Assembly (NCBI GenBank): GCA_964394505.1
Contig: CAYMXR010000001.1
Location: 9,878-73,877 of the forward strand
Direction of reading: 5' to 3'
Source of the DNA: an uncultured Candidatus Saccharibacteria bacterium
GTDB lineage: Bacteria > Patescibacteriota > Minisyncoccia > Phycocordibacterales > PALSA-1337
DNA: 64,000 nucleotides
Every line of letters starts with the position of its first letter. Positions within the stretch are counted from its first letter, which is position 1. Shown here piece by piece: positions 1 to 64,000 of this stretch. The translations under genes and the position numbers were made by a program. Under the pieces are notes generated by a model. It saw only the letters and a list, made by a program, of their open reading frames with translations. It did not search any database and was not told the origin of the DNA.

Positions 1-1251
1 AACATCACCTGATGATGTAGCGGTATCAACTGAGCCATTGTCGTTAAAATACTGACTCGGATTGCTGTAAATATCCTGACCACCACCAAGAGACCAATCA
101 ACCTGACTCAAATATCCTTGACCTGTTATCTTCGTCTCGTCATTTCCAGATCTCGAGATTGCGACTGAAACGCCAGATATTGGCAATCCTGTTACGACAT
201 CAGTTACGGACACCATCAAACTATTACCATTTTTTGGTACGACTACCAGTTGAATCTCCTGATTATTATCCGGATTCAGAGAAAAAGGACTATTGGGATT
301 GATACCGGCCACATCATAACTATCATCTCTAGGAGTAAGTGTGTATGTATCCCATTCCATAGAATTGAGGTCGAGAATGCCGCTACTATTCGTAGCCAAT
401 GTTTCTGAATATTTTGAAACCCCAGCACCAATGTTTTTTGCTCCAATCAAATCAAAATCGATATTTGCTATTGGCACACAAAGTGGAGAGACGCTAGATA
501 TTCGAAGAGTGCTCAACTTGTCAATTGCAAAACTAGCCTGACTAACCTGTTGATTCAAAATTGTAACATTTGGTTTGGTTGGGTTTGGATTACCAGCACC
601 ACCAAAAGCAAAAGTCTCTTCGGTCGAATAACCATCTTTTGATACAACTATTTTATACATATTTGTACCAGGTGGTACACCTATGACATTTAAAATTCCG
701 TAATTATTGGTAACATCTGTATTTCTAATAGAAGATGTTGCAACACTTTGTAAATCTACAGTTGCACCCTGAACTGGTTCACCATTTGCATTAAAAACTT
801 GAGCAACAAAAGCACCGCCATTCCCTGCCGACTGAAGATTGGCTGGTGCGATCTGGCCCGTTAAACTAACTGGCTGGAAATTGTGACAAGCTGGGCAATC
901 GACATTTACTTCTACCAATCTTTGACTAGCTTGAACCGTACTTGTTGATAGATTAATGTTTCGTATAACCAGATTAACATCGAAACTTATTCCTCCACGA
1001 GAAACCGTCTTGTTTCTTTCCAAAACACCAACAGGTATTCCATCTGTTAGACCGATATTTAGATACGGCATATTTCTAACGATCTCAAGTTGCTCAGACG
1101 CCAATTGTACCGCTAGAGTTCTAGCTTGATTTCCACTTGCAAGCTTGATCAGGTTTGTGAAAGAACTATAAATAGCAACTGCAACAATAAGAAAAATGGC
1201 TGAGCCAACCAAGACTTCCATAAGTGTAAAACCGTTAGTATTTCTTTTCAT
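1..1251 (-). CDS. Type IV pilin-like protein, large, C-terminally truncated by the window edge. The N-terminus MKRNTNGFTLMEVLVGSAIFLIVAVAIY carries the class III prepilin cleavage/methylation motif (G|FTLxE)
   Basis: Translated by hand from the minus strand; the ATG is the reverse complement of 1249-1251. The prepilin motif is followed by a hydrophobic helix. Lies downstream of pilB-pilC on the same strand. Missing from the ORF track because it runs off the window. Confidence 0.6.
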   Translation of the reverse strand, partial: MKRNTNGFTLMEVLVGSAIFLIVAVAIYSSFTNLIKLASGNQARTLAVQLASEQLEIVRNMPYLNIGLTDGIPVGVLERNKTVSRGGISFDVNLVIRNINLSTSTVQASQRLVEVNVDCPACHNFQPVSLTGQIAPANLQSAGNGGAFVAQVFNANGEPVQGATVDLQSVATSSIRNTDVTNNYGILNVIGVPPGTNMYKIVVSKDGYSTEETFAFGGAGNPNPTKPNVTILNQQVSQASFAIDKLSTLRISSVSPLCVPIANIDFDLIGAKNIGAGVSKYSETLATNSSGILDLNSMEWDTYTLTPRDDSYDVAGINPNSPFSLNPDNNQEIQLVVVPKNGNSLMVSVTDVVTGLPISGVSVAISRSGNDETKITGQGYLSQVDWSLGGGQDIYSNPSQYFNDNGSVDTATSSGDV

Positions 1252-1255
1252 TTTG

Positions 1256-1411
1256 TTTATTATAGCAATCCCTAATGATCAATGCTCAATAACCCCTTCT
1301 TCGCTCTCCGCTTCGCTACGAGCTTCCTCCTTCGCTAAAGCTTCGGAAGGACAGGTCTACGGGCAAGCAAGTGAATCGCAGCGTGCTTAATTGGAAATTG
1401 AAAATTAATCA
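1256..1411. repeat. Structured intergenic repeat related to 4549-4700. Shares CAATAACCCCTNCTNCGCTC and an AATGATCAATG block, and holds GGGCAAGCAAGTGAATCGCAG, which is the reverse complement of 4626-4646.
   Basis: Direct and inverted matches, compared by eye. Confidence 0.5.
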
Positions 1412-2629
1412 TTACATCGCATCCACCAAAGAATACATCGGTTGAATCATTGAAATTGCAAAAAATCCTACTGCCCCGCCAATGACCAAGATCAATATCG
1501 GCTCGATAATTGTAGACATATCTTTTGTTTTTTGGTTTACATCTTCCTCAAAATATTTTGCTACGCCCATTAACATTTCTCCAGTTTTACCTGTTTCTTC
1601 ACCAACACTCATCATTTCAACAAAGAAAATAGGATAATATTTCGTATACTCAGCAAATGTTTTTGACATCAATTCACCATTTTTGATAGCAAGAGAGGCT
1701 TTTTCCAAAGCTTTTTGAAAATAAATATTCTGAACAACCCTTGAAGTGATATTGACTGATTCGACTACATCTACTCCAGAACTGAGCAAAGAAGACATTG
1801 TTCTAGCAGTACGGGCAGTGTTAACTTCTTGCACCAAAGTTCCGATGACGGGAATCTTGAGTAAAAAAGCATGGATTGCCATTTTTCCGGAAGTCTTGCG
1901 CGCCCACCAGGATATAACTCCGATGACGGATAGTACAACAGCAAGAACAACCAAACCGTGATCCCTAACAAGATTACTTATAATCAAAACCACCTGGGTA
2001 GTTGCAGGTAATTTGACATGAAGATCGGTAAAAGTCTTGAGCAAAGTCGGAATAACAAACATAAACATGAGTATCGCAATGATGATCATCGCTATCAAGA
2101 TAACCGCTGGGTACATGAGCGCACCTCTGATCCTTTTGTCCAGAGTATATGCACTATCCATCTGTGAGGCTACAATAGCAAGAGAATCTGCCAAAGTTCC
2201 AGATTGCTCTCCAGCATGGACCATAGCAATGAATAGGTTTGAAAATACTTTTGGATGTTTGGACAAAGAATCAGCAAGAGTAACTCCTTTATCAACTTCC
2301 TGAATAACATCAGATATCACAGTTTTGAATACTGGATTCTTTGTCTGTTTCTCCAAAACAACAAGAGCTCTCGAAAGAGCCAAACCGGCCGATAACATCG
2401 CCCCTAGATTTCTAGCAAAATTTATCTTTTCAATAGTCTTGACCCTGCTCAACATAGAGATAGTCAAGTTGAGATGGATGCCTTTTCCATTTGATTTTTC
2501 TTTGTATTCTACAACTTCATCACCTTGACTACGAAGTAATTTGTACAATTCATAATGATCAGAAGCATCTCGCTCCCCTTTGTATATCTCTCCTGATATT
2601 TTTTTTGCTTTGAAAATAAAGTGGGACAT
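1412..2629 (-). CDS. pilC: Type IV pilus assembly platform protein PilC / GspF family
   Basis: 405 aa with two GspF repeats and three TM segments; adjacent to pilB on the same strand. Confidence 0.8.
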   Translation of the reverse strand: MSHFIFKAKKISGEIYKGERDASDHYELYKLLRSQGDEVVEYKEKSNGKGIHLNLTISMLSRVKTIEKINFARNLGAMLSAGLALSRALVVLEKQTKNPVFKTVISDVIQEVDKGVTLADSLSKHPKVFSNLFIAMVHAGEQSGTLADSLAIVASQMDSAYTLDKRIRGALMYPAVILIAMIIIAILMFMFVIPTLLKTFTDLHVKLPATTQVVLIISNLVRDHGLVVLAVVLSVIGVISWWARKTSGKMAIHAFLLKIPVIGTLVQEVNTARTARTMSSLLSSGVDVVESVNITSRVVQNIYFQKALEKASLAIKNGELMSKTFAEYTKYYPIFFVEMMSVGEETGKTGEMLMGVAKYFEEDVNQKTKDMSTIIEPILILVIGGAVGFFAISMIQPMYSLVDAM

Positions 2630-2745
2630 GATAGTGAAAAATTATAAGTGCAAAGTGAAAATTTAGATCTATAAATTTCAAATCAGTTTCAATCTTAAAT
2701 CTAAAATCTAAACTGATACCCGAACAAAACTCCTCAATCTCACAA

Positions 2746-4494
2746 CTAATCTGTAATCACACGCAAAACTTCTTCGATCGTAGTCAAACCTTGAACACAT
2801 TTGAATATACCGTCTTCCAACATGGTCAACATCCCCTCTTTTTTGGCTTGTTCTTCTATTTCACTCGAGGTTGCATTTTTCATGATCAAATTCTTGATTG
2901 ATTGGGTCATAGTCAAAACTTCGTGAATACCGACGCGACTCTTGAAACCATCATCGTCTGGTCCTGGTACAGCTTTCCAAAAAGATATTCTATCCCAATT
3001 ATCAGATGGCTTTATTATCTTCCCAGCCTTAAGCGCAGCTAAAACCCTATCGAGATCAACAATCTTTCCCAATTGAGCAAATTCATCCTTGGTCAATTTG
3101 TATTCTTGTTTGAGATCAGACAACCGACGTACCAATCGTTGGCCGATAACCACATCGAGAGTAGAAACCAAAAGAAATGGCTCAACTTTCATATCCAAAA
3201 GACGAGGAATCGCGCCAGCAGCAGAGTTTGTGTGTAAAGTAGAAAGAACCAAGTGTCCAGTAAGAGCCGCGTTTATAGCTAGTGCCGCTGTTTCATTGTC
3301 TCGAATCTCTCCTACCATGATCACATCTGGGTCTTGTCTAACCAAAGTTCGTATACCTTGAGGAAATGAAAAACCGATCTCTGGTCGAACTTGAGTCTGG
3401 TTTATCCGAGCCATCTGGTATTCGATAGGATCTTCTATTGTCGAAATATTAACATCCGGAGTATTCAAAATATCTAACATTGTATACAAAGTAGTAGTTT
3501 TTCCAGAACCAGTGGGGCCCGTCATGAGAATCATGCCTGTGGTTTTTTTCAGCACTTTATGAATAGCTTCAAGTCCTTCCCCATGAAAATTGAGATACTC
3601 CAAAGTAAAACCAGATATACTTTCGCGCAAAAGACGCATAACTATCTTTTCTCCATAATAAGTAGGCAGTATCGATACACGGAAAGAAACTTTTTCATCA
3701 CTCATGTCCACTTTGAAACGACCATCTTGAGGTAAACGCTTTTCATCGAGTTTCAAATTTGCCAATACCTTGATCCTAGCCGAAACCGATGGACCAGCCT
3801 GTTTTGGAAGCACCATCGCATCATGCAACAAGCCATCGATCCTGTACCTTATCAAAACCTGTTCTTCCATTGGCTCAATGTGAATATCGGATGCGTTTTG
3901 TAAAATTGCATGCTTAATGAGTGTGTCAACTATGCGGACGACTGGTAAATCTTCGGCAATCTTTTTTAGATCGGCCTCTGTGGCGTTTTCTCCACTTTCC
4001 TCAGAGATCATCTTGAGCGATGCTGTCTCTTTTTGGATTAGATCACCGAATTCTGCTTTTAGACTTTTCTGATATTGAACCAAAACTTCCTTGATCGAAT
4101 CCGAATCAGTCAGACGAGGCAAAATCTTTAGATTGACTTTCTTTTTAATAAAATCAATAGCCGAAAGGTCATTTACATCAAGCATTGCAACTTCCAAAGC
4201 AACATCGGTTTTTTTGAAAGCGACGATATTGTGAGCTCTTGCAATAGGTTCTGGAATAAGAGTTAATGTTTCAAAAGGTAGTTTTTTGCCTTTAAGATCA
4301 ACAAAAGGAATACCCAAACCATAGGCTTGCATTCGGCGGAGATTGTCGGCACTGATCTTGCCAGAAGTGACCAAAACATCTCCAAATGGTTTCTTTTTCG
4401 ACTCGCTTTCTTTCTTTGCGTCCAAAAGATCCTCTTTGCTTACCAAGCCAGAGTCGAGAATAAATTTATATAATTGGGTATCTTCAACGAGCAT
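2746..4494 (-). CDS. pilB: Type IV pilus assembly ATPase PilB / GspE family
   Basis: Walker A GPTGSGKTTTLY; Asp box and His box typical of the GspE family. The track start at 4548 is a TTG; the ATG at 4494 (MLVEDTQLYKF) is preferred. Lacks the C-terminal tetracysteine motif. Confidence 0.85.
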   Translation of the reverse strand: MLVEDTQLYKFILDSGLVSKEDLLDAKKESESKKKPFGDVLVTSGKISADNLRRMQAYGLGIPFVDLKGKKLPFETLTLIPEPIARAHNIVAFKKTDVALEVAMLDVNDLSAIDFIKKKVNLKILPRLTDSDSIKEVLVQYQKSLKAEFGDLIQKETASLKMISEESGENATEADLKKIAEDLPVVRIVDTLIKHAILQNASDIHIEPMEEQVLIRYRIDGLLHDAMVLPKQAGPSVSARIKVLANLKLDEKRLPQDGRFKVDMSDEKVSFRVSILPTYYGEKIVMRLLRESISGFTLEYLNFHGEGLEAIHKVLKKTTGMILMTGPTGSGKTTTLYTMLDILNTPDVNISTIEDPIEYQMARINQTQVRPEIGFSFPQGIRTLVRQDPDVIMVGEIRDNETAALAINAALTGHLVLSTLHTNSAAGAIPRLLDMKVEPFLLVSTLDVVIGQRLVRRLSDLKQEYKLTKDEFAQLGKIVDLDRVLAALKAGKIIKPSDNWDRISFWKAVPGPDDDGFKSRVGIHEVLTMTQSIKNLIMKNATSSEIEEQAKKEGMLTMLEDGIFKCVQGLTTIEEVLRVITD

Positions 4495-4548
4495 TAGGTT
4501 AATTATAATGCTATAAAACTTTTTAGTCCAATAGTTGTAAATTACCAA

Positions 4549-4700
4549 TTTTCAATTATCAATAACCCCTACTACGCTCGCTAATCGCGAGCTTCGCAGG
4601 GCAGGCAATGATCAATCAAACACACTGCGATTCACTTGCTTGCCCTTCGTAGCCCCGAGTTTTTATCGAGGGGCGTAGAAGGGAAAATTGATAATTATTT
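4549..4700. repeat. MITE-like palindromic element with imperfect terminal IRs (ATTATCAATAACCCCTACTACG / CGTAGAAGGGAAAATTGATAAT), a central 12/14 hairpin, and a CCCGAGTTTTTATCGAGGGG hairpin
   Basis: Seen directly in the sequence. Confidence 0.5.
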
Positions 4701-4952
4701 AAACCATTTGCACGCATTTGACAGTCATGCTATACTATTGTCGTCAAGTAACTGTTCGCCCACCGGCGAACATGTTTGTTAAAAGGGAGAATGTTTAGTG
4801 CAAAGTGTAAAGTTTTAGTTAATAGTTGATATTTATTATATTAAAATACTATACTGACTCAAAAAACTTAACGCCTTTCCACCACAACTTTGCATTTTAC
4901 ACTTTGCACTTTTCACTTACAATACAATTTAATAAAAACTAAATATAAGAAC

Positions 4953-6113
4953 ATGTTTGATCTAAAAGTAATTAATTCAGTAGTTCAACAATTAGAAGAA
5001 GAACGAGGTATTCCAAAAGAAAAGACACTGGAAGCCATCTCCATGGCCTTTGCTACTGCTTACAAAAAAGAATACGGCAAGAAAGGCCAGATTATTCGCG
5101 CTTCATTTGACCAAAACTCTGGTGCTGTTGAATTTTGGCAGGTAAAGATAGTAGTTGACCATGATCAAGTGATCATGGAAGGCGATGAAGATACTCAAGA
5201 AAATCTCAAAGAGACTGCCGTAGAAGACATCAAGATCCGCTTCAACCCAGAACAACACATTTTCATCGAAGATGCGCGCAAGATAAAGAGAGAAGCGATC
5301 ATCGGTGATGAATTGGTTTTTCCACTTGAGACAAAAGCTGATTTTGGTCGCATCGCCGCTCAGACAGCAAAACAAATCATCATCCAAAAGATTCGCGAGG
5401 CTGAAAAAGTCTCGGTTATGAGCGAATACGGCCAAAAAGAAGGTGAAATTGTCGCTGGAATAGTCGAAAGAGTCGAAAGGGGTGTCATATATATAGATAT
5501 GGGACGAGCGATTGGTGTTATTCCTTACGAAGAACAGATCCCTAGCGAACATTGGAAAACTGGTGACCGTATTCGCGCCTATCTCTTTGCCGTTGAAGAG
5601 ACACCAAAAGGCATTGTCCTCAAGCTTTCTCGCGCTCATCCAAAATTCCTCGCAAAACTATTTGAAACAGAGACCCCAGAGATTGCCTCCGGTGTTGTTG
5701 AGATCAAAAATGTTGCCCGAGAAGCAGGATCGAGATCGAAGATTGCAGTTATTTCTCATGATTCACATATCGATCCGATCGGATCCATGGTTGGTCAAAG
5801 AGGTGTACGCGTAACAACAGTTACCAGCGAGCTTTCTGGTGAAAAGATAGATATTGTCGAATGGAATGAGGATCCTGCTCTATTTATTGAGGAAGCCCTC
5901 TCTCCTGCCGAAGTTGTTTCTCTAGAATTAGATGAAAAAGAACATCGAGCTATAGTTACCGTCACCGAAGATGAGCAATCATTAGCAATCGGTAAGGGTG
6001 GCCAAAATGTCCGCCTTGCCGCCAAACTCACCGGCTGGAAGATTGATATCAAGTCAATTGGAGGAATAGAAGAGTTGGATTTACCTGAGAATGCTGAAGG
6101 TGTAGAGAAATAG
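4953..6113 (+). CDS. nusA: Transcription termination/antitermination factor NusA
   Basis: MFDLKVINSVVQQLEEERGIPKE N-terminus, S1 and KH regions; the track start at 4890 is extended and the ATG at 4953 is used. Confidence 0.9.
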   Translation: MFDLKVINSVVQQLEEERGIPKEKTLEAISMAFATAYKKEYGKKGQIIRASFDQNSGAVEFWQVKIVVDHDQVIMEGDEDTQENLKETAVEDIKIRFNPEQHIFIEDARKIKREAIIGDELVFPLETKADFGRIAAQTAKQIIIQKIREAEKVSVMSEYGQKEGEIVAGIVERVERGVIYIDMGRAIGVIPYEEQIPSEHWKTGDRIRAYLFAVEETPKGIVLKLSRAHPKFLAKLFETETPEIASGVVEIKNVAREAGSRSKIAVISHDSHIDPIGSMVGQRGVRVTTVTSELSGEKIDIVEWNEDPALFIEEALSPAEVVSLELDEKEHRAIVTVTEDEQSLAIGKGGQNVRLAAKLTGWKIDIKSIGGIEELDLPENAEGVEK

Positions 6114-6129
6114 ACTACTAAGGGTTTTT

Positions 6130-6150
6130 ATCTCGAGTTTTTATCGAGAG
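6130..6150. repeat. CTCGAG-family hairpin TCTCGAGTTTTTATCGAGAGA, nested in a larger AGGGTT...AACCCT palindrome
   Basis: Seen directly in the sequence. Confidence 0.5.
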
Positions 6151-6195
6151 AACCCTCAGGGTTGAGCCGTGAAATTAGAATAATTGGAATTAAAC

Positions 6196-6228
6196 AAAAC
6201 CCCTCGACTACTCTCGGGGTTTTGTTTT
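6196..6228. terminator. Rho-independent terminator hairpin (AAAACCCC-loop-GGGGTTTT, T-run on both sides), probably bidirectional for nusA(+) and the minus-strand gene ending at 6208
   Basis: 8-bp GC-rich stem with flanking A/T runs on both strands. Confidence 0.55.
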
Positions 6229-6654
6229 GGAAGACAAGATAATATTTACCTTCTCTTTGAGTTTTTCAAACTCAATAAGATCAACTTTTTTATTGTCTAC
6301 ATTCTGAACATATTCCAATCCAACCTTCAGGTCCTCTCGAAACTGATCAAGGATTGCACCAGTTTGTACTCTAATTATTTCTTTTAATTCATCGAATTTT
6401 TTGTCTACATCGTTAAATCTTTTGTCTATACCACTCAGTCTCTTGTCTATACCACCCAATCTAATATCAATACCATCTAATCTTTGCTCTATAACATTGA
6501 ATCTTTTATCAATAACATCGAATCTTTTACCATTTGTGTCGAACCTTGATCCTGTTTCGTCTCTAAAATCGCGCATCTCTGCCACGAAATCATTGAAATC
6601 TCTTTTGGAGACATAATCTAATAATTGGTGCTTTGGTATTTGGATTGTAGTCAT
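6208..6654 (-). CDS. Hypothetical coiled-coil protein with tandem heptad repeats (IDKRLSG/IDIRLGG/IEQRLDG/IDKRFNV)
   Basis: 148-aa ORF; 21-nt tandem DNA repeats between roughly 6400 and 6560 encode the heptads. Confidence 0.4.
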   Translation of the reverse strand: MTTIQIPKHQLLDYVSKRDFNDFVAEMRDFRDETGSRFDTNGKRFDVIDKRFNVIEQRLDGIDIRLGGIDKRLSGIDKRFNDVDKKFDELKEIIRVQTGAILDQFREDLKVGLEYVQNVDNKKVDLIEFEKLKEKVNIILSSKTKPRE

Positions 6655-6816
6655 TTATTTATTACATTTAGCTATTAACTTATCCATTCTGGCAACAAGT
6701 CGCGTCTCAAAACCTTGCAAAAACTTTATGTGTTCTTGCTTCATTTCTTTTAACTGAATATCAACTTGTTTTCTAAATTCAATTAATTTATCTTCTGTTG
6801 ATTCTGTTTTTGACAT
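6655..6816 (-). CDS. Small hypothetical protein (53 aa, MSKTESTEDKLIEFRKQVDIQLKEMKQEHIKFLQGFETRLVARMDKLIAKCNK)
   Basis: Hand-translated; immediately upstream of and co-directional with the heptad-repeat gene; below the ORF-track size cutoff. Confidence 0.25.
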   Translation of the reverse strand: MSKTESTEDKLIEFRKQVDIQLKEMKQEHIKFLQGFETRLVARMDKLIAKCNK

Positions 6817-7154
6817 TGTTTTAAATATACATTAATTCTCTGCCCTACCTCGTGCATAAGAGGAGAACAAAAAAATTTGTGAGTAAGTGGCAGGTGGAGT
6901 AATTATACCACCCCCAACTTTTTTGCAATCTATTCAAAGAAAAAATTTTGTTGGGTGGTGAGGGAAATAAAATTGGACCAATAATTAAAATGAAATTTAG
7001 TGCTTAGGCAATCATCGGAAGACACAAAAAAGTAGTTGTCAATACTGCAAAAGCCATTATTTCTGCTAGAATCTCGCATATTGTTAGTAGTCGTGGTGAT
7101 CTAGAGGGGTATCGTTAGTTTATTACAAAATATTAATTAACCATTTACAATAAA

Positions 7155-9140
7155 ATGCAATCGTCAGAAATTTTTGCTCTTGTCGCCTCAATTGTAGCCA
7201 TTGTTTACGGCATTTTCTTGATCACATCGATCATGAAGAAGTCCGCAGGCAACGAAAGGATGCAGGAGATCGCCGGAGCTATCCAAGCAGGTGCCAAAGC
7301 TTATCTAAATAGGCAATACCGCACAATTACTATGATAGCTGTTGTTCTGTTCATAGTTTTGTGGATTTTCCTTGGTATTGAGATCGGTATCGGTTTTATT
7401 CTTGGAGCAGTACTCTCTGCTCTAGCTGGATATATCGGCATGAATGTCTCAGTTAGAACAAATGTTCGTACAGCCGAAGCTGCTAGACATGGACTAGGAG
7501 CAGCCCTCTCTCTCGCCTTCAAAGGCGGAGCCGTTACCGGCCTTCTAGTAGTTGGCCTTGCACTTCTTGGTGTTACCGTTTTTTATTCTGTAACTGGAAG
7601 CGTCGAGTCCCTCATTGGCCTTGCTTTTGGTTCAAGCCTTATCTCTGTTTTTGCTCGTCTCGGTGGAGGTATATTCACAAAGGCTGCCGATGTTGGTACT
7701 GACCTAGTAGGCAAAGTCGAAGCTGGTATCCCAGAAGACGATCCAAGAAATCCAGGCGTTATCGCTGACAATGTCGGAGACAATGTTGGTGATTGTGCAG
7801 GTATGGCCGCCGATCTATTTGAGACTTACGCTGTTACAACCATTGCCGCTATGATGCTCGGTGCTGTGCTATTCGAAGGATTCGAAGGTGCTATCTTATA
7901 CCCTCTTGCTTTGGGCGCAATAGCAATATTTGCTTCAATCATAGGTACATGGTTTGTAAAACTAGGTAAATCCCAAAACATCATGGGTGCCATGTACAAA
8001 GGTCTCATTGTTGCTGGGGTACTTGCTGGTATTGCATTCTACCCAGTTACAAATGTGATGATGAAAACCAATGGTACATATAGTGTTCTAGATCTATTTG
8101 CCACAACCCTCATCGGTCTTATTGTCACCGCCCTTCTAGTAGTTATTACCGAGTACTACACATCGACCAAGTACAAACCCGTCCAATCAATCGCCGAAGC
8201 TTCAAATTCTGGACATGGTACAAACATTATCCAGGGTCTTGCTATCTCAATGAAAGCAACCGCATGGCCTCTCATTACTATCGTCGCCGGAATTCTAGCC
8301 GCTTACCATTTCGCTGGACTCTACGGTATCGCTATCGCTGCTATGAGTATGCTTTCTATGGCAGGAATCATCGTAGCAATTGATGCTTATGGACCAATTA
8401 CCGATAACGCTGGCGGTATTGCCGAGATGTCCAATCTTCCAAAAGAAGTTCGCGATGTCACCGATCCTCTAGATGCTGTCGGTAACACAACCAAAGCCGT
8501 AACAAAAGGCTACGCTATTGGTTCTGCCGGACTCGCCGCTTTGGTGCTCTTTGCATCATATACAGAAGAGATCGGTCAGACTGTTATATTTAGCCTGAGT
8601 GATCCAAAAGTTATCGTCGGTCTATTCATCGGAGGGCTTTTACCATATTACTTCGCTGCTTTGTGCATGGAAGCTGTAGGCAAAGCCGCAGGCAAAGTAG
8701 TAGACGAAGTTCGTCGCCAATTCCGCGAAATCAAGGGAATTATGCAAGGTACAGCAAAACCAGACTATGCTCGCTGTGTTGATATCGTGACAAGTGGTGC
8801 AATAAAAGAGATGGTTGCTCCAGCACTCATCCCTGTTCTTGCCCCTATCCTAGTTGGATTTATCCTCGGTCCAATCGCTCTTGGAGGTCTCTTGGTAGGT
8901 TCAATCATCACTGGTCTATTCGTTGCAATCTCTATGACTTCTGGTGGTGGTGCTTGGGATAATGCAAAGAAACATATCGAACAAGGCAATCACGGAGGAA
9001 AAGGCTCTGACGCTCACAAAGCTGCGGTTACAGGAGACACCGTCGGTGATCCATACAAAGATACCGCTGGTCCCGCAATAAACCCAATGATCAAGATCTT
9101 GAACATTGTAGCCCTACTTATTGTTGCGTTCTTGATCTAA
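7155..9140 (+). CDS. hppA: Membrane-bound H+(or Na+)-translocating pyrophosphatase
   Basis: 661 aa, polytopic; motifs [20 protein letters not shown] and [21 protein letters not shown]. Confidence 0.9.
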
Positions 9141-9218
9141 ATCAAAACCTCAATCAATCTGTGGTGTTGCTAGTGAACAAAGTTAGGTCTAGAAATAATC
9201 GTATTATTCAAAAATGTA

Positions 9219-9250
9219 CCTCGATAAATACTCGAGGGCATTTTTGTTTT
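9219..9250 (+). terminator. Terminator hairpin CCTCGA-TAAATA-CTCGAGG followed by TTTTTGTTTT; a member of the CTCGAG hairpin family
   Basis: Stem plus T-run 80 nt after the hppA stop. Confidence 0.45.
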
Positions 9251-9306
9251 GATTTAATGCTATAATAGTTCACATAGTTATAGATTATATTTAATTTAAA
9301 ATAAAC

Positions 9307-10176
9307 ATGTTTAAAATAAAAAACTTATATTTAGTGTTATGCGCTATTATCTTCGTCTTCTTTGTTTCCCTTCAAACCTCAAAAGCTCAGACCACTACCG
9401 ATTCAGCTCGTCCAACCAATGACCCTGCAAATTTGCGAGAAAAAATCAGGGCCGATGTCGACGCAAAGATTCAAAACATAAAGGCAAATCAAGAAACTAG
9501 AAATCAAATTATCGAAAAAGCTCGACTGTCTTCCACAACACCGAGAAATATTCCTCTCCAAAATAAAATTGAACAAAAAGTCGAAAAGCGAATAGAACAA
9601 AAGATTGAAAATAGAAATGATGATCGACTAGTAAAATGTTCAGACTCAACAAATCCAAACGAAAAATGTTTTCGTCCTGAAATTAAACCAAAAGAAAGAG
9701 AAGGTTACGAAGATAATGGTCGATCCATGCAAGTTAAAATTCTCAAAGAAAGAAAAGAAGTGGCTACAAAACAACTAAATATTGCCATTAAAAATTTGGA
9801 GGAACTCCGAAAGCGTATTGGTTCCAGAATGGAAAAGGACCGATTGGTCAATGAAGATATGAGCGCAATATCAGGATTAATTAAAATCGCAGATGCAAAG
9901 ATAGTCCTTGCCAAAGAAGCTGTAGCAAAACTTCGTTCTTATCAACCGATCGCAACAAGTACCAGTGCCACAACCACAGTCAACCTTGTTCGGGTTCGTG
10001 AACTTATGGATAATGCTCAAGTGGCCATAAAAGAAGCTCATCGTGCGCTGACTGACGTAGTAGTTGCTTTGGCAAAATTATCGGGCGTCAATGGAGCAAG
10101 AACAGCATCATCTACTTCCCCTAGAAACACTATCCTTCCGTCTCCTGTGACATCAATTCCACCTAGCACAAATTAA
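9307..10176 (+). CDS. Hypothetical secreted protein (signal peptide, coiled-coil, Ser/Thr-rich C-terminus)
   Basis: N-terminal MFKIKNLYLVLCAIIFVFFVSLQTSKA. Confidence 0.45.
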   Translation: MFKIKNLYLVLCAIIFVFFVSLQTSKAQTTTDSARPTNDPANLREKIRADVDAKIQNIKANQETRNQIIEKARLSSTTPRNIPLQNKIEQKVEKRIEQKIENRNDDRLVKCSDSTNPNEKCFRPEIKPKEREGYEDNGRSMQVKILKERKEVATKQLNIAIKNLEELRKRIGSRMEKDRLVNEDMSAISGLIKIADAKIVLAKEAVAKLRSYQPIATSTSATTTVNLVRVRELMDNAQVAIKEAHRALTDVVVALAKLSGVNGARTASSTSPRNTILPSPVTSIPPSTN

Positions 10177-10196
10177 TAACAATAATAATTAATCCT

Positions 10197-10559
10197 ATGG
10201 ATCAAGCAAACCAATTTACACCGGCCAATAATTTACCAAACAATACCCCACCATCTGCTCAAATACCTAGTGTTTTCCCTGACGAAAAAAAACCAAAAAA
10301 GATCGGCCCAATTATTGCTGTTCTTGTTGCTATCTTGATAATAGTCATAGTCTCACTATACCTAGTTGCTTCCAAAACCAGTCGAGGTGATACTGATTAT
10401 CAATCTGATCTAAACACTAATCCAATCTCAACCGATATTATTTCTACAGATGAAACACCACAAGAAATAAATCCAATATCAAATACCGCCGACGATATCG
10501 ATTCGTTACAAGCGGATCTAGAGCAAGCCATAAGTGGACTGGATTCTCAAAATATATAA
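10197..10559 (+). CDS. Hypothetical single-pass membrane protein
   Basis: TM helix IGPIIAVLVAILIIVIVSLYLVA. Confidence 0.4.
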   Translation: MDQANQFTPANNLPNNTPPSAQIPSVFPDEKKPKKIGPIIAVLVAILIIVIVSLYLVASKTSRGDTDYQSDLNTNPISTDIISTDETPQEINPISNTADDIDSLQADLEQAISGLDSQNI

Positions 10560-10589
10560 CAAGGTCACCGATAAGAGATGGTGGCTTAC

Positions 10590-10625
10590 AAAATCGCCCA
10601 CGATGTGATCATGGGCGATTTTGCT
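10590..10625 (+). terminator. Hairpin with an 11-bp stem (AAAATCGCCCA...TGGGCGATTTT)
   Basis: Perfect inverted repeat after the 10197..10559 gene. Confidence 0.4.
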
Positions 10626-10659
10626 TGCCAACTTCTATCACTTTCGCTAGACTGGCGAA

Positions 10660-11748
10660 ATGACAAATACAAATCAAAAAGAGACTATTAAATCTTATGA
10701 AAAGCTTGTTACAAAAAACTTGGATAAATCTCGTGTCGAGATAAGCGCTTCGATACCTGCAGAAGTTTGGGAAGAAAATCGAGCCAAAGCCCTCAAAAAT
10801 CTAAATGATTCTGTAACCATAGATGGTTTCCGCAAGGGCATGGTTCCAGAAAATATTTTGATAAACAAAGTAGGTCAAAATACCATTAATGAAGAGATGG
10901 CAGAATTGGCACTCTCGAAAGCTTATCTTGATATTTTGATCGATAACAAGATAGATGCTGTCGGTCGACCACAAGTACAAATTACAAAACTTGCTTCCGG
11001 CAATCCCCTCGAATTCAAAGCGACAACAGCTGTAGTTCCTACTGTCAAACTTCCAGATTACAAAAAGATTGCCGAGAAAGAGACAAAAGCGGATGCAAAA
11101 AATGAAATTAAAGTTGAAGAAAAAGATCTTGATGAAGCTATTTTGAAGATTCGTAAATCTCGTGTTTCACACGAAGGTCACGATCACGAAAAGATGACCC
11201 CTGAAGAACATGAAAAGGCAATCCTCGATTCTCTACCAGAATTCAACGATGAGTTTGTACGCGGTCTTGGTGACTTCAAAGATGTAGAGGATTTCAAGAC
11301 AAAGGTTCGTGAAATGATTGGTCAAAACAAGAGAGATGAAGCTCGTGAAAAGTTGCGCATCAAGATTGCCGATGCCCTCCTAGAAGCTACAACCATCGAG
11401 CTTCCCGAGATTATGATAGAAAGTGAACTTGATCGCACTCAAGCACAATTCTCCGGAGATATAGAAAAAATGGGAGTGAAACTTGAAGACTATCTCAAGC
11501 ATGCCAAAAAATCTCTAGAAGAGATCCGCAAAGAATGGACTCCTCATGCTGAGAAAAAAGCAAAATTACAATTGATCCTAAATGCAATAGCTGATACTGA
11601 AAAGATCAAGCCTGATCCAAAAGAGATAGAGGATGAAGTAAAACATATCATCGAGCATTACAAAGATGCTGACCGCGAAAGAGCTTCTACTTATGCGGAG
11701 ACCGTGCTAACCAACGAGAAAGTTTTCAGGATGTTGGAGGGAAAATAA
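10660..11748 (+). CDS. tig: Trigger factor (short form, no obvious PPIase domain)
   Basis: N-terminal ribosome-binding signature DGFRKGMVP; 362 aa. Confidence 0.7.
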   Translation: MTNTNQKETIKSYEKLVTKNLDKSRVEISASIPAEVWEENRAKALKNLNDSVTIDGFRKGMVPENILINKVGQNTINEEMAELALSKAYLDILIDNKIDAVGRPQVQITKLASGNPLEFKATTAVVPTVKLPDYKKIAEKETKADAKNEIKVEEKDLDEAILKIRKSRVSHEGHDHEKMTPEEHEKAILDSLPEFNDEFVRGLGDFKDVEDFKTKVREMIGQNKRDEAREKLRIKIADALLEATTIELPEIMIESELDRTQAQFSGDIEKMGVKLEDYLKHAKKSLEEIRKEWTPHAEKKAKLQLILNAIADTEKIKPDPKEIEDEVKHIIEHYKDADRERASTYAETVLTNEKVFRMLEGK

Positions 11749-11833
11749 CAAATACTGAAGTTGTTTACCTCGAGCCTCATGATCTGAGCTGGTCGAAGGT
11801 TTCGAGAGGCACCTCAGTGAAATCCGCCAGAAA

Positions 11834-12586
11834 TTACATCAACACCTTCGATAGGGCAACGACTGCGGCTGTCTCAGCACGCAAAATCTGTTTACCAAGG
11901 CTGCAAATCGAGACCTTGTTAGCGTGAAACATGTCTAGCTCAGCCGTCGACCACCCTCCTTCTGGCCCTATGAAAACAGCTAGCGACTGTCCGGCGAGGT
12001 CTGACCTCGCCCCACCATCTGTATGAAAAGCAACACCTCTGATAGATTCTGAGCCATCATTTGCGACAGGTTGAGAAAAAACCTGGGCGAGGTCAGACCT
12101 CGCCGAATGTACCACCGGTACATCACCCCTCCCACACTGTTCACTCGCCTCTACTGCAATTTTTTGCAGGCGTTCCATATTCAAATCTTTTTTTTCACTC
12201 CGTTCTGTGATAACTGGAACAATATCGGTAACACCGAGCTCGGTTGCTTTTTCCGTAATCCACTCAAATTTATCTTTTTTTACGACCGCCTGATATAAGA
12301 CAACTTTTCGCGTTGGCATAAATCGGCTAGGTCGGACCTCGCAGACTGCTAAATGCAATTGGCTCCCTCCGCGAGGTTTTTTACCCCGAGCGAAGTCGAG
12401 GGGAACCTCAAGGAGAACACATTCAAAATCATTACCAGACCCATCGAAAACTACAATCTTGTCGCCAGAACCCAAACGGAAAACTCGACTGATCTGATTT
12501 ACAAGTTCAGGCGAATCGATAACCAACTCTTTTTTTGAGCCAATTTTTTCTGTGATGTAAAATCGATGAAGTCTCATTTTGATCAC
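11834..12586 (-). CDS. rsmE: 16S rRNA (uracil1498-N3)-methyltransferase RsmE, carrying three in-frame palindromic-repeat insertions
   Basis: MRLHRFYI...VVFDGSG...IGPEGGWS...RAETAA motifs. The gene is GC-rich relative to its neighbours. Confidence 0.75.
   Translation of the reverse strand: MIKMRLHRFYITEKIGSKKELVIDSPELVNQISRVFRLGSGDKIVVFDGSGNDFECVLLEVPLDFARGKKPRGGSQLHLAVCEVRPSRFMPTRKVVLYQAVVKKDKFEWITEKATELGVTDIVPVITERSEKKDLNMERLQKIAVEASEQCGRGDVPVVHSARSDLAQVFSQPVANDGSESIRGVAFHTDGGARSDLAGQSLAVFIGPEGGWSTAELDMFHANKVSICSLGKQILRAETAAVVALSKVLM
11993..12011. repeat. Palindromic repeat GGCGAGGTC-T-GACCTCGCC (copy A, in-frame in rsmE, encodes ARSDLA)
   Basis: Perfect 9+1+9 palindrome. Confidence 0.8.
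12086..12104. repeat. Palindromic repeat GGCGAGGTC-A-GACCTCGCC (copy B, in-frame in rsmE)
   Basis: Perfect 9+1+9 palindrome. Confidence 0.8.
12328..12346. repeat. Degenerate copy of the palindromic repeat (GCTAGGTCGGACCTCGCAG), copy C, in-frame in rsmE
   Basis: Imperfect palindrome sharing the GGTCGGACCTCGC core. Confidence 0.5.
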
Positions 12587-12631
12587 TGAGGTGCAACCTC
12601 AGTACTGAGGCTTCCCCTCAGTGTTAAGCCA

Positions 12632-13213
12632 CTATTTTTTGGTCATTACTACATGATCGATAATTCCATACTTCTTTGCCTCCTCTGCATCCATGAAGAA
12701 ATCACGGTCAACATCTTTTTCAATACGCGCGACGGTTTGACCAGTATTCTTTGCTAGGAGTTTGTTCAATATACCTCTGGTCTTCAAAATATGTTTAGCG
12801 CTGATCTCAATATCCGAAGCTTGTCCTTCTGCCCCACCCAAAGGTTGGTGAATCATCACCTCAGAATTTGGTAAAGCTGTTCTCTTGCCTTTTGTTCCCG
12901 ATGATAAGACCAAGGCCGCACCAGAAGCAGCAATTCCGACACAGACTGTCGAAATATCATTTTTTATATAATTCATCGTGTCAATAATAGCCAGAGTTGC
13001 CGTTACTGAGCCTCCTGGAGAATTGATATACAATGAAATTTCTTTCTTTGGGTCTTCTGATTGCAAAAACAGTAATTGGGCGATAATGAGGTTGGCAATA
13101 TGATCATCTATCACACCACCTAGAAATATGACATTTTCTTTGAGTAGGCGTGAGTAAATATCGTAGGCGCGCTCACCAAAACTTGATTTCTCTATAACGG
13201 TTGGTATTAACAT
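12632..13213 (-). CDS. clpP: ATP-dependent Clp protease proteolytic subunit
   Basis: 193 aa; catalytic-triad context ([11 protein letters not shown]...MIHQP...D); strong family resemblance. Confidence 0.9.
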
Positions 13214-13495
13214 GGTATTTATTGGTTAAATTATGTGTTATTGACACATCCTACATCACGTGACCTCTTTTTTCAAGTCGTTGCAATATCCATCCGTTTC
13301 AGCTAATTCAAAAACTAGACAACTTACTTATTTAGTTATAAGATACAATTGTTACTAAATTTTAATTTTGATATCGCTTTTTACGAACTTTTCGTGACTT
13401 TCCAACTTATGAAATATATTGAAACAGAGCCACAATCGATCACTCATATGTTACATTCACAACCTTAGTTCGTAATAGGCGGATCCAAACCGCAT

Positions 13496-15025
13496 ATGTC
13501 ACTAAAACTAGTCGCACTATATCTCTCCATCGCCGGAGTAGTCGGTGTAGCTATTGGTTACTATCTGCGACTGATCATCTCTTTAGGCAAAAAGGGTTCC
13601 ATGGAACTCGAAATAAAGGAAATGCTCCTTGCTGCCAAAGAAGAAGCAAAGAAGATCACCGCAGATGCTGAAGCCAAAGCCACAAAGACTCACGATGATG
13701 CGAGATTAGAAATAAAAGAGAAAGAGGATAAAATTCATCAGACCGAAGACCGTCTCGCAAAAAGAGAGGATCTTTTGGATAAACGTCAGTCAGATATAGA
13801 CAAAGAAGTAGAGTTGATCAAACAACGCGTAGCAGAGATAAAAGCTATTCGTGAAAAGACAGACAAACTCGAAGAAGAAAGAAAGGCTTCCCTAGAAAAG
13901 ATTGCTAAACTTTCCGCCGAAGAAGCGAAAGAGCAACTTTTTAAACTTGTAGAAAAACAATCCGAGGAAGACATCTTTATTAGAATGAACAAACTAGAAT
14001 CTCAGGGCGAGGAGATGTTGGCTCAAAAGGCTCGCGACATATTGGCAATATCTATACAAAGACTCGCTTCATCGGTTGCACAAGATGTCATGTCTACATC
14101 CTTAGAGATTCCAAGTGATGATGTAAAAGGCAAGATTATAGGAAAAGAAGGTAGAAATATCAAAGCTTTCGAACGTATTACCGGTGTTGAAGTCATGGTT
14201 GATGACACTCCGGGAGCGATTACCATTTCTTCATTCGATCCCGTCAGGCGTCATGTTGCAAAAATGGCTCTAGCAGAACTCATCAAAGACGGTCGTATCC
14301 AACCAGCCAAGATTGAGCAAGTTGTAGAAAAAGCAAAGCAGGATATAAACAAAACTATTAAAGAAAAAGGCGAACAAGCTGCTTACGATTGTGGAATTAT
14401 TGGCTTAGATCCTAGAATTCTCCTTATCCTAGGCCGTTTACACTTCAGAACAAGTTATGGCCAAAATGTCTTACAGCACTCCATAGAGATGGCGCATATA
14501 GCTGGCATGATCGCCGAGGAACTTGGTGCAAATGTTCAGGTAGCCAAGGCTGGTGCCTTATTACACGATCTAGGCAAGGCCCTTGACCACGAAGTGGCTG
14601 GAACTCACGTCGAGATAGGTAGACGCATCCTACAGAAGTTTGGAGCCGGAGAAGAGATCATAAAAGCTATGCAAGCTCATCACGAGGAGTATCCTTATGA
14701 GACGGTAGAATCACGCATAGTCCAAACCGCAGATGCTATCTCTGGAGCAAGACCAGGAGCAAGACGGGATAATATAGAAAACTACCTAAAAAGACTTGGT
14801 GATCTAGAAGCCCTAGCCAATTCATTCCCTGGTATCGAAAAGTCCTATGCCCTACAAGCAGGCCGTGAAATCCGTATCTTCGTGAAACCAGAGGACATCG
14901 GTGATGTAGAAGCAAAGACTTTGGCTCGAGATATAGCGCTCAAAATCGAGAAAGATCTCAAATACCCAGGTGAAATCAAGGTTACGGTTATACGAGAGCT
15001 TAGAACCATCGAGTTCGCGAGATAA
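13496..15025 (+). CDS. rny: Ribonuclease Y
   Basis: N-terminal TM, coiled-coil, KH domain (GKIIGKEGRNIKAFE) and HD domain (LLHDLGKALDHE). Confidence 0.9.
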   Translation: MSLKLVALYLSIAGVVGVAIGYYLRLIISLGKKGSMELEIKEMLLAAKEEAKKITADAEAKATKTHDDARLEIKEKEDKIHQTEDRLAKREDLLDKRQSDIDKEVELIKQRVAEIKAIREKTDKLEEERKASLEKIAKLSAEEAKEQLFKLVEKQSEEDIFIRMNKLESQGEEMLAQKARDILAISIQRLASSVAQDVMSTSLEIPSDDVKGKIIGKEGRNIKAFERITGVEVMVDDTPGAITISSFDPVRRHVAKMALAELIKDGRIQPAKIEQVVEKAKQDINKTIKEKGEQAAYDCGIIGLDPRILLILGRLHFRTSYGQNVLQHSIEMAHIAGMIAEELGANVQVAKAGALLHDLGKALDHEVAGTHVEIGRRILQKFGAGEEIIKAMQAHHEEYPYETVESRIVQTADAISGARPGARRDNIENYLKRLGDLEALANSFPGIEKSYALQAGREIRIFVKPEDIGDVEAKTLARDIALKIEKDLKYPGEIKVTVIRELRTIEFAR

Positions 15026-15036
15026 CTTCTAAATAG

Positions 15037-15110
15037 TGCAAAGTGAAAAGTGAAAAATGCAAAGTTCTGTCGCGTCTGCGATTTCACTTTGCATTTTGCA
15101 CTACTAAATT
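15037..15110. repeat. GTGCAAAGTGAAAAGTGAAAAATGCAAAG ... TTTCACTTTGCATTTTGCAC imperfect palindrome (member of the GTGCAAAGTGAAAA motif family), between rny and hup
   Basis: Seen directly; related copies at 2649-2667, 4798-4816 and 4880-4912. Confidence 0.5.
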
Positions 15111-15276
15111 TGCATTAATATATGTCACATGTCAATCCACAACCATGGTTGCTTATAATACGGCTTACTATATAATTATAGCCATGGATCGAGACTCGTC
15201 TGCTCTCCCCTCGGAGATAGCGGTGCGGGGCGAGACCAGTTCGAGATTAATAATTATTAGAATAATAAAAACAACT

Positions 15277-15549
15277 ATGAACAAAGCAAGTATTGTTGAT
15301 GCAGTTCACGCAGTTCTAGCAGGAACAAAGGTTCAAGCAGAACAAGCAGTAGAGACAGTCATTAATAGCATTATTGACTCTCTAAAGAAAGGTGAAGAAG
15401 TTTCTATCGCAGGTCTCGGTATTTTCTCAGTCAAGCAAAGAGCCGCTCGTGAAGCACGCAATCCTCGCACAGGTGAGGCCATCAAGGTCCCAGCTATGAA
15501 AGTTCCAAAGTTCCGCGCAGCAAAGGCTTTGAAGGATGCGGTAAAATAG
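15277..15549 (+). CDS. hup: DNA-binding protein HU
   Basis: MNKASIVDAVHA...GLGIFSVKQRAAREARNPRTGEAIKVPAMKVPKFRAAKALKDAV; the track ORF from 15043 is an artefactual 5' extension. Confidence 0.85.
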   Translation: MNKASIVDAVHAVLAGTKVQAEQAVETVINSIIDSLKKGEEVSIAGLGIFSVKQRAAREARNPRTGEAIKVPAMKVPKFRAAKALKDAVK

Positions 15550-15581
15550 CACGCTTAGGTATTTCAATTTACAAAGTAACA

Positions 15582-15614
15582 AAAAACCCTGAGCATGTCG
15601 AAGGGTTTTTTGTT
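15582..15614 (+). terminator. Rho-independent terminator (AAAAACCCT-GAGCATGTCGA-AGGGTTTTTT); copy 1 of a duplicated ~65-bp module
   Basis: Stem-loop plus T-run directly after hup. Confidence 0.7.
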
Positions 15615-15629
15615 ATTTGAGCACAAACC

Positions 15630-16172
15630 TCAAAACCTCATTTCGTACCAGTCTAAGCCATAGATATCCTGAATTAATATCCTTTCACCCTTTGCCCATG
15701 TCTTATTACTCTCCAAACCAAGAAGACTGATGGCCTTTTTAACACTCTTTTCGCTTGGACCTTCAACCTCGAGAAATGCAGGCATTCCTGGATATTGGTC
15801 TATATCAAATGTCCAATCTTTTAATGAAAAGGTTGTACGAATTTTTTCTTGATGCGCATATTTCTCAAGCCCGATTTCTTGAAATAAATCCGATAATTGC
15901 TCCGGTGTATCAATATTAAAATTTATTTCTTTATGTTTTCTTACACCATTAGAAATATTTGACTTTGCTTTCCAAGTCACCTCGTGCTTCCCTTCAGAAT
16001 TCGACCTTATTCGTAAAAACCAAAGATCCTCACCCTCCTTCGTACCAATTGGTCTATACCAATCGACTGTTAAGGTAGTTTTCTGTATCTTTTTTGCCTT
16101 CAATAAAATTAGTGACTTAATAACTTTTTTCTCATCAATATCCAAGACTTTTGTTTCAATTTCGAATGCCAT
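15630..16172 (-). CDS. CYTH-domain protein (triphosphate tunnel metalloenzyme / class IV adenylate cyclase-like)
   Basis: EIE.K...LRIR...E.K pattern; size 180 aa. Confidence 0.5.
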   Translation of the reverse strand: MAFEIETKVLDIDEKKVIKSLILLKAKKIQKTTLTVDWYRPIGTKEGEDLWFLRIRSNSEGKHEVTWKAKSNISNGVRKHKEINFNIDTPEQLSDLFQEIGLEKYAHQEKIRTTFSLKDWTFDIDQYPGMPAFLEVEGPSEKSVKKAISLLGLESNKTWAKGERILIQDIYGLDWYEMRF

Positions 16173-16176
16173 AAGA

Positions 16177-16623
16177 TTATTTAATCTCGTTACGAATTAG
16201 CTCTGAAACAACTCTCAGTTCTTCTTCAGGATTTTGTTCTCGGCTACCAGGGCGGTATAAAAATTTCCTTGGCTCATATTTGGTGATACCATCATCGCCG
16301 GCTTTTCTTGGTAACATGTGCAAATGAAAATGCGGAATCGATTGCCCTGCTATCTCACCTTCGTTCCATGCATAATTAAATCCCTCGGCTTGAAATACCA
16401 CGGTCAGTGACTTCTTCAATTTATTACAAATATCAAAAATGGCAGATTTTTCTTTGTCAGTAAGATCTTCAAAAAATGCGACGCAACGAAGGGGCGCTAT
16501 CAAGACATGTCCAGGTACTATGGGGATATTTGTTGGAAACGCCCACGCTAGATCATTTTTTATAATCATTCTTTCTTTAATAGCCGGGATACTGCAATAC
16601 GCACACCGTGCTTTATTTTTCAT
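16177..16623 (-). CDS. HIT-family (histidine triad) nucleotide hydrolase
   Basis: HFHLHMLPR histidine triad. Confidence 0.8.
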   Translation of the reverse strand: MKNKARCAYCSIPAIKERMIIKNDLAWAFPTNIPIVPGHVLIAPLRCVAFFEDLTDKEKSAIFDICNKLKKSLTVVFQAEGFNYAWNEGEIAGQSIPHFHLHMLPRKAGDDGITKYEPRKFLYRPGSREQNPEEELRVVSELIRNEIK

Positions 16624-16687
16624 GGGATAACTATATCAATAGAAGGAAATATATCAAAATAATACTACTTTGGTAGCTTATATATAA

Positions 16688-16716
16688 AAAACCACCCGCA
16701 CCGATCGCGAGTGGTT
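16688..16716 (-). terminator. Minus-strand terminator (AACCAC-loop-GTGGTT followed by TTTTTTATATAT)
   Basis: Hairpin plus T-run just past the stop of the 16737..17033 gene. Confidence 0.45.
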
Positions 16717-16736
16717 GTGAGGTAACCCGGAGCTGC

Positions 16737-17033
16737 CTACTTCTTGAAGCAGACAATGCCAAGACTATTGATACCGATTACCCCTTTGGCCACATTGATT
16801 ATGCTGATGTATTGATCTTCCCTTTCGTTATGGGATATCAGTCCCAGGAGAAACGCAGCCAACGAACACATAAACCCGACACCTAAACCAAACAACGCTG
16901 ACCGCCAAAGATCAAAACCCAACGACAGTGTACCCACCAGCCCGCACACCAATGCAGACCACGGGGTAAATGACATAAAAGCCATACTGAACCAGAGCGC
17001 AGCCTTGAAATGCAGCAGTGTCAATTTCTTCAT
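16737..17033 (-). CDS. Small hypothetical membrane protein
   Basis: Three hydrophobic segments in 98 aa. Confidence 0.35.
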   Translation of the reverse strand: MKKLTLLHFKAALWFSMAFMSFTPWSALVCGLVGTLSLGFDLWRSALFGLGVGFMCSLAAFLLGLISHNEREDQYISIINVAKGVIGINSLGIVCFKK

Positions 17034-17098
17034 ACAGTCTCCTACGTTTGATTGTTAACGAACATTGCTCTATGAATCCACGACATCATGTCATGGAC

Positions 17099-17923
17099 TC
17101 AATTGAACAACTCCTTTACCTTTCTAGGAGTAAAGAATCTATCTTTATAATACGAATCTTCTTTGAACCCTGGCTTTATTCTAAATTTCTCATACTCCCT
17201 GTACCCCCGCGTTGAGTCAGTCTTATTTACAACATATTTTGCCAATTCGTATGGATCCAACCAATATCTCTGCTCGGCATCTGTATCTGTAAAGACAAAG
17301 GGTCTTGTAATAACTTCATGCGGACACAAAACAGAAGAAATACTAAAAACAAGCATCGACATATTACTATTATCAGAAACTGTCTTGATCATATATTCTT
17401 TAACTTTCTCTATCGTTTTCCACCACGATTGATGAACAAGTGGACGATGTTTATCTGCAATCCCAGCGAAAATAATGCATTTACTTTTACCTTCCCAACA
17501 TTTATTCAGTGTAGATGTGGCTGAAACAAATGATTCAAAAGTTAGTCTGTTAACCTCATCATTAATTCCGTCGCCATTATTATCATTTTCAATTTTGATA
17601 GAACCATTATTATCAACCTCAAAGGGATACAAACCTAGAGCGTGAACATATACCAACTCGCTGACACAAGAATAATCAATCTCTTTGAATAGTCTTCCGT
17701 AGTCTAAGCCTTCTCCGATAGAACAAATCAAAGTCGCCAAAGGCATCTTGCCACCTTTCAAAAACACTTCTACAGGCTGAGCTTTCCTACTTATACCGTA
17801 GATCACAGTATCTTTTCTTTGGCCATAGGCAGCAAACAAAGCACTACCAATAGCACCAGTGACGCCAGAAATTATTACTAATTTTTTCTTGTTATTTTTC
17901 ACACCCAAATTATCCCACATCAA
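17099..17923 (-). CDS. Hypothetical protein with an N-terminal Rossmann-type NAD(P)-binding motif (IISGVTGAIGSAL)
   Basis: GxxGxxG motif near the N-terminus; the remainder is unrecognised. Confidence 0.4.
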   Translation of the reverse strand: MMWDNLGVKNNKKKLVIISGVTGAIGSALFAAYGQRKDTVIYGISRKAQPVEVFLKGGKMPLATLICSIGEGLDYGRLFKEIDYSCVSELVYVHALGLYPFEVDNNGSIKIENDNNGDGINDEVNRLTFESFVSATSTLNKCWEGKSKCIIFAGIADKHRPLVHQSWWKTIEKVKEYMIKTVSDNSNMSMLVFSISSVLCPHEVITRPFVFTDTDAEQRYWLDPYELAKYVVNKTDSTRGYREYEKFRIKPGFKEDSYYKDRFFTPRKVKELFN

Positions 17924-17986
17924 TTTGACAATGTCATATAAAAGTTGCTATATTGGGTATTAGTAAACTTTTTGTTTACTTTAGCG

Positions 17987-17992
17987 TATAAT
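17987..17992 (+). promoter_or_regulatory. -10 hexamer TATAAT 7 nt upstream of the ATG at 18000 (leaderless transcript predicted); TTGACA at 17931-17936 further upstream
   Basis: Sequence match to the sigma70 consensus. Confidence 0.4.
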
Positions 17993-17999
17993 ATAAGCC

Positions 18000-18851
18000 A
18001 TGAATATACTTAAACCGAAACATATTGAGGAACAAATAATTAACCTTCTCGTAGGTGGTGAGAAATCCACAACCTCTCTTCTCGAACTAATGAGTACAAA
18101 GGTAAAGATAACCAAACAAGGCTTTTATGCTTCACTCCGAAAGCTTCGAGCCAATGAAACTGTCGTGGTTTACAAAGGCAAAGTCTCTCTAAATACAACT
18201 TGGATAGGCAAGATGCGCGATCTCGTGGAAATGATGAGCCGTACATATACCGCTGAGCCATATTCATCTGACTTTCTAAACCTTAACGACAAAGAAAGTA
18301 TTTCCTATTCATTCACTTCTATAAAAAGTTTGGATTCTTTTTGGGGTCATGTTCAAAATATCTTAATTCACAACACCAATAAAAATGAACCTATATACTG
18401 CTACGATCCACATTATTGGCTCTATCTAGTCCGCAGAGACACGGAAAAGGCCTTACTCAAAGAGATTGTAAGTATAAAAAGACAATTTCTGATGAGTAAT
18501 GGAGCGAAAAACAAACTTGACCGACTAATTAAAACAGATTTCAACAGCAATTATTTACAATATAATTACAAAAGACTGTTCGAAAAAGAAAATTACTATA
18601 TTACCGTTATCGGTGATTATATAACCGAAGTGTATATCGATGAAAAAGTTGCCAAGGATATTGATGCTATCTATAAAAATGAAGGTCTAGATACCAAAAC
18701 AGCAATTGAACTTCTAGCCGAATTCCTGCATTCAAGGACACGCAACAGGATCAAGATATCCAAAAATGCAAAACGGGCAATTAAACTAAAGAAAATGATG
18801 GGAAAAGACTTTTTTGTGATGGGGAGAAAAATAGAATCAGAGAGTCACTAA
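18000..18851 (+). CDS. Hypothetical protein with an N-terminal winged-helix-like segment
   Basis: 283 aa; the N-terminal ~60 aa resemble MarR/PadR-like wHTH proteins; C-terminus unknown. Confidence 0.4.
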   Translation: MNILKPKHIEEQIINLLVGGEKSTTSLLELMSTKVKITKQGFYASLRKLRANETVVVYKGKVSLNTTWIGKMRDLVEMMSRTYTAEPYSSDFLNLNDKESISYSFTSIKSLDSFWGHVQNILIHNTNKNEPIYCYDPHYWLYLVRRDTEKALLKEIVSIKRQFLMSNGAKNKLDRLIKTDFNSNYLQYNYKRLFEKENYYITVIGDYITEVYIDEKVAKDIDAIYKNEGLDTKTAIELLAEFLHSRTRNRIKISKNAKRAIKLKKMMGKDFFVMGRKIESESH

Positions 18852-18885
18852 TATCACGCCTAGGTATTTCAATTTTCAAAGTAAC

Positions 18886-18920
18886 AAAAGACCCTGAGCA
18901 TGTCGAAGGGTTTTTTGTTA
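18886..18920 (+). terminator. Rho-independent terminator; copy 2 of the duplicated ~65-bp module (near-identical to 15547-15614)
   Basis: Same stem-loop sequence and flanks as the hup terminator. Confidence 0.65.
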
Positions 18921-18941
18921 AAGCAATTAATCTGCCTGCGG

Positions 18942-19370
18942 TCACTTGCCCTTTTGTTGCGTCCGTCTTAAGCCATCAATATTGTCCATTGAAGCTTGTA
19001 TCCTTCTCGCAAGAATCTTATCATCGTAGAAATACTCACAAACGATCCTCATTTGTGCTGTATTCATTTTCAAATTTCTTTTTCTAAGAAATTCATCTCC
19101 GTGTGCGTCTATAATGTGAAGATAAAATTCTCTAGCTCCCTCCAAATCTTTTTCTTTATCAAAGCTTGGTTGAACCTCATGATCAATAAGTTCACGCGTT
19201 GCAACCAAACATTCTTCAAAAAATTCTCTAGCTTTTGTTGCATCTTCTGGTGAGCCGTGGTCTGCATTCCACAATTGATCGATACATGTTTGTAGCAAGG
19301 CAACTCTTTCGGCTTCTAATCTTTTTAACGAATCTTCATTACTTTCTGGCTCTGGCATGGCTTCACTCAT
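18942..19370 (-). CDS. Hypothetical acidic protein
   Basis: 142-aa ORF with no recognisable motifs. Confidence 0.4.
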   Translation of the reverse strand: MSEAMPEPESNEDSLKRLEAERVALLQTCIDQLWNADHGSPEDATKAREFFEECLVATRELIDHEVQPSFDKEKDLEGAREFYLHIIDAHGDEFLRKRNLKMNTAQMRIVCEYFYDDKILARRIQASMDNIDGLRRTQQKGK

Positions 19371-19451
19371 ATAATTAATTGATTAAGTATTAATGTATCA
19401 ATTTTAAAGTTAATTACTATTAATTACAACATGTAAATTATGGATCATTTT

Positions 19452-19525
19452 TGGTGCGGGATGGGAGAATCGGACTCCCGACCACAGTTTGGAAAACTGT
19501 TATTATACCATTTAACTAATCCCGC
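19452..19525 (-). tRNA. tRNA-Gly (anticodon UCC); CCA is encoded
   Basis: Hand-folded cloverleaf: GCGGGAT acceptor stem, anticodon loop TTTCCAA. The T-loop reads TCCGATT (C at position 55), which is atypical. Confidence 0.6.
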
Positions 19526-19559
19526 TATTTCTAGTTAACAGCAAAATCAATACTAGCAA

Positions 19560-19994
19560 TTATTTGTTATTTTCGCCAGAATTATCGACAACTGCTTCTT
19601 TTATCTCCACGATATTCTTTTCTATCTCTTTTATTGTATTTTGAATTTCTTTAAGCTCAATTCCCTCTTCTTTGATCTCCTTTTCAGTCTTTTCTGCCAA
19701 TTTCTTTTCGCCACTCATACCACTGATGAGCACCGTATCGCCAATGAAATAAGAGACAAAGAGTCCTGAAGCTAGAAGTATCACGGTCACAATAACCAAG
19801 TTGTTTGGCTCATAAAATAACCAGCCCAACCAACCTCCTTGAGCTTGAAGCATGTCTGCTGTATGCCAGATCCCTCTCCAAAAAAGCACAATCGCTATGC
19901 CGCCAATAAATGTATACAAAATAGGGTGATGACTAAGACGCCCCCTCACTTTATCTTCAAATTTATCAAAATAATTAATTATTTTCTTAAACAT
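19560..19994 (-). CDS. Hypothetical membrane protein with a coiled-coil C-terminus
   Basis: Two TM helices. Confidence 0.45.
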   Translation of the reverse strand: MFKKIINYFDKFEDKVRGRLSHHPILYTFIGGIAIVLFWRGIWHTADMLQAQGGWLGWLFYEPNNLVIVTVILLASGLFVSYFIGDTVLISGMSGEKKLAEKTEKEIKEEGIELKEIQNTIKEIEKNIVEIKEAVVDNSGENNK

Positions 19995-20087
19995 AATTCA
20001 AATTGTAACATACTCATGCGTAAATTTCCCAAAGAAAAAGAGGTGCCTTATTTTTAAGATTTAAGATTTGAGATTTTATATTTAATG

Positions 20088-20160
20088 TCGGAGCGCCGGG
20101 ATTCGAACCCGGAGTCGCCTCTTCCCAAAAGAGGAATGTTAGCCGTTACACCACGCTCCG
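20088..20160 (-). tRNA. tRNA-Pro (anticodon UGG); CCA not encoded
   Basis: Cloverleaf folded by hand: anticodon loop TTTGGGA with G37, T-loop TTCGAAT, perfect D-stem. Confidence 0.8.
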
Positions 20161-20182
20161 ATAACAGAACTATCCTAGCACA

Positions 20183-20563
20183 TTACAAAATAATATTCTC
20201 TATCATCCTCACTTTTGCTTTTTTTGTCTCAAAATTGAGGTACACGCATATTACATGAAAAGCGAACTCAATTTCAAGTCCTTTATCATTTTCATCAAAA
20301 TAAGTTTGAACCATCTTGCGTATTTGCCTGATTTTCCAATTATCCACATTCTCTTCTGGTTTATGTCCATTGATAACAGTCGGACAATTGGAGACACTTT
20401 TGACTTCAATAAAGTGAATGAGACTGTCTTTGTTGGCGATAATGTCTATTTCACCCCATCTTTTCCTATAGTTTCTAGTTTCAATACAAAAACCATTTTT
20501 AACTAGATATTCACAGGCTATTCTTTCTCCAATTTCCCCTATTTTGCGTGTATTTTTGGTCAT
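20183..20563 (-). CDS. yraN: YraN-family (UPF0102) endonuclease
   Basis: GEIGERIACEYLVKNGFCIETRNYR...GEIDIIA...IHFIEVK motif pattern. Confidence 0.75.
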   Translation of the reverse strand: MTKNTRKIGEIGERIACEYLVKNGFCIETRNYRKRWGEIDIIANKDSLIHFIEVKSVSNCPTVINGHKPEENVDNWKIRQIRKMVQTYFDENDKGLEIEFAFHVICVYLNFETKKAKVRMIENIIL

Positions 20564-20596
20564 TTTTAACGCATTTAAGCCATTAAAGTCGTCTTT

Positions 20597-20626
20597 TATT
20601 CACATAATCCCCAAGCTTATCCACAG
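20597..20626. promoter_or_regulatory. Two DnaA-box 9-mers (TTATTCACA at 8/9, TTATCCACA at 9/9), 12 bp apart, 34-63 bp upstream of yraN
   Basis: Direct match to the TTATCCACA consensus. Confidence 0.35.
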
Positions 20627-20746
20627 TTGTCCATTACGAAATACTATTTTGAGCCATATATTACAGACAACAACTTTTCTTGTAGATAATAGAAAAATTC
20701 AAAATTGCAGAGCCACAATAGGCTTTCTTTGAGACTAACTTCCCTG

Positions 20747-20817
20747 TGCGGGTAGGGAGAATCGAACTCCCACCTCGTCCTTGGCAAGGACGCGTCCTAC
20801 CACTAAACGATACCCGC
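20747..20817 (-). tRNA. tRNA-Gly (anticodon GCC); CCA not encoded
   Basis: Anticodon loop TTGCCAA, T-loop TTCGATT, 7-bp acceptor stem GCGGGTA/TACCCGC. Confidence 0.8.
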
Positions 20818-21063
20818 CTACGCAAATTTAGACCTCCGGTCTAAATTCGCTACGGCGGGCAAGCCCGCTTTGTCCGTAGTAATCTAGAACGAATTAATTG
20901 CCTAAATAAGCAACAAAAGAAGTATACCGTAATAATATTTTTTTACAAATCTAAATGTGCTGGCACTACTACACTCCTCGCAAGCTCAGCGCTACGAAGT
21001 GCTGGCACTACGAAGCCCTACATCGCGCACCAGCACACTGGTGCGCGATTGCGGGCGAAGTAG

Positions 21064-21135
21064 TGCCCTCGGAGGGACTCGAACCCCCAACAGCGGTTCC
21101 GAAGACCGATGTGATATCCATTTCACCACGAGGGC
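21064..21135 (-). tRNA. tRNA-Arg (anticodon UCG); CCA not encoded
   Basis: Acceptor GCCCTCG/CGAGGGC, perfect D-stem, anticodon loop CTTCGGA, T-loop TTCGAGT; one mismatch at the base of the anticodon stem. Confidence 0.6.
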
Positions 21136-21806
21136 GCATTACCATAATACTGTATTAATAGCTTTTGCCAAGCTCTCATAAGCCTAAAAACATAAACATC
21201 TGCAACACTTAATCCCATACAGCCCTTATAATCAGGGTTTTTCTTGACAGTATGCTTGGTCGGTTTGTATATAGTTTTCATGAAAAGACCTGGCTCTAAG
21301 CCCAATTTACCTGCCCAAAATAATTCAATATTTTCATATCCAGGAACTTTGTGAATAAAAAGTCTGCATTTTATTCTTGCTTTTTCTATTTTCAAAAATT
21401 TTTGAACCCAATTGTGCATAAAGATGACCATGTCCGGATCAGAGTTAACAAATTGGAAAACACTGTGCTTCTTGGCCCCTTCGGCCCAATACAATGCGAT
21501 ACCAATCAAAAAACGCTGATCTTTCATATTATCCGCAAAAATCCTCTTTGCATCTTCAAAAGCTACAATCTCCCTAGCAAGTCTTTTTTGCCTGTTTGTA
21601 GCCGACGATTTTATTATTCCAGCTCCCCTAGTTCCAACCATTTTCGAAGCTATCCTTTCTTTTTCTTCAGTGGTAAGTACCAAATCTTTGAACCAATATG
21701 AAAGCAAACCCTTTGAAACTGGTACGATTTTGGCTATTTCAGAGTAAGTCATACCCTGTTTTCGTAGCTCTATTGCTTGATTTTTATCCATTAACCTAGC
21801 TGTCAT
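21123..21806 (-). CDS. HTH-domain protein of unknown function; possibly a homing-endonuclease-like or mobile-element remnant (LIGIALYWAEG resembles a degenerate LAGLIDADG motif)
   Basis: N-terminal helix-turn-helix (AIELRKQGMTYSEIAKIVPVSKGLLSYWF); the 3' end overlaps tRNA-Arg by 13 nt. Confidence 0.3.
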   Translation of the reverse strand: MTARLMDKNQAIELRKQGMTYSEIAKIVPVSKGLLSYWFKDLVLTTEEKERIASKMVGTRGAGIIKSSATNRQKRLAREIVAFEDAKRIFADNMKDQRFLIGIALYWAEGAKKHSVFQFVNSDPDMVIFMHNWVQKFLKIEKARIKCRLFIHKVPGYENIELFWAGKLGLEPGLFMKTIYKPTKHTVKKNPDYKGCMGLSVADVYVFRLMRAWQKLLIQYYGNAPSW

Positions 21807-21917
21807 GTTATATAACCATATTACTATGTTTAATTTGTGAAATCAAGCTACAATGTTACACGTGAAAGTACCAAAATGAGCCAAAATACGAACCTCTATG
21901 ATAAAAGCTCGAACTAT

Positions 21918-21925
21918 TGTAGAAT
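21918..21925 (+). promoter_or_regulatory. Extended -10 (TGTAGAAT) 6 nt upstream of the cca ATG; leaderless
   Basis: TGn-TAGAAT match. Confidence 0.35.
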
Positions 21926-21931
21926 CATGGA

Positions 21932-23416
21932 ATGAAGGAAACAAATCAAGCATTGCCAAATGAAGTCATAAAAGCTGTCGAAACGCTGGAAAAGGCTGGT
22001 TTTGAAGCATATCTAGTTGGTGGCTGTGTCCGTGACATTCTCCTTGGCAGAAAACCAAAAGATTGGGACATAACGACAAATGCCACACCAGACAAAATTC
22101 AATCAATATTTCCAAAAACCGTATACGAAAATACATTTGGTACCGTTGCCATAATAGACGAAAACACTACTGATCCAACTTTAAAAAGTATTGAGGTGAC
22201 ACCATACAGAACCGAATCAGCATACTCAGATAGAAGACATCCTGATGAAGTAAAATTCAGCGACAAGCTAGAAGACGATTTAAAGCGACGAGACTTTACA
22301 GTCAATGCAATTGCTATAAATCTGTCTAATGGGGCAATAAAGGACATTATAGACCTCTACGATGGCATTAAAGACATTAAGTCTAAAACAATAAGGACAG
22401 TCGGAAAGCCTGAGGATAGATTCAATGAGGACGCTCTTCGAATGATGCGCGCTATTAGACTAGCTGTCGAGCTTGGTTTCACGTGTAATCCTGAGACGAT
22501 CTTGGCTATACAGAGCCATAATTTTTTAATGAAGGATGTATCAATCGAAAGAATTAGAGATGAGTTTACTAAGATAATTGTGTCTAGCAACCCAAAATTG
22601 GGGATTGAAATGCTTCGGAATGTAGGTTTACTTAAGCATATCGTTCCGGAATTAGAATCTGGTATGGGTGTAAAACAGCCACAAGCACATATGTACGATG
22701 TTTGGGAACATCTTTTGCGTACCCTTCAACATTCAGCTGATAAGGGTTATGACCTGGAAATGCGACTTTCGGCGCTATTTCATGATATAGGTAAGCCAAA
22801 AACAAAGGACTTTTCACGTGAGACAAATCAACCCACCTTTTATGGCCATGAAGTGGTTGGTTCACGTGAAACACGCAAAATTCTTGAAAGAATGAAGTTT
22901 TCACGTGCAACAATAGAGAAAGTTACGAAATTAGTGCGTTGGCACATGTTTTTTGCTGATCCTGAGCAAATTAGCCTTGCAGGAGTAAGGAGAATGGTTG
23001 CAAATGTTGGGGCAGATAATATCTGGAATCTCATGAACCTCCGAATGTGTGATCGCATAGGGACAGGTAGACCAGTAGAAGATCCTTATAGGCTAAGAAA
23101 ATATAAAGCTATGATAGAGGAAGCTGTGCGGGCTCCTATATCTGTGAAAATGCTTAAAATTGACGGTGCTAAGATAATGGAGTTAACCAAGATTGCTCCC
23201 GGACCAAAAGTCGGAATGATCCTAAACGCCCTCATGGATGAAGTATTAGAAAATCCGGAATTAAATACAGAAGATTACTTGGAGAAAAAATCTCTAAAAC
23301 TTATTTCATTATCCGAAAATGAATTAATTGAACTTGCTCAAAAAGGGAAGATAAAAAAAGATGAAGCTGAGGATGAAAAAATAAAAGAAATTAGAAAGAA
23401 ACATAATGTGAGATAG
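21932..23416 (+). CDS. cca: CCA-adding tRNA nucleotidyltransferase with an HD domain
   Basis: GGCVRDILLGRKPKDWDITT polymerase-beta-type motif; HD motif (HDIGK). Confidence 0.85.
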   Translation: MKETNQALPNEVIKAVETLEKAGFEAYLVGGCVRDILLGRKPKDWDITTNATPDKIQSIFPKTVYENTFGTVAIIDENTTDPTLKSIEVTPYRTESAYSDRRHPDEVKFSDKLEDDLKRRDFTVNAIAINLSNGAIKDIIDLYDGIKDIKSKTIRTVGKPEDRFNEDALRMMRAIRLAVELGFTCNPETILAIQSHNFLMKDVSIERIRDEFTKIIVSSNPKLGIEMLRNVGLLKHIVPELESGMGVKQPQAHMYDVWEHLLRTLQHSADKGYDLEMRLSALFHDIGKPKTKDFSRETNQPTFYGHEVVGSRETRKILERMKFSRATIEKVTKLVRWHMFFADPEQISLAGVRRMVANVGADNIWNLMNLRMCDRIGTGRPVEDPYRLRKYKAMIEEAVRAPISVKMLKIDGAKIMELTKIAPGPKVGMILNALMDEVLENPELNTEDYLEKKSLKLISLSENELIELAQKGKIKKDEAEDEKIKEIRKKHNVR

Positions 23417-23419
23417 GAA

Positions 23420-24000
23420 GTTAGCTATATTTGTAGCCATATACTACTATCGGACATAACATCATCTAGTTATCCACATAATGTCCTTTACACATTTTTG
23501 TATAAGACATAAAATAGTATAAGACCAGTTTGTCATCCGAGGAGATCGCAGAAATTTGTAAGAGAAAAAATATTTGTATTAAAAAATTAAATTCAAATAA
23601 TTTTTTAATTTCATTTACAGATTTCTGCGATCGAGGCAGACTATGTTCTTTATAAAAGTAAGGTAGGCTTCTACTCCTAGTTCGAGTGTGAAGTCGTCTC
23701 GAAACAATTTAGTTTTTGTGTTGACCCTCGTTTGCTTAGGCAAATGACGATGCGCTTGTTCTCACTTTTATTTTAGGCGCCCCCGTGGCGACCATTTAGT
23801 ACGACAACAGTGCGCACCGTCACCTAATGAGGAGACGTCCGGTCAATTTCGGATCCAACTTTTCGGATCCGCGGGTCCAAAAAACCCATTGTTCTTTAGT
23901 TTGTTAGCGTGAAGTCCGCGTTTCGAGAGGACTTAAAAAGCCGCGTGCACCTGTTCTCTCTGAACTGCGTATCACGCGGTTTTCTTTTTGGTTAATTTGA
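23420..24000 (+). other. Structured non-coding region and candidate ncRNA of unknown class. It holds a perfect DnaA box (23470-23478), a 17/18-nt inverted repeat (23541-23560 with 23616-23636), several GC-rich hairpins and a terminator-like stem (CCGCGTG...CACGCGG followed by TTTTCTTTTT near 23938-23998).
   Basis: 580 bp with no credible ORF, locally GC-rich hairpins and a 3' terminator. Confidence 0.3.
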
Positions 24001-24075
24001 GACTCACAAAAATAGGCAATGCGTGTGCATTTATCATATACAATCATGTATACAGTGTAAGTAGTGCCTCCACTT

Positions 24076-24870
24076 CTACCCCATCTCCAAATAAATAGGG
24101 CAGTGGTCACTTCCCATTACACTATCCAAAATTTTAGTACTCTTAACTTTTTTCAAGACACCATCAGTTACAAAGAAATAATCTATTCTCCAACCAACAT
24201 TACGATCGCGGGCAAAGGTTTTCATGTCCCAATAAGTGAATTTACCAGTCTCATCTGGATGCAAATGGCGAAAAACATCGGTATAGCCAGCAGAGACAAC
24301 TTTGTCTAACCAGGCGCGCTCGATAGGGAGAAAGCCGGTATTATCAACATTTTCTTTTGGTCGAGCGAGGTCTATCTCGGTATGAGCGGTATTAATATCT
24401 CCACAAAATATAACTTCATAGCCGTCTTTGCGTAAATTATTTACATATTCCAAAAAATGATCGTAATATTCTAACTTGAACTTCAATCTTTCCGGACCAC
24501 CTCCGCCGTTAGGGAAGTAGACGTTGAGTAGAACAAATTTACCCAATTTATTATCAAAAGCATTTTCATCATAAAATAAAGCCAAAAATCTACCTTCTTG
24601 GTCATATTCATGTTTTCCTAAACCATATTCTACCTTTAAGGGTTTTGCCTTCGAATATACCGCGACACCACTATAACCTTTGCGACCTTTGGAATGATCG
24701 AAATATGAATAGTAGCCAACAGGATTGCGTACACCGTCTTCTAGTTGTTCTGCTTCGGCTTTGACCTCCTGTATACAGTAGATATCCGGCGACTCGCTCA
24801 AAAACCAATCAAAACCACCTTTTTTAATGTTGGCTCGAAAGCCGTTTACGTTCCAGGAAATAATGCGCAT
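24076..24870 (-). CDS. xth: Exodeoxyribonuclease III (AP endonuclease)
   Basis: MRIISWNVNGFRA...; C-terminal SDHCPIYLE. Confidence 0.9.
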   Translation of the reverse strand: MRIISWNVNGFRANIKKGGFDWFLSESPDIYCIQEVKAEAEQLEDGVRNPVGYYSYFDHSKGRKGYSGVAVYSKAKPLKVEYGLGKHEYDQEGRFLALFYDENAFDNKLGKFVLLNVYFPNGGGGPERLKFKLEYYDHFLEYVNNLRKDGYEVIFCGDINTAHTEIDLARPKENVDNTGFLPIERAWLDKVVSAGYTDVFRHLHPDETGKFTYWDMKTFARDRNVGWRIDYFFVTDGVLKKVKSTKILDSVMGSDHCPIYLEMG

Positions 24871-24959
24871 TAGATTAGTATAACAGATTCCCCGAAGAGA
24901 TTTATCTCGACTTGTCCTGAGTTATTCAAAGGAATTTTTATCAAAACAAGCCTCAATAA

Positions 24960-25880
24960 TTAGCCACGCTTCTTCCCATGAAACATTTTATGGACCTTTC
25001 GGAGTTCCGCATCAGTCACATGAGTATATATTTGCGTTGTATTTATATTGGAGTGACCAAGCAGCATCTGGACCGAACGAAGATCAGCGCCGTTGGAGAG
25101 TAGGTCGGTGGCGAACAGATGCCTCAAAACGTGAGGCGTAACCTTTTTAGAAATACCGGCTTTGATGGCACAGTATTTGATAATCCTCTCAACCGAGCGC
25201 GGATCGAGAGCTAGATCGCCATTCTTGGCGCTTTCCCGACTTAACCTGATAAATAAGGCGTCATCTACATCTACTCTCTTGTCCAGATATTCTTTTATAG
25301 CTTTCTTTGCTTCAGAAGAGAGAAATACGACACGGATTTTTTCTCCCTTACCTCGAATAGAGAATTCATCTGCATCAAGATCTAGATCACGCGATAGGGA
25401 ACAGAGTTCTGAGACACGCAATCCTGTTGAAAAAAGTAACTCTAGTATGGCTTTATCTCTTAATGATTTCAGGTCTTTGCCATCCGAGGAAGCAAGCAGT
25501 CTTTTTAATTCTTCTCCAGAAATAAGATCCAAATGCCTCTCTCCAACTTTGGCTAGCTCTATATGCTCTGGTGAAAGAGACTTGACCCCTCTCTTTACTA
25601 GGAATTTCAAAAATGCCCTAAGAGCAATCAGGTAATAATTCTGAGTTTTCTTTTTCAGAGTCTTGCTGTCAGGATTTTTACCGCTTGGCTGACGGTTCAA
25701 CCATAGATGAAACTCTCGCACCATTCTATCTGTTATATCTTCGGCTCTTTTTAGCTTGGAATAATCTATAAATCGAGTCAAATAGTGATCATAGTTCCGC
25801 ACCGTAAGCAGAGAACGGCCTTTTTCGATCTCTATATATTCAAGAAACTGTTGTTTTAGATCATGAAGATTTTGCGACAT
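24960..25880 (-). CDS. xerC: Tyrosine site-specific recombinase, XerC/XerD family
   Basis: HVLRHLFATDLLSNGADLRSVQMLLGHSNINTTQIYTHV catalytic region (R..H..R..Y). Confidence 0.85.
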   Translation of the reverse strand: MSQNLHDLKQQFLEYIEIEKGRSLLTVRNYDHYLTRFIDYSKLKRAEDITDRMVREFHLWLNRQPSGKNPDSKTLKKKTQNYYLIALRAFLKFLVKRGVKSLSPEHIELAKVGERHLDLISGEELKRLLASSDGKDLKSLRDKAILELLFSTGLRVSELCSLSRDLDLDADEFSIRGKGEKIRVVFLSSEAKKAIKEYLDKRVDVDDALFIRLSRESAKNGDLALDPRSVERIIKYCAIKAGISKKVTPHVLRHLFATDLLSNGADLRSVQMLLGHSNINTTQIYTHVTDAELRKVHKMFHGKKRG

Positions 25881-25927
25881 ACCTCTATTGTAAGCCTAAA
25901 GCCGTCCTTGCGCCAATTTTCCATTCA

Positions 25928-25936
25928 TGCTATGAT
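25928..25936 (+). promoter_or_regulatory. Extended -10 (TGCTATGAT) 7 nt upstream of the rpsO ATG; leaderless
   Basis: TGnTATGAT match. Confidence 0.4.
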
Positions 25937-25943
25937 GATGCCC

Positions 25944-26210
25944 ATGTTAACACCACGACAAAAGGTCAAAATAATCAAAGAAACCGGCATCCACGAAAAG
26001 GACAGTGGTTCTTCTGAGGTTCAAGTTGCCCTTCTTACAAAAAGAATTGATGAATTGACTGATCATCTCCGCAAACACCGCAAAGACAATCACTCCAGAC
26101 GCGGTCTTCTAGGCATGGTAGCAAATCGCCAGACACATTTGGTCTATCTCAAGAAAAATCACCCTCGACGCTATTCTACTATCATCAAGAAGTTGGATCT
26201 AAAGAAATAG
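25944..26210 (+). CDS. rpsO: 30S ribosomal protein S15
   Basis: MLTPRQKVKIIKETGIHEKDSGSSEVQVALLTKRI...HRKDNHSRRGLLGMV; the track ORF from 25863 is extended. Confidence 0.9.
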   Translation: MLTPRQKVKIIKETGIHEKDSGSSEVQVALLTKRIDELTDHLRKHRKDNHSRRGLLGMVANRQTHLVYLKKNHPRRYSTIIKKLDLKK

Positions 26211-26231
26211 TTACCCAGTAGTTCTCCGCGA

Positions 26232-26343
26232 AAGAATATCTCTCTCACAAAAATCCTGCGTATCCCGAGGAACTCCTCACTCCTTTGGTCGTTCGTCGCT
26301 CGGGAGAAATACTCGGATTTTCATGAGAGAGATATTCTTTCAC
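26232..26343 (+). promoter_or_regulatory. Long nested stem-loop (27-nt arms with 2 mismatches, plus an inner 7-bp hairpin) downstream of rpsO; a candidate terminator or RNase III processing site
   Basis: GAAAGAATATCTCTCTCACAAAAATCC paired with GGATTTTCATGAGAGAGATATTCTTTC. Confidence 0.5.
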
Positions 26344-26411
26344 TTCGAACTATTTAGGGTATAATAATAGAAGAGGAAGCATTTTAATAAAATTAGTAAC
26401 GTAACATTTTC

Positions 26412-26933
26412 ATGTCAATAATTAAACACAAGGAGCAAAGGGTAGGCGTCTTTATCGATGCCCAAAACCTTTATCATAGCGGTAAAAATCTATATCATTC
26501 AAAAGTAAACTTCGGCCAAATAGTCAAAGACTCACTGGACGGTCGCAAACTAGTGCGTGCCGTAGCATATGTAATCTCGACAGAATCGGGCGAAGAAAAT
26601 GCTTTCTTTGATGCTTTAACAAAGATGGGCATTGAGACCAAAGTCAAAGATCTTCAAGTCTTCAGTTCTGGTGCAAAAAAGGCGGACTGGGATGTCGGAC
26701 TAGCTATAGATGCGGTCAAATTATCACCAAAACTAGACTCGGTTATCTTGATAACGGGGGACGGTGACTTCGTGCCATTGGTAGAATATCTTCAGATGAA
26801 TCAAGGTTGCCAAGTTGAGGTAGTATCTTTCGGCAAATCCACATCTGCAAAGCTGATAGAATCCGCCGACAACTTCATGGATCTAGATGAAAGTCCAAAT
26901 AAATACCTACTCAGAGCAGGAGGGAAGAAGTAA
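26412..26933 (+). CDS. NYN-domain (LabA-like / DUF88) predicted RNase
   Basis: VFIDAQNLYHS...GDGDFVPL pattern. Confidence 0.7.
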   Translation: MSIIKHKEQRVGVFIDAQNLYHSGKNLYHSKVNFGQIVKDSLDGRKLVRAVAYVISTESGEENAFFDALTKMGIETKVKDLQVFSSGAKKADWDVGLAIDAVKLSPKLDSVILITGDGDFVPLVEYLQMNQGCQVEVVSFGKSTSAKLIESADNFMDLDESPNKYLLRAGGKK

Positions 26934-26936
26934 TCT

Positions 26937-26982
26937 CCTTGAGGTTTCTCTCGATAAACACTCGAGATAAATAAACTCAAGG
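26937..26982. repeat. Nested hairpin containing a member of the CTCGAG hairpin family (TCTCGATAAACACTCGAGA), with an outer CCTTGAGG/CCTCAAGG stem
   Basis: Inverted repeats directly after the NYN gene stop. Confidence 0.45.
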
Positions 26983-27045
26983 AACAAAAAAGCGCCTTTC
27001 ACCCGGAGGTTACTTGGCGCGGTCCACTAAATGGAGCCGGTAGGC

Positions 27046-27669
27046 TCAGCTTCTGGAACAGTAATGAACCGAGGAATCGGCCTGTGGGTCATGAGTCCCA
27101 AATGTGAATGGCGTCGTCAATTCATCATAACCCTTGATCGACGGAAACAATCTCTGCATCTGTTCGTGCCGTCTCCGCCATTTGGCAAAGAGGTCACGAG
27201 CCTTTATGGGATCCTTCTCCTGAATAGCGCAGATTGCCTCTAATTCAGAAACCAAGGCTTTCTCGATCGCCTTCTCAACGTCGTCGAGCGCGCTCCAGTC
27301 TTCAAACTGTCTTCCGGTGACGCTTTCGACATACTGGATCGCTTCGATGAAGTCGACCGCGTTCTGCCAGTACTCAGAGCGACCGGCGAACGGCCAGGAA
27401 AACAGCCAAGTAATGACGGCACAGACCACCACAAACAGACCAACTATGACCCATGCCATTACAGACCATGATGTATTCACAAAAACTCCAAAGGCGGCAA
27501 AGGAGTAGCCGAATACGACGAAGGAAATCACCGCCACCAAAGCCACAAGCCACCGAGCTCCGCTCTTCGCTCTTTCATGAAGAAATACGGCTTCAACCAA
27601 ATCGTCGATCTCTGTCGGGTTCCAATCCGCATTAGAACCATAGGCAATTATTCTTCTTGCAAGTTTCAT
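27046..27669 (-). CDS. Hypothetical membrane protein encoded in a GC-rich (~50%) islet
   Basis: 207-aa ORF with 3-4 TM helices; the many overlapping ORFs on both strands reflect the high GC, so strand choice is uncertain. Confidence 0.35.
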   Translation of the reverse strand: MKLARRIIAYGSNADWNPTEIDDLVEAVFLHERAKSGARWLVALVAVISFVVFGYSFAAFGVFVNTSWSVMAWVIVGLFVVVCAVITWLFSWPFAGRSEYWQNAVDFIEAIQYVESVTGRQFEDWSALDDVEKAIEKALVSELEAICAIQEKDPIKARDLFAKWRRRHEQMQRLFPSIKGYDELTTPFTFGTHDPQADSSVHYCSRS

Positions 27670-27874
27670 AAAACCACCTCCTCAATACCCCAATTCACAA
27701 TGCCAGGCTTTCAGGCGGACACATCGGTTTCAACCGACACGTCGTTACAAGCAAAGAGATGGGTAGGGGAAATTTACGCACATCTAGTGTGAAATTACAT
27801 CTAATAATGGTGTCTGTCAAGTTCAATTAAAATCACGGGCGTGTTAAATTGGTATTGCTTGGCGATGTCGCTTG

Positions 27875-27895
27875 TCTCGAGTTTATCGAGAGAGA
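27875..27895. repeat. CTCGAG-family hairpin TCTCGAGTTTATCGAGAGA, immediately followed by a GACCTCGCC half-site
   Basis: Seen directly in the sequence. Confidence 0.5.
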
Positions 27896-28013
27896 CCTCG
27901 CCCGAAGCACCTTATCAATTAATACTCACCCCCAGATACACAGGTTTTTGTGGCAAATTTTTGCAAAGCGTTTCAAAAACAAAATTTGCAATCTGTAATC
28001 TCGGGATGAGTTT

Positions 28014-28044
28014 CGCTTCCGGCGAGGTCGGACCTCGCCGGAAA
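28014..28044. repeat. Extended perfect palindrome TTCCGGCGAGGTC-G-GACCTCGCCGGAA (copy D), 10 nt upstream of the pnp ATG
   Basis: 13+1+13 palindrome. Confidence 0.8.
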
Positions 28045-28054
28045 CAACAAAAAA

Positions 28055-30205
28055 ATGAATAAAAAAGAATATACGCTCGAGATCGGTTCGAAAACTCTTA
28101 CAGCAGAGTTCAACGATATCACCGATCAGACAAACGGGGCAGTGATGCTTCGCTACGGTAACACCGTCGTCCTAGCCACAGCCGTCATGGGCAAGGAACC
28201 AAAAGATGGTGACTTTTTTCCACTTACAGTCGATTACGAGGAAAGGTTTTATGCCACTGGCAAGATTCTCGGTTCTAGATTTATGCGTAGAGAAGGTAGA
28301 CCTTCGACCGAAGCTATTCTCTCCGGAAGAATAGTCGACCGTACTATCCGCCCTCTCTTCAATCAAAAAATGCGTCACGAAGTACAGGTAGTGCTTACAA
28401 CATTGTCCATAGGCGATGAGGACGCAGATTCTGTTTCGGTTATTGCCGCTTCTCTTGCTCTAGGAACTTCTGATATTCCATGGAATGGACCAGCATCGGC
28501 CATCAGAATTGGAAAAAAGGAAACTTATGTTATCAATCCGGAAACCAAGGACCGTGAAGGTGCAGATGTAGCGTTGGACATGATCGCTTGCGGAAAAGAT
28601 GGCATGATCAATATGATCGAAGTCGGAAGTAAAGAGGTTAGCGAAGAAACAGTAAACGAGGCTCTTGCTATCGCTTCAACAGAAATCGAAAAAATCCAGA
28701 CTTGGCAAAAAAAGATCATTGCAGATATCGGAAAAGAAAAGAAGATTGTCGAATTGCCAGTTGCAACCGAGGGAACAAAAGAATTATTTGAGGCGGAGAT
28801 TGCTCCCAAATTGAAAAAGTATGTCTTCAGTGGTCCAGGGAAAAAGAAATTGGAAGAAATCACCGATGAGTGGATGAAAATATTTATAGAAAAATTCCCA
28901 GAAGGAAATACTGGCATGGCTATGGAAATATTTGAGGAAGCTGTAAACGACTTGCTTCACAATGAAGCGATCGAGAATGACAAACGCCCTGATGGCAGAA
29001 CAATGGACGAAGTCCGGCCACTATTTGCACGAGCTGGTGGCATATCACCAATTCTTCATGGTTCGGGAATATTTTACCGAGGTGGAACGCATGTTTTATC
29101 TATCCTTACACTCGGATCTCCCGGAGATGCTCTTCTCATCGACGGCCTCACCATGCAAGAAAACAAAAGATTTATGCACCACTACAACTTCCCACCATTT
29201 TCGACAGGAGAGGTTGGTCGCATGGGTGGAACAAATAGAAGAATGATTGGACACGGTGCTTTGGCAGAAAAAGCTTTATTGGCAGTCATACCAGACAAAG
29301 ATAAATTCCCATATACAATCCGTCTAGTGTCCGAAGCTTTGGCCTCAAACGGATCAACTTCAATGGGTTCGGTTTGCGGATCTACTCTCGCCCTCATGGA
29401 TGGTGGTGTTCCAATAAAAGCTCCTGTTGCTGGCATTGCATCTGGTCTTATGATGTCACCAAACTTTGCTCGAGACGGTAAATACAAAGTTCTTACTGAC
29501 ATCCAAGGCCCAGAAGATCATCATGGTGATATGGACTTCAAAGTCGCTGGTACTAGAAACGGGATCACGGCGGTCCAAATGGATGTTAAAGTTGGCGGTA
29601 TTCCTCTCAAAATCCTAGCTGAAGCTTTCGTCAAAGCCAAAAATGCCCGATCCAAAATTCTCGATGTTATAGAAAAAGAAATTCCTGCTTCTCGTGAAAA
29701 AATTTCTCCAAATGCTCCAGAAATTATTGTTATGAAAATAAAACCAGATCAGATTGGTTTAGTCATAGGCACTGGAGGCAAAACTATAAATGAAATTCGT
29801 GAGGTTACCAAAGTGGAAGATATAACCATAGAAGACGACGGGACTGTATTTATTACCGGTAAAAATGAAACTGCACAGAAAGCAAAAGATATCATCTATG
29901 GAATGACAAGGGAATATTTACCAGGAGAGAAATTTGACGGGGAAGTAGTCCGACTTATGGACTTCGGCGCTTTCGTAAAAATTGGACCAAATGCCGAAGG
30001 ATTGGTACATGTCTCAGAGATTGCCCCATTCCGCGTGGAAAGAGTTGAAACTTATATCAAGGAAGGGGACATCGTTCCTGTTGCGGTCAAAGAAAAAGAT
30101 GAAAAGGGAAGATTGAATCTATCGATCAAGAACGCAAACCCGACATTCTTTACTAAAAAAGAAGAGATGCCAAAACCAAAGTCAGAGTTTAAGAAAAGGT
30201 TTTAG
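28055..30205 (+). CDS. pnp: Polyribonucleotide nucleotidyltransferase (PNPase)
   Basis: 716 aa; two RNase PH domains, KH and S1 domains. Confidence 0.95.
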   Translation: MNKKEYTLEIGSKTLTAEFNDITDQTNGAVMLRYGNTVVLATAVMGKEPKDGDFFPLTVDYEERFYATGKILGSRFMRREGRPSTEAILSGRIVDRTIRPLFNQKMRHEVQVVLTTLSIGDEDADSVSVIAASLALGTSDIPWNGPASAIRIGKKETYVINPETKDREGADVALDMIACGKDGMINMIEVGSKEVSEETVNEALAIASTEIEKIQTWQKKIIADIGKEKKIVELPVATEGTKELFEAEIAPKLKKYVFSGPGKKKLEEITDEWMKIFIEKFPEGNTGMAMEIFEEAVNDLLHNEAIENDKRPDGRTMDEVRPLFARAGGISPILHGSGIFYRGGTHVLSILTLGSPGDALLIDGLTMQENKRFMHHYNFPPFSTGEVGRMGGTNRRMIGHGALAEKALLAVIPDKDKFPYTIRLVSEALASNGSTSMGSVCGSTLALMDGGVPIKAPVAGIASGLMMSPNFARDGKYKVLTDIQGPEDHHGDMDFKVAGTRNGITAVQMDVKVGGIPLKILAEAFVKAKNARSKILDVIEKEIPASREKISPNAPEIIVMKIKPDQIGLVIGTGGKTINEIREVTKVEDITIEDDGTVFITGKNETAQKAKDIIYGMTREYLPGEKFDGEVVRLMDFGAFVKIGPNAEGLVHVSEIAPFRVERVETYIKEGDIVPVAVKEKDEKGRLNLSIKNANPTFFTKKEEMPKPKSEFKKRF

Positions 30206-30206
30206 G

Positions 30207-30300
30207 AGAGAGGTAGGAGCTAAGAGGTAAGAGTTAAGAATTTAACACGCTGGGCTTTCCTCTTACCTACTAACTCCTACCTCTTAACTCTAACTCTCTG
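30207..30300 (+). terminator. Large imperfect hairpin with ~40-nt arms built from GTAAGAG/CTAAGAG-like 7-mers; probable pnp terminator
   Basis: GAGAGAGGTAGGAGCTAAGAGGTAAGAGTTAAG pairs with CTTAACTCTAACTCTC... downstream. Confidence 0.5.
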
Positions 30301-30301
30301 T

Positions 30302-30307
30302 TATAAT
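30302..30307 (+). promoter_or_regulatory. -10 TATAAT 6 nt upstream of the ATG at 30314 (leaderless)
   Basis: Consensus hexamer. Confidence 0.35.
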
Positions 30308-30313
30308 ATACGC

Positions 30314-31651
30314 ATGAGTGATGACCCTATCTTAAACAAACCAGCACTAGACATGACAAGTACCGATACGGACAATGATGCCGCCGAAGAAAATGCCGGC
30401 CCAAAAATATTCGACATTACTCCTGATCTCAATATTGCACCAGCGAAAGACGAGGTAACAGAAGATACCACCAAGATAAATGCCGCTCAAATTCTTGAGA
30501 GCATATCAAAAAAACCAGAAGTTGCCCCTGTGCCAGAAGAACCAAAACCAACCGTGTTGCCTGCTTTTGGCCCCGCAAACCCACCTGCAAAAACCGTCGG
30601 TTTCAGTAGACCATTGGTCACTGGAGAAGTAGAAAAAAAAGCTAGAACATTGCAACAAGCTATCAGTGAAAATATAGATCCATTATCTCAAAAACGAAAG
30701 ATGCCTGAGATCCATCCAGACCTAAAATCTATCCGAACCTATGAAAAAGATTTCGCCGAGGCTATATCAAAAAAGCACATATCTACAGCATCATTCGTAA
30801 TAGCAGAAGACAAAAAGAAAGTAGCGGATCTAGCAACAGACTCTTCTATAGATGAGAGAACTGGACAGCCAAATACAAAAATTTCCAAAAATTCATCCAG
30901 CAAAAAATGGTTTTTGGGTATTACTAGCCTGATTTTAATTTGCGGAGCTTTGTTTTCTGGTTATTATCTTTACTCAAATAGTTCACTAGCCCCAGTCAAA
31001 CAGCCAACAGACACGACCAACAATTCACCCCTTATACCAAACTCAATAATCAAGCCAGATAGTAAGTCGATAATCAATATCGACAATAAAAGACAGAGCG
31101 AGATAATATCGACAACCAAAGATGAGATAAGCAAAGACCAGACCAAAGACTCTATTAAAGAAATTGTTTTTATCCAACAAAAAGGGAACGATCAGGTTAA
31201 GGTTACAGCAAATGACATACTAAAGACCATGAATATAAGTGCTCCGGATATCTTCCAAAGATCTCTCGGTTCAGATTGGATGTTAGGTGTCTATACTGGA
31301 GAGCTTGGACAAAAAAATGCATTCGTAATCACAACCAACGACTTTTTCCAAAACGCTTTTGCAGGAATAATTCAATGGGAAAAAACACTTCCTGAAGACC
31401 TTAAACAATTCCTATACTCACCAATAGTAGGACAGGACGGATCATCGACCTCAACAACAAGTTATACTTTGCGTGGCAAATTTGAGGACCGCCTTATATT
31501 AAACAAAGATGTTCGGGAATACGTAACAGATAATGGACATATCATGTTCTTGTATTCATTTATAGGTAATGACAAATTGGTAATTACAAACAACGAAGAA
31601 GCGCTGCAGGAGATCATTACAAGACTTGAAAATAATACTCCTGTAAGGTAA
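30314..31651 (+). CDS. Hypothetical membrane-anchored protein (acidic, disordered N-terminus, one TM, C-terminal globular domain)
   Basis: TM WFLGITSLILICGALFSGYYLY. Confidence 0.45.
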   Translation: MSDDPILNKPALDMTSTDTDNDAAEENAGPKIFDITPDLNIAPAKDEVTEDTTKINAAQILESISKKPEVAPVPEEPKPTVLPAFGPANPPAKTVGFSRPLVTGEVEKKARTLQQAISENIDPLSQKRKMPEIHPDLKSIRTYEKDFAEAISKKHISTASFVIAEDKKKVADLATDSSIDERTGQPNTKISKNSSSKKWFLGITSLILICGALFSGYYLYSNSSLAPVKQPTDTTNNSPLIPNSIIKPDSKSIINIDNKRQSEIISTTKDEISKDQTKDSIKEIVFIQQKGNDQVKVTANDILKTMNISAPDIFQRSLGSDWMLGVYTGELGQKNAFVITTNDFFQNAFAGIIQWEKTLPEDLKQFLYSPIVGQDGSSTSTTSYTLRGKFEDRLILNKDVREYVTDNGHIMFLYSFIGNDKLVITNNEEALQEIITRLENNTPVR

Positions 31652-31660
31652 AATACCGTC

Positions 31661-32023
31661 ATGAATAAAAAAGATTTAGAATATTTCAAAGCTAAATTAT
31701 TGGCAGAGAAATCTCAGTTGGAAGAAGAACTTTCCGAAGTTGCCTACAAAGATCCATCGCTAGCACAAGGGTGGGAGGCTACATCCGGAGGAATGGTTGT
31801 TGATTCTGCAGATGACAATGAAGTTGCCGATAAATTTGAAGAAATGGAGGGTAACAAAGATGTCACTGACAAACTTGCTGTTCAATTGGAAATGGTAAAC
31901 TCTGCTCTAGAAAACATCGATTCAAACACTTACGGTATTTGCCGTACTTGCAATAAGCCTATTGAAAGGGGTCGCCTCGAAGCAAATCCTTCTGCAAAAG
32001 GTTGCGTTGTGCATTCAAGCTAA
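31661..32023 (+). CDS. DksA/TraR-family zinc-finger protein
   Basis: Coiled-coil N-terminus plus C-terminal CRTC...GC motif. Confidence 0.55.
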   Translation: MNKKDLEYFKAKLLAEKSQLEEELSEVAYKDPSLAQGWEATSGGMVVDSADDNEVADKFEEMEGNKDVTDKLAVQLEMVNSALENIDSNTYGICRTCNKPIERGRLEANPSAKGCVVHSS

Positions 32024-32090
32024 GATTTTCTTCATCGTTTCTTTATCAGAAATTCATCAGGATTTTATCTCTCTTTGATATTATCCATCC

Positions 32091-33614
32091 ATGGGTTTAG
32101 CAAAATCATTTAGCGCCCAACTTGTCGGACTAAAATCCGAGGTGGTGAATATCGAGGTAGATATAACAAATGGTCTACATTCTTTTTCTGTGGTTGGATT
32201 GGGCGATAGAGCAGTAGAAGAATCAAAAGACCGCATTGCAGCTGCGATCAAAAACAGCGGTTTCGTCTCGCCGAAACAGAAAAATCAAAAGATCGTCATA
32301 TCATTGGCACCAGCAGACATTCGCAAAGAAGGGCCATCTTTCGATCTTGGCATGGCCCTATCTTACCTTTTGGCAAGTGAAGAGATAGATTTTGAACCAG
32401 AAGGAAAACTGTTTTTGGGCGAATTGTCACTTGAGGGTAGGCTTTGCAAAATACATGGCATATTACCAATCTTATGTCAGGCCAGATCTCAGGGTTTTAC
32501 CGAGGCATATATTTCCATGGATAATTCAGAAGAGTCCTCACTTGCGGAAGACATAACAGTCTATCCAGCCAGATCACTAAATGAAGTCATCGAACATCTT
32601 ACAGGAAAAAAAATTATTAGCCCAAATCCGAAAAAATATATTTCGAATGACACAAAAGATGAAAAAGATCTTGATATGTGTAACATAAAAGGCAACGAAG
32701 TGGCAAAAAGGGGTCTAGAGATAGCCGCTGCAGGTGCACACAACATCATAATGTGTGGACCGCCAGGTACAGGCAAGACCATGTTAGCCAAATCATTTTC
32801 TTCTATACTTCCAGACCTTTCGTATGAACAAGCAATAGAAGTCACCAGTATCCATTCTGTCGCCCAAAATCTAAACAAAGGTTTTATTCACAAACCACCT
32901 TTCCGCTCTCCACATCATACAGCCTCTTATCCATCTATCGTTGGGGGTGGAGGATTCCCAAAACCAGGGGAGATCACCCTTGCTCATCGAGGAGTTTTAT
33001 TTCTAGATGAATTCCCAGAGTTCCACAAAAGTGTTATCGAAGCTCTTCGTCAACCACTTGAAGATCGAATCATTACAATATCAAGAGCTAGGGGAGTAAT
33101 AACCTTTCCTGCCCAATGTATTTTGATAGCATCTATGAATCCTTGTCCTTGTGGAAAGGGTAGTGGCAACGGCTGTACCTGTACAATGAAATCATTAGGA
33201 GCCTATCAGCACAAAATATCTGGGCCAATATTCGACCGACTAGATGTTTGGTTGAATATCAACAAAATAGACTACGCAAAATTATCAAACAAAGAATCAA
33301 ATGCAGAAAAATCTATAACGATAAGAGAACGAGTGATCAAAGCAAGGGAAATTCAAAAAAGACGATTTGCTTCAAATAACATAAATAAGATTTTTAATTC
33401 CGAAATGAGTGCTTCCGATCTCGAAAACATTATCAATATAGAAGAGAGCGCGCGGTCCACTCTGACAAAATCAGCAGAAAAAATGGAGTTATCTGGAAGA
33501 TCTTTTCACCGAATTATAAAAATGTCCCAGACCATCGCAGATCTAGCAGGATCAGAATCCATAACAAATGAGCATATACTAGAGGCTTTGCAGTATAGAC
33601 AAAAAATACTCTAG
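32091..33614 (+). CDS. comM: YifB/ComM family Mg-chelatase-like AAA+ ATPase
   Basis: Lon-like N-terminal domain, Walker A MCGPPGTGKTM, and a C-terminal ChlI-type domain. Confidence 0.85.
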   Translation: MGLAKSFSAQLVGLKSEVVNIEVDITNGLHSFSVVGLGDRAVEESKDRIAAAIKNSGFVSPKQKNQKIVISLAPADIRKEGPSFDLGMALSYLLASEEIDFEPEGKLFLGELSLEGRLCKIHGILPILCQARSQGFTEAYISMDNSEESSLAEDITVYPARSLNEVIEHLTGKKIISPNPKKYISNDTKDEKDLDMCNIKGNEVAKRGLEIAAAGAHNIIMCGPPGTGKTMLAKSFSSILPDLSYEQAIEVTSIHSVAQNLNKGFIHKPPFRSPHHTASYPSIVGGGGFPKPGEITLAHRGVLFLDEFPEFHKSVIEALRQPLEDRIITISRARGVITFPAQCILIASMNPCPCGKGSGNGCTCTMKSLGAYQHKISGPIFDRLDVWLNINKIDYAKLSNKESNAEKSITIRERVIKAREIQKRRFASNNINKIFNSEMSASDLENIINIEESARSTLTKSAEKMELSGRSFHRIIKMSQTIADLAGSESITNEHILEALQYRQKIL

Positions 33615-33624
33615 TTGCTTGGGA

Positions 33625-34704
33625 CTAATGACATGCTCCACTAGCAAAAGGATTTCGTGCTCCACGAATTTCGTAATGAAGATGTGGTCCAGTGGTCATA
33701 CCAGAGATACCGATATATCCAATCTTATCACCCTTTGAGACTTTGTCCCCAACATCTACTATACTTTTCTGCATATGGGCGTATAGAGTCTGAGTTCCAT
33801 TATTATGAGAAATAACAATAAAATTACCGTAACCACCATTCCATGTTCCGTTTGATTTGCTGATCATAACCACTCCATCAGCCGAAGCTAAAATCGGAGT
33901 ACCGACTGGCGCGGCCAAATCAATGGCGTTGCGACCATGCAGAGACTGAGACAATCTTGCGCCATAAACTGGACAATTGTAGTAACCGGCATATGAAGGA
34001 AGTTTGCTAATATTTACTAGCAAAGGATCATCCGGCACAATCATTCCATTCAATGCCCGAACCACGACCGATGAAGTGGTAATGTCTCCATCAGGAATAA
34101 TTATACTTTGGCCAACGACTAGCTTGTTAGACGAATCGAGATCATTGTAATTGTAAATTTCGTTTACATCGGCCCTAAATTTCTTTGCGATGCTTACAAC
34201 CGTATCATCCTTTCGAATTGTGTATTTAACTCCAGTAACAGGCAAAATTGTTAAAGTTTGGCCGACTTTAATAGTTGATTTGCTATTGAGGTCGTTTGCC
34301 CAAAGAACGGTGTTTCTCGACACATTAAACATCTTGGCTATACTTGCAATCGTATCACCTTCTTGAACTGTATATATACTAATCAAGTTGGAAGGTTTTG
34401 TTGACTCTGACGAGTTGGTACTGGCAATATCAGCAATCAATGTCTCGCCACCAGAAACCGGTACAGCATCAAAGGCTTTGTCCGGATTAGGGTCGATATT
34501 AACGGCCGCCATAGGTAACACCGCTCTTGAAGAATAAGTGAGAGTCTCGACACTGACTTTTGCAGATGCTTTTTCTCCTGGGAAGATAGAAGAAAAAAGA
34601 CCGGCATGAACGGTCGACACTGACATCATAGCAACAACCAAAGAGCAGGAAATGACTGCAAGAAAATTGCTTAACTTATTTATCTTTTTTAGAATTAATT
34701 GCAT
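33625..34704 (-). CDS. LysM-domain M23 family peptidoglycan endopeptidase
   Basis: Two LysM repeats (YTVQEGDTIASIAKMF, YTIRKDDTVVSIAKKF) and the M23 HxxxD/HLH motifs (GPHLHYEIR). Confidence 0.8.
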   Translation of the reverse strand: MQLILKKINKLSNFLAVISCSLVVAMMSVSTVHAGLFSSIFPGEKASAKVSVETLTYSSRAVLPMAAVNIDPNPDKAFDAVPVSGGETLIADIASTNSSESTKPSNLISIYTVQEGDTIASIAKMFNVSRNTVLWANDLNSKSTIKVGQTLTILPVTGVKYTIRKDDTVVSIAKKFRADVNEIYNYNDLDSSNKLVVGQSIIIPDGDITTSSVVVRALNGMIVPDDPLLVNISKLPSYAGYYNCPVYGARLSQSLHGRNAIDLAAPVGTPILASADGVVMISKSNGTWNGGYGNFIVISHNNGTQTLYAHMQKSIVDVGDKVSKGDKIGYIGISGMTTGPHLHYEIRGARNPFASGACH

Positions 34705-34981
34705 AACAATATTTATATCTTGGCAATAGCAAACATCGATCTCTTGTCCTGTTTTTAAGATATTCTTACAGATAAAAATGGCTCTAATTGGCCATATTTA
34801 TTATTCAATCCATGATGGATCTATTTAGGTTATCAATAAGGACTTTATTGTCAATGATTGCTATACACAGATATTTTATTTGCATACCTGTCAAAAATTA
34901 TTGGGTGATTAGTATTCTGGTATTGTCCGGATTCAAAGGTTAGTCTTTTGTTAGAGTCTGCGCGATCAACTGTGTTAAACT

Positions 34982-36922
34982 ATGCCAATGCCATCACTAA
35001 ATGAAGCTCAGGAGCGAGCAGTAAGCACAACCGAGGGTCCGGTTTTGATCGTGGCTGGGGCCGGAACAGGCAAGACCAGGGTCATTACCCACAGAATCCT
35101 AAATCTGATCAAGGCGGGTACAGCACCTCATTCTATTTTAGCCATTACTTTTACCAACAAAGCGGCAAGCGAGATGCGCGAAAGAGTCTTACATCTGATT
35201 TCAGAAGACCAAGACCTCAATCTACCAGTAACTATGAATGAACGGCCTTTCGTTAGTACTTTTCACTCTCTTGGTGTCCATATCATCAGAGAAAACGCCT
35301 CTTTGTTAGGACTTACAAGACATTTCACTATATTCGATCGAGGAGACTCAAAAAGGGCAATCAAGGAGTCTTTGGAGCAATCATCTTTGGATCCAAAACA
35401 ATACGATCCTGGAACAATCTTAAACATGATTTCTCGTGCAAAAGGGGAAGGTCTCGGGTATTTGGAATATCGAGATCATGCAAAAGGATATATGGAAGAG
35501 ATTGTCTCTCAAGTCTGGGAAAAATACGATGCAATATTGAGCAAAGAAAAAGCTTTGGACTTTGATGATCTGCTTCTAAAGACAGCCTCTCTATTAGAAA
35601 AAAATCAAGATGTTCGGAAACATTACGGTTCAATCTGGAAATATATCCACGTTGACGAATATCAAGATACCAACCGAGTTCAATACAAGATCGCAAAATA
35701 TCTCGCTGAATATCATCACAATATTTGTGTCGTTGGTGATGCGGATCAAAATATATATAGCTGGAGAGGTGCAACGATAGAAAATATTCTAAACTTTGAA
35801 AAAGATTATCCAGAAGCAACTATTATTACTCTAGAAAAAAACTATCGCTCAACAAAAAACATCTTATCAGCCGCCAATAATGTTATAGAAAAAAACAGGC
35901 AGAGGAAGAAAAAGACTTTGTTTACCGATAACGATAGTGGAGAAAAGATCTCTCTATCAGTTTCTTACACCGAGCAAGACGAGGCAAGAAATATAGCGGA
36001 TATGACGCGAGACCTTGTCGAAAAAGGCATATCGGCTAGAAATATAGCCGTTCTTTATCGAACAAACTTCCAATCACGAGTGCTAGAAGAATACTTCATA
36101 AAAAAGAACTTGCCATACCAACTTGTTGGTGTCCGATTTTTCGAAAGAAAAGAAATAAAAGATGTTCTATCTTACATCAAAGCTTCACTAAACAGAGATA
36201 GTTGGAATGATATCGGAAGAATTATCAATGTCCCAGTTCGTGGAATAGGGAAGGCTACTGTAGCAAAGATAATGTCAAAGAGAGAAGATCTATTACCAGA
36301 AGGAATGCGGGTCAAAATCAATAACTTTTGGAAATTACTCGATGATATTAATAAAGAAATAAAAGAGAAAAAACCATCGGAGGTGGTAAAATTTGTGATA
36401 GAAGAAACTGGATTGGAAAAATCTTTGCGTGATGGTACGGCGGAGGATGAAGAAAGATTATTGAACATCCGAGAACTAGTAACAGTGGCAACGGGCTATG
36501 ATCATTTGCCCGGCGAAGAAGGTATCGAATCATTTCTGACAAATTCGGCTCTAGCATCAGATCAAGATGATCTCGAAAGAGATACTGATGCTGTGAAACT
36601 GATGACGGTTCATGCTTCTAAGGGTCTAGAATTTGAATATGTTTTTATTGCCGGAATGGAACAAGATCTGTTTCCGTTTAAACATTTACAAGAGGAAAAT
36701 ATCAACGAATCAGAAGAAGAGGAGGAACGACGGCTCTTTTATGTGGCCCTAACAAGGGCCAAAAAGAAGGTTTTTCTTAGTTATACGATCATAAGAAGCA
36801 TATATGGAGCCCAAAAAGTGAATACTCCCTCGGAATTTATCGATGATATAGAGAAAAGTCTAATTGAAGAGGCGGTGCCAGATAAACCAAGTGGGGCAAA
36901 AGCGCTATTCATAGATTTTTGA
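34982..36922 (+). CDS. pcrA: ATP-dependent DNA helicase, UvrD/PcrA/Rep family
   Basis: Motif I AGAGTGKTRVITHRI, motif II DEYQDTN, and the remaining SF1 helicase motifs. Confidence 0.9.
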   Translation: MPMPSLNEAQERAVSTTEGPVLIVAGAGTGKTRVITHRILNLIKAGTAPHSILAITFTNKAASEMRERVLHLISEDQDLNLPVTMNERPFVSTFHSLGVHIIRENASLLGLTRHFTIFDRGDSKRAIKESLEQSSLDPKQYDPGTILNMISRAKGEGLGYLEYRDHAKGYMEEIVSQVWEKYDAILSKEKALDFDDLLLKTASLLEKNQDVRKHYGSIWKYIHVDEYQDTNRVQYKIAKYLAEYHHNICVVGDADQNIYSWRGATIENILNFEKDYPEATIITLEKNYRSTKNILSAANNVIEKNRQRKKKTLFTDNDSGEKISLSVSYTEQDEARNIADMTRDLVEKGISARNIAVLYRTNFQSRVLEEYFIKKNLPYQLVGVRFFERKEIKDVLSYIKASLNRDSWNDIGRIINVPVRGIGKATVAKIMSKREDLLPEGMRVKINNFWKLLDDINKEIKEKKPSEVVKFVIEETGLEKSLRDGTAEDEERLLNIRELVTVATGYDHLPGEEGIESFLTNSALASDQDDLERDTDAVKLMTVHASKGLEFEYVFIAGMEQDLFPFKHLQEENINESEEEEERRLFYVALTRAKKKVFLSYTIIRSIYGAQKVNTPSEFIDDIEKSLIEEAVPDKPSGAKALFIDF

Positions 36923-36947
36923 TTGTTTCGTTGTGCCAATCGTTCCG

Positions 36948-37088
36948 TGTGCCATGTTTTCTCAACCACGATCGGCTCTGCTCGAATAACAGAAACCTCG
37001 CAGAGCCGTCTCTTCTCGCGCCACCTTTTATTGTGTTCAACTCACTCTTCAGTGGCGCTCCGAAGGGGTTTCGAAAACATGGCACACT
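36948..37088. other. 141-nt three-stem structured element: a perfect 15-bp outer stem GTGTGCCATGTTTTC/GAAAACATGGCACAC enclosing 9-bp and 7-bp inner hairpins. Candidate small ncRNA or MITE-like element.
   Basis: Perfect long-range inverted repeat plus internal hairpins in the uvrD-ksgA spacer. Confidence 0.35.
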
Positions 37089-37175
37089 CCACTCTGGCAC
37101 AACGAAAACGATCAAAATCATTTATTGTGACGATAAAAACTAAAACTGGATAGTTATTCACATCGATCATTTTTA

Positions 37176-37979
37176 ATGTATGATAAAGAAACGATGTATT
37201 TACAAGCCAAAAAATCGCTGGGGCAACATTTTCTCAATTCCAGACATGTTTTGGATATTATCATTGAGTGTGCCGAAATTGAAAAAGGGGAACAAATTCT
37301 TGAGATAGGTCCGGGAACAGGAATATTAACGGAAGCATTACTTCTGGCGGGTGCAAATGTAATAGCGATCGAAAAAGATGATCGAGCAATAGATCTACTA
37401 AATGAAAAATTTAGAGGACAAATTTCTTCGAAGCAACTACAAATTATTCGTGGAGATGTTTTGGAAAACACTCCAGACGACCTACCAAAAGACACTTTCA
37501 AAGTTGTTGCCAATATTCCTTACTATATTACCGGAGCAATATTAGAAAAATTTTTAGAAGGCGAGACGAGGCCAACCTCTATGGTTTTATTAGTTCAAAA
37601 AGAGGTAGCCGAAAGGATAGTAGCGCGTGACAGAAAAGAAAGCGTACTTTCTATCTCGGTAAAAGCTTTTGGCGAACCGCGCCTGATCGCAAAAGTCCCA
37701 AGGGGGGCTTTCACACCACCACCAACCGTTGACTCGGCCATTTTGGCTATAGAAAATATTTCTGATGGATTATTTGTAAAGAATGGCCTAGACATAAAGC
37801 GTTTTTTTGAAATAGTCAAAGCCGGTTTTGCTCACAAAAGAAAGTTTGCGATAAGAAATTTGGAAACGGTAGTAGAAAAAGAAAAACTAGAAAAAATTTG
37901 GGAGGCTAGGGGCTATGACCCCAAAATTAGACCTGAAGACATGGCCGTAGGGGACTGGATTGGAATCATACAAGATTAA
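37176..37979 (+). CDS. rsmA: 16S rRNA (adenine1518/1519-N6)-dimethyltransferase
   Basis: LGQHFL...EIGPGTGILT...NIPYYIT. Confidence 0.9.
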   Translation: MYDKETMYLQAKKSLGQHFLNSRHVLDIIIECAEIEKGEQILEIGPGTGILTEALLLAGANVIAIEKDDRAIDLLNEKFRGQISSKQLQIIRGDVLENTPDDLPKDTFKVVANIPYYITGAILEKFLEGETRPTSMVLLVQKEVAERIVARDRKESVLSISVKAFGEPRLIAKVPRGAFTPPPTVDSAILAIENISDGLFVKNGLDIKRFFEIVKAGFAHKRKFAIRNLETVVEKEKLEKIWEARGYDPKIRPEDMAVGDWIGIIQD

Positions 37980-38085
37980 GCTTTTCACTTGAATACCAAA
38001 AGATCACAGACAGATCTAGAGGGACCGCCCACTGTCCACAGAATATAATAATAAAACTGAGTAATTTGCTATAATTGTGATTAGC

Positions 38086-38973
38086 ATGGCAAAAACCTAC
38101 CCGCAGAAACAAACTTTAGTGATTTTTATTGTTTGCGTTATTTTTGTGGCTGGAACTGCGACTTACATTTACGGTTGGCCCTCAACAAAAAACTCCATAA
38201 AATATAGAAATTCCAGTATTCAGCCACAGATAGTAACAAATAATACCAGTACCGGCCCGGAGTCAGACTGGCAAAATCAATTTATTGATGGCAAAGCTAG
38301 CACAACCTTTAGATACGATCCGGTAACACAGAAGAATCCGAAAGCTGGGGTACCAATAAACCCAACTGAAGAATTGGGTCGGGATTTTTTTACAAAATAT
38401 GTCGAATTAAGACAATCAGGACTTAATACGGATGCCAAGACTGTTGATAATGTGGCTACTCAATTAATTAAGGAAAGTGCCTCCAAAATATCGAAACCAA
38501 AAGCATACACTTCCAAAGATATAACTATTGTTCCTGTGGGAACTGGAGTAAACGCAACAAAAATTTACGCTGAAAATCTAGTGGGAATTCTAAAATCATG
38601 GATGCCTGTCAAAAACGAAGCTGAGATTGCCATGGAGGCTTTCGAGGCGGGAGATATGACTTTGTTAAAAGGCATAGACACTGTAATTGCCGGATACAAA
38701 AACGCTGTAACAAGGTTATTGGAGACACCAGTTGTACAGCCCCTAGCCGAAAGTCATCTTGATCTTATAAACGCTATATCTATGCAGACATTCAATGCTC
38801 AAGGGTTAAGAAATTCTGATACAGATCCACTTACCGGTCTAGCAGCCATAAGCCTGGAAGTAAAGAGTTTGGAAGCGATTGCTACCGCTATAGGAAAGAT
38901 GCAAAGTTACTTTGCTTCATCAGGTATTGTATTTAATCTTCCAGTTTCTGGATCAATTCTTCAAAGCCAATAA
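38086..38973 (+). CDS. Hypothetical signal-anchored protein; first gene of the T4SS-like cluster
   Basis: N-terminal TM LVIFIVCVIFVAGTATYIY. The track start at 38077 is a GTG; the ATG at 38086 lies 10 nt after a TATAAT. Confidence 0.4.
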   Translation: MAKTYPQKQTLVIFIVCVIFVAGTATYIYGWPSTKNSIKYRNSSIQPQIVTNNTSTGPESDWQNQFIDGKASTTFRYDPVTQKNPKAGVPINPTEELGRDFFTKYVELRQSGLNTDAKTVDNVATQLIKESASKISKPKAYTSKDITIVPVGTGVNATKIYAENLVGILKSWMPVKNEAEIAMEAFEAGDMTLLKGIDTVIAGYKNAVTRLLETPVVQPLAESHLDLINAISMQTFNAQGLRNSDTDPLTGLAAISLEVKSLEAIATAIGKMQSYFASSGIVFNLPVSGSILQSQ

Positions 38974-38974
38974 C

Positions 38975-40576
38975 ATGTTCAATAATACAATTAGAAAACT
39001 TCAAAAACCCGTTTCCGTCATAATGATATTATCTGTACTACTAATCTCTGTACCAAAACAAACTTTTGCAATCCTCGGTGCTGGCGATACGGTAGTAGTT
39101 GTTGGAGATGTAAGTCCTACAGGAATAACAAACTTTGTCAATCATACTCTGATCAAACTCAAGGAGTTTGTGCTCGACAAAATGGCCACCATGTTAATGA
39201 AGCAAATATTGCATCAAATGACCATGGAAGTTGTTAACTGGATCAATGGAGGCTTTCAGGGAAGCCCTGCATTTCTCACAAACCCAGGAGCATTTTTTCT
39301 AGAGGCAGCCGATCAAGTAACTGGCGCTTTTTTGGCCACAAACGGCCCACTTTCTTCACTTTGTTCACCGTTTGCCATTGACATCCGATTAGCATTGGCA
39401 CTAAGTAAGACATCTATGCTTAATCAGCGATATACATGTACCCTTGGAAAAATTATCCAGGCACAAAAAAACGGTCCGGATATAATCGTGAACGGACAAG
39501 TTGTTCGCTCTTCTCAGGGTTCTATGAATGGATTCCTGCGAGGAGACTTCAATCAAGGTGGATGGCCTGCATTCATTGCTCTCACGACTGAACCCAAAAA
39601 CAATCCCTACGGGGCTTTCCTGTCTGCTGAAGCAGACTTAAACGCAAGAATAAATGCAAAACAAGCAACAATTAGGGCCGATATCCAGCTCGGCCAGGGT
39701 TTCATGTCATGGCAAAAATGTTCAGACATACCTGGAGGAACAGTTGATGCTGAAGACGATTACCAAGTTAATACAGTAGAAAGTATGGTAGGTGTTGACC
39801 CTTCAATCAACCGAAAGGTTAACAAAGACGGAACGATAACATATCAATCTTGCGAAACCCAGACACCTGGATCTGTCATTGCGGGTACCCTACAAACACA
39901 CCTCAATGTTCCAGTGGTAGAACTAGAGCTGGCAGACGACATAAATGCGATCATAAATGCTCTGTTTACAAAAATGACATCGACAATAATTTCTGGTGGA
40001 TTAGGAGCATTGAGTGGTAATTCTGGTGCGGGACCATCGTACACGCAACAAGTAATAGATGAAATAGGTACGGCACAAGTAGATCAGGGGACTTTGGACA
40101 ATTTACAGAATGATATCGGACCAGCAATTCAGAAAATCGATTCATATGTATCGATTTATAAAAAAGCCATAGAAGTGCTATCAGAAACAAAAAACAAATT
40201 TATGGTCGCCAGAAAATGCTTTAGCGATAAGTCGGCAAGCGAGTACGCAGGAAACAAGTTATCAGAAATTGATCTAATAATAAATTCTGATATCAATACA
40301 TCAATCGCCTCAATTGAGGCAAGTATCGCATCCGCAATGGCAGATAGAAAAAAGCTTGAGGATATGTCTCTTACCCTTGCCGGCACAGGTTCTCCAAAGA
40401 AAGTTCAGGCTCAGGCCGAAAGATACTCCCAATTCGTTCAAAGTGGTGGCTTGGATATTCAGTCAAAAATCCAAGTTGCCGAAACCATGCTTGAAAATGC
40501 CCAGAAAAAAGCCAAAGATCTTGATATGAAGGCCACCTTGTTACAACTTGAGTGTTACAGAATGGTTACACCGTAG
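38975..40576 (+). CDS. Hypothetical secreted protein (signal peptide)
   Basis: MFNNTIRKLQKPVSVIMILSVLLISVPKQTFA; the track start at 38912 is extended. Confidence 0.45.
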   Translation: MFNNTIRKLQKPVSVIMILSVLLISVPKQTFAILGAGDTVVVVGDVSPTGITNFVNHTLIKLKEFVLDKMATMLMKQILHQMTMEVVNWINGGFQGSPAFLTNPGAFFLEAADQVTGAFLATNGPLSSLCSPFAIDIRLALALSKTSMLNQRYTCTLGKIIQAQKNGPDIIVNGQVVRSSQGSMNGFLRGDFNQGGWPAFIALTTEPKNNPYGAFLSAEADLNARINAKQATIRADIQLGQGFMSWQKCSDIPGGTVDAEDDYQVNTVESMVGVDPSINRKVNKDGTITYQSCETQTPGSVIAGTLQTHLNVPVVELELADDINAIINALFTKMTSTIISGGLGALSGNSGAGPSYTQQVIDEIGTAQVDQGTLDNLQNDIGPAIQKIDSYVSIYKKAIEVLSETKNKFMVARKCFSDKSASEYAGNKLSEIDLIINSDINTSIASIEASIASAMADRKKLEDMSLTLAGTGSPKKVQAQAERYSQFVQSGGLDIQSKIQVAETMLENAQKKAKDLDMKATLLQLECYRMVTP

Positions 40577-40591
40577 AGATTCCATTAACCT

Positions 40592-42490
40592 ATGAAAATG
40601 AGATTACTAAAAAAATACATACCGCTCATAATCTGTTTGTTTGTCCTGCAGACGGATTTCGCTTTTGCACAAGGTGATATAGCAAAGATTTTTGCATTTA
40701 CTGGAATTGTTGAATTAGCTGACTCCGTAGTAGCCATATTTGCCAATATGGCAATGACGGTAGCGAGCTGGTTACTCATAGCTGCGGGGTATATTTTGGA
40801 CATCTCCATTCAATTGACTCTAAATATCAAAGGTTTTGTAAAAGCTACACCAGCAATCTTCACGGTTTGGAAAAGTCTAAGAGATATTACTGGTCTATTT
40901 TTCATCTTCTATTTGTTATACGCAGCAATACAGATGATGACTGGCTGGGGAAAGGAGAGTTATGGATCAACAATCAAAAATATTGTTATTGCTGGAGTCT
41001 TGATTAACTTTAGTTTCTTTATTGTCAGTTTTGGTATCGATGTCTCCAACATTACCTCCCAAGCTCTTTACGGTGCGATGGTACCAAACAAAGTTATTGT
41101 AAAAATCGACGAGAATGCCAGTATCCAAACTCTGGTGAGTAATGCAGGCAAGTCAGACATTTCAAATATCTTCATGAACACTTTGCGTATCCAATCGATA
41201 TACGACACAAAAGGAAACAAACTTGGCACAGAGATAGGGAATCCGATCAAAACAACTCTTATCGGCATCACTGGTGTAATAATGATGATTACCACTGCGG
41301 CAAGCTTTATCCTCGCAGCCTTGGCATTTATTGCCCGTCTAGTTATTTTGCTATTCCTCTTAGCATTTTCTTCTATTTGGTTTGCCAGCATGGTGATACC
41401 GCAATTAAAAGAAGCCGGCAGCAAATTCCAAGGCGCTCTTATGTCACAACTGCTTTTTATGCCAGCCTATCTGCTCCTCATGTATGTTGCTTTGTCGATA
41501 ATCAATGGTAGTACCATATTCCGTGCTGGGGTGATAGACGGCGCTGCAGCGGGTATCACCGGATCAAATTGGATAATGCCGTATATTATACTTCTGGTAA
41601 ATTTTGCCATCATAATATTTATTTTAAACCTACCCCTCGTGGTTGCGCTTAGTATGGGTGGTTATGCTACCAGCTGGTTCAAGGGCTCGATAGACAAATG
41701 GGACGCATTGAAGGTGTGGAGGAATGTTGGGGGATGGGCGAAAGATAATGCCTGGAGAGGTACCGGTGGCCGAGTCGCAAGCACATTAGCCAAAAGTGAA
41801 GGCCTTAAGAACATTGCTGCTAAAAGCAAATTTGGCGAGCTTGTCTTAAAAGGAGTGCGAGGTGCCGGTGGAAGTTACGATAAGAAACTTGCTGAACAGG
41901 TTGAAGCGAGAACTAAGTTTGCAGAATCACTTGGTGCAAATGAAGGAGAGATAATTGGAATTAAAAAGAAATACAGATCACTCATAGAAAATGCTCTTAC
42001 ACAAGAAAAGCGGGCAAGATCAATGGGTGACACGGTAGCCGCGGATAGATACAAGGCATACGCTGAAAATCTTAAAAAGCAACTTGGCGTAGACTTAGTA
42101 AATAAACAAAAAGAAAGACAAGTAAGTTATGCCGAAAGGATTTCTGATCCTGGTATTCTTAGTACATATCCTAATTTGTGGACAAAAGTTGCCAGAAAAG
42201 ACAAGGTGGCGGCAGCTAAAATCAATATCGATGTATGGCAAAAACAACTAGATAAGAAAAAAGAGGCTGTAACTAAGATAAAACAAGATCTGGAACGCAT
42301 TAAAACAGATATAAGAAGGGAAAAGGCAGCCCGCGGTGGCGTCGTCAGTAAAATAAATGAGGACGAACAAAACAAACTTGAACAAAAGTTAAAAGAAGCA
42401 ACTACTAACCCAAGTCACGGAGGTGATGTTGATGCGATGGGTACAGACGATCTTCAGGACTTGATTGATCAGGAAAAATTAACTAAATAA
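40592..42490 (+). CDS. VirB6/TrbL-like polytopic membrane protein (signal peptide, ~8 TM helices, C-terminal charged coiled-coil)
   Basis: Topology and size resemble T4SS VirB6/TrbL proteins; no sequence motif is decisive. Confidence 0.45.
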   Translation: MKMRLLKKYIPLIICLFVLQTDFAFAQGDIAKIFAFTGIVELADSVVAIFANMAMTVASWLLIAAGYILDISIQLTLNIKGFVKATPAIFTVWKSLRDITGLFFIFYLLYAAIQMMTGWGKESYGSTIKNIVIAGVLINFSFFIVSFGIDVSNITSQALYGAMVPNKVIVKIDENASIQTLVSNAGKSDISNIFMNTLRIQSIYDTKGNKLGTEIGNPIKTTLIGITGVIMMITTAASFILAALAFIARLVILLFLLAFSSIWFASMVIPQLKEAGSKFQGALMSQLLFMPAYLLLMYVALSIINGSTIFRAGVIDGAAAGITGSNWIMPYIILLVNFAIIIFILNLPLVVALSMGGYATSWFKGSIDKWDALKVWRNVGGWAKDNAWRGTGGRVASTLAKSEGLKNIAAKSKFGELVLKGVRGAGGSYDKKLAEQVEARTKFAESLGANEGEIIGIKKKYRSLIENALTQEKRARSMGDTVAADRYKAYAENLKKQLGVDLVNKQKERQVSYAERISDPGILSTYPNLWTKVARKDKVAAAKINIDVWQKQLDKKKEAVTKIKQDLERIKTDIRREKAARGGVVSKINEDEQNKLEQKLKEATTNPSHGGDVDAMGTDDLQDLIDQEKLTK

Positions 42491-42491
42491 T

Positions 42492-43709
42492 ATGGATTTT
42501 GACTATAAAACAATAGAAGAATCTTTCTCCAAACTACCAACTGAACTTCAGGGTATTTTGACATCTCCACACATTGTAGAGAAAATTAAATCGGTTGCCA
42601 CAAAAAACGGCTTACTTATAGACCAGATGTCTTCATTATTTGATATTACTAGTTATATAATATTGGGTTTGATTCCTGCATCCAAATTTTCAGAAATGCT
42701 GATAAAAGAAACTCAAGTCGACAAAGCAAAATCACTGAAAATTGCCGAGGAAATAAATAAGGAGGTCTTTTCAACAATAAAATCAATGATGCGAGAGAAG
42801 CAGGAAGTGGCTGATTTATCAAATACGCCAATACAACCTGCAATCCCGCAAAATATTAATTTAGATGGGAATGTTTCAACTATAACCAAACCATCCCACA
42901 TCACCGATCTGGAGAAAGCTGGTGGATTCACAATAGAGCATGATATGGGAAACGGGGAAGTGGGACTTGGTAGCGAAGATTTACGGGCAATGCCAATGAG
43001 GGACAAATGGTCTCCGTTTGGGCAAACTATCGTTCCAACACCGACTAAACAAACAGTCGAAGCATCTCCTGTGATTACAAAGACCATTGAGGTACAACAA
43101 CCTATTCCAAAATCAGACAATATTCCAACTGAACCATCAACACCAACCCCAGTCATAATAAAGACGATTGAAGCAAAAGAAACCTTTATCAAAGAGCCAA
43201 TAATATCCAAACTAACAGCTCCTGTCGTTGAAGCGCCTATTCAAAAGACTACAGAAGTGATTGAACAAAAAGTTGAGACAAAAATTGAACCGGAAGTTGA
43301 AGTAAAAGAAGAGGTAGTGTCAACAGTTCCAGACAATCTACCAATAGAGCCAGTCACCTTACCAAAAGCAACAGAAGAATCGCCTATACCAAAAGAGCAG
43401 ATCGTTTTACCAAAAACTGTAGGAGAGCCATCTGTGCCAATAGAACCGGAGAATAACTCGCTAGCAGAAACAATAATCAATCTACGCAGGATTAAAGATG
43501 CTACGCCAAAACCACAAATCGAACAGATGCCAACAATTGAACAGCCAACGAAATCAGAGTCAAACACTAAAAAAGAACAAACACCCCCTCCACAACCCGC
43601 TCCAGAATTAATAGTTCCAGAGAAAATAAAATTAAATCCTGGTATACCAAAACCAATCGAACAGCAAAGACCTAGATCGTCTGATCCATACAGAGAACCG
43701 ATAAACTAA
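42492..43709 (+). CDS. Hypothetical protein with a Pro/Glu/Val-rich repetitive C-terminal half
   Basis: 405-aa ORF translationally coupled to the preceding gene. Confidence 0.4.
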   Translation: MDFDYKTIEESFSKLPTELQGILTSPHIVEKIKSVATKNGLLIDQMSSLFDITSYIILGLIPASKFSEMLIKETQVDKAKSLKIAEEINKEVFSTIKSMMREKQEVADLSNTPIQPAIPQNINLDGNVSTITKPSHITDLEKAGGFTIEHDMGNGEVGLGSEDLRAMPMRDKWSPFGQTIVPTPTKQTVEASPVITKTIEVQQPIPKSDNIPTEPSTPTPVIIKTIEAKETFIKEPIISKLTAPVVEAPIQKTTEVIEQKVETKIEPEVEVKEEVVSTVPDNLPIEPVTLPKATEESPIPKEQIVLPKTVGEPSVPIEPENNSLAETIINLRRIKDATPKPQIEQMPTIEQPTKSESNTKKEQTPPPQPAPELIVPEKIKLNPGIPKPIEQQRPRSSDPYREPIN

Positions 43710-43752
43710 ATTCCTTCGCGAGAAAATGATATTTGCAGTATAATATACACAA

Positions 43753-44181
43753 ATGCGATTCCAAGTTCCTCAATTTATAGAAATGGAAGATAAAATCTTC
43801 GGACCACTTACACTCAAACAGTTTATCTATTTGGCTGGCGGAGGAGGTTTGTCATTCGTCGTTTATGTATTCTTAGACAGCCTCATATTATCAATCATCC
43901 CAATTGCTTTAATTGTCGGCATATCTACTTCTTTGGCTTTTTACAAGATAAACAACAAACCCCTTATTTCTATTCTCGAATCAGCTTTTTATTATTACTT
44001 CGGCAACAAATTGTATATCTGGAAAAAGGAAGCTAATGCAAAAAAGGTCAGCGATCCCCAAGCAAATTCAAATAGCTATGCTTCGATCATGGTTCCAAAA
44101 ATTTCCGATAGCAAACTCAAAGACTTAACTTGGAGTTTAGACATAAAAGAAAGTATATATTCCAACAAAAAGCAACAATAA
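43753..44181 (+). CDS. Small two-TM membrane protein, VirB3-like by position and topology
   Basis: Hairpin TM pair; immediately upstream of the VirB4 genes. Confidence 0.35.
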   Translation: MRFQVPQFIEMEDKIFGPLTLKQFIYLAGGGGLSFVVYVFLDSLILSIIPIALIVGISTSLAFYKINNKPLISILESAFYYYFGNKLYIWKKEANAKKVSDPQANSNSYASIMVPKISDSKLKDLTWSLDIKESIYSNKKQQ

Positions 44182-44182
44182 A

Positions 44183-44824
44183 ATGGCCAATTCATCAAAA
44201 GCAACTCAAGAGTTCGTGCCCATCAAGGAGATCCGTGATGGTATTGTGATACTCAAAAATGGGGGAATGAGAAGCCTTGTACTTGTTTCATCTTTGAATT
44301 TCGCACTCAAATCTGAGGATGAGCAAAGCTCAATACTTATGCAGTTTCAAAATTTTCTAAATTCACTTGATTTCTCAGTACAAATCTTTATTCAATCAAA
44401 AAAACTGGACATAAGGCCGTATGTAGCTTTACTAGAAGATCGATATAAAGACCAAGTAAGTGAGCTTATGAAAATCCAGGTCAGAGAATACATAGAATTC
44501 GTCAAGACCTTTGTCGAAAATACAAGCATTATGTCAAAAAGTTTTTTTGTAGTCGTACCTTACGATCCAGCGGCGATAAACATTTCCAAGAATCCTATTT
44601 CTAAATTTTTTCCAGGGAAAAACAATAACCAGACTCAATCAGAAAACGCTGACGAGCAATTCAACGAATACCGAAGCCAGCTAGAGCAAAGAGTAGCGGT
44701 AGTCGAACAGGGTTTAGTCAGGTGTGGTATCAGAACCGCAGAACTCGGTACCGAGGAAGTGGTAGAATTGTATTACAAACTTTTCAATCCCGGAGAAACA
44801 GAGAAACCGATCCAAATAACATAA
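44183..44824 (+). CDS. VirB4/TrbE/CagE-family N-terminal domain as a separate ORF
   Basis: ATQEFVPIKEIRDGIVILKNGGMRSLVLVSSLNF resembles the VirB4 N-terminus. The stop is 4 nt before the next ATG, in a different frame. Confidence 0.55.
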   Translation: MANSSKATQEFVPIKEIRDGIVILKNGGMRSLVLVSSLNFALKSEDEQSSILMQFQNFLNSLDFSVQIFIQSKKLDIRPYVALLEDRYKDQVSELMKIQVREYIEFVKTFVENTSIMSKSFFVVVPYDPAAINISKNPISKFFPGKNNNQTQSENADEQFNEYRSQLEQRVAVVEQGLVRCGIRTAELGTEEVVELYYKLFNPGETEKPIQIT

Positions 44825-44828
44825 AATT

Positions 44829-46643
44829 ATGTCTTTCATTTCAAAATTACTAGGAAAAAAAGAAGAATCGCCAATAGTCTCTGTTCTCCCGGAGGAGATA
44901 TACCAGGCTGGGGTCTTGGAACTCCGAGATGTTATAGCCCCATCAGCTCTCAAGGTAAGCCCCAAGGATCTAAACCTTGGAGAAAAGGTTGGTCGAACAC
45001 TCTTTGTGATTTCATACCCCCGTTTTGTGAACGAAGGGTGGTTTGCCCCGATCATCAACCTAGACAAAGTCTTCAATGTTTCAATATTCATTCACCCCGT
45101 CGATACCGCCAAAATTCTTCGTCATTTCCAAAAGAAAGTTGCCGAAGTTCAAAGCCAAATTTCAAGAAGGGAAGAGAAGGGTTTGGTCCGAGAACCTTCT
45201 TTGGATACTGCATATCAAGATCTAGAATCTCTTCGCGATCAATTGATGCAGGCACAAGAACATCTATTTGATGTCGGTGTTTACATCACAATATTTGCCG
45301 ATTCCGACAATGAGCTCGACAAACTCGAATCAGAGATAAAATCAATTCTTGAGTCGAAGCTAGTCTATGTAAAACCTGCTTTGTTCCAACAAGAACAAGG
45401 TTTCAAAAGCGTTTTGCCGATCGGCGACGATCTCTTGGCAGTTCATTCCAAACTCAACTCTTCACCACTTTCTTCTTTGTTTCCTTTTGTTTCTTTTGAT
45501 CTTACTTCCGACAAGGGAATACTTTACGGCATAAACCGCCACAACTCTTCATTGGTTCTTTTTGATCGTTATTCATTAGAAAATTACAATTCTGTAACAT
45601 TTGCTGTTGCTGGTTCTGGTAAATCTTACTGCACAAAACTTGAGATTCTTCGAACTTTGATGTTCGACACTGATGTCATAGTTATCGATCCAGAAAAAGA
45701 ATACGAATATATGGCCTCGGCTACTGGTGGAAAATATTTCAACATTTCACTCAATTCAGAACATCACATCAACCCATTTGATCTACCAATACCTAGAGAA
45801 GACGAATCCGCCAGTGATGTTTTGCGTTCAAATATCATCAACCTTGTGGGTTTGTTTCGTATCATGCTTGGAGGTTTGTCACAAGAAGAAGATGCTATCA
45901 TTGACCGAGCAATCACCGAGACTTATGCCTTGAAAGACATTACTCCCGAATCAGATTTTCACAATGTAGAACCTCCTCTATTGTCAGATTTCGAGCTTGT
46001 CTTGGCTGGAATGGAAGGAGCAGATTCCTTGGTGCAAAGATTATCCAAATATACAAAAGGCACTTGGGCAGGTTTCATAAACCGACCATCAAATGTTGAT
46101 ATCAACAAAAAATTTGTCGTCTTCTCTTTACGAGACATGGAGGATGAACTCAAACCTGTGGCAATGTACATCGTCACTCACTATATCTGGAACGCTATTA
46201 GAAAAAACCTAAAGAAGAGACTTCTGGTCATAGACGAAGCTTGGTGGATGATGAAATCCGAAGATACCGCTTCATTCCTTTTTGGTCTAGCCAAAAGAGG
46301 CAGAAAATATTTCCTTGGTTTGGCCACTATCACCCAAGATGTTGATGATTTCCTGAAATCTCCTTACGGTTTACCAATTCTTACAAACTCTTCTATCCAA
46401 ATATTGCTCAAACAATCTCCGACTGTGATAGATCACATTCAGCAGACATTCCACCTTACCGATGAAGAAAAATACCTGTTATTGGAGTCGGATGTGGGGG
46501 AGGGTATATTCTTCGTTGGCCTCAAACATGTCGCTATAAAAATAGTCGCTTCATATACAGAAGACCAGATAATCACCACTAATCCTGCTCAAGTCATACA
46601 AATAGCTCAAGCAAAAAAAGAACTAGAAAATCTTGGTAAGTAA
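44829..46643 (+). CDS. virB4: VirB4-like type IV secretion ATPase (C-terminal NTPase portion)
   Basis: Walker A AVAGSGKSY, Walker B LLVIDEAWWM, conserved YPRFVNEGWFAPI region, and the TITQDVDDF motif. Confidence 0.8.
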   Translation: MSFISKLLGKKEESPIVSVLPEEIYQAGVLELRDVIAPSALKVSPKDLNLGEKVGRTLFVISYPRFVNEGWFAPIINLDKVFNVSIFIHPVDTAKILRHFQKKVAEVQSQISRREEKGLVREPSLDTAYQDLESLRDQLMQAQEHLFDVGVYITIFADSDNELDKLESEIKSILESKLVYVKPALFQQEQGFKSVLPIGDDLLAVHSKLNSSPLSSLFPFVSFDLTSDKGILYGINRHNSSLVLFDRYSLENYNSVTFAVAGSGKSYCTKLEILRTLMFDTDVIVIDPEKEYEYMASATGGKYFNISLNSEHHINPFDLPIPREDESASDVLRSNIINLVGLFRIMLGGLSQEEDAIIDRAITETYALKDITPESDFHNVEPPLLSDFELVLAGMEGADSLVQRLSKYTKGTWAGFINRPSNVDINKKFVVFSLRDMEDELKPVAMYIVTHYIWNAIRKNLKKRLLVIDEAWWMMKSEDTASFLFGLAKRGRKYFLGLATITQDVDDFLKSPYGLPILTNSSIQILLKQSPTVIDHIQQTFHLTDEEKYLLLESDVGEGIFFVGLKHVAIKIVASYTEDQIITTNPAQVIQIAQAKKELENLGK

Positions 46644-46663
46644 AATTCTGATATAATCTGAGT

Positions 46664-47149
46664 ATGTCTACGAAGGGAAACAGATCAAAGGGAATTGGTT
46701 GGATAATCATGTATATTTTTACAGGAGCGGTTGACTTATTCCAGATCTTCGTTTCCGCTACTGGTATCGGAATCGTCGCAAGTGAATTTGTTGAATTTGC
46801 AATGCCCTTTATTTTGATATTTGTTTTTCAGTTTATAATCAAAGCCTCCGTCATTACCAAACCAGACCGACTAGGATCTATTGCCGGTGCTTTGGGTCTA
46901 GGCGCCCTCACCGGCGGGATCGCGCCATTTTGGATTGTTGATGTTTGGTATATTCAGAGAAGTGTAAAAAAAGAAGATGCCGAATACAATAGGCAAGAAC
47001 AAAAGCAGCAACTATTGACCAACAACACTAGACAGACACTTTACCGAGACGGAGTAAGGCAACCACAAAGACTAGGACAAGGTGAGGGCAACGATTCTGG
47101 ACCACAATACAAAGAGGGTATACGGACACCAAACGGGGGACTGAAATAG
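46664..47149 (+). CDS. Hypothetical small polytopic membrane protein
   Basis: 3-4 TM helices. Confidence 0.4.
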   Translation: MSTKGNRSKGIGWIIMYIFTGAVDLFQIFVSATGIGIVASEFVEFAMPFILIFVFQFIIKASVITKPDRLGSIAGALGLGALTGGIAPFWIVDVWYIQRSVKKEDAEYNRQEQKQQLLTNNTRQTLYRDGVRQPQRLGQGEGNDSGPQYKEGIRTPNGGLK

Positions 47150-47209
47150 GGATGTGTCACATCCCCCCCTTCAATTGATTAAAGTGCGATTTGCCAGTAA
47201 AATATAGCA

Positions 47210-48211
47210 ATGAATCGTTTGCTATTTTTTATAACATTGATCTTTATAAGCACATTTTCGATTGTCTCGACTAGCGCCCAAGGGCTTCCCATAAACGGTG
47301 GAGGGATAATTTTGACAATGTCTACCGAGAGTCCTGTCCCCGGTCAAAAAATAACCATTACGGCCAGAAGTTACACTATAGACATCAATTCATCAGAAGT
47401 AACATGGTCAATTGATGACAAAATCATTCAAAAAGGATTTGGCTTAACAAAAATGGAAACGATCGCTCCTCCCCTTGGTAAAAAGGTTACAGTGACTGTT
47501 TCGGCCTCTACCAATACAGGAATAAAAATTTCTGACTCTATAACCATAAGCCCCGGTTCAGTCGATATGATAATAGAAGGGGATGGTTATGTTACGCCAC
47601 TTTTCCAAGGCAAATTACCATTATCATACCAAAACACTTTTCGTATAATCGCTGTGCCACACCTAGCAGATTCCAAAGGAGTCGAATACAAAGCGAAAGA
47701 TTTGGTTTATCAATGGAAAAGGAATAGCCGAGTTATAGAAGAAGATAGCGGTTATGGAAAACAAACCTTATCTTTGACAGGAGATATTGTGCCAAGAGAA
47801 GCGACGATAAGTGTCACGGTTTCAACAAGAGATGGTAAAGAGAGAACTACTGGTTATATCTCTGTCCCTTATATTTCTCCTTCTGTATTATTTTATGAAG
47901 ATGACTATTTGTATGGACCTCTTTTCAATAAAACTATAAAAGATACAATTATTATTGGCAAAGAAAAAGAACTTAATGTCTTGATGGCACCTTTTGGTTT
48001 CAATAAACCAACAAAAGGTCTTGGTGATTTGAATCTGCTTTGGACGATCAATGGTTATGAACATCCAGAACTATCTTCAAACGAATCAATTACCCTCCGA
48101 GCTCCAGCGGGTATGTCTGGGTCATCACGAATTGGTCTAGAAATCACTAATGATAAAGATATTCTTCAAAATGCTGATAATGGCTTTTCCATAAAATTTA
48201 ATTCAAAATGA
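47210..48211 (+). CDS. Hypothetical secreted protein (signal peptide)
   Basis: MNRLLFFITLIFISTFSIVSTSAQG. Confidence 0.4.
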   Translation: MNRLLFFITLIFISTFSIVSTSAQGLPINGGGIILTMSTESPVPGQKITITARSYTIDINSSEVTWSIDDKIIQKGFGLTKMETIAPPLGKKVTVTVSASTNTGIKISDSITISPGSVDMIIEGDGYVTPLFQGKLPLSYQNTFRIIAVPHLADSKGVEYKAKDLVYQWKRNSRVIEEDSGYGKQTLSLTGDIVPREATISVTVSTRDGKERTTGYISVPYISPSVLFYEDDYLYGPLFNKTIKDTIIIGKEKELNVLMAPFGFNKPTKGLGDLNLLWTINGYEHPELSSNESITLRAPAGMSGSSRIGLEITNDKDILQNADNGFSIKFNSK

Positions 48212-49419
48212 AAAATCTAAATAAAATCTTACTGGTGGTTGCAATGATTTCGATCTTGGGGTCTTCATATTCATGTTTGGCACAATCTGATGCAAAATAT
48301 ACTGTACTTGCTCCTTTACCTTGTATAGAAAGCGCAGAAACTACATATATTGACAGCCAGGGCCAATCCAGAACCAATCCAGGTATCACTTGCGAAGGTA
48401 ATGGTTCGGTTGCAACTGAAGTAGATTTCAAAACTTATGTGCAATACACCATGAATCTTCTCATTGCTCTATCTGCTGTCGTAGCTGTGGTAATGTTGGT
48501 TTGGGGAGGTATAGAGTACATGTTCACAAGCTCTTTTTCTTCAAAAAAGAGCGGTTTGGAGCGAGCGCAAAACGCTTTGGTTGGTCTATTACTTGTACTC
48601 ACCTCCTACATCATTCTCCGCACCGTAGACCCTAGGTTGGTAGAGATACCAAATACTCTAGTGCCACAATTGACGGTAAGGGAGGAGTTACGGGAAGATG
48701 TGTTTGACTCATTCACGACTCAATTAGAAAATGAAATTACTGAGTATGACAAAAATCGAACTAAGCTCGGTGAAGAGCTGACTGATATTAGACGAAAAAG
48801 AGCGGAGCTAGCAGAAAAAGAAAAAGATCTTCAAAGAAGGATCGCCTCTTCTACAGATCCTGTAGAGATTAATAAGTTAAAGGTGGAACTGGAAAAGACA
48901 ATGGAAGAAAATATTCAAAAGAAAGCGGTTGATATTGTAAAAAAGGCAACAATCGCAATTAATGGCAACTTGGATGAAATAGCAAAGATTGTGCTTGAGG
49001 GGAGGGATTACCAACACCAAGACAAGTTTGATGTGATAAGCCGAAATATGGGACTACTCAACAAGCACCTTGCAAATATGCAGATAGAGTATGCAGTCGC
49101 GACCGAAGAGTTAGGCAAGATTAGAGTGTTTGACAGCACATCTTTAAGGGACCAGAGGAATCATTACACAACGATCGGTAGACTAGACATGTTGAATTTA
49201 TCAATCGGTAGTATCACTGGCTCAAATAATTATTACGATGTAATTCTAACCAATGGAACCAAAGATAAGAAAAGGGGTCCTGTACTGAAAGAGGAAATCC
49301 AGACTGAAATCAACAGTCTGCAAAGATTTATCGACGCAACAACCGATACTGAACTTAAACAAAAAATGGTGACCAAAAAAGCCCAGGTAGAAGCAGCACT
49401 AAAAAATAAACTTCCATAA
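48208..49419 (+). CDS. Hypothetical secreted protein with a Cys-containing N-domain, a two-TM hairpin and a long coiled-coil; 4-nt ATGA overlap with the upstream gene
   Basis: Signal peptide plus the MNLLIALSAVVAVVMLVWGGIEY / ALVGLLLVLTSYIIL hydrophobic pair. Confidence 0.4.
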   Translation: MKNLNKILLVVAMISILGSSYSCLAQSDAKYTVLAPLPCIESAETTYIDSQGQSRTNPGITCEGNGSVATEVDFKTYVQYTMNLLIALSAVVAVVMLVWGGIEYMFTSSFSSKKSGLERAQNALVGLLLVLTSYIILRTVDPRLVEIPNTLVPQLTVREELREDVFDSFTTQLENEITEYDKNRTKLGEELTDIRRKRAELAEKEKDLQRRIASSTDPVEINKLKVELEKTMEENIQKKAVDIVKKATIAINGNLDEIAKIVLEGRDYQHQDKFDVISRNMGLLNKHLANMQIEYAVATEELGKIRVFDSTSLRDQRNHYTTIGRLDMLNLSIGSITGSNNYYDVILTNGTKDKKRGPVLKEEIQTEINSLQRFIDATTDTELKQKMVTKKAQVEAALKNKLP

Positions 49420-49427
49420 AAAAATAA

Positions 49428-50759
49428 ATGCGAAACTCGACCAAAATAATCTGGATAATATTAATCATACTGATCATTTCGGTTGCTTTGTATTGGTACT
49501 TCTTCTTTTATGGCCCAGGCAATCAGATAGAACCTATTGTAAATGATCCAAACACACCTTCTGGTTTCGTACCTCTAAATAGCAATAATCCAACAAACAA
49601 TCCGGTAAGCACGACCGAACCCGATATCGATTCCGCAACGACGACGGATAATGGCCTAGACTTGCAAACGATCGAGGGTACATTGCCAAAATTGCGTTTA
49701 CTTAGCAACACACCGATCGGTGGTTATGGAGCAAGTACAACCGCAAGTACAACCGTTGTCCGTTGGATCGATAGAGGGAGGGGTAATATCCTAGAAGCCA
49801 AGGGTGATTCCGGTGAAATTGTCATATTGTCAAACACTCTTTTGCCACGAATGTATGAGGGGGTTTGGAATAAGAACATAACCGCTTTCATCGGATCATT
49901 AATCAATAATAATGCCGACACCCCATCAACTGTCTATGCAAAACTTTATTCCCAAGCAAGCACAACAAGCAAAGTCGCAACCTCAACCTCAATTGCAACA
50001 ACAACTGATGAAAAAAATACCAATGTTACTCCTTATTATATAAAAGGTAAAAACTTACCAGAAAACATCATAGATTATGCCGTATCACCAGGAGGTGACA
50101 AAGTATTCCTTCTAATAAAAGAATCCGGTCAAGGTGTCGGGTATGTGGCAAATTTCGATGGAACAAAACTAATTCAAATATTCAATCAACCGCTCACAGA
50201 AGTCAATGTTGATTGGCCAGAAGAAAACACCCTAACCATAGCAACCAAAGGGTCAGCAAACCATCAAGGTTTTCTATATTTTGTTAACGCAAAAACTGGA
50301 ATATGGCAAAAGGTTCTTGGTCCAATATATGGACTTAGCGCCAAGGTAAGCAGGGACGCAAAATATATTCTTGTCTCAACCATCAATGCCGACAAGGAAC
50401 CAGTAATAAAAATATACAAAGTAGGAACAAGCGCACCAATCGACACCATGATCAGGACTTTGGCAGATAAATGCGTCTGGGGCAACAACTACAAAGAACT
50501 GGTTTACTGCGCAGTACCATCAAATACAGAAAACGCCACTTATCCCGATGATTGGTACAAAGGTTCCGTTGACTTTAGTGACAAGATTTTACAATACAAC
50601 ACAAAAGACGAAACTATTTCGGTCGTCTCTCCTATACTAGATCAAACCGATAGACTTATAGACGCTTTCAATCTTGGAGTCGACGACCGTGATGATTTTC
50701 TATTCTTTATGAACAAGCACGATCTATCGTTTTGGTCATTGGACCTTAGTGCAGAGTAA
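49428..50759 (+). CDS. Hypothetical membrane-anchored beta-rich extracytoplasmic protein
   Basis: N-terminal TM IIWIILIILIISVALYWYFFFY. Confidence 0.4.
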   Translation: MRNSTKIIWIILIILIISVALYWYFFFYGPGNQIEPIVNDPNTPSGFVPLNSNNPTNNPVSTTEPDIDSATTTDNGLDLQTIEGTLPKLRLLSNTPIGGYGASTTASTTVVRWIDRGRGNILEAKGDSGEIVILSNTLLPRMYEGVWNKNITAFIGSLINNNADTPSTVYAKLYSQASTTSKVATSTSIATTTDEKNTNVTPYYIKGKNLPENIIDYAVSPGGDKVFLLIKESGQGVGYVANFDGTKLIQIFNQPLTEVNVDWPEENTLTIATKGSANHQGFLYFVNAKTGIWQKVLGPIYGLSAKVSRDAKYILVSTINADKEPVIKIYKVGTSAPIDTMIRTLADKCVWGNNYKELVYCAVPSNTENATYPDDWYKGSVDFSDKILQYNTKDETISVVSPILDQTDRLIDAFNLGVDDRDDFLFFMNKHDLSFWSLDLSAE

Positions 50760-50767
50760 TTGAGGAA

Positions 50768-51526
50768 TTATCTTATGTGTTTTTTCTTGATGTACAACTC
50801 TTGTGCCAAAGTAAACAGGGAACTAACTGACCAGTAGATCGCAATGATTGAGGCGGCTTGGGGGAAACTAGCTGGAATAATCCAGTATATTGAAGCGAAA
50901 GCAACAACTGGAAGTATGTACTTCATCTGAGTATTCATTGAGCTTGCCATCTGTGAAGCAGGGTCAAGCTTGCCTCCGCTCTTAACTGTAGCATCTGCCA
51001 TATCCTGTTGCTGACGAGCAGCAACTGAATACTTGAGTTGGAAATATTGGATCACTCCAGTAATAAGAGCCAAAATAAAACTCTTTTGAGTCAGATCTAG
51101 ACCCAAAAGGGTAGCGCTGGCGTGCGGAGCCTGAATAAAAGAATACAATAATTCTGGTTGAACGTTTGGGATAATCTTGTAAAAGACCGAGATCAGAGCA
51201 AAAAGGATCGGTAACTGAATAATCAAAAGTAATATACTAGAAAGAGGATTAACTCCTTTTTGTTTATAAAGTTCCATTATCTTCAAAGCCTGTTCTTGTT
51301 TGTTGTTTGAGTACTGCAACCTGATCTTATTTGCTTCTGGTTCAATCGCTTTCATCCTAACTTGAGTAAGTAAAGCTTTTTTTGATAGAGGAAATAGAAT
51401 AAATTTGATAATACAAGTAAAAATAACTACTGCAAGACCAACATCTATACCAGGAATAATGTTCATAATTCCAATAAGGCCGTTGTATAAGGGAAGAAAA
51501 ATTAGCTCTTTATATAAATTGTACAT
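50768..51526 (-). CDS. yidC: Membrane protein insertase YidC (short form)
   Basis: 252 aa with YidC/Oxa1 core helices; sits in the rpmH-rnpA-yidC synteny. Confidence 0.85.
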   Translation of the reverse strand: MYNLYKELIFLPLYNGLIGIMNIIPGIDVGLAVVIFTCIIKFILFPLSKKALLTQVRMKAIEPEANKIRLQYSNNKQEQALKIMELYKQKGVNPLSSILLLIIQLPILFALISVFYKIIPNVQPELLYSFIQAPHASATLLGLDLTQKSFILALITGVIQYFQLKYSVAARQQQDMADATVKSGGKLDPASQMASSMNTQMKYILPVVAFASIYWIIPASFPQAASIIAIYWSVSSLFTLAQELYIKKKHIR

Positions 51527-51535
51527 CTGTGTATT

Positions 51536-51865
51536 TTACTTTATAAGCCCGGCTTTTACAAAGATTTCTTTTACCTCTTCTAATAATGAATCTTTTTCTG
51601 TTTTTGTTTTCAAACACAAGACCATTTGATAACCAGAGAGGGGGAGGCTTCCACAAATCAAAGCAATTGCATTGTACATCTTTCTTCTATAACCGACTCT
51701 CTGCGAAGCCTTGCTTGCAATTTTTTGTGGAACTATGGCCGAAAACCTAGTCTGGCCTTCGTTTTTTATAATTCTCAACCAAAAAGACGGTGTATGAACA
51801 ACTTTGCCAGTTTTCATAACCAAATCTAACTGTTCACTAGAGAGTCTTTTTGAACGGGGGAGCAT
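51536..51865 (-). CDS. rnpA: Ribonuclease P protein component
   Basis: MLPRSKRLSS...; RNR-motif-like basic region; the track ORF from 51931 is extended. Confidence 0.8.
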   Translation of the reverse strand: MLPRSKRLSSEQLDLVMKTGKVVHTPSFWLRIIKNEGQTRFSAIVPQKIASKASQRVGYRRKMYNAIALICGSLPLSGYQMVLCLKTKTEKDSLLEEVKEIFVKAGLIK

Positions 51866-51872
51866 GCTTCCA

Positions 51873-52007
51873 TTATACAGCCACGCGCTTCCTGCCGATA
51901 CTGCGTCTTCGGGCCAAAACCTTGCGACCACCAGGACTTTTCATTCGAACACGAAAACCGTGTGACTTTGCTCTTTTTCTTTTGTTTGGATTGTATGTAA
52001 ATGACAT
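51873..52007 (-). CDS. rpmH: 50S ribosomal protein L34
   Basis: Hand-translated: [44 protein letters not shown]; below the ORF-track size cutoff. Confidence 0.85.
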
Positions 52008-52088
52008 GATTTGGCTACTATACATTATCTTTTACCAAGGCGCAACTTTTTTGCTGTGTTTTTTGCTTTATAAAAAGTTATGAACAAC

Positions 52089-52116
52089 TTATCAACATAT
52101 TTTAAAGCTCTCCACA
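52089..52116. promoter_or_regulatory. DnaA-box-like 9-mers (TTATCAACA at 8/9; CTCTCCACA at 7/9) in the rpmH-dnaA spacer
   Basis: Matches to TTATCCACA. Confidence 0.35.
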
Positions 52117-52152
52117 AGTTTGCAGATTTATAAACAGGTATATACTAGTGTC

Positions 52153-53493
52153 ATGAACGATCACGCAAAAATGTGGCAAACTGCTTTAATCGAAATTCAA
52201 ACCGATGTTTCGCAAGCAAACTTTTCTACATGGTTCAAAGAAACCAATATCGTCAAAGAAGAAGAGGGGGTTGTTTATCTCGGCGTGCCAAACTCTTTTA
52301 CGCAAGAGTGGCTGTACAAAAAATTTCATAATTCAATACTAAGAATTTTGCGCCAACTAAACGAACGAGTCCGCGCCCTTGAATATGTAATAATAAAAGA
52401 AGACAAAAAGGGCGAACATTCCAAAAAAAGCCCCCTCGCTCCAACTTTATCCATACCACTTCAAGATTTTTATATCAACAAAGAAGATAATCTGAACCCA
52501 AGATACACTTTTGATAATTTCGTTGTTGGCCCATACAACGAGCTGGCTCACGCCGCCTCACATACTGTGATCAAAAGCCCAGGCAGGGTATACAACCCAC
52601 TGTTTGTTTATGGCTCGACAGGTAGAGGCAAAACTCACCTCATACAGGCGATAGGAAATGAGATCAAAAAAACCCACCCTGACAAAAAAGTCTTTTACCT
52701 AACCTCCGAGCGTTTCGGTTCAGAGTTCTTTGTCGCCATCCAAGAAGGAAAGGTGCAATCATTCAAAGACCGTTACAGAAAATATGATGTGATGATCATG
52801 GATGATGTACAGTTTTTCTCCAACAAAGATAAGTTTCAAGAGGAATTATTCCATTTTTTTAACACTTTCCATGACACAGGTAGGCAGCTCATATTTTCTT
52901 CAGATCGCCATCCAAACATCATTCCTGGACTTGAAGACCGTTTGCGTGGTCGCTTTAGTGTCGGAATGATCGTCGACATTCCGGAACCAGACAACGAATC
53001 CAGGGCCGCTATCGTCAAAACCAAGTGCGCTCTACATTCTATAACCCTTTCCGACGAATCTATTGGTCTCATAACCGCAGCAATAGAGGACAATATCAGG
53101 GAAATAGAGGGTATCATCAATGTTATTGCTTGCCAAACCCAACTCCGTAACCGCGAACTAACGATCAATGAGATAAAAAACATCCTAAAAAACAGCAGTA
53201 AACCAAAAAAGAATGTTTTGGTTAAAGATATAATAAAAACCATAGCAGAGTTCTACAATACCGACGAAGAAAGTATCCTCAACAAAACTAGACGCAAGGA
53301 GGTGGTAAGACCAAGACAGGTGATCATGTACATACTTAGAGAGGATTTTGGAGTATCTTTTCCTTCTATAGGAGAAAAGCTTGGGGGAAGAGATCATACA
53401 ACCGTTATTCACTCTTATGAAAAAATAAAGGGTGAAGTAAAAAATGACACGGTCTTATCGCAAGAGATAGCACAAATTCGATCCATGCTATAA
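52153..53493 (+). CDS. dnaA: Chromosomal replication initiator DnaA
   Basis: Walker A GSTGRGKTHL and a C-terminal DNA-binding domain. The ATG at 52153 lies 6 nt after TATACT (leaderless); the track start at 52120 is a TTG. Confidence 0.9.
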   Translation: MNDHAKMWQTALIEIQTDVSQANFSTWFKETNIVKEEEGVVYLGVPNSFTQEWLYKKFHNSILRILRQLNERVRALEYVIIKEDKKGEHSKKSPLAPTLSIPLQDFYINKEDNLNPRYTFDNFVVGPYNELAHAASHTVIKSPGRVYNPLFVYGSTGRGKTHLIQAIGNEIKKTHPDKKVFYLTSERFGSEFFVAIQEGKVQSFKDRYRKYDVMIMDDVQFFSNKDKFQEELFHFFNTFHDTGRQLIFSSDRHPNIIPGLEDRLRGRFSVGMIVDIPEPDNESRAAIVKTKCALHSITLSDESIGLITAAIEDNIREIEGIINVIACQTQLRNRELTINEIKNILKNSSKPKKNVLVKDIIKTIAEFYNTDEESILNKTRRKEVVRPRQVIMYILREDFGVSFPSIGEKLGGRDHTTVIHSYEKIKGEVKNDTVLSQEIAQIRSML

Positions 53494-53516
53494 CCTTGAT
53501 AAGTTGTTATTAAGAC

Positions 53517-53662
53517 GGGGGATAATTTGGGGATTAGTGGTTAACAATTCGGACGGTGGTGGTTTGTTAAATTTTCAAAAACAATTTATTAACATAGTAA
53601 TAAACTAAGGAGAAAAAAATATGGCTAGCAATAAGGATAAATAAGCTATCAACATATCCACT
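53517..53662. promoter_or_regulatory. Candidate oriC: AT-rich dnaA-dnaN spacer with four 7/9 DnaA-box matches (GGGGGATAA 53517-53525, TAAGGATAA 53632-53640, CTATCAACA 53646-53654, TATCCACT 53655-53662)
   Basis: Box matches plus the conserved rpmH-rnpA-yidC/dnaA-dnaN gene order. Confidence 0.45.
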
Positions 53663-53679
53663 CTCCTAATAGTAATAAA

Positions 53680-54786
53680 ATGAAAATTGAATTAAATATA
53701 CAGAAACTTAAAAACGCGGTGACTGCTGTGGAAAAGATTGCAGGAAAACACATAACCCTTCCTGTGTTATCGTGTATTTTAATAGAAGTAAAAAACAATA
53801 TAGCTGTTTTTAAATCAACAAACCTTGATGTTGGTATAGAAGTATCTGTTCCTGTAAAATCAAGCGAAGATGGAATAATTGCCGCTCCTGCCCACACCCT
53901 TTCCGCTTTCGTCTCTCAAATAGTTGAAAACGATCAAATAGTGAAACTTGACGACTCTTCAGGAAATCTAAAAATTACAACAACAAAAACAACAGGGACG
54001 ATAAAAATTCAAGCATTTGATGATTTTCCTTCAATACCAAGGGTCACTGATGGTAAAAAAATTGTATTGTCTTCAGAAATCTTTCTTAAGGGTTTGAAGT
54101 CGGTTTGGTACAGTTCTTCTGTTTCGAGTGTTAAACCGGAGCTTTCTAGTGTTTTTATATACAAAGATGAAGGAAATTTGGTCTTTGTTGCTACCGACTC
54201 TTTTCGTTTGGCGGAAAGAAAAGTAAAACTACCAAATACAGCCGACATTAGTGATATTTTGATTCCATTCAAAAACATTCCAGACCTAAGTCGGGTTTTG
54301 GAGAACATGAACGAAGATATTGAGGTTACTATAAACAAAAACCTAATCTCCTTTGAAGGAAAGGGAATATATGCCGTTTCCAGGCTTATCGATGGTATTT
54401 TCCCAGATTACAGACAGATCATTCCAAAAAATTACAGCACGGAGGTTATTCTACTAAAACAGGATCTAACCAACGCTTTAAAAGTCTCAAACATTTTTTC
54501 AGATAAATTTAACCAAGTTCGTTTTGTAATAGACCCCAAAGCCAAAATATTCAACATACAGACAAAAAATAGCGACATAGGGGAGAATGTTACTTCCTTG
54601 GACGCTTCATTGACTGGAGAGGTTTTGGAGATTAATTTCAATTACAAATACATTGTAGATTGTTTCCAATCAATAGACGCGGACAGTGTTTCCTTATCTT
54701 TGGGTGGTATAAGTAAACCGATGGTGATAAGGCCAATATCCGGAGACCAATCGTTTATGTATCTAGTTATGCCAATGAATCGATAA
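53680..54786 (+). CDS. dnaN: DNA polymerase III beta sliding clamp
   Basis: 368 aa with a three-domain clamp-like profile, directly after dnaA. Confidence 0.9.
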   Translation: MKIELNIQKLKNAVTAVEKIAGKHITLPVLSCILIEVKNNIAVFKSTNLDVGIEVSVPVKSSEDGIIAAPAHTLSAFVSQIVENDQIVKLDDSSGNLKITTTKTTGTIKIQAFDDFPSIPRVTDGKKIVLSSEIFLKGLKSVWYSSSVSSVKPELSSVFIYKDEGNLVFVATDSFRLAERKVKLPNTADISDILIPFKNIPDLSRVLENMNEDIEVTINKNLISFEGKGIYAVSRLIDGIFPDYRQIIPKNYSTEVILLKQDLTNALKVSNIFSDKFNQVRFVIDPKAKIFNIQTKNSDIGENVTSLDASLTGEVLEINFNYKYIVDCFQSIDADSVSLSLGGISKPMVIRPISGDQSFMYLVMPMNR

Positions 54787-54788
54787 AA

Positions 54789-55040
54789 ATGTTTGGAATT
54801 ACCGATTTTTTCAAGAATATTCAAAACGCTTTTACAAAAGAGATACTTTTACGCACAAAGATTAAAGAAATAGTAGAAAAACAAACAGGAATAAGTATTC
54901 CTATAGAGAATATTGTTTACAAAAACGAAGTTGTGAGTCTAAAAAAGACAAATTCCTCGATTTTGTCTGTAATTTACATAAAAAAAGCAAAGATTTTAGA
55001 AGAACTCAAAAGTGTTGGGATTGTTAAGGATATTAGATAG
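54789..55040 (+). CDS. Small protein, possibly DUF721/DciA-like (by position after dnaN)
   Basis: 83-aa ORF coupled to dnaN; assignment rests on position only. Confidence 0.3.
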   Translation: MFGITDFFKNIQNAFTKEILLRTKIKEIVEKQTGISIPIENIVYKNEVVSLKKTNSSILSVIYIKKAKILEELKSVGIVKDIR

Positions 55041-55061
55041 TAGCGTATTTGCTGATCAAAC

Positions 55062-57587
55062 CTACCTAATTTGAAAACTAAGAGAGTCTTGGCCTTTGTT
55101 GTAGACCGAGTCGTAGACTGTTACAGAAAGCGTGTTAACGGGAGATAGGTTGCCGACATCTGCTGGAACAAAAGAGATATTCAAAGGGTCCGATTCTTTC
55201 GTAAGAACGTATTTGTCATTTAGATAAACCTCAACCTTTTTTGGTTGGTTTGGACCAGAGATTCGAATTTTGATTGATAATTGCTGATTTGGATCGATCG
55301 AAACGTTTTGTTCTGGAGAAACAATCTTAACTTGAGGAAATTTGTCTGGAACATGGACATTATCGGTTTCTTTTGGAATTTCAAAATTTGTTGTTTCTCT
55401 GAAGCCTGGATTGGCTACCTTCCATTCGTCAAACCATTTTCTAACCGCGTATTCCCAATAAGGGTACTGGGTGTCTTTGGTTGGATCTGTTGGTATTGGA
55501 CCGTTGGGGTTGTTTTTATCTACCCAGTGCAAAATATTATGGACATCATTAAATACAACCTCCTTCAAAGTTTCTTTTGGAGTGTATTCGGTAGCAACTT
55601 TTCCAGAAATAGTATCTATGTTGTATGAAATTCCTCCCTGCCAAATACCACGAATCACTGGTTTTGTATCAGTGCGAGGAGTTGGTGGGGGAAGGAAGTC
55701 TTCCGGCGGATAGTTTTTTGCCACTTGGGACATAAAGGCTCCCCAGAGAGGAGATATTATAAGTCCTGCAATATTTTGGCTCATTGGAGTGTTGTCGTTA
55801 TTGCCCGCCCAGGCTCCAACAACAATGTTTGGTGTATAACCAATTGCCCAAACATCTCGATAGTCGTTAGTTGTACCCGTCTTAATGGTAACTTTTCTTC
55901 CAACACTGTCAGCAATTGGTTTTAGGCTGTTTATTCGAACAGAGTTGTCGGCCAAAATGCTGTTTATTTGTCTGGCAATTTGTGAATCTAGTGATCTTGA
56001 GGGGTAGAGAGATGCGCTTTCAAGAACATTACCTTTACTGTCAGTAATTTCTAGGATTGACCGGGTTGGATTGCGTATACCGTCATTGGCAAATGTTGCG
56101 TAAGCTCCGGTCATTTCTAGCAAACTAACTTCTCCTCCACCCAGGACCATAGTTAAACCATATTTATTTGGATCGTTCAGGCTTGTTATTCCAAGGTCGC
56201 GCGCAGTTTGAATAGATTGTGGTATACCGGCCAAGTACAAGGCTTTTACTGCGGGGATGTTGCGTGATTGACCCAATGCTTTTCGGATAGTCATTGGTCC
56301 TGGATATATAGAGTCAAATTCCCTTGGAGAATAGCAAACTTTTTCTGGGTCATCGTTTGGATTTATTGGTTTTCCTTCTGGTGTGCAGTATGACGAAAAC
56401 TCAGTTCTCACATCAAAAAGAACAGTTTCTGGAGTGTAGCCTTTTTTAAACAGCGTCGAATACACAAAAGGTTTGAATGTTGAACCTGGTTGTCTTTTTG
56501 CTAATGCAGTATTGTAATTGCCATCAATTGTTTTACTAAAATAATCTTTTGATCCCACCATCGTTAAGATGTCTCCGGTTTTTGGGTCTATTGCGACCAT
56601 AGACGCGTTGCTGGCTTTGTAATTTTCTTCTATTGATGGGGCAAATTTTTTAATTACCTCCTCAGCTTTTTGTTGCATATCAAAATCAAGAGTTGTCTTG
56701 ACACGAAGACCACCGACACTTGCAGAATCTTCTCCGTATTTTTGGATTAGATAGTCTCTAATGTACATTACAAAATGTGGAGCCCGGATATTTTCTGAAT
56801 TTTTTGTTAAAAACTCAACTTTTTCTTTTTGTGCTAAATCGTAATCTTCTTTTGTTATCATTCCAAGAGACAACATCCGATCTAGAACTAGTTTTTGTCT
56901 AGCGTCTAAGGCTTTTTTGTTTTTTCCATAAGGTGAATAGTAGGTCGGAGCTTTTGGAATAGCGGCTAAATATGCAGATTGGGCCAGGGTTATTTCGGAA
57001 GCTGGCTTACCAAAGAAGGTTTGGCTAGCCTGTTCAACGCCGTATATTGTTCCGCCGTAAGGACTTTCGTTCAGATATATCTCAAGAATTTGATCTTTAC
57101 TCATGAGCCTTGTTATCTTTATTGCCAAAATCCACTCTTTTATTTTTCTTGTTACCGTCTTGTCTTGAGTTAAAAGAGAGTTTTTTATCACCTGTTGAGT
57201 GATCGTAGATGCCCCCTGACTGTAATTTCCTGAAAGAAAGTTTGCAATAACTGCTCTAAATATTGAACTAGGCTCGATCCCGATATTATTGTAAAAATTT
57301 GAATCTTCTATCGCAATGGTACCTTTTTGTAAATAAGGGGACATGGAAGATAGGGGAACTGATGTAGATTTTACATTGGTACCTGTATCATAAAGCAAAA
57401 CCGTTCCCGTTCGGTCGTATATTTTTGTTGATTCTGTAACTTTGCGACTTTGAAAAGAACTAAGGTCCGGTATTTTTAGTGTCGCTATCCATAAAGCAAA
57501 AACCCCGATCATTATGAGAATGACCGAGCTTATAAGCAGGATTAGCGATTTTAAATGTCGAAAGACACGCTTTTTTCCTCTAGACAT
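55062..57587 (-). CDS. ponA: Class A penicillin-binding protein (bifunctional glycosyltransferase/transpeptidase) with a C-terminal extension
   Basis: GT motifs (EDSNFY, GASTITQQ), TP motifs (STFKP, SRN, KTGTTN), and an N-terminal TM. Confidence 0.9.
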   Translation of the reverse strand: MSRGKKRVFRHLKSLILLISSVILIMIGVFALWIATLKIPDLSSFQSRKVTESTKIYDRTGTVLLYDTGTNVKSTSVPLSSMSPYLQKGTIAIEDSNFYNNIGIEPSSIFRAVIANFLSGNYSQGASTITQQVIKNSLLTQDKTVTRKIKEWILAIKITRLMSKDQILEIYLNESPYGGTIYGVEQASQTFFGKPASEITLAQSAYLAAIPKAPTYYSPYGKNKKALDARQKLVLDRMLSLGMITKEDYDLAQKEKVEFLTKNSENIRAPHFVMYIRDYLIQKYGEDSASVGGLRVKTTLDFDMQQKAEEVIKKFAPSIEENYKASNASMVAIDPKTGDILTMVGSKDYFSKTIDGNYNTALAKRQPGSTFKPFVYSTLFKKGYTPETVLFDVRTEFSSYCTPEGKPINPNDDPEKVCYSPREFDSIYPGPMTIRKALGQSRNIPAVKALYLAGIPQSIQTARDLGITSLNDPNKYGLTMVLGGGEVSLLEMTGAYATFANDGIRNPTRSILEITDSKGNVLESASLYPSRSLDSQIARQINSILADNSVRINSLKPIADSVGRKVTIKTGTTNDYRDVWAIGYTPNIVVGAWAGNNDNTPMSQNIAGLIISPLWGAFMSQVAKNYPPEDFLPPPTPRTDTKPVIRGIWQGGISYNIDTISGKVATEYTPKETLKEVVFNDVHNILHWVDKNNPNGPIPTDPTKDTQYPYWEYAVRKWFDEWKVANPGFRETTNFEIPKETDNVHVPDKFPQVKIVSPEQNVSIDPNQQLSIKIRISGPNQPKKVEVYLNDKYVLTKESDPLNISFVPADVGNLSPVNTLSVTVYDSVYNKGQDSLSFQIR

Positions 57588-57622
57588 ATTAGTTCAATTG
57601 TAGCAGAAATCTCTGCGAACTG

Positions 57623-57892
57623 TTACTGCTCCCATTTATCCTGGAAAGGATTTAATTCATCATCATCTAGAGATAGGCCCTCCTCGTCTTCTTCTGGGTC
57701 TTCTGTAGCGACCAAAGGATCTTCCTCGATCTTTTCTTCAATAACAGAAGCAGGTTCTAGTGCCGCTTCCAAATCGACGGGTTTTTTTGATTTTGTTTCT
57801 TCTGTCTCGGGTATATCCAGTTCATTTTCTGCATCCCTTTCAACTTTTTTGTTTTTTGCCTGTTTTTGGTGAACGATTTTTTTCTGAGCCAT
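57623..57892 (-). CDS. Small, highly acidic hypothetical protein
   Basis: 89 aa; C-terminus DPEEDEEGLSLDDDELNPFQDKWEQ. Confidence 0.35.
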   Translation of the reverse strand: MAQKKIVHQKQAKNKKVERDAENELDIPETEETKSKKPVDLEAALEPASVIEEKIEEDPLVATEDPEEDEEGLSLDDDELNPFQDKWEQ

Positions 57893-57928
57893 CTCTTTAA
57901 AATTAATTTTAATTATCGTGCATATGTT

Positions 57929-58489
57929 TTAACAAATCCTTGTATTTTTGCAAGAAAGATGGGTTGGGGATAAGCGACGCGCTGAATGGGTGAGGGCAAC
58001 GGCGATCGCGTCGTATTCGTCATCGAGAGAAATTTTCTTTGGAATTTTGACCAGAAGGTGTATCATTTTTATTATTCTAGTTTTGTCACTGGTTCCGTCA
58101 CCAGTGATAGCCGACTTTATCTGAAGTGGGGTGTATTCGAAAATGGGGATGTTATTTTTTACTGCTTCATAAATTATAATTCCACGCACTTCGGCCACTC
58201 GCATGGCCGTTTTCTGGTTTTTTGCGACAAATAGAGATTCCATGGCCAGTTCGTTTGGGTTGTATTTTTTTATTATCGAAGATATTTCCTGCCCGATAAT
58301 CTTGAATCGATCATAAATGTTTTCACTGCGGTCGGTCTCTATGCAATTTGAAAATAAAACAGTTTCTTTGTCCTTGCCTTTTTCGATCACAGCTAGACCC
58401 AAGCGACCATAACCAGGGTCGATACCGAGGATAATGGCTGGACGGACAGTTGAAGCTGTAGCCGTTTCTGGGTAGGCTTGAGACTTCAT
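57929..58489 (-). CDS. ruvC: Holliday junction resolvase RuvC
   Basis: ILGIDPGYGRLGLAV...; the track ORF extends to 58531 and overlaps yebC, so the MKSQ start is preferred. Confidence 0.85.
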   Translation of the reverse strand: MKSQAYPETATASTVRPAIILGIDPGYGRLGLAVIEKGKDKETVLFSNCIETDRSENIYDRFKIIGQEISSIIKKYNPNELAMESLFVAKNQKTAMRVAEVRGIIIYEAVKNNIPIFEYTPLQIKSAITGDGTSDKTRIIKMIHLLVKIPKKISLDDEYDAIAVALTHSARRLSPTHLSCKNTRIC

Positions 58490-58499
58490 TGTCTTGGAA

Positions 58500-59030
58500 T
58501 TACTCTGCGTTGGTGAAGACTTCTTGAACATCGTCGTTATTTTCTAGATCCTCTACAAGCTTAGTTAGGACTTCGATATCGGCGTCTTCGATCGGCATTG
58601 TGCTAGTGGGTTTCCAGCCCTCGTGTGTCTTTTCGAATGCCCAAGAAGCACTACCGGGGGAGGCGAGCTCGAAGCCGTTCAGAGATAGGATGTGTTTGAT
58701 CTCCTGCGCAGCTTTATTTCTGTTATCAGTAAGAACTGAGATAAGAATTGCTACACCACCGGGGCCATAAGTCTCGTAAATAATATTTTCCATAGCAGCA
58801 CTGTTGTCGGTCATGGCTTTTTTGACTGCACGGTCGATGGTGTCATTTGGCATGTTTTCCTTGCGAGCTTTTTCGATGGCGGTAGCGAGGCCGGGGGATG
58901 AGAGATTGCCTTTGGCGGCTTTTGCTTCGACTGCTATGAGTCGAACAAGTTTGCCAAATTGCTTGCTCTTTTGAGCATCATTCTTGGCTTTGATATGTTT
59001 GATCTTCGAATATTTATTATGTCCTGACAT
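58500..59030 (-). CDS. yebC: YebC/PmpR-family protein (short, 176 aa)
   Basis: MSGHNKYSKIKHIKAKNDAQKSKQFGKL N-terminus. Confidence 0.75.
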   Translation of the reverse strand: MSGHNKYSKIKHIKAKNDAQKSKQFGKLVRLIAVEAKAAKGNLSSPGLATAIEKARKENMPNDTIDRAVKKAMTDNSAAMENIIYETYGPGGVAILISVLTDNRNKAAQEIKHILSLNGFELASPGSASWAFEKTHEGWKPTSTMPIEDADIEVLTKLVEDLENNDDVQEVFTNAE

Positions 59031-59043
59031 AATTTTGATTTAA

Positions 59044-60054
59044 TTATAATAATTTACCACTATCTTTTATCCCAACATGTTTGTATGCCTTATCTGTCGC
59101 AATTCTACCCCTAGGCGTCCTCTCTAGTAATCCCAACTGAATCAGATACGGCTCATAGACCTCTTCTATGGTTGCTTGCTCTTCAGACAGCGCAGCTGCG
59201 ATTGTATTTAACCCCACAGGTCCGCCGCCGAATTTATTTATAATAACTTTCAAAATATCTCGATCTGCTCCAGTAAGTCCGATATTGTCTACACCAAGCA
59301 TGACCAAAGCTTTCTCAACGATCTCTTTTGATAGGGAAGTCTTATTAATTTGGGCGAAGTCACGACATCTTTTTAGGTGATAGTTGGCTGTTCTTGGGGT
59401 GAAGCGTGAACGGACAGCTATTTCTGTAACCGCTTCTGGATGGATTTCTATATCGAGGATCTTGGCCGAGCGGTTTATTATCTTACTTATTTCGTCATTT
59501 GAATAAAATTCGAGTTTGAAAACTCCACCAGAAAAACGAGATCGGAGTGGCGCCGAGATCATAGCAATTCTGGTAGTCGCAGCAATAAGAGTAAACGGTG
59601 GAAGATCGAGTTGAATAGTTCTCGCAGACGGACCTTTGCCGATGATGATATCGAGCTTTCCTGTTTCCATGGCAGGGTAGAGGACTTCTTCAATGGCTTT
59701 GTTCAATCTGTGAATTTCGTCTATAAAAAGAATATCACCAGCAGAAAGATTTGTAAGTACCGATGCCAAGTCTCCAACTTTAAGAATTGCTGGCCCGGAA
59801 GTCACTTTCATTTGTGCCTCGGTCTCTTTTGCGATGAGGTGAGCAAGGGTGGTCTTGCCGAGCCCCGGTGGACCATAAAAAAGTATGTGTTCAGGTGGGT
59901 GTTTGCGCTCTTTTGCGGCAGTAAGGAGGATGTGCAGGTTATCTTTTATGTTTTTTTGACCAATGTATTCGTCCCAACGAGATGGTCGCAGGGTCTGGTC
60001 CAAAAACCCTGGGTCTTTTTCGGTGGTCGATGAATTGTTTGAAGTCCTTGACAT
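59044..60054 (-). CDS. ruvB: Holliday junction branch-migration helicase RuvB
   Basis: Walker A GPPGLGKTTLA, the sensor motifs, and a winged-helix C-terminus. Confidence 0.95.
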   Translation of the reverse strand: MSRTSNNSSTTEKDPGFLDQTLRPSRWDEYIGQKNIKDNLHILLTAAKERKHPPEHILFYGPPGLGKTTLAHLIAKETEAQMKVTSGPAILKVGDLASVLTNLSAGDILFIDEIHRLNKAIEEVLYPAMETGKLDIIIGKGPSARTIQLDLPPFTLIAATTRIAMISAPLRSRFSGGVFKLEFYSNDEISKIINRSAKILDIEIHPEAVTEIAVRSRFTPRTANYHLKRCRDFAQINKTSLSKEIVEKALVMLGVDNIGLTGADRDILKVIINKFGGGPVGLNTIAAALSEEQATIEEVYEPYLIQLGLLERTPRGRIATDKAYKHVGIKDSGKLL

Positions 60055-60330
60055 TTTTATTGCTCTATGCTAGTATTCTGTCGTAGTAGATTTGTAGTCT
60101 TTAAATACTGTATTTGTCTAAATATTTCGTTTATTTTTTCTTCTACTCTTTCGAGCCCGTAAACCTCTAAGCAATGGCCTTCCGAGGTTTGGGCATAGTG
60201 CTAAGGACATCTTGGTTGTAACGCTTCGGCGTTGCGTACTGGTATTATCCTCGGGACTCTGCCTCGCATAACGCATCACGCGATATGATATTGCTTAGAG
60301 ATTTATGTTCTTGAAGAGAACTTCCAAATT

Positions 60331-60438
60331 TGACGCATTTTTTCGTCATTTCGCTCATGTGCCCCTGCAATGTATAGGCAATACATTTTAGTCGCGCATT
60401 TCGCTCATTCCTCAAACTGCATTCAAATTTGGAAGTTC
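60331..60438. repeat. Element bounded by a perfect 18-bp inverted repeat (GAGAACTTCCAAATTTGA / TCAAATTTGGAAGTTCTC); the interior carries a GCATTTCGCTCAT direct repeat
   Basis: Seen directly in the sequence. Confidence 0.6.
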
Positions 60439-60525
60439 TCACAGCACTCCTTCTTTCTGCATCCTACCCCTGTCCACAGGAAAAAAGCAATTGACAGTGG
60501 GGATAATTTTGAGTTTGAGTGAATT

Positions 60526-60650
60526 GGACGTACACACTCGGCGCATTTCTTCGTTGCTTCGTTCGTTTGAAATCAAGCAGTATTACTATACAGCTTGATT
60601 TCAAGCCTCACTTGCGCCTCGAACTGCATCCAAGTGTGTACGTCCTAATT
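60526..60650. repeat. Second, related element bounded by a 15-bp IR (GGACGTACACACTCG / CAAGTGTGTACGTCC), with an inner GAAATCAAGC/GCTTGATTTC hairpin. Shares the CGCATTTYTTCGT and CCTCRAACTGCAT motifs with the first element.
   Basis: Seen directly in the sequence. Confidence 0.6.
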
Positions 60651-60664
60651 ATTAAAATCAAAAA

Positions 60665-62356
60665 CTAATCTTGTAAAGCGATAACCCTCTCAAGTTCTTC
60701 CAAAGAAGTAATACCTTGAAGAGCTTTTAATACTCCATCTTGACGCATGTTCAAAATACCTTGACCCTTGGCGGCGGCCCAGATCTCGCGGTCGTTCGGA
60801 TTCATCTCTACCGCATCTTCGATTTTTTTATCAGTTAATATTGCCTCGTATACTCCAATTCTACCTTTGTAGCCGGTGTTGTTACATTTGTCGCAACCTA
60901 CAGGTATCCAAATTTTTGACCTTTCGCTAGGTACTAAACTTTTATCTTCTATTTCATTTATTATAATTTCTACCTCTTTTTGCATCTCTCCTTCGAGTGG
61001 AATTTCCTTTCTACAATACAGACAAAGTTTACGTGCCAATCTTTGGGCCATCGCCACGCGGATAGCCGAGGTTATGACTTTTGAATTGACTCCAAGGTCT
61101 ATAAGACGGGGAAATGTACCAGCAGCGTTATTTGTGTGCAATGTCGAGAAGACCATGTGACCCGTGAGAGCAGAATTTACGGCAATACTTGCGGTTTCAT
61201 TGTCGCGGATTTCGCCGATCATTATTACATCCGGATCTTGGCGGACCGTAGCTCGCAAACCTTCGGCAAAGTTGTAACCTTTTTCATTGACTTGAGTCTG
61301 TACTATCCCTTCTAGGTGGTATTCGATAGGGTCTTCAAGGGTGATAATTTTTAGATCAGGTGAATGAATCTTTTTTAGGAACGAATAGAGCGTTGTTGTT
61401 TTTCCAGAACCTGTAGGTCCAGTGGTTAGGATCATGCCATCTGGGCGAGTCATTTCTTTGAGTAAAATGTTGAGCAGTTTTGGATGTATACCTAAACTTT
61501 CTAGTGGAACATCTATCGATTTTGGATTGAGAAGACGCATCACAACAGATTCATTGTAAGCTCCGGGGAGGATCGATACGCGCACTTCGATATCTCCAAT
61601 TGCGAGTTTTATACTAAACCTTCCATCTTGGTTGTCTTTTTTGATATTCAATTTCATTCCCGAGATGAGTTTGATACGCGAAAGGAGTAGGGCATATGTG
61701 TCATTGTCAAAGCGGATAATGTCATGAAGAACACCGTCTAGGCGATAGCGAAGCAAGGCATAACCCTGCTCTGGTTCGAAATGAATGTCGGAGGCATCTA
61801 ATGCAAGAGCTCCAGCCACGGATGTTTCCAAAATTCTAGAAACCCTGTAACTCATTCGGGTCGCAAGTAATGTTTGGAGAATCTTAACCACATCAGGCAA
61901 GGTCTTGGTTTGGTTTATTATCTTAGTGATTTCTTCATTAGAAATTTCTAGTGAACCAGCTTTGCTTTCGTAAGCAAAAGAGAGGTCTTTGTAACCAAGC
62001 CAAGCTTTCTCTAGGCTTTGAGTGGAAGCTATGTTTAATTCTGGGGTATAACCTTTGGCTCTAAGTCCTTCTAGAACGGCGACAACTTTTTCGTCTTCTG
62101 GGTTTCTAGATGCAACTTTGATTTTTTTATCAACAATGGCGTACCCGGCCACTTGGGCATTTCTAGCGGTTGTTTCGTCTATCAATCGCAGAGCGTCGGT
62201 GTTTATGTTTATCGAGATAAGATTGACATAATCGAGGCCGTATTTACCGGAAAGAACCTGAACGAGATCCTCCTCTTCTTTGTGTAAAAGATCATTCAGT
62301 TTTCTCTTTTGTTTGTCTTCGTCGAATGTGATGGTCATGTAAACATTATAGCGCAT
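60665..62356 (-). CDS. Second GspE/PilB-family secretion ATPase (retains the C-terminal tetracysteine motif)
   Basis: Walker A GPTGSGKTTTLY; CLYCRKE...CDKCNNTGYKGR. Confidence 0.85.
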   Translation of the reverse strand: MRYNVYMTITFDEDKQKRKLNDLLHKEEEDLVQVLSGKYGLDYVNLISININTDALRLIDETTARNAQVAGYAIVDKKIKVASRNPEDEKVVAVLEGLRAKGYTPELNIASTQSLEKAWLGYKDLSFAYESKAGSLEISNEEITKIINQTKTLPDVVKILQTLLATRMSYRVSRILETSVAGALALDASDIHFEPEQGYALLRYRLDGVLHDIIRFDNDTYALLLSRIKLISGMKLNIKKDNQDGRFSIKLAIGDIEVRVSILPGAYNESVVMRLLNPKSIDVPLESLGIHPKLLNILLKEMTRPDGMILTTGPTGSGKTTTLYSFLKKIHSPDLKIITLEDPIEYHLEGIVQTQVNEKGYNFAEGLRATVRQDPDVIMIGEIRDNETASIAVNSALTGHMVFSTLHTNNAAGTFPRLIDLGVNSKVITSAIRVAMAQRLARKLCLYCRKEIPLEGEMQKEVEIIINEIEDKSLVPSERSKIWIPVGCDKCNNTGYKGRIGVYEAILTDKKIEDAVEMNPNDREIWAAAKGQGILNMRQDGVLKALQGITSLEELERVIALQD

Positions 62357-62400
62357 AAGAGGGAAGTTCTGCGAATGCTATATTTTCCGCGAGGTGTTGT

Positions 62401-62427
62401 GGAGGGCGAGGTCGGACCTCGCCCTCC
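62401..62427. repeat. Extended perfect palindrome GGAGGGCGAGGTC-G-GACCTCGCCCTCC (copy E) in the divergent spacer
   Basis: 13+1+13 palindrome. Confidence 0.8.
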
Positions 62428-62532
62428 AATCGATCTTGACAAGTGAGGTCTATCCGTGCTAGTATCATAAGCGAATCTCAAGGCTGTGTGGTCTTGGGGA
62501 AAAACAACAATTCAGAAATCGGAGAACTTAGA

Positions 62533-62826
62533 ATGAAGACTCAATATTTTTTGTCGGCACTGGTCGCTTTACTGGTGTGCACCTCGGGGTGCGGGACTTT
62601 CAACAACGAGACAGTGAAGTTCACGGATACCAAGTTCGATCCTGGGACCACAAATGTGGTGTCCAGGACTGAGTTCGAACAGGTTAACCGATCTCGGTCG
62701 TTTAACCAGCCTGGTTCGTCCGTCGGCCACGACGGCACGTTTCTTCGGTTTCGGGCTTCGGTTGGGGGTGGAGCTCCGTATCAACCTATCTGGATCCAGC
62801 AGGGTCCCTACAGGTACTCCCAATGA
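62533..62826 (+). CDS. Small secreted or lipoprotein-like hypothetical protein in a GC-rich (~55%) islet
   Basis: MKTQYFLSALVALLVCTSGCG signal; GC content far above the flanks. Confidence 0.35.
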   Translation: MKTQYFLSALVALLVCTSGCGTFNNETVKFTDTKFDPGTTNVVSRTEFEQVNRSRSFNQPGSSVGHDGTFLRFRASVGGGAPYQPIWIQQGPYRYSQ

Positions 62827-62894
62827 ATGGTTTATCAGTTCGGAACGCCGATCAGTAATCGGTACCGAAATGACTAACCTCCCAGCTTCACTTC

Positions 62895-62935
62895 GGCCGC
62901 TTTCTCCATTGGGGAAGGCGGCCTCAACTTTTTAT
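62895..62935 (+). terminator. Hairpin GGCCGC-loop-GCGGCC followed by a T-run
   Basis: Stem-loop after the 62533 gene. Confidence 0.35.
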
Positions 62936-63117
62936 GAGACTATTTCTAGTTGATTTGAGATGGTAATAATAAGGCGAGGGCAGTAAGATTTTGAGCCATT
63001 AGAATGTAGCAGACCATTGACTTTTCTTTATATATAGTATATAATGCTACCATAAGATTAATTTCAATACACGGCTTAATGGAGGCCTAAATCAGATCGG
63101 GTAATCACGAAAATTAT

Positions 63118-63540
63118 ATGAAAAACACAAATAATTCAAAGATCATCCTTGTAGCATTGGCAGTAATGCTCGCTTTTGGCGTTGTTTCTATTATGCCAGA
63201 AAGTGCAAATGCTGGTTACGGCTACTCTGAATCTGGTTATTATGGTAGTGGTGCCAACTATTACGGTTCTTATTATGACGGCAGTGGACACGGTTATTAT
63301 TCTGGTGGCATGTATGTTCAAGGTTTAGCCGGACAACAGTCACCATGGTACCCATCTATAGTTGTGCCGATCGAGAGTCAAAGTTTCTTCATAGAACAAA
63401 CTTGGAGAAATTACGGCTTTAGTAGTCGTGACCTTAAACCTTTTTCTAACTCCTACTCTAGTCAATATTACAACTCCTACTCAAATTCCTACCATCCAGT
63501 ACAAAATTCTGGTGGCTTAAGAGGTGGTTACGGATATTAA
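63118..63540 (+). CDS. Secreted Gly/Tyr/Ser-rich low-complexity protein
   Basis: Signal peptide, then GYGYSESGYYGSGANYYGSYYDGSGHGYY and a C-terminal SYSSQYYNSYSNSY run. Confidence 0.4.
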   Translation: MKNTNNSKIILVALAVMLAFGVVSIMPESANAGYGYSESGYYGSGANYYGSYYDGSGHGYYSGGMYVQGLAGQQSPWYPSIVVPIESQSFFIEQTWRNYGFSSRDLKPFSNSYSSQYYNSYSNSYHPVQNSGGLRGGYGY

Positions 63541-63680
63541 GACTACCGGGATGTCTTCCTCGACTTCCCTCGACTTCGCTCCCTCGACTGGTTCGACAGG
63601 CTCACCACAAGAAAGCTCGGGACAAGATCGGGATAAATCGCTCGGAATAGACCTCATCCTTTTTGTGATATATTATTTAC

Positions 63681-64000
63681 ATGCAAAAACGCATCTCGCA
63701 TAGCCTAGAAGAAACAGATCAAATTGCCCGAGAGTGGCTTTTGGAAATGGAGACGAAATACGCGCAAAGAGACAGAGCTCTCGTCGTCGGCTTGTCCGGA
63801 CATCTAGGGGCAGGCAAGACCGCTTTTGTAAAAGCGGTGGCGAAGGCTTTGGAAATAGAGGAATCGGTTACAAGTCCGACTTTTGTCATAATGAAGATGT
63901 ACGACTGCCGATCCATTCAATGGAAAAAACTAATACACATTGATCTATATCGCCTAGAAAAGAAAGAAGAGATGGTTGCGTTAAAATTGGAAGAAGTGAT
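63681..64000 (+). CDS. tsaE: tRNA threonylcarbamoyladenosine biosynthesis ATPase TsaE (partial, runs off the window)
   Basis: GLSGHLGAGKTAFVKAVAKAL P-loop and the SPTF motif. Confidence 0.75.
   Translation, partial: MQKRISHSLEETDQIAREWLLEMETKYAQRDRALVVGLSGHLGAGKTAFVKAVAKALEIEESVTSPTFVIMKMYDCRSIQWKKLIHIDLYRLEKKEEMVALKLEEV

Follow-up and report, generated by a model that had tools for sequence, protein, structure and literature searches.

Genomes of CPR/Patescibacteria are small, and repeats and mobile DNA are usually said to be scarce in them. Intergenic repeats described in other bacteria include MITEs, such as the Correia elements of Neisseria, and modular repeats, such as the pneumococcal BOX and RUP, of which BOX is built from reusable sub-modules. 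The STRR of cyanobacteria are tandem repeats of heptanucleotides. In the TAACTGA repeats of the Beggiatoaceae, one heptamer dominates and the copies are nearly always direct repeats (PMC4679880). REP sequences are marked by a conserved GTAG or GTGG tetranucleotide located 5′ of the palindrome foot (PMC3333891). Our search of the literature on repeats in CPR, Parcubacteria or Patescibacteria yielded nothing relevant.

We analyzed two related spacers of a type IV pilus locus, called elements L and R, in a 64,000-nt stretch of DNA (the window). They are probably two independent clusters of a dispersed palindromic unit, called U, which has multiplied in the spacers of this Paceibacteria-type CPR genome.

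Two related spacers around pilB and pilC

The original prediction placed pilB and pilC between related spacers and had the pilin-like gene start right beside the left one, and the layout of the locus bears out both points.

1-1251, minus strand: 5′ part of a large pilin-like gene, starting MKRNTNGFTLMEV..., with its start codon at 1251-1249
1256-1411, no strand: element L, the 160-nt spacer from the pilC stop to the pilin-like start; decayed U-unit cluster with AT-rich heptamer arms
1259-1267, minus strand: extended -10 box TGCTATAAT, exactly 7 nt upstream of the pilin-like ATG, as read from the sequence
1412-2629, minus strand: pilC, T2SSF platform protein of 405 aa (PF00482)
2746-4494, minus strand: pilB, ATPase of 582 aa (MshEN + T2SSE), with a -10 box 7 nt from its ATG
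4540-4700, no strand: element R, a strongly folding palindrome with a four-way junction, between the divergent pilB and nusA-leader promoters

The pilin-like protein comprises 587 aa in contig L037 and has a prepilin N-terminus (GFTLMEV), with a weak match to PF07963 (N_methyl). As there is no Shine-Dalgarno sequence at the start of its gene, the promoter is called leaderless-type. The same TATAAT-N7-ATG geometry is found at pilB, here and in relatives, the pilB promoter being TGGACT-17-TATAAT at 4530-4502. A TTG at 4548 was rejected as the pilB start, the true ATG being that at 4494.

Two blocks of 40 nt are common to L and R. The direct block (1267-1306 versus 4540-4579) is 78% identical, includes CAATAACCCCTNCTNCGCTC at 1287 and 4560, and has a longest exact run of 12 nt, and the inverted block (1361-1400 versus 4606-4645) is 85% identical and contains an exact 21-mer, GGGCAAGCAAGTGAATCGCAG, at 1361 on the plus strand and 4625 on the minus strand. 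Smith-Waterman scores of L against R were 22 in direct and 28 in inverted orientation, compared with 8.8±1.3 and a maximum of 15 for 1,000 dinucleotide shuffles. Thus, both predicted blocks are real. Within 64 kb their patterns were confined to L and R, and shuffles gave about zero matches. The similarity is limited to these blocks, so that about half of the length of the two elements is common. No second full-length copy of either was found in the window, where R matched only itself and L, and the several near-identical full-length copies of a MITE were not found there.

Long hairpins had been predicted for both spacers, and they are present in one. R folded at -61 kcal/mol, with z scores of -7.6 on the plus strand and -6.4 on the minus strand. 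For L, at -29/-36 kcal/mol (z = +0.35/+0.40), shuffles folded equally well.

A dispersed palindromic unit

Both elements can be divided into arms and units, and further units lie beside tRNA genes. Scores are those of covariance models R1 and R2.

1267-1292, plus strand: left arm of L, CAAT-type heptamers AATGATC AATGCTC AATAA, within the 40-nt direct match to the left arm of R
1293-1324, plus strand: 5′ half-unit of L ("a-head"), CCCCTTC-TTC-GCTC...GAGC-TTC, a direct match to the head of R unit U1
1321-1360, plus strand: small full unit "b" of L, TCCTCC-TTC-GC-TAAA-GC-TTC-GGAAGGA-CAGG (R2, 29.2 bits, training member)
1357-1400, plus strand: 3′ half-unit tail of L, CTAC-GGG-CAAGCAAGTGAATCGCAG then YGTGYTTRATTG, an inverted match to the tail of R unit U2
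1386-1411, plus strand: right arm of L, ATTG-type heptamers TTAATTG GAAATTG AAAATTA, imperfect inverse of the left arm and outer stem of the minus-strand fold
4540-4565, plus strand: left arm of R, AATTACC AATTTTC AATTATC AAT (TRF, 4540-4563, period 7, 3.4 copies)
4562-4612, plus strand: unit U1 of R, CCCCTAC-TAC-GCTCGC taatc GCGAGC-TTC-GCAGGG-CAGGCAA (z -2.3; model 70.6 bits)
4625-4688, minus strand: unit U2 of R, CCCTTC-TAC-GCCCC..GGGGC-TAC-GAAGGG-CAAGCAAGTGAATCGCAG (z -3.3 and -2.9), with the 21-mer as its tail
4683-4700, plus strand: right arm of R, GAAAATTGATAATTATTT, inverse of the left arm
20810-20870, plus strand: U unit at the 5′ end of tRNA-Gly(gcc), CCCGCC-TAC-GC..GC-TAC-GGCGGG-CAAGC (R1, 18.2 bits, E 0.019)
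20996-21069, minus strand: U unit directly 3′ of tRNA-Arg(tcg) (R2, 20.2 bits, E 1e-3)

The consensus of U, of about 50 nt, is CCYYYC-TWC-GC(stem-loop)GC-TWC-GRRRGG-CAAG. Units of about 40 to 60 nt are built from a 6-bp C/U-rich outer stem, a 3x3 internal loop (CT[A/T]C.../...GCT[A/T]CG) and an inner G-C stem capped by an A/T-rich loop, followed by a 3′ tail, CAAG(CAAGTGAATCGCAG), and are usually framed by AT-rich 7-nt tandem repeats. Model R1 was built only from U1 and an element of a relative (L014:7968-8014), which are identical at 38 of 47 positions and differ by a compensatory C-G to T-A change. It matched the opposite strand of R at 4688-4636 (39.8 bits, E 3e-7), a site in L018 (26.9 bits) and one downstream of pgk in the same organism (L037:7919-7970, 23.1 bits), and weakly the half-unit region of L (1289-1358, 13.8 bits). 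Two distant relatives carry copies of U. The tRNA-Arg unit was the sole R2 match outside the training set of that model, and unit b of L is of the same subtype as L018:11218-11259. A strict regular-expression search (perfect 5-bp stem, 3x3 loop, stem of at least 4 bp) recovered one unit, and the covariance model was needed for the others.

Across seven aligned units the invariant frame is CC..CT.CGC ... GCT.CG..G. Of the outer-stem cells, 96.4% are paired, and three pairs have changes on both sides. The covariation score was 0.351; shuffles gave 0.084±0.049, with 0 of 500 reaching the observed value, and sliding the partners gave no more than 0.107. Thus, the stem/3x3 loop/stem hairpins, with their outer stem supported by covariation, correspond to the imperfect palindromic unit of about 20 to 40 nt of REP sequences. 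The compensatory changes show that the hairpin is under selection, which could stem from a host function instead of selfish spread. The GTAG/GTGG tetranucleotide of REP was not found 5′ of the palindrome foot; CT[A/T]CGC and GCT[A/T]CG lie in the internal loop, in both arms, inside the outer stem, and the complement of these invariant motifs contains G[T/A]AG.

Six full units were found in about 73 kb of this organism (the window plus 8.6 kb gained on the left from L037), all of them intergenic, and two in about 440 kb of relatives; any genome-wide copy number is an extrapolation from the six or seven units in about 73 kb. CGTAG/CTACG was 2.7-fold enriched in intergenic DNA. At the right end of the window, contigs from all four samples stop about 60 to 200 nt beyond the gene ending at 63540.

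R consists of two units placed tail-to-tail in inverse orientation, U1(+) at 4562-4612 and U2(-) at 4688-4625, and this pairing accounts for its long, multi-branched palindromic fold. The hairpins of both units are intact (z -2.3 to -3.3), and their tails pair to form a central hairpin. Another inverse pair is situated between tRNA-Arg and tRNA-Gly, so that the BIME-style arrangement of inverse units with a linker is found at both places. As in MITEs, R has terminal inverted repeats (4554-4577/4673-4696, 24 nt, 83%, plus 14 nt at 93%), whereas the arms of L pair imperfectly. No target-site duplication was found at the borders of R (ggtttaa ... attggac), and R lies outside both predicted transcription units. 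L is composed of a small complete unit set between a 5′ half-unit and a 3′ half-unit, the latter containing the exact 21-mer at 1361-1381, all in a single orientation; it retains only an imperfect outer stem, its inner hairpins having decayed (z about 0). This order would be consistent with the nesting of one unit inside another, followed by decay.

The internal segment that had been read as inverted is explained by these orientations. Because R is an inverse-oriented pair of the unit that L carries one way, the head of L matches U1 directly and its tail matches U2 in reverse, so that no inversion event is called for.

Strain comparison and alternative readings

The spacer between pilC and the pilin gene is 1 to 7 nt long in 12 of 20 relatives, versus 160 nt here, and the nusA-pilB spacer is of 459 nt here and of 157 to 162 nt in L014 and L019. 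Judged from these sequences, the short spacers are the ancestral state. Insertion of L would have broken up a pilC-pilin junction that was ancestrally coupled, and the resulting spacer would now hold the extended -10, leaderless-type pilin promoter. Through L, the pilin gene may have been separated from pilC and have gained a promoter for itself, which would make L a concrete case of such an insertion.

The junction of L was spanned by contigs L001, L002, L037, L038 and L047, and that of R by L003 and L048. L was identical in four contigs from four samples, i.e., all contigs that span the element. The window and L003/L048 carry R, L046/L049/L051 have part of it, L047 has none, and in L052 it is replaced. 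L047 represents a strain about 99.5% identical over 7.6 kb, with L intact and R missing. There, 4508-4705 is replaced by about 39 unrelated nt, so that the flanks of R are missing as well, with pilB and its -10 box intact; this is a replacement without precise excision, and no clean empty site for R was found. In L052, whose PilB is 98% identical, the flanks of R enclose another hairpin with heptamer arms. R thus shows the insertion polymorphism of MITEs among strains. The hairpin states, decayed in L and intact in R, fit an older, fixed L and a younger, polymorphic R.

As R is missing from a near-identical strain, the pattern looks like ordinary turnover of repeat elements, not a pilus switch. 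U would have spread as selfish or neutral DNA, with REP/RAYT-like single-strand transposition, template switching and gene conversion between hairpins as candidate routes. Of the three roles originally proposed (rearrangement, regulation or MITE-like insertion), the last comes closest: both spacers are lineage-specific additions built from a dispersed palindromic unit and R is polymorphic among near-identical strains, although there is neither a target-site duplication nor a set of near-identical full-length copies. A search for further copies found U units beyond L and R, but no second full-length L or R in the window. No RAYT (PF01797-like) or other transposase was found among the 50 window ORFs scanned or in the Pfam tables for the remaining genes (about 73 kb), the only recombinase found being an XerC/D-like integrase at 24960-25880, 20 kb away. 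A 20-mer of the repeat had no match in the species-representative genome collection, viral contigs had no match to the 18-mer or the gapped U1 pattern, and BLAST against phages and plasmids gave no match. Seven metagenome matches to the 18-mer were rejected as chance, since all were in contigs of 58 to 70% GC with unrelated flanks. On present sequence evidence, U appears to be a new REP/BIME- or MITE-like family for which no transposase was seen.

A more specific form of the turnover reading is possible, but we consider it doubtful. It holds that U belongs to a hitherto undescribed kind of fast-turnover intergenic "hairpin cassette" of Paceibacteria-type CPR, with arms of locus-specific 7-nt tandem repeats, possibly amplified from the target, around a conserved palindromic unit that a single-strand DNA enzyme would recognize. 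The cassette would land repeatedly at the same promoter-proximal spacers, splitting operons and rewiring surface-structure genes through leaderless-type promoters. The three different alleles at the R site and four independent gains in the pilC-pilin spacer form the basis for repeated landing. If this were true, the expression of surface-structure genes would be rewired in genomes with almost no other mobile DNA.

It seems rather unlikely that L and R are shared cis-regulatory modules, in which a minus-strand block, GAGCG[A/T]AG[A/T]AGGGGTTATTGA, upstream of the pilB and pilin promoters would serve as an operator, UP-like site or RNA-level element co-regulating ATPase and pilin. The two copies of the block share strand and orientation, each lying upstream of a TATAAT-N7-ATG promoter, and the identity of L in all four spanning contigs agrees with such a role. 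Hairpins were gained independently in the pilC-pilin spacer of L015, L020 and L025, which could mean selection for structure there. However, the distance from block to -10 box differs (21 nt in L, 51 nt in R), L047 has intact pilB and -10 box without R, the closest relatives do without both elements, and members of the U family are also found following pgk and next to tRNA genes, which have nothing to do with pili. R is upstream of the predicted promoters and therefore not in the mRNA. L, directly upstream of the -10 box of the pilin gene, may have a regulatory role. For R such a role is unlikely, since the sister strain does without it; R, upstream of both divergent promoters, appears dispensable.

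We give little credence to the idea that the units are intrinsic terminators or 3′-end-stabilizing hairpins alike by convergence, L and R being spacers that accumulated them. Four units do lie, in sense orientation, directly 3′ of a gene or tRNA, namely pgk (two lineages), pilin1 of L014 and tRNA-Arg, and hairpins with the related tip CGAGTTTTTATCGAG follow the stop codons of nusA and H+-PPase, one with a T-run. Nevertheless, no terminator-like site was called within L or R and no U-tract follows their units, those of L are antisense to pilC and pilin, and R, between divergent promoters, has nothing to terminate. The pgk-HIT spacer is 20 nt long and without a hairpin in a lineage with 93% PilB identity. 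Convergence also leaves unexplained the near-exact matches of 15 and 21 nt between genera whose PilC is 67% identical.

Preferring turnover of U units, we regard as very improbable that the repeats are recombination substrates, the 21-nt inverted repeat or the 40-nt direct block inverting or deleting the 3.2-kb segment of pilB and pilC and so acting as a phase-variation switch. This segment is indeed flanked by a perfect inverted repeat of 21 nt. In addition, the start of three Logan contigs, at 4646, coincides exactly with the edge of the 21-mer, and L052 breaks off 15 nt into the L-like arm; both could reflect heterogeneous junctions. Yet the order pilin<-pilC<-pilB|nusA was found at every junction-spanning contig, from at least five samples, one strain has L only, and no contig in the strain comparison has an inversion or deletion between L and R. 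Inversion would move pilB along with its own promoter, so that nothing would be switched. A length of 21 bp is at or below that needed for efficient RecA recombination, and the direct block has no exact run longer than 12 nt. The integrase is distant, so that R and L have the inverted repeat of fim-type or shufflon-type switches with no adjacent recombinase and a single orientation. Inversion was also rejected as the cause of the starts at 4646: for a k=31 graph they are on the wrong side of the 21-mer, and a repeat of 21 nt would not be expected to interrupt a de Bruijn contig at its far edge. The proposed role in rearrangement is not supported.

It is equally improbable that R encodes a structured non-coding RNA, a four-way junction of 147 nt, as its very low folding energy (z -7.6) and defined multi-branch fold might suggest: both strands fold equally well, as a DNA palindrome would, its borders have no promoter or terminator, it has no relevant Rfam match even at E<=10, it is missing from the near-identical strain and all relatives, and single parts of it turn up elsewhere in different contexts and orientations. 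At the gathering score Rfam returned tRNAs only, and at E<=10 the single match inside L or R was sok (13.6 bits versus a gathering score of 59). A reading of the 21-mer as a sigma-54 promoter was rejected by eye, as it has no GG-N10-GC.

Relation to known repeat families

The U family, with its covariation, its gain and loss between strains and its repeated use of the same spacers, shows that intergenic DNA of CPR still turns over quickly. In annotation, such palindromes can be misread as structured RNAs or switches, and they also interrupt metagenome assemblies. One suspected switch, for phase variation of the pilus, can be struck from the list.

Sponge mitochondrial RHE (PMC2800124) and yeast mitochondrial GC clusters belong to a different host domain and have no sequence relationship with U, but they too are GC-rich palindromic modules in the spacers of an AT-rich reduced genome, with lineage-specific invasions and nested and mosaic arrangements. 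With the STRR and the Beggiatoaceae repeats (PMC4679880), the locus shares arrays of 2 to 6 copies of 7 nt, intergenic only and often just upstream of start codons. In contrast with the Beggiatoaceae, many different heptamers occur here in one genome, often as inverse arrays that pair into hairpin arms on either side of a GC-rich unit.

Compared with MITEs, there is no target-site duplication here, no two like full-length copies and no parent IS with matching ends, and each locus has tandem heptamers of its own as arms. The likeness to Correia elements, BOX and RUP lies in a size of about 150 nt, the presence of terminal inverted repeats (in R, of 24 nt at 83%), a strong potential for hairpins, intergenic location, presence/absence polymorphism between strains, an ability to adjoin or supply promoters, and BOX-like sub-modules.

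Unlike in REP/BIME, the GTAG-like motif of U (the complement of CT[A/T]CGC) lies in the internal loop between the stems, in both arms, instead of 5′ of the foot, and U has a conserved asymmetric CAAG... tail and AT-rich heptamer-repeat flanks. No RAYT gene was found in about 73 kb, a handful of copies is known instead of hundreds, and there is no sequence similarity. Nevertheless, like the REP/BIME of Enterobacteria and Pseudomonas (REP/RAYT; Ton-Hoang et al. 2012, PMC3333891), U is an imperfect palindrome of about 40 nt with conserved unpaired bases and a conserved GTAG/CTAC-containing motif beside the stem, is strictly extragenic and variable between strains, and occurs singly or in inverse pairs with a short linker, as do U1 and the inverse U2 in R.

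Blocks shared by the spacers that flank pilB-pilC

The left spacer (L), from the pilC stop to the start of the pilin-like gene, and the right element (R), between pilB and nusA, were originally predicted to carry related hairpin repeats bracketing the pilus genes. Local alignment of L with R scored 22 in direct and 28 in inverted orientation, against 8.8±1.3 (maximum 15) for 1000 dinucleotide shuffles. The presence of common blocks was thus confirmed, and the repeat is real and non-random. The direct match joins 1267-1306 and 4540-4579 (78% identity over 40 nt), and the inverted match, which contains an exact 21-mer, joins 1361-1400 and 4606-4645 (85% identity over 40 nt). Neither block pattern occurs again in the 64-kb window, whose GC content is ~40%. 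Its nearest relatives place the window's organism among the Patescibacteria (CPR), as a Paceibacterota/Parcubacteria-type member.

Features of the pilus locus and of the two spacers
start 1251, minus strand: large pilin-like gene, prepilin N-terminus
1293-1324, plus strand: 5' half-unit of L
1321-1360, plus strand: small complete unit of L
1357-1400, plus strand: 3' half-unit of L, its tail being the 21-mer
1412-2629, minus strand: pilC (T2SSF)
2746-4494, minus strand: pilB (MshEN + T2SSE)
4530-4502: predicted pilB promoter, TGGACT-17-TATAAT
4562-4612, plus strand: unit U1 of R
4688-4625, minus strand: unit U2 of R
4707-4736: predicted nusA-leader promoter, TTTGCA-18-TATACT
from 4953, divergent from pilB: nusA

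Long hairpins had been attributed to both spacers. This held for R, whose segment 4552-4698 forms a closing stem with three hairpins and has a folding energy of about -61 kcal/mol on both strands (z -7.6 and -6.4 relative to shuffled sequences), but not for L, which is no more stable than its shuffles (z +0.35 and +0.40). The three inner hairpins of R also fold independently (z -2.3, -2.9 and -3.3), whereas the matching pieces of L do not. R has terminal inverted repeats of 24 nt with 83% identity, and its left arm is a tandem array of period 7.

Palindromic intergenic units and their surroundings

Units of these elements were found to recur at pgk, at tRNA genes and in two relatives, L014 and L018, when ~73 kb of the window's organism and DNA of relatives were searched. 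Pieces of R and L also recur singly. The first hairpin of R is identical at 38 of 47 positions to an element lying between two pilin-like genes of L014, whose PilC is 67% identical, with one compensatory change (C-G to T-A). The third hairpin shares 40 of 46 positions with a hairpin of the same organism that lies, 8 kb outside the window on contig L037, immediately 3' of the stop codon of pgk, and a small hairpin within L resembles one 3' of pgk in L018. A covariance model (R1) trained on just two sequences, the L014 element and R's first hairpin, scored 39.8 bits (E 3e-7) on the minus strand of R (4688-4636), 26.9 bits on the L018 element, 23.1 bits on the pgk copy and 18.2 bits on a hairpin adjoining tRNA-Gly, with a weak match to L at 13.8 bits.

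An invariant frame is common to seven aligned units, with the consensus 5'-CCYYYC-TWC-GC[variable stem-loop]GC-TWC-GRRRGG-CAAG...-3'. Of the cells in their outer stem, 96.4% are paired, and three pairs vary on both sides (C-G/A-U/U-A, U-A/G-C and C-G/U-A/A-U). Its covariation score was 0.351, compared with 0.084±0.049 in 500 shuffles, none of which scored as high, and at most 0.107 with slid partners. A second model trained on the seven units (R2) added one member, immediately downstream of tRNA-Arg (20.2 bits, E 1e-3), and detected no new units in ~440 kb from relatives. Full units number six in the ~73 kb of the window's organism, all of them intergenic, and two from relatives.

R consists of U1 and U2 placed tail-to-tail, and their facing CAAGCAA... 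tails pair to form the central hairpin. L can be parsed into a small complete unit between two half-units, which we infer to be the layout expected of one unit nested in another. Because R is an inverse pair and the units of L are all on the plus strand, the head of L matches U1 directly and its tail matches the reverse complement of U2. No inversion event is therefore needed to account for the 'inverted internal segment'.

The less ordinary aspect of the units is that they are framed by heptamer arrays specific to each locus, with the same spacers used repeatedly. Over 458 kb, 23 of 40 period-7 arrays were intergenic, the intergenic share of the sequence being only 8.9%.

Short imperfect 7-nt arrays and other repeats
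2691-2712, 4540-4563, 4887-4918, 15035-15065, 20053-20085 and 30209-30297: 7-nt arrays, window
L013:7875-7975, L025:7490-7579 and L052:~4020-4150: 7-nt arrays, relatives
4656, 6134, 9220(-), 26950(-) and ~27944 in the window, L037:~7938: CGAGTTTTTATCGAG tip sites
11992-12012 / 12085-12105, ~28017-28043 and ~62400-62428 in the window, L037:~11025: GGCGAGGTC-N-GACCTCGCC copies

The short imperfect arrays tabulated here lie in spacers only, with a heptamer that differs per locus, and often occur as inverse arrays forming hairpin arms. One hairpin of 134 nt (4789-4922), whose heptamer arms are of AGTGCAAAGTG type, separates the nusA leader hairpin from the nusA start codon; it is kept in the same-species contig L047 and replaced by a shorter AT-rich sequence in L052, a relative with a 98% identical PilB. 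A related array is found 3' of RNase Y (15034-15117). The hairpin tip CGAGTTTTTATCGAG recurs exactly, with one mismatch or with a 1-2-nt indel, 3' of the stop codons of nusA and of the H+-PPase gene, 3' of pgk and in two further spacers. Its four copies with at most one mismatch are all in the window's organism; at up to two mismatches there were eight matches over all loci versus ~1 in shuffles, four of them in relatives and devoid of hairpin context. A second family of GC-rich palindromes, GGCGAGGTC-N-GACCTCGCC, has at least five copies, and its pair at 11992-12105 is apparently inside an RNA-methyltransferase ORF (11834-12586). We also noted an intergenic direct repeat (15550-15629 and 18852-18941; 66 nt, 95%) containing a strong terminator hairpin with a T-run, and an intergenic inverted match between ~32026-32073 and an L037 spacer, 11032-11164 (48 nt, 94%).

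Variation of the locus and likely effect on its genes

Of the 20 relatives with a locatable pilin start, 12 have a pilC-to-pilin spacer of 1-7 nt, which is the ancestral, tightly coupled state; in the window this spacer measures 160 nt. Three other lineages (L015, L020 and L025) have independently gained heptamer-arm hairpins in this spacer. The nusA-pilB spacer is 459 nt long in the window versus 157-162 nt in L014 and L019. Its length of ~840 nt in the relatives L011 (5318-6160), L012 (5321-6163) and L059/L062 is another sign of an insertion hot spot; in L059-L062 it holds a called gene of 171-250 aa that has no Pfam match.

Four contigs, derived from four samples, carry identical copies of L. 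R was found in the window and in a JGI contig (L003/L048), and partially in three Logan contigs. L047 (~99.5% identity over 7.6 kb, NusA identical) has ~39 unrelated nt in place of 4508-4705, and L052 keeps the window's flanks (ggtttaa ... attggactaaaaag) around a different, 125-nt heptamer-arm hairpin. As the window shares these flanks with L052, a more distant relative, and L047 lacks them, the region around R was most likely lost in L047. No contig showed L and R inverted or the DNA between them deleted. The proposal that the repeats mediate rearrangement is thus not supported, and they are not read as a pilus switch.

Three contigs from one sequencing project (L046, L049 and L051) start at the same base, 4646, inside R just past the 21-mer, and may represent a further R allele. 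Contigs from four samples stop ~60-200 nt beyond the gene ending at 63540, suggesting a repeat or strain-variable region at ~63541-63740. L037 and L038, which represent one species in two samples, show 183 differences over 11.9 kb; of the first 80, ~65 lie within 800 nt of the large pilin-like gene (~2800-3600; window ~1-520), a putative hypervariable pilin domain, with pilC and L almost unchanged. The L053-L058 lineage (PilB 93% identical) has tpiA directly after pilC and lacks the three pilin-like genes found there in the window's organism and L059-L062.

R sits upstream of the two predicted promoters, and since a sister strain does without it, we read it as non-functional or, at most, structural DNA. 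Three nt beyond the end of L, TGCTATAAT forms an extended -10 box, separated from the pilin ATG by exactly 7 nt. Both pilB (4494-4510) and the pilin-like gene (1251-1267) have TATAAT-N7-ATG and no Shine-Dalgarno sequence, a geometry that points to leaderless transcripts and is kept at pilB in L011, L014 and L052. Given that the pilC-pilin junction of relatives is too short for a promoter, L, or DNA arriving with it, would probably have broken the coupling of the pilin gene to pilC and given the gene its own start.

The nusA 5' leader (4707-4785) carries, after its promoter-like sequence, a hairpin, TGTTCGCC-CACC-GGCGAACA (4753-4772), followed by TGTTTGTTAAAAG. The hairpin, a candidate NusA autoregulatory attenuator, and the TTAACAAA motif are kept upstream of nusA in L011-L014, L019, L025, L026, L035 and L052, among which the remainder of the spacer is not alignable.

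Relationship to known elements

L and R had no match in Rfam, and searches of genome, metagenome, viral, phage and plasmid collections turned up no similar DNA. Literature searches yielded no account of repeats of this kind in CPR bacteria, and ORF scans and gene tables revealed no transposase in the window. The closest analogues of the family are REP/BIME elements and modular or hairpin MITEs. R resembles MITEs in its terminal inverted repeats and insertion polymorphism, but it shows no target-site duplication and lacks near-identical copies of full length. Compared with REPs, the 5' GTAG hallmark is not in its defined position, a related CT[A/T]CGC motif of the unit lying in the internal loop on both arms, and no RAYT gene was found in the ~73 kb read. 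Nevertheless, like REPs, the family comprises an extragenic palindromic unit that occurs in inverse pairs. BIMEs consist of a REP and an inverse REP with a linker between them (PMC3333891), and R has this arrangement. We read L and R as palindromic intergenic repeats of a known type, REP/BIME- or MITE-like, that form a new family, in which R is a young, intact and polymorphic inverse pair and L an older, fixed and decayed cluster.

Follow-up and report, generated by a model that had tools for sequence, protein, structure and literature searches.

The rsmE locus and its palindromes

The DNA analysed here, referred to as the window, is a 64-kb stretch from a Patescibacteria bacterium with a tiny genome, in which an rsmE gene lies between clpP and tig (Table 1). 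The first-pass annotation had placed rsmE on the strand opposite to both of these genes and had regarded tig and clpP as canonical neighbours; rsmE shares its strand with the upstream clpP and is convergent with tig, and clpP and tig, themselves convergent, are not arranged here as a canonical operon. From its family matches, the product is RsmE, a predicted m3U1498 methyltransferase: it matches PF04452 (E = 4e-42, 144 bits; cut-off 23.9), PUA_4 (25.3 bits; cut-off 23.9) and TIGR00046 (133 bits; cut-off 41), as well as 12 RsmE chains in the PDB (best 6e-20), and its AlphaFold model (pLDDT 83.7, pTM 0.82) comprises PUA and SPOUT domains. The orthologues all start with MRLHRFY. As in canonical RsmE (the 16S rRNA m3U1498 methyltransferase; PDB entries 4e8b, 1vhk and 4j3c), an N-terminal PUA-like domain accompanies the SPOUT domain, all conserved motifs (EQxGR, IGPEGG[FW]S and LRxETA) are present and the overall length is similar. 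The window gene differs from the canonical one in that four of its codon segments are palindromic in DNA, and in an 8-aa nested-hairpin insertion in the loop formed by residues 57–69.

Table 1. Positions of the genes and hairpin repeats in the window (RNA or DNA hairpin energies where calculated).
Feature	Positions	Strand	Sequence and remarks
tig (trigger factor)	10660–11748	+	Trigger_N and Trigger_C domains
Decayed hairpin repeat 3′ of rsmE	11806–11819		GAGG-CA-CCTCAGTG
rsmE CDS	11834–12577	−	247 aa from the ATG at 12577; the GTG at 12586 given by the ORF lister is three codons upstream
Site B palindrome	11993–12011		GGCGAGGTCTGACCTCGCC; translated as ARSDLA (aa 190–195), in the loop preceding the FIGPEGGW strand; as a DNA hairpin, −9.1 kcal/mol, z −4.1
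Site A palindrome	12086–12104		GGCGAGGTCAGACCTCGCC; translated as ARSDLA (aa 159–164), helix N-cap after GRGDVPVV
Site C imperfect palindrome (16/17)	12326–12342		GCTAGGTCGGACCTCGC on the + strand; read as C-E-V-R-P-S
Site C′	12373–12409		Outer stem GAGGTT...AACCTC; translated as EVPLDFARGKKPR (aa 57–69)
Hairpin doublet, clpP–rsmE spacer	12585–12622		Stops 7 nt short of the rsmE ATG; folded as RNA, −25.8 kcal/mol, z −3.5
Doublet unit 1	12585–12603		ACTGAGGT-GCA-ACCTCAGT
Doublet unit 2	12604–12622		ACTGAGG-CTTCC-CCTCAGT
clpP	12632–13213	−	PF00574, 9e-80
27-nt perfect palindrome	28017–28043		TTCCGGCGAGGTCGGACCTCGCCGGAA; intergenic, 11 nt upstream of the pnp ATG; hairpin −15.2 kcal/mol, z −5.7
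29-nt perfect palindrome	62400–62428		TGGAGGGCGAGGTCGGACCTCGCCCTCCA; intergenic, in the spacer separating a divergent PilB-like ATPase gene from the ORF that follows; hairpin −16.8 kcal/mol, z −7.9

The palindrome GCGAGGTC-N-GACCTCGC occurs five times in the 64-kb window, against 0.09 occurrences expected by chance: rsmE contains two perfect matches (11994–12010 and 12087–12103) and one with a single mismatch (16/17; 12326–12342), and the remaining two are intergenic. The shorter pattern GAGG-N5-CCTC is found six times, against 0.46 expected. The proposal that rsmE has been colonised by a repeated palindrome is therefore borne out by its frequency, and also by copies outside rsmE and in other low-GC contigs and by polymorphism between strains; the perfect copies upstream of pnp and beside the PilB-like ATPase gene show that the palindromes are not confined to rsmE. 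Coding sequence contains four of the window's nine units, and the extragenic density is about one per 15–30 kb. Stop codons are absent from every frame of the repeat, save for one frame when the central N is T, and the repeat is therefore able to reside in genes and be translated. At gathering thresholds, Rfam returned four tRNAs in the window and no match at rsmE.

The three palindromes first noticed in rsmE are indeed translated, the third of them (site C) in a reading frame that differs from that of sites A and B, but they are not the insertions into RsmE for which they were taken, as they leave the length of the protein nearly unchanged. Site A is one codon longer than in palindrome-free orthologues and gapless against the solved RsmE 4j3c, site B is likewise gapless against 4j3c, and site C (CEVRPSR) lies within a conserved β-strand without any change in length. 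According to the codon alignment, the sole real insertion among the rsmE sites is at site C′, which had gone unlisted and whose loop holds a nested second hairpin of 24 nt (8 aa; 12384–12403). In relatives, this site is found in the simple form CGAGGTTAAACCTCG in L085 and with nested inserts in L081 and L083, as in the window; the C′ loop has a pLDDT of <50 in the model and the fold of its hairpin is weak. Three of the four codon sites thus correspond to a protein loop (B and C′) or helix cap (A). The prefix C-E-V of site C is encoded with GAA GTT, not GAG GTC, in L087, L001 and L088 and with GAG GTT in L086, and these relatives consequently lack the site C palindrome. The Glu and Val differences are synonymous, and the Arg/Gly and Pro codons differ too.

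At the flanks, CACCTCAGTG at 11810–11819 and its reverse complement at 12584–12593 do bound rsmE, as originally described, but they belong to one decayed and one intact copy of the same hairpin repeat, CACTGAGGT-TGC-ACCTCAGTG, and their role as ends of a cassette is not supported: whenever a palindrome is present twice, its copies form inverted repeats of each other. The 3′ remnant derives from such a unit, which L084 and L083 retain intact at this position. The two adjacent hairpins reported beyond the other end of rsmE were found as the doublet in the clpP–rsmE spacer. The 64-kb window has five CCTCAGT motifs, every one of them on the two rsmE flanks; five is no more than chance would give (5.09 expected), and it is their clustering alone that is notable.

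Gene order and hairpin turnover in relatives

The order of clpP and rsmE on one strand, the convergent tig, two small ORFs and an H+-PPase gene is kept in the relatives L081 and L083–L088, and the rny–clpP–rsmE–tig segment is also kept in L007, such that each of the eight relatives fetched has rsmE in this position. Since this order is conserved in all eight, rsmE is a native gene, probably colonised by a selfish repeat, and not one transferred as a cassette. The opposite view, put forward in the first-pass annotation, is that rsmE arrived by horizontal transfer as a GC-rich cassette with terminal inverted repeats, inserted between tig and clpP. The GC content of rsmE is elevated, albeit less than estimated at first (46.9–47.1% against 40.0% in the window, rather than about 50% against 38%; rank 2 among 44 ORFs), inverted repeats are found at both ends, and the rsmE–tig spacer is variable, with a 6-kb insertion in L081 alone. 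However, the GC3 of rsmE (0.42) is about that of the genome and the GC excess is limited to palindrome-bearing relatives; what were taken for terminal repeats belong to a hairpin repeat whose presence varies among relatives independently of rsmE, and in L084 the clpP stop codon directly abuts the rsmE start with no repeat in between. A whole unit present or absent between conserved neighbours, with repeats moving along with the gene, was not observed. On synteny and GC3, transfer as a cassette is rejected as very improbable.

Judged by their sequences, the palindromes constitute a single hairpin family with a GAGG-N5-CCTC core and complementary flanks. In the orthologues of rsmE, the four codon sites contain other versions, among them the perfect palindromes GAGGTTAAACCTC and GCGAGGCCTCGCCTCGC and a 26-nt one, and these sites are occupied across lineages whose RsmE proteins are only 45–50% identical. 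Alignment with the orthologues shows the ARSDLA sites to be near gapless, with other palindromes in the same codons (including those of site B), which does not support their being insertions. Position is thus conserved while sequence turns over. The peptides RSDL, RPRL, RLNL, RRGL, RSGL and similar ones are present in 29 of 120 RsmE homologues, in all but one case at site A or B, and the other 91 contain none. In palindrome cases the Arg codon is AGG in 24 out of 24, against a background of 15%, and the Leu codon is CTC in 17 out of 24, also against 15%. The invariant AGG means that the constraint acts on nucleotides and not on protein. That ARSDLA-like peptides are conserved native protein motifs with palindromy as a by-product, as the R-x-x-L pattern at both sites in many homologues and the PRKLEDL segment at site A of 4j3c might indicate, is hardly credible and is rejected on this codon usage, together with the covariation of the middle residues as reverse-complement codons (S/D, L/N, P/R and R/G) and the presence of the same DNA in noncoding spacers.

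Among the sampled loci, which are centred on rsmE, 15 extended hairpins were counted within rsmE coding sequences (62.7 kb), ten at up to 150 nt from rsmE (26 kb) and four in the remaining 1.267 Mb, which corresponds to an enrichment of about 76-fold for rsmE and about 120-fold for the sequence directly flanking it. Two neighbours, orf289 and orf120, carry no copies despite evolving faster than rsmE, and tolerance alone was discarded as the cause of the rsmE hot spot.

The hairpins themselves are variable. The copies at sites A and B are identical within one gene in the window, L083 and L087, but strict concerted evolution of the two sites is contradicted by L165, with a TTAAA type at site A and a CCTCG type at site B. 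Copies in coding sequence are degenerate at site A in L084 and L081 and at both sites in L085, and site A carries none in L001; imperfect copies show no G–U bias. Relatives have a flanking hairpin upstream of rsmE, downstream of it or on neither side, and it may be present, absent or altered: the upstream spacer hairpin is absent in L084, L083, L085 and L007, and in several relatives a hairpin ends 6–7 nt before the rsmE ATG. Compensatory changes are observed in the spacer (ACTGAGGT/ACCTCAGT versus CCGAGGT/ACCTCGG), and the four copies in L007 combine a fixed core with variable yet complementary flanks.

One unit has also been gained or lost between strains. Over about 700 nt, strain L164 is identical to the window except that it lacks exactly one 19-nt doublet unit, and a 7-nt direct repeat (CCTCAGT) borders this indel on either side. 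Since L164 is an independent assembly with identical palindromes in the coding sequence, the latter are not an assembly artefact. The L164 contig ends at the repeat 3′ of rsmE.

RAYT-like genes in other contigs

The exact 19-mer was found in 15 low-GC metagenome contigs, four of which (three distinct sequences) contain a Y1_Tnp gene, as does one contig of 54% GC; no Y1_Tnp gene is present in any of 88 rsmE loci (Fisher p = 3e-4) or in the 64-kb window. About 45 further matches, consisting of the bare 19–21-nt core in contigs of 57–76% GC with no nearby Y1 gene, were set aside and are probably due to chance or unrelated. The 19-mer is absent from a viral contig collection, and a phage origin was dismissed. 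A search with a RAYT-like HMM for the remnant of a lost RAYT beside rsmE, in six frames of the window and in 12 close loci, gave a best E of 0.86, and this candidate was likewise discarded.

The Y1 protein matches PF01797 (E = 9e-12), and its best NCBIfam match is the model of REP-associated tyrosine transposases (RAYT), REP_Tyr_transpos (E of about 1e-13 to 1e-12; 46–50 bits, below the curated cut-off of 80); the NHxHLL and YIHxNP motifs are visible in its alignment. In L159, L161, L162 and L163, a genome-specific hairpin is located just upstream of the Y1 gene, inside it (at about residue 65) and just downstream of it. The upstream hairpin is inverted in L162 and L163; in L159, which carries the same 19-mer, and in L161 the hairpins are perfect palindromes whose orientation is unreadable. 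At the internal site, about 108 of 120 members of the RAYT-like family display a palindrome-type peptide, commonly RGRAS, RGRTS, RGPSS, RGPTS, RVPDS or RDRVS, in which residues 2 and 4 are encoded by reverse-complement codon pairs (G/A, G/T, G/S, V/D and D/V). In other lineages, in-frame copies also reside in ychF and tyrS and in two genes with a DoxX and an LTD domain, respectively. The link between hairpins and transposase is one of association in these other genomes only. A literature search retrieved nothing linking Patescibacteria with palindromic repeats or RAYT.

Origin of the hairpins and comparison with known systems

The reading that we favour, with a probability of about 0.62, is that the palindromes belong to a Patescibacterial REP/RAYT-type repeat family that resides in coding sequence and is turned over by a RAYT-like Y1 enzyme. 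The repeats would be short, GC-rich REP-like hairpins in which a GAGG-N5-CCTC core lies between flanks that vary in sequence yet stay complementary. A RAYT-like Y1 (HUH) tyrosine transposase, working on hairpins in single-stranded DNA, would produce the repeats and keep them uniform; in the organism of the window, a RAYT encoded elsewhere in its genome would drive the turnover. In this bacterial family, a cluster of repeats would overlap native rsmE, comprising the clpP–rsmE spacer, the rsmE–tig spacer and the four codon sites, with the occupancy of each site inherited vertically and its repeat sequence turning over as units are replaced, converted, duplicated beside an existing unit, lost or nested. 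The near-zero gain in length at sites A, B and C implies that simple transposition is insufficient, and replacement, conversion or in situ evolution must be invoked. Besides the indirect nature of the transposase link, the missing REP head and unconserved flanks, the seemingly low copy number, the differing types at sites A and B of L165, the concentration in rsmE that tolerance does not explain and the synonymous differences in the Glu and Val codons that create the site C palindrome all count against this reading.

The hairpins could instead be functional cis-elements specific to rsmE, their likeness to those flanking RAYT genes resulting from co-option; they might act as mRNA structures tuning rsmE translation or stability without a Shine–Dalgarno sequence, as bidirectional roadblocks to antisense transcripts coming from the convergent tig or as protein-binding sites. 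The family-wide enrichment, the filling of the same four codon sites across lineages, the hairpin shortly before the ATG with its compensatory changes, the partly synonymous origin of site C at unchanged length and the copy-free, faster-evolving neighbours are all consistent with this possibility, and hairpins also directly precede the pnp and RAYT start codons. The family-wide conservation of the internal hairpin of the RAYT gene indicates, moreover, that such hairpins can be under selection. Nevertheless, upstream spacer hairpins are missing in close relatives, one unit differs between near-identical strains, the 3′ copy of the window is decayed, copies in coding sequence are degenerate or absent in several relatives, most RsmE homologues have none, imperfect copies are not biased towards G–U pairs and the same repeat is found in unrelated genes and spacers elsewhere. 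Sequestration of a Shine–Dalgarno sequence is an unlikely role because an SD-like motif precedes only two of the 44 ORFs in the window, which also weakens mimicry of SD/anti-SD pairing by GAGG/CCUC. On balance, a cis-element specific to rsmE is considered unlikely.

Somewhat less probable is the formation and perfecting of the palindromes in place without any transposase, through template switching during replication or quasi-palindrome correction together with short-tract gene conversion between nearby copies, in which case the association with RAYT would be coincidental or secondary. Such a process would account for the fact that sites A, B and C have not grown longer, for the fixed core and complementary flanks of the L007 copies and for the frequent identity of sites A and B, while the direct repeats edging the one-unit indel fit slippage. 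It leaves unexplained, however, the identical 19-mer beside Y1 transposase genes in unrelated contigs, the regular placing of hairpins upstream of, within and downstream of these genes and the GAGG-N5-CCTC design common to many lineages.

A further reading, about as doubtful as the preceding one or slightly more so, is that Patescibacteria carry a domesticated REP/RAYT-type system, with hairpins put to use in genes as a conserved copy in the transposase gene and as a conserved set of functional modules within rsmE and around it. If so, the rsmE hairpins could be binding sites for RAYT or another protein, or they could be mRNA structures by which the expression of rsmE is tied to clpP in leaderless, SD-less translation; the copy in the transposase gene would be kept across the family through reverse-complement codon covariation, and the rsmE hot spot would reflect selection and not a historical accident.

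If the RAYT-driven reading holds, very small, gene-dense genomes host a REP-type replicator that persists in frame within genes, among them its own transposase gene and a gene for ribosome maturation. It would offer a concrete case of selfish DNA reshaping protein loops with length unchanged, account for some of the odd GC-rich codon islands in genes of Patescibacteria (CPR) and perhaps contribute to contig breaks at repeat copies, as in L164. It would also provide a natural data set on the co-evolution of a Y1 enzyme and DNA hairpins, useful because covariation at the protein level reads out the pairing in DNA.

With IS200/IS605 elements (TnpA Y1), the Patescibacterial system shares the family of Y1 HUH enzymes that recognise single-stranded DNA hairpins and the position of hairpins beside the transposase gene. 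The Patescibacterial gene is nevertheless closer to RAYT than to the IS200 model (E of 1e-13 against 7e-3), looks conserved, unlike a multi-copy insertion sequence, and is without tnpB, and the hairpins are dispersed on their own.

Rickettsia palindromic elements, of about 100–150 bp, add tens of residues to proteins, and no transposase is known to be associated with them. The resemblance noted in the first-pass annotation is valid insofar as selfish palindromes reside in frame in protein-coding genes of a reduced genome and, once translated, add or alter surface segments while leaving the protein intact. It does not extend to unit size (13–29 nt here) or to gain of residues, since residues are mostly replaced, with 0–1 residue added at sites A, B and C and 8 aa only at C′, and the bacteria concerned come from unrelated lineages.

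Most descriptions of REP/RAYT systems come from Proteobacteria, where the repeats are extragenic. The closest likeness is to the REP/REPIN–RAYT combination (`REPtron') of these bacteria: in both, short GC-rich hairpins with genome-specific variants, complementary changes and doublets are accompanied by a single Y1/HUH gene closely flanked by cognate repeats, with the upstream copy inverted (among the contigs outside the window, in L162 and L163, with palindromes of unreadable orientation in L159 and L161), and REP_Tyr_transpos is the best NCBIfam match of the Y1 gene. Inverted REPs flank RAYT genes, REPs cluster in doublets and complementary mutations keep the palindrome (PMC2817692). The over-represented units described here, of 19–29 nt with hairpin z values of −4 to −8, agree in size with REPs (about 20–40 bp). 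The GTAG/CGTC head at the foot of REP hairpins is absent and the flanks of all copies differ; the core is GAGG-N5-CCTC, and the hosts are Patescibacteria instead of Proteobacteria. Classic REPs number more than 100 per genome and are extragenic, whereas on the data of the window there are about 5–8 per 64 kb, a number that looks low. The window contains no RAYT, and the Y1 protein found elsewhere scores below the RAYT cut-off. Many of the Patescibacterial copies are intragenic and translated, including the conserved copy within the transposase gene.

rsmE and the hairpins of its locus

The ORF identified as rsmE, which encodes a 16S rRNA methyltransferase, has solved RsmE chains among its matches (best 6e-20). 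All orthologs open with MRLHRFY, which places the true start of the ORF at the ATG at 12577, and its best homologs come from Patescibacteria (names Paceibacterota and Taylorbacteria). The order clpP, same-strand rsmE, convergent tig, two small ORFs and an H+-PPase gene is kept in the related contigs L081 and L083-L088 (RsmE 59-78% identical to that of the window), with RNase Y past clpP and nusA past the PPase gene where the contigs extend far enough; in L081, alone among these relatives, rsmE and tig are separated by an insertion of 6 kb. The rny-clpP-rsmE-tig order is also kept in contig L007, where RsmE is just 49% and RNase Y 86% identical. The GC content of rsmE is 47% against 40% for the window (rank 2 of 44 ORFs), its GC3 of 0.42 is close to genomic GC, and rsmE shows a GC excess (4-7 points) only in palindrome-carrying relatives. 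The first-pass annotation, although largely correct in its sequence observations, had proposed a transferred cassette with three insertions; conserved gene order and near-genomic GC3 speak against transfer, and rsmE is a native gene.

Besides the gene for a TrmB-like regulator, the insertion in L081 (2904-9148) holds several ORFs without annotation, one of them with the hairpin AATCCTCGCCTCAGAAGAGGCGAGGATT at 5629. An expanded rsmE-tig spacer with an extra small ORF is also seen in L086-L088 and L165.

The 10-bp inverted repeats bounding rsmE are an intact (5' spacer) and a decayed (3' spacer) copy of the hairpin CACTGAGGT-TGC-ACCTCAGTG; L084 and L083 have this hairpin intact on the 3' side of rsmE. 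The window has five CCTCAGT motifs, all of them flanking rsmE, although chance alone would give five in the whole window. It also holds five copies of the palindrome GCGAGGTC-N-GACCTCGC (0.09 expected) and six of GAGG-N5-CCTC (0.46 expected), the six comprising two within the rsmE CDS, two between clpP and rsmE and the two intergenic copies. The palindromes are members of a repeat family.

Features of the rsmE locus, related palindromes and RAYT-like (REP-associated tyrosine transposase) genes; window coordinates unless a contig is named
Feature	Location	Strand	Remarks
tig	10660-11748	+	convergent with rsmE
CACCTCAGTG	11810-11819		
rsmE CDS	11834-12577	-	PF04452 (4e-42) and PUA_4 domain; TIGR00046, 133 bits
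GCGAGGTC-N-GACCTCGC	11994		perfect
GCGAGGTC-N-GACCTCGC	12087		perfect
GCGAGGTC-N-GACCTCGC	12326		one mismatch
Codon site A	aa 159-164		ARSDLA; +1 codon relative to palindrome-free homologs (ortholog alignment)
Codon site B	aa 190-195		loop of variable length; gap-free against 4j3c
Codon site C	aa 79-84		CEVRPS; conserved beta-strand (predicted model); length unchanged
Codon site C'	12373-12409		outer stem GAGGTT...AACCTC around nested 24-nt second hairpin
Complement of CACCTCAGTG	12584-12593		
Two adjacent hairpins	12585-12622		
clpP	12632-13213	-	upstream of rsmE, same strand
GCGAGGTC-N-GACCTCGC	28022		perfect, intergenic; extended palindrome 27 nt
GCGAGGTC-N-GACCTCGC	62406		perfect, intergenic; extended palindrome 29 nt
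RAYT-like gene	L159 3549-4301		upstream GGCGAGG-TCGGA-CCTCGCC; internal and downstream CCCGAGGTCGGACCTCGGG
RAYT-like gene	L161		upstream, internal and downstream ATAGAGTCCCGGACTCTAT
RAYT-like gene	L162		upstream TGCGGAGG-CCCGT-CCTCCGCA (inverted); internal and downstream TGCGGAGG-ACAGG-CCTCCGCA
RAYT-like gene	L163 10001-10726		upstream CTAGG-CCCGT-CCTAG (inverted); internal CGAGG-ACGGG-CCTCG; downstream GCTAGG-ACGGG-CCTAGC

Further repeats were noted in the window. At 4753-4772 the spacer separating nusA from a divergent T2SS-E/PilB-like ATPase gene contains a perfect hairpin, TGTTCGCC-N3/4-GGCGAACA, where chance predicts none; its sequence is conserved in five of the seven close relatives scanned (L083 18237, L085 8706, L086 8098, L087 7386, L088 9420) and it looks like an operator, judging from sequence. 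The motif GTGCAAAGTGAA has six copies with at most one mismatch (0.5 expected), at 2648, 4798, 4898(-), 15036, 15043 and 15083(-), apparently in spacers upstream of genes; those at 15034-15117 are arranged as an inverted repeat, with the RNase Y gene on one side and an HU-like gene on the other. Four tRNA genes cluster on the minus strand at 19455-21135. Between these genes lie GC-rich inverted repeats (20813-20859; 21004-21067, with a perfect stem of 12 bp, ATCGCGCACCAG/CTGGTGCGCGAT), whose sequences are not related to those of the rsmE palindromes.

Conserved codon sites with changing palindromes

A hairpin scan of orthologous rsmE genes revealed perfect palindromes at the four sites of the window gene, with conserved positions but changing sequences: GAGGTTAAACCTC at sites A and B of L083, CGAGGTTAAACCTCG at site A of L165, CCGCGAGGCCTCGCCTCGCGG at sites A and B of L087 and site B of L086, CGCGAGGCCTCGCCTCGCG, the 26-nt CGAGGTCAGGGCTAGCCCTGACCTCG and GCTAGGTCAGACCTAGC at site B of L081, L088 and L084, respectively, and TCCTCGAGGCCTCGCCTCGAGGA at site C' of L086. 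AGGTC-N-GACCT occupies site B in L007, L012, L014 and L020, whose RsmE is only 45-50% identical. In L007, four copies share an 11-nt core and carry four different flanks, each mutually complementary; the common design is GAGG-N5-CCTC with complementary flanks. Site A is degenerate in L084 and L081, as are the CDS copies in L085.

Palindrome-type peptides (RSDL, RPRL, RLNL, RRGL, RSGL and similar) are found in 29 of 120 RsmE homologs, all but one at site A or B. Their Arg codon is AGG in 24 of 24 cases and their Leu codon CTC in 17 of 24, against 15% each of the Arg and Leu codons in the same genes, and the middle two residues covary as reverse-complement codon pairs. The constraint on the palindromes therefore acts at the nucleotide level, on DNA.

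Only site C' is a true insertion, one not listed by the first-pass annotation: its nested hairpin adds eight residues (EVPLDFARGKKPR) in a loop with pLDDT <50 in the predicted model, and L085 has the simple form CGAGGTTAAACCTCG there. Site A, at a helix N-cap in the predicted model, aligns without gaps to PRKLEDL of the RsmE structure 4j3c, and site B falls in a predicted loop. The C-E-V prefix of site C is encoded with GAA GTT in L087, L001 and L088 and with GAG GTC in the window, and its palindrome is therefore due partly to synonymous codon differences; Arg/Gly and Pro codon changes also underlie it. Since length is almost unchanged at A, B and C, replacement or conversion, not simple insertion, must account for them.

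An independent run (Logan DRR198493) yielded contig L164, from a near-identical strain. Its first 700 or so aligned nt are the same as in the window, the four CDS palindromes included, and these are thus not an assembly artefact. Of the spacer doublet, precisely one 19-nt unit (window 12592-12610) is missing from L164, a single-unit gain or loss whose position is ambiguous by 7 nt owing to the CCTCAGT direct repeat. The upstream hairpin is double in the window and L081, single in L086, L087, L088, L001, L165 and L164, and absent in L084 (where the clpP stop abuts the rsmE start), L083, L085 and L007.

At L164 8640-8752, compared with window 11812-11960, the final ~125 nt of rsmE hold 12 substitutions, against none over most of the gene; the contig stops at the 3' hairpin repeat. 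This cluster suggests a recombination tract ending at that repeat.

Concentration on rsmE and association with a RAYT-like gene

A census of 88 rsmE-centred loci (1.36 Mb), counting GAGG-N5-CCTC hairpins extended by one or more complementary pairs, found 15 in 62.7 kb of rsmE CDS, 10 in the 26 kb within 150 nt of rsmE and 4 in the remaining 1,267 kb, namely the two intergenic window copies and two in relatives, where nusA ends. The housekeeping neighbours of RsmE evolve more slowly than it does (77-93% against 62% identity in L087), but orf289 and orf120, which evolve faster still, hold no copy, so that the hot spot is not accounted for by tolerance alone.

GAGG-N5-CCTC hairpins at the nusA 3' end, including CACTGAGG-TCTCT-CCTCAGTG, lie at L085 7456-7480, L087 6184 and L088 8214; none is present at this position in the window.

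Exact matches to the 19-mer GGCGAGGTCNGACCTCGCC were found in 72 public metagenome contigs. Some 45 high-GC contigs with the bare core were set aside as chance or unrelated matches. In 15 low-GC contigs (0.34-0.48) the palindrome is mainly intergenic, often extended (up to 41 nt) and sometimes doubled 30-40 nt apart, and is sometimes in frame within genes, as LARSDLA in a YchF GTPase gene and as RARSDLA and ARSDLD at the end of a DoxX-domain ORF. The viral contig collection gave no match to the 19-mer.

In other genomes the palindrome is associated with a RAYT-like gene: it lies ~60 nt or less from a Y1_Tnp-domain gene in L159, L124 and L136 (identical to L147), and ~700 nt from one in L153 (54% GC). 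The top NCBIfam match of this gene is the REP-associated tyrosine transposase at E ~1e-12, under the curated cut-off, against only 7e-3 for the IS200 model; none of the 88 rsmE loci has a Y1_Tnp gene of this kind (Fisher p=3e-4). The protein family (1,527 hits, including P0121-P0240) has several members named Patescibacteria or Parcubacteria, and one family member is called RayT by JGI. In L159, L161, L162 and L163 a genome-specific hairpin stands directly before the ATG, within the gene near residue 65 and directly after the stop; in L162, tyrS also hosts in-frame copies and an LTD-domain gene an inverted doublet.

This Patescibacterial family is large and well conserved, and keeps the hairpin in its own CDS through reverse-complement codon covariation. 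A palindrome-type peptide occupies the internal site in ~108 of 120 members, and in the common types (RGRAS, RGRTS, RGPSS, RGPTS, RVPDS, RDRVS) residues 2 and 4 are encoded by the pairs GGC/GCC, GGT/ACC, GGA/TCC or GTC/GAC.

Origin of the repeats and comparison with known systems

The earlier suggestion of a selfish palindromic repeat within an ORF is supported. We favour, with a probability of about 0.6, a Patescibacterial hairpin family of REP/RAYT type that lies partly inside coding sequence, with a hot spot at rsmE throughout the lineage. On this view a RAYT-like Y1 enzyme, its gene elsewhere in the genome, would recognise the hairpins as single-stranded DNA and would duplicate or exchange units, preferring sites beside existing ones, as in models of BIME growth; such unit-next-to-unit growth would produce the cluster around rsmE. 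The repeat is stop-free in every frame, except for a TGA in one frame if N = T, and can therefore be translated. Copies inside the gene would survive only where the frame stays intact and the encoded segment suits a loop or helix cap. Where genes are dense and spacers short, precise excision would be the only way to remove an in-frame copy from a needed gene, and this may favour persistence of the copy.

The main mechanistic rival is template switching without a transposase, and the main biological rival a functional, co-opted role of the hairpins. Masking of Shine-Dalgarno (SD) sequences by GAGG/CCUC is an unlikely form of such a role, since SD-like motifs (GGAG, GAGG or AGGA, 3-20 nt before ATG) precede only 2 of the 44 long ORFs and the organism is apparently SD-less; an Rfam search at the rsmE locus found no family.

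Many window ORFs have a TATAAT-like box 6-10 nt upstream of ATG, which suggests that mRNAs may be leaderless or have very short leaders. The GC-richest ORF (27046-27669, minus strand; 50.2%) is a neighbour of the intergenic palindrome at 28017, and its product is a membrane-like protein of 207 aa. It is one of the two ORFs with an SD-like motif and has the sole strong SD (GAGGAGGTGG); from its sequence features it is possibly foreign DNA.

Published RAYT surveys do not cover Patescibacteria, and our literature search found no paper tying RAYT/REP to them. In the published RAYT unit, inverted REPs flank the gene, REPs form doublets and complementary mutations preserve palindromy (PMC2817692). 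The Patescibacterial units differ in that the GTAG/CGTC head is absent and copies are partly intragenic, but resemble the published unit in their flanking repeats, doublets and complementary palindromy.

Follow-up and report, generated by a model that had tools for sequence, protein, structure and literature searches.

The analysed stretch of DNA (64,000 nt, 40% GC; hereafter the window) encodes roughly 60 genes, among them cca, rpsO, yidC, dnaA and a T4SS-like cluster. Its DnaA is 50-85% identical to those of 80 GTDB species representatives, including Paceibacterota, Parcubacteria, Taylorbacteria and members of the Patescibacteria group, and the named homologues of a protein encoded at 18000 belong to Pacebacteria, Taylorbacteria and Paceibacterota. 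Judged by its sequence, the lineage is a member of the Patescibacteria (CPR), within the Paceibacteria/Parcubacteria and near Ca. Taylorbacteria.

The initial annotation had described, at six forward-strand genes, a TATAAT-like or extended -10 hexamer ending 6-7 nt before the ATG, and all six hexamers are present where it had placed them. The spacing is 6 nt for cca (CCA tRNA nucleotidyltransferase; TAGAAT, 21920..21925, ATG 21932), for a hypothetical protein of 445 aa (extended (TGT)TATAAT, 30302..30307, ATG 30314) and for dnaA (TATACT, 52141..52146, ATG 52153, with a DnaA-box-like CTCCACAAG at the -35 position), and 7 nt for rpsO (S15; extended -10 TGC-TATGAT, 25928..25936, ATG 25944, with a -35 TTGCGC 17 nt upstream) and for a conserved hypothetical protein of 283 aa (TATAAT, 17987..17992, ATG 18000). 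The first gene of the T4SS-like cluster departs from this range, as its extended (TGC)TATAAT (38070..38075) lies 10 nt before ATG 38086, and it should by prediction have a short leader of ~3-4 nt instead of none. Likewise, the extended -10 is in register at rpsO (TGC), but the TG of cca (21918-21919) abuts the hexamer, outside the canonical TGn register. GGAG, GAGG and AGGA are all absent upstream of the six genes, in agreement with the claim that they have no Shine-Dalgarno (SD) sequence.

The pattern is real, but the count of "at least six" genes was too low, with ~22 genes of the window fitting it. On the forward strand, further predicted -10 elements lie 6 nt before the genes for trigger factor (TAGACT, 10648..10653, ATG 10660, with a -35 TTGCCA at 17 nt), a DksA/TraR-type zinc finger protein (TAAAAT, 31649..31654, ATG 31661, with a -35 TTGAAA at 17 nt; the hexamer's first three bases double as the 30314 gene's stop codon), a ComM/YifB Mg-chelatase-like ATPase (extended (TGA)TATTAT, 32079..32084, ATG 32091), a UvrD/PcrA helicase (extended (TGT)TAAACT, 34976..34981, ATG 34988; the first ATG, 34982, falls within the spacer) and two genes of the T4SS cluster (extended (TGA)TATAAT, 46652..46657, ATG 46664, an internal promoter of the cluster; and TAAAAT, 47198..47203, ATG 47210), while a PrgI-family protein has TATAAT at 8 nt (43739..43744, ATG 43753) or TAATAT at 6 nt. 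On the reverse strand, the predicted spacing is 6 nt for a HIT family gene (extended (TGA)TATAGT, 16630..16635, ATG 16623), a gene starting at GTG 17902 (extended (TGG)GATAAT, 17909..17914, with a -35 ATGACA at 17 nt), an exonuclease III family gene (extended (TGT)TATACT, 24877..24882, ATG 24870), a XerC/D-type recombinase gene divergent from rpsO (TACAAT, 25887..25892, ATG 25880), yidC (TAAAAT, 51533..51538, built on the rnpA stop codon, ATG 51526, with a -35 TTGTAA at 17 nt) and a second PilB/T2SSE ATPase gene (TATAAT, 62345..62350, ATG 62338; the longest-ORF ATG, 62356, is upstream of the hexamer), and 7 nt for the gene at ATG 19994 (extended (TGT)TACAAT, 20002..20007) and a PilB-type ATPase gene (TATAAT, 4502..4507, ATG 4494; the longest ORF runs from TTG 4548). 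The GTG 17902 gene, divergent from the 18000 gene, probably has a leaderless GTG start, and its orthologue in one related locus (L161) carries GATAAT 6 nt before an ATG at the same place. TGn is found in 11/23 of the window promoters, several of them with a poor -35, and gaps of 9-20 nt can contain a promoter, some -10 boxes beginning with the stop codon of the upstream gene.

The statistics of -10-to-ATG spacing, which the initial annotation had proposed as a check, show a sharp peak at a spacer of 6 nt in the window as well as in related loci. For long ORFs, the first ATG was by rule taken as the gene start, irrespective of the motif, a crude form of gene calling that makes the resulting fractions, including the share of about one third for the leaderless-type pattern (~22 of roughly 60 genes), approximate. 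In the window, TANNNT occurred at exactly spacer 6 in 15 of 57 such first ATGs (binomial P = 8e-11). Its frequency was 3% at the remaining upstream offsets and ~1% before internal ATGs, and none of 20,000 composition-preserving shuffles gave more than 9. Hexamers matching TATAAT in at least 5 of 6 positions numbered 12 at spacer 6, 4 at spacer 7 and 0-3 at each of the remaining spacers within 0-20. Spacer 7 taken alone was barely enriched for TANNNT in the window (3 vs ~1.7 expected), and spacer 10 showed no enrichment as a class in the spacing count of the window. Generic TTGACA-N17-TATAAT sites were not in excess there (56 vs 50.3 by chance); the signal is the position of the hexamer relative to the ATG, rather than the number of promoter-like sites.

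The same peak recurs in a comparison set of 160 related loci (1.6 Mb), comprising 80 PNPase-anchored metagenome loci and 80 dnaA-anchored genome loci. Spacer 6 was found in 169/890 genes (19%) and spacer 7 in 58/890 in the former, where the remaining offsets stood at 2-3%, and in 46/429 and 33/429 genes, respectively, in the latter. In related loci of 10 genes or more, the leaderless-type share spanned 7-50% (median ~26% of genes). The pattern is present in relatives of 34% to 60% GC and is therefore no artefact of AT-richness. A second, more distal positional peak of -10-like hexamers was found neither in the window nor in the PNPase-anchored loci.

Sequence features surrounding the hexamer are those of a sigma-70 promoter. 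When 1281 upstream regions were profiled without a filter, T-12, A-11 and T-7 (KL 0.064 each) and a pyrimidine at -1 were the only features to stand out; with the A of the ATG numbered +1, the first three are the sigma-70 anchor positions, and the spacer-6 peak is the canonical distance from -10 to the transcription start site. The spacer-6 class (n = 229) further displays tAA at -10 to -8, giving TAtAAT, an extended -10 TG at -15/-14 (51% and 52%) and TT(G) at -35 to -33, none of which was imposed by the filter. For -35 matches that lie within upstream coding sequence, conservation of the protein is a confounding factor. Of the genes whose start overlaps or abuts the gene upstream, 6% are preceded by the motif, against 35-37% of those following gaps of 6-50 nt; it is largely confined to the first genes of transcription units.

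Compared gene by gene, orthologues differ in the hexamer sequence but share its spacing from the ATG. Predicted leaderless orthologues at spacer 6-7 amount to 24/31 for xerC/D, which use at least 6 different hexamers, 20/28 for exoIII, 9/11 for uvrD, 22/31 for yidC, 15/24 for the dksA-like gene and 9/12 for cca (as TAnnnT; two relatives have GTG starts), with ComM/YifB at 19/37 and a weaker 3/7 for the gene at 19994. For rpsO, 43/44 distinct orthologue upstream regions have a -10 hexamer at spacer 6-9, and the sequences listed share the arrangement TTGCn-~17-TGnTAnnAT before the ATG. TATAAT or TATACT is kept 7 nt (in one case 10 nt) before the ATG of 18000 gene homologues in four lineages and 6-8 nt before that of 30314 gene relatives (L081, L082 and L088), and TATAAT stands 8-18 nt ahead of the ATG in the listed relatives of the 38086 cluster gene, the spacer spanning 6-18 nt across relatives overall. 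The dnaA promoter, 'ataaacaggTATATACT', is conserved in ~60 relatives; some have it 6-9 nt from the ATG, others 15-30 nt (spacer 6-7 in 22/74). In rpsO, xerC/D and exoIII, the conserved element is a complete promoter (-35 or TG plus -10), and the sequence further upstream is not conserved. Leadered or operon-internal controls were at background for spacer 6-7 (pnp 9/75, dnaN 8/69, NYN 1/52, HU 1/14). In rpsO, the dksA-like gene and the cluster gene, the spacer drifts among orthologues from 6 to 9-10 nt, which would imply leaders of 1-4 nt.

Single sites can be fortuitous matches. The rnpA site is not conserved (2/49 orthologues), and the TATAAT placed 7 nt ahead of an ATG at 15184, upstream of HU, falls in a conserved non-coding leader, so that such an arrangement by itself may be a false positive.

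SD sequences are essentially absent, at about background level. The frequencies of GGAGG and GGAG are 0% and 0.2% in the class with spacers of 6-9 nt (n = 440) and 2.2% and 5.5% in non-leaderless genes, against backgrounds of 0.5% and 3.2%. No purine-rich k-mers were enriched upstream of genes, and the upstream regions of non-leaderless genes are A-rich and G-poor, without an SD or other ribosome-binding-site (RBS) motif. No rRNA genes lie in the window or in any related locus retrieved; a loss of the anti-SD in this lineage is taken from the literature, where Tsurumaki et al. (2022) described Parcubacteria without the anti-SD motif (CCUCCU) and several ribosomal proteins, the motif being detected in just 48% of Parcubacteria 16S genes (PMC9297842).

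The positions of the hexamers bear on start-codon choice. The initial annotation had suspected several starts of being misplaced, and a check against longest-ORF starts agrees. In dnaA, TTG 52120 lies inside the DNA conserved as promoter, and of the 78 orthologues listed almost all start where the ATG-encoded protein does (M-N/Q-D-x-x-K-M-W in closer relatives). The rpsO ORF from 25863 has 27 codons too many: its residue 32 is where the S15 profile begins, and the protein read from ATG 25944 (MLT...) is matched from its first residue by 49 orthologues. In the cluster gene, GTG 38077 is 1 nt past the -10 hexamer, and HU has 90 aa in relatives vs 168 from the longest ORF. The ATG after the hexamer is also where protein profiles and orthologues place the N-terminus. 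In such genomes, gene callers tuned to SD signals would misplace many starts, for example those of dnaA, rpsO, pilB, HU and nusA, and probably also that of the first T4SS cluster gene. CPR genomes contribute a large share of metagenome-derived proteins.

Position, promoter features, operon context, conservation across relatives and the lack of SD sequences thus all support the interpretation, made in the initial annotation, of widespread leaderless mRNAs, and from them we infer the actual 5' ends and the mode of initiation. As the -10 box lies 6-7 bases before the ATG and SD sequences are nearly absent, many mRNAs probably begin at the start codon. The computational tests all point to a predicted transcription start on, or a few nt from, that codon. 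We put at roughly 80% the probability that the hexamers are sigma-70-type -10 elements yielding leaderless mRNAs, beside genes that are leadered without SD or translationally coupled.

A coincidence in AT-rich intergenic DNA, combined with bias in the choice of start codons, could be suspected in a genome of 40% GC where TANNNT occupies ~3% of upstream offsets and promoter-like sites are in total not above the shuffled expectation. This is already refuted by the positional statistics, with the observed count of 15 above all 20,000 shuffles and starts picked blind to the motif; the recurrence of the peak in relatives, including loci of 53-60% GC, and its gene-by-gene conservation, absent from control genes, speak against it as well, and we give it next to no credence. 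The hexamers could be real or fortuitous while main transcription comes from distal promoters, such that SD-less leadered mRNAs dominate and leaderless ones are minor. The 18000 gene does possess a distal promoter closer to consensus and partly conserved (TTGACA-18-TGcTATATT, 17925-17954), in many relatives the same dnaA promoter would give a leadered mRNA, and internal promoters within 9-20 nt gaps would coexist with upstream read-through. However, the lack of a second positional -10 peak further upstream, the conservation in rpsO, xerC/D and exoIII of the complete proximal promoter and not of upstream sequence, and the exact maintenance of 6-7 nt, hard to explain for a functionless hexamer, make this unlikely in our view.

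TAnnnT might, alternatively, act on leadered transcripts at the mRNA level, as a non-SD RBS or translation enhancer of the GeneMarkS-2 'group B' type, through pairing with an altered 16S tail or through S1. The usual SD spacing is also 6-7 nt, a distance that promoters and RBSs share according to GeneMarkS-2 (PMC6028130), and some other signal might be expected in a lineage without SD motifs. Such a role would, however, leave unexplained both the extended -10 TG and -35 TTG at canonical sigma-70 spacing and the coincidence of the conserved positions with the sigma-70 anchors, and it fits poorly with the fivefold depletion of the motif before overlapping operon-internal genes and its absence from the leadered controls pnp, dnaN and NYN (50-75 orthologues each). 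In dnaA relatives, moreover, the same conserved element is found 15-30 nt from the ATG, which is the behaviour of a promoter, unlike that of a fixed-distance RBS. We regard an RBS function as very unlikely.

Under the preferred leaderless interpretation, RNA polymerase would start on the A of the ATG, or ~1-3 nt from it, and the resulting mRNAs would have neither a 5' leader nor an SD site. By analogy with Actinobacteria, Deinococcus and E. coli model transcripts, ribosomes would recognise the 5'-terminal AUG together with initiator tRNA. This architecture would apply to roughly one third of the lineage's genes and probably about half of its transcription units, with many single genes and short operons having their own promoter, some of them embedded in the 3' end of the preceding gene, whose stop codon would supply the first -10 bases. 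The remaining genes may rely on translational coupling, with stop and start codons that overlap or abut, or on A-rich, G-poor leaders without SD.

The reduced ribosomes of Paceibacteria have been reported to be often without the anti-SD, bS21 and uL1, and to carry a short bS1. We tentatively suggest, as a possibility somewhat short of an even bet, that the class Paceibacteria gave up SD/anti-SD pairing, using instead one-promoter-per-gene leaderless units, some with a -10 box sitting on the preceding gene's stop codon, supplemented by termination-reinitiation and unstructured A-rich leaders, with ribosomes specialised for 5'-AUG (70S-type) initiation. If true, this would be a parallel in a free-living lineage to mitochondria and haloarchaea. 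How anti-SD-less Parcubacteria start translation was left open by Tsurumaki et al. (PMC9297842), and leaderless promoters would provide a concrete and testable answer for about one third of genes, tying CPR ribosome reduction to the mode of initiation. Promoters in 9-20 nt gaps and the reuse of stop codons would also illustrate how a streamlined genome packs its transcription units, and the consensus TTGnnn-17-(TGn)TAnnnT-6-ATG could serve as a trial expression cassette design in emerging Patescibacteria genetic systems.

Among known systems, the anti-SD-less Parcubacteria belong to the same phylum-level group, and the loss of CCUCCU in about half of them fits the SD-free upstream regions observed here; that study dealt with rRNA and ribosomal proteins only, rather than with leaderless mRNAs or mRNA 5' architecture (PMC9297842). 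The SD-independent, A-rich leaders of Bacteroidota ('group B') resemble those of the non-leaderless genes here, but Bacteroidota use a different promoter (-7 TAnnTTTG, a sigma-A variant) and are not rich in leaderless genes, and the 'group B' motif also precedes operon-internal genes, where the present motif is depleted. The haloarchaea Haloferax volcanii and Halobacterium salinarum similarly combine a large leaderless fraction with SD-independent leadered genes, but do so with a TATA box ~26 nt upstream, TBP/TFB and archaeal initiation factors instead of a bacterial sigma-70 -10. In GeneMarkS-2, a Pribnow box 6-8 nt from the start defines the bacterial leaderless 'group C' (PMC6028130), and as in its Actinobacteria and Deinococcus-Thermus (M. 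tuberculosis, C. glutamicum, S. coelicolor, D. deserti), the -10 here lies 6-8 nt before the start of first-in-operon genes that have no SD, with a 5'-terminal AUG or sometimes GUG predicted. The leaderless share of 25-50% of transcription units is likewise matched by the ~22/60 found here, a figure counted from spacing and not via GeneMarkS-2 itself. The group C taxa named in that work do not cover this low-GC, ultra-small Patescibacteria (CPR) lineage (PMC6028130), and the leaderless mechanism, known from Actinobacteria and Deinococcus, seems to be undescribed for the phylum. In contrast to group C, whose leadered genes carry SD sites, no SD-type RBS or other RBS motif was found on the leadered and internal genes here, and gaps of 9-20 nt accommodate promoters, some of which borrow a stop codon for the -10.

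All six hexamers listed in the initial annotation were found at their positions on the + strand, and no SD-like tetramer lay upstream of any of the six genes (0/6), bearing out the claim that they lack a Shine-Dalgarno sequence. The proposed spacing of 6-7 nt between the end of the -10 hexamer and the start codon (the spacer) was confirmed for five of them, with 6 nt in cca (TAGAAT, 21920-21925; ATG 21932), the gene starting at 30314 (TGT-TATAAT, hexamer 30302-30307) and dnaA (TATACT, 52141-52146; ATG 52153), and 7 nt in rpsO, encoding S15 (TGC-TATGAT, 25928-25936; ATG 25944), and the gene starting at 18000 (TATAAT, 17987-17992). It did not hold for the first gene of the T4SS-like cluster, where the hexamer (TGC-TATAAT, 38070-38075) lies 10 nt from the ATG at 38086; because TATAAT stands 8-18 nt ahead of the ATG in relatives, a leader of a few nucleotides is likelier than none. 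The TG quoted for cca abuts the hexamer and is therefore out of the canonical TGn register.

Gene calling in the window was mechanical and blind to the motif, taking the first ATG of each non-overlapping long ORF. Of the 57 genes, 15 had TANNNT exactly 6 nt ahead of this ATG, compared with 3% at other upstream offsets and about 1% at spacer 6 of internal ATGs (binomial P = 8e-11; maximum of 9 in 20,000 composition-preserving shuffles). Hexamers matching TATAAT at five or more of six positions numbered 12 at spacer 6, 4 at spacer 7 and 0-3 at each other spacer, and spacer 7 alone was barely enriched in the window. A generic scan of the window for TTGACA-N17-TATAAT gave 56 sites against 50.3 expected, an unenriched and uninformative count; the signal is the position of the hexamer relative to the ATG, not the number of promoter-like sites. 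With alternative in-frame starts allowed, the architecture was present in about 22 of ~60 window genes, including tig, exoIII, xerC/D, comM, uvrD, yidC, genes for a HIT protein and a DksA/TraR-like protein, two PilB-type ATPases and several genes of the T4SS cluster. A TGn extension was found in 11/23 candidate window promoters; in several of these the -35 match is poor, in keeping with the extended -10 type.

DnaA was 50-85% identical to its counterparts in 80 GTDB species representatives, including Paceibacterota, Parcubacteria, Taylorbacteria and Patescibacteria group members, and named homologues of the 18000 protein came from Pacebacteria, Taylorbacteria and Paceibacterota, placing the window in the CPR/Patescibacteria, class Paceibacteria. 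Gene content agrees with a CPR placement, comprising type IV pilus genes and, at 38-51 kb, the T4SS-like cluster (38086-50759), which encodes a PrgI family protein, a VirB4/TraG-like ATPase, a T4SS pilin and many proteins without a family match. Several leaderless-type promoters are internal to this cluster. Two PilB-type ATPases and a PilC lie at 1412-4494 and 60665-62338, typical Patescibacteria surface machinery.

The same positional signal extended to a comparison set of 80 dnaA-anchored genome loci and 80 PNPase-anchored metagenome loci (10-kb flanks; 1.6 Mb together). Among the PNPase loci, TANNNT stood at spacer 6 in 169 of 890 genes (19%); the count fell to 58 for spacer 7 and to about 40 for each of spacers 8 and 9, and other offsets showed 2-3%. 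Among the dnaA loci the counts were 46/429 at spacer 6 and 33/429 at spacer 7. The leaderless-type fraction ranged from 7 to 50% per locus and held across relatives of 34% to 60% GC. In an unfiltered base profile of 1281 distinct upstream regions (A of ATG = +1), information was confined to T-12, A-11, T-7 and a pyrimidine at -1, the first three being the sigma-70 anchor positions in canonical numbering. Within the spacer-6 class (n = 229), features that the filter did not impose were also evident, namely tAA at -10 to -8, TT(G) at -35 to -33, and TG at -15/-14 in 51% and 52%.

For each window gene, we then located the nearest TANNNT in orthologues whose N-terminus aligned. Spacers of 6-7 nt were retained in genes predicted to be leaderless, that is, with an mRNA starting at or near the ATG: xerC/D (24/31 orthologues), exoIII (20/28), uvrD (9/11), cca (9/12), yidC (22/31), the dksA-like gene (15/24), comM (19/37), the 18000 gene (3/4) and rpsO (29/44, with 43/44 at spacers 6-9). 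Control genes, which look leadered or operon-internal in the window, were at background: pnp (9/75), dnaN (8/69), NYN (1/52) and HU (1/14). In the predicted leaderless genes the spacing is kept while the hexamer varies (TACAAT, TATACT, TAGAAT, TACACT and others), and in rpsO orthologues a TTGCn -35 and the TGn extension are conserved as well. With the controls at background, this retained spacing indicates a gene-specific trait maintained by selection. The site of rnpA (TATAAT, 6 nt, ATG 51865) was shared by only 2/49 orthologues and was left aside as uncertain.

A Pribnow box and a ribosome-binding site share the same distance from the start codon (GeneMarkS-2; PMC6028130), and the discriminating test is whether the motif precedes operon-internal genes too. 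It stood ahead of 6% of genes overlapping or abutting the preceding gene, versus 35-37% of those with a 6-50 nt gap; this operon context favours a promoter, as do the -35 and TG features. In the 45 nt upstream of dnaA in the dnaA-anchored loci (L001-L080), a conserved element, ataaacaggTATATACT, adjoins a DnaA-box-like TCCACA; its distance to the ATG is 6-9 nt in some relatives and 15-30 nt in others, the behaviour of a promoter and not of a fixed-distance ribosome-binding site. Where it lies at 15-30 nt the leader is SD-less, and one conserved promoter at differing distances implies that leaderless and leadered states interconvert through small indels among close relatives.

At or near the -35 of the dnaA promoter (52108-52118) we observed a DnaA-box-like CTCCACAAGTT, conserved in most dnaA relatives, and a similar TGTCCACAGAA at or near the -35 of the T4SS-cluster promoter (about 38033-38041, upstream of the 38086 gene), which takes the form of a perfect TTATCCACA in one relative (L092). 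These motifs suggest that DnaA or another factor may regulate both promoters.

Genes without a proximal hexamer showed little sign of Shine-Dalgarno sequences: GGAGG preceded 2.2% and GGAG 5.5% of them, with 0.5% and 3.2% further upstream, and the only k-mers enriched just ahead of these starts were A/T-rich, in upstream regions that are A-rich and G-poor. Such SD-poor regions fit the report of Tsurumaki et al. that just 48% of the 16S genes of Parcubacteria had a detected anti-SD motif, with bS21 frequently absent and bS1 short (PMC9297842). No rRNA gene was found by Rfam in the window (only 4 tRNAs) or by regular expressions for conserved 16S/23S segments in L001-L160.

The initial annotation had also warned that several start codons were probably wrong, and comparison with longest-ORF starts justified this for dnaA, rpsO, the cluster gene, pilB, T2SSE, uvrD, HU and nusA. 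The TTG of dnaA at 52120 lies inside conserved promoter DNA, and the N-termini of orthologues coincide with ATG 52153; ATG 25863 adds 27 codons to rpsO, for which the S15 profile and 49 orthologues match ATG 25944. GTG 38077 of the cluster gene is only 1 nt past the -10, and the starts of pilB (TTG 4548), T2SSE (ATG 62356) and uvrD (ATG 34982) either precede the promoter spacer or fall within it. ATG 4953 is the most likely start of nusA; within the TTG-4890 ORF, the match to the NusA_N profile sets in at residue 30. HU comprises 90 aa in relatives versus 168 aa for the longest ORF, its true start being ATG 15277. The more distal ATG 15184, 7 nt after a TATAAT, was rejected as a false positive, since the following 93 nt are conserved as DNA and a close relative has a 1-nt indel there. 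This conserved HU leader of ~93 nt (15171-15276), starting at the TATAAT promoter, had no significant predicted fold (z = -1.0) and no Rfam family match.

At the 18000 gene, a second promoter (17925-17954) is closer to consensus than the proximal TATAAT and would yield a 39-nt leader holding a conserved palindrome, GTAAAC-N5-GTTTAC. This inverted repeat, located at the -35 of the 18000 promoter and kept in four homologous loci, looks like a putative operator. The 76-bp divergent intergenic region (17925-17982) also contains a palindromic TTGACAATGTCA, a possible -35 for both directions; the divergent gene probably starts at GTG 17902, 6 nt past TGG-GATAAT, and its orthologue in a homologous locus (L161) has an ATG at this position. 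Elsewhere in the window, a 17-nt palindrome, GCGAGGTCNGACCTCGC, occurs five times (11994-12010, 12087-12103, 12326-12342, 28022-28038 and 62406-62422; expectation 0), with no copy in the 1.6 Mb of L001-L160. Three copies lie in-frame within an rsmE-like ORF (11834-12586, - strand), encoding ARSDLA twice and CEVRPS once and resembling insertions in the style of Rickettsia palindromic elements; the remaining two fall between genes, and one of these is 13 nt ahead of the pnp ATG.

We propose a model in which sigma-70 holoenzyme would bind TTGnnn-17-(TGn)TAnnnT and initiate transcription at the purine 7 nt past the hexamer, which we infer to be the A of the ATG. By analogy, the resulting 5'-AUG mRNA may be bound directly by ribosomes with initiator tRNA, a mode of initiation established for leaderless mRNAs in other systems. 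The remaining genes appear to be translated through termination-reinitiation where stop and start codons overlap or abut (gene pairs often have gaps of -4 to +4 nt) or from A-rich, unstructured, SD-less leaders. A striking packing device was seen at same-strand gaps of exactly 9 nt, where in 17/18 cases the upstream stop (TAA/TAG) doubles as bases 1-3 of the -10 (e.g. TAAAAT, TAGAAT), giving a TAnnnT 6 nt before the next ATG, as at 31649-31654 and 51533-51538 in the window. We considered whether stops starting with TA could by themselves produce the enrichment at short gaps; they do provide the TA of these hexamers, yet leave unexplained both the non-coding AAT/T6 and the constant gap of 9 nt (17/18). 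The rpmH stop TAA likewise lies within the TATAAT (51872-51877) ahead of the rnpA ATG. At tRNA-Arg (21063-21135), a promoter on the - strand (TTGGCA-16-TATTAT, 21144-21171) stops 8 nt short of the mature 5' end, implying a precursor almost without a 5' leader; an ORF (21123-21806, - strand) overlaps this tRNA by 13 nt.

The predicted leaderless architecture offers an answer to the open question of how translation is initiated in Parcubacteria without an anti-SD motif, and has direct consequences for CPR genome annotation. Our full-text literature search, whose coverage is incomplete so that an earlier description is possible, returned no report of leaderless mRNAs in Patescibacteria, CPR, Parcubacteria or Saccharibacteria: the term co-occurred with these taxa only in GeneMarkS-2 title citations or in YchF or secretion contexts, and promoters and SD sequences go unmentioned in a 2024 PNAS perspective on Patescibacteria. 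The architecture is not mechanistically surprising. It is that of the Actinobacteria and Deinococcus-Thermus in GeneMarkS-2 group C, where a Pribnow box lies 6-8 nt from the start. Here, however, it occurs in a different phylum, with very tightly packed promoters and with leadered genes that, unlike the second defining feature of group C, lack SD sequences, as do those of haloarchaea or of group B/X genomes.
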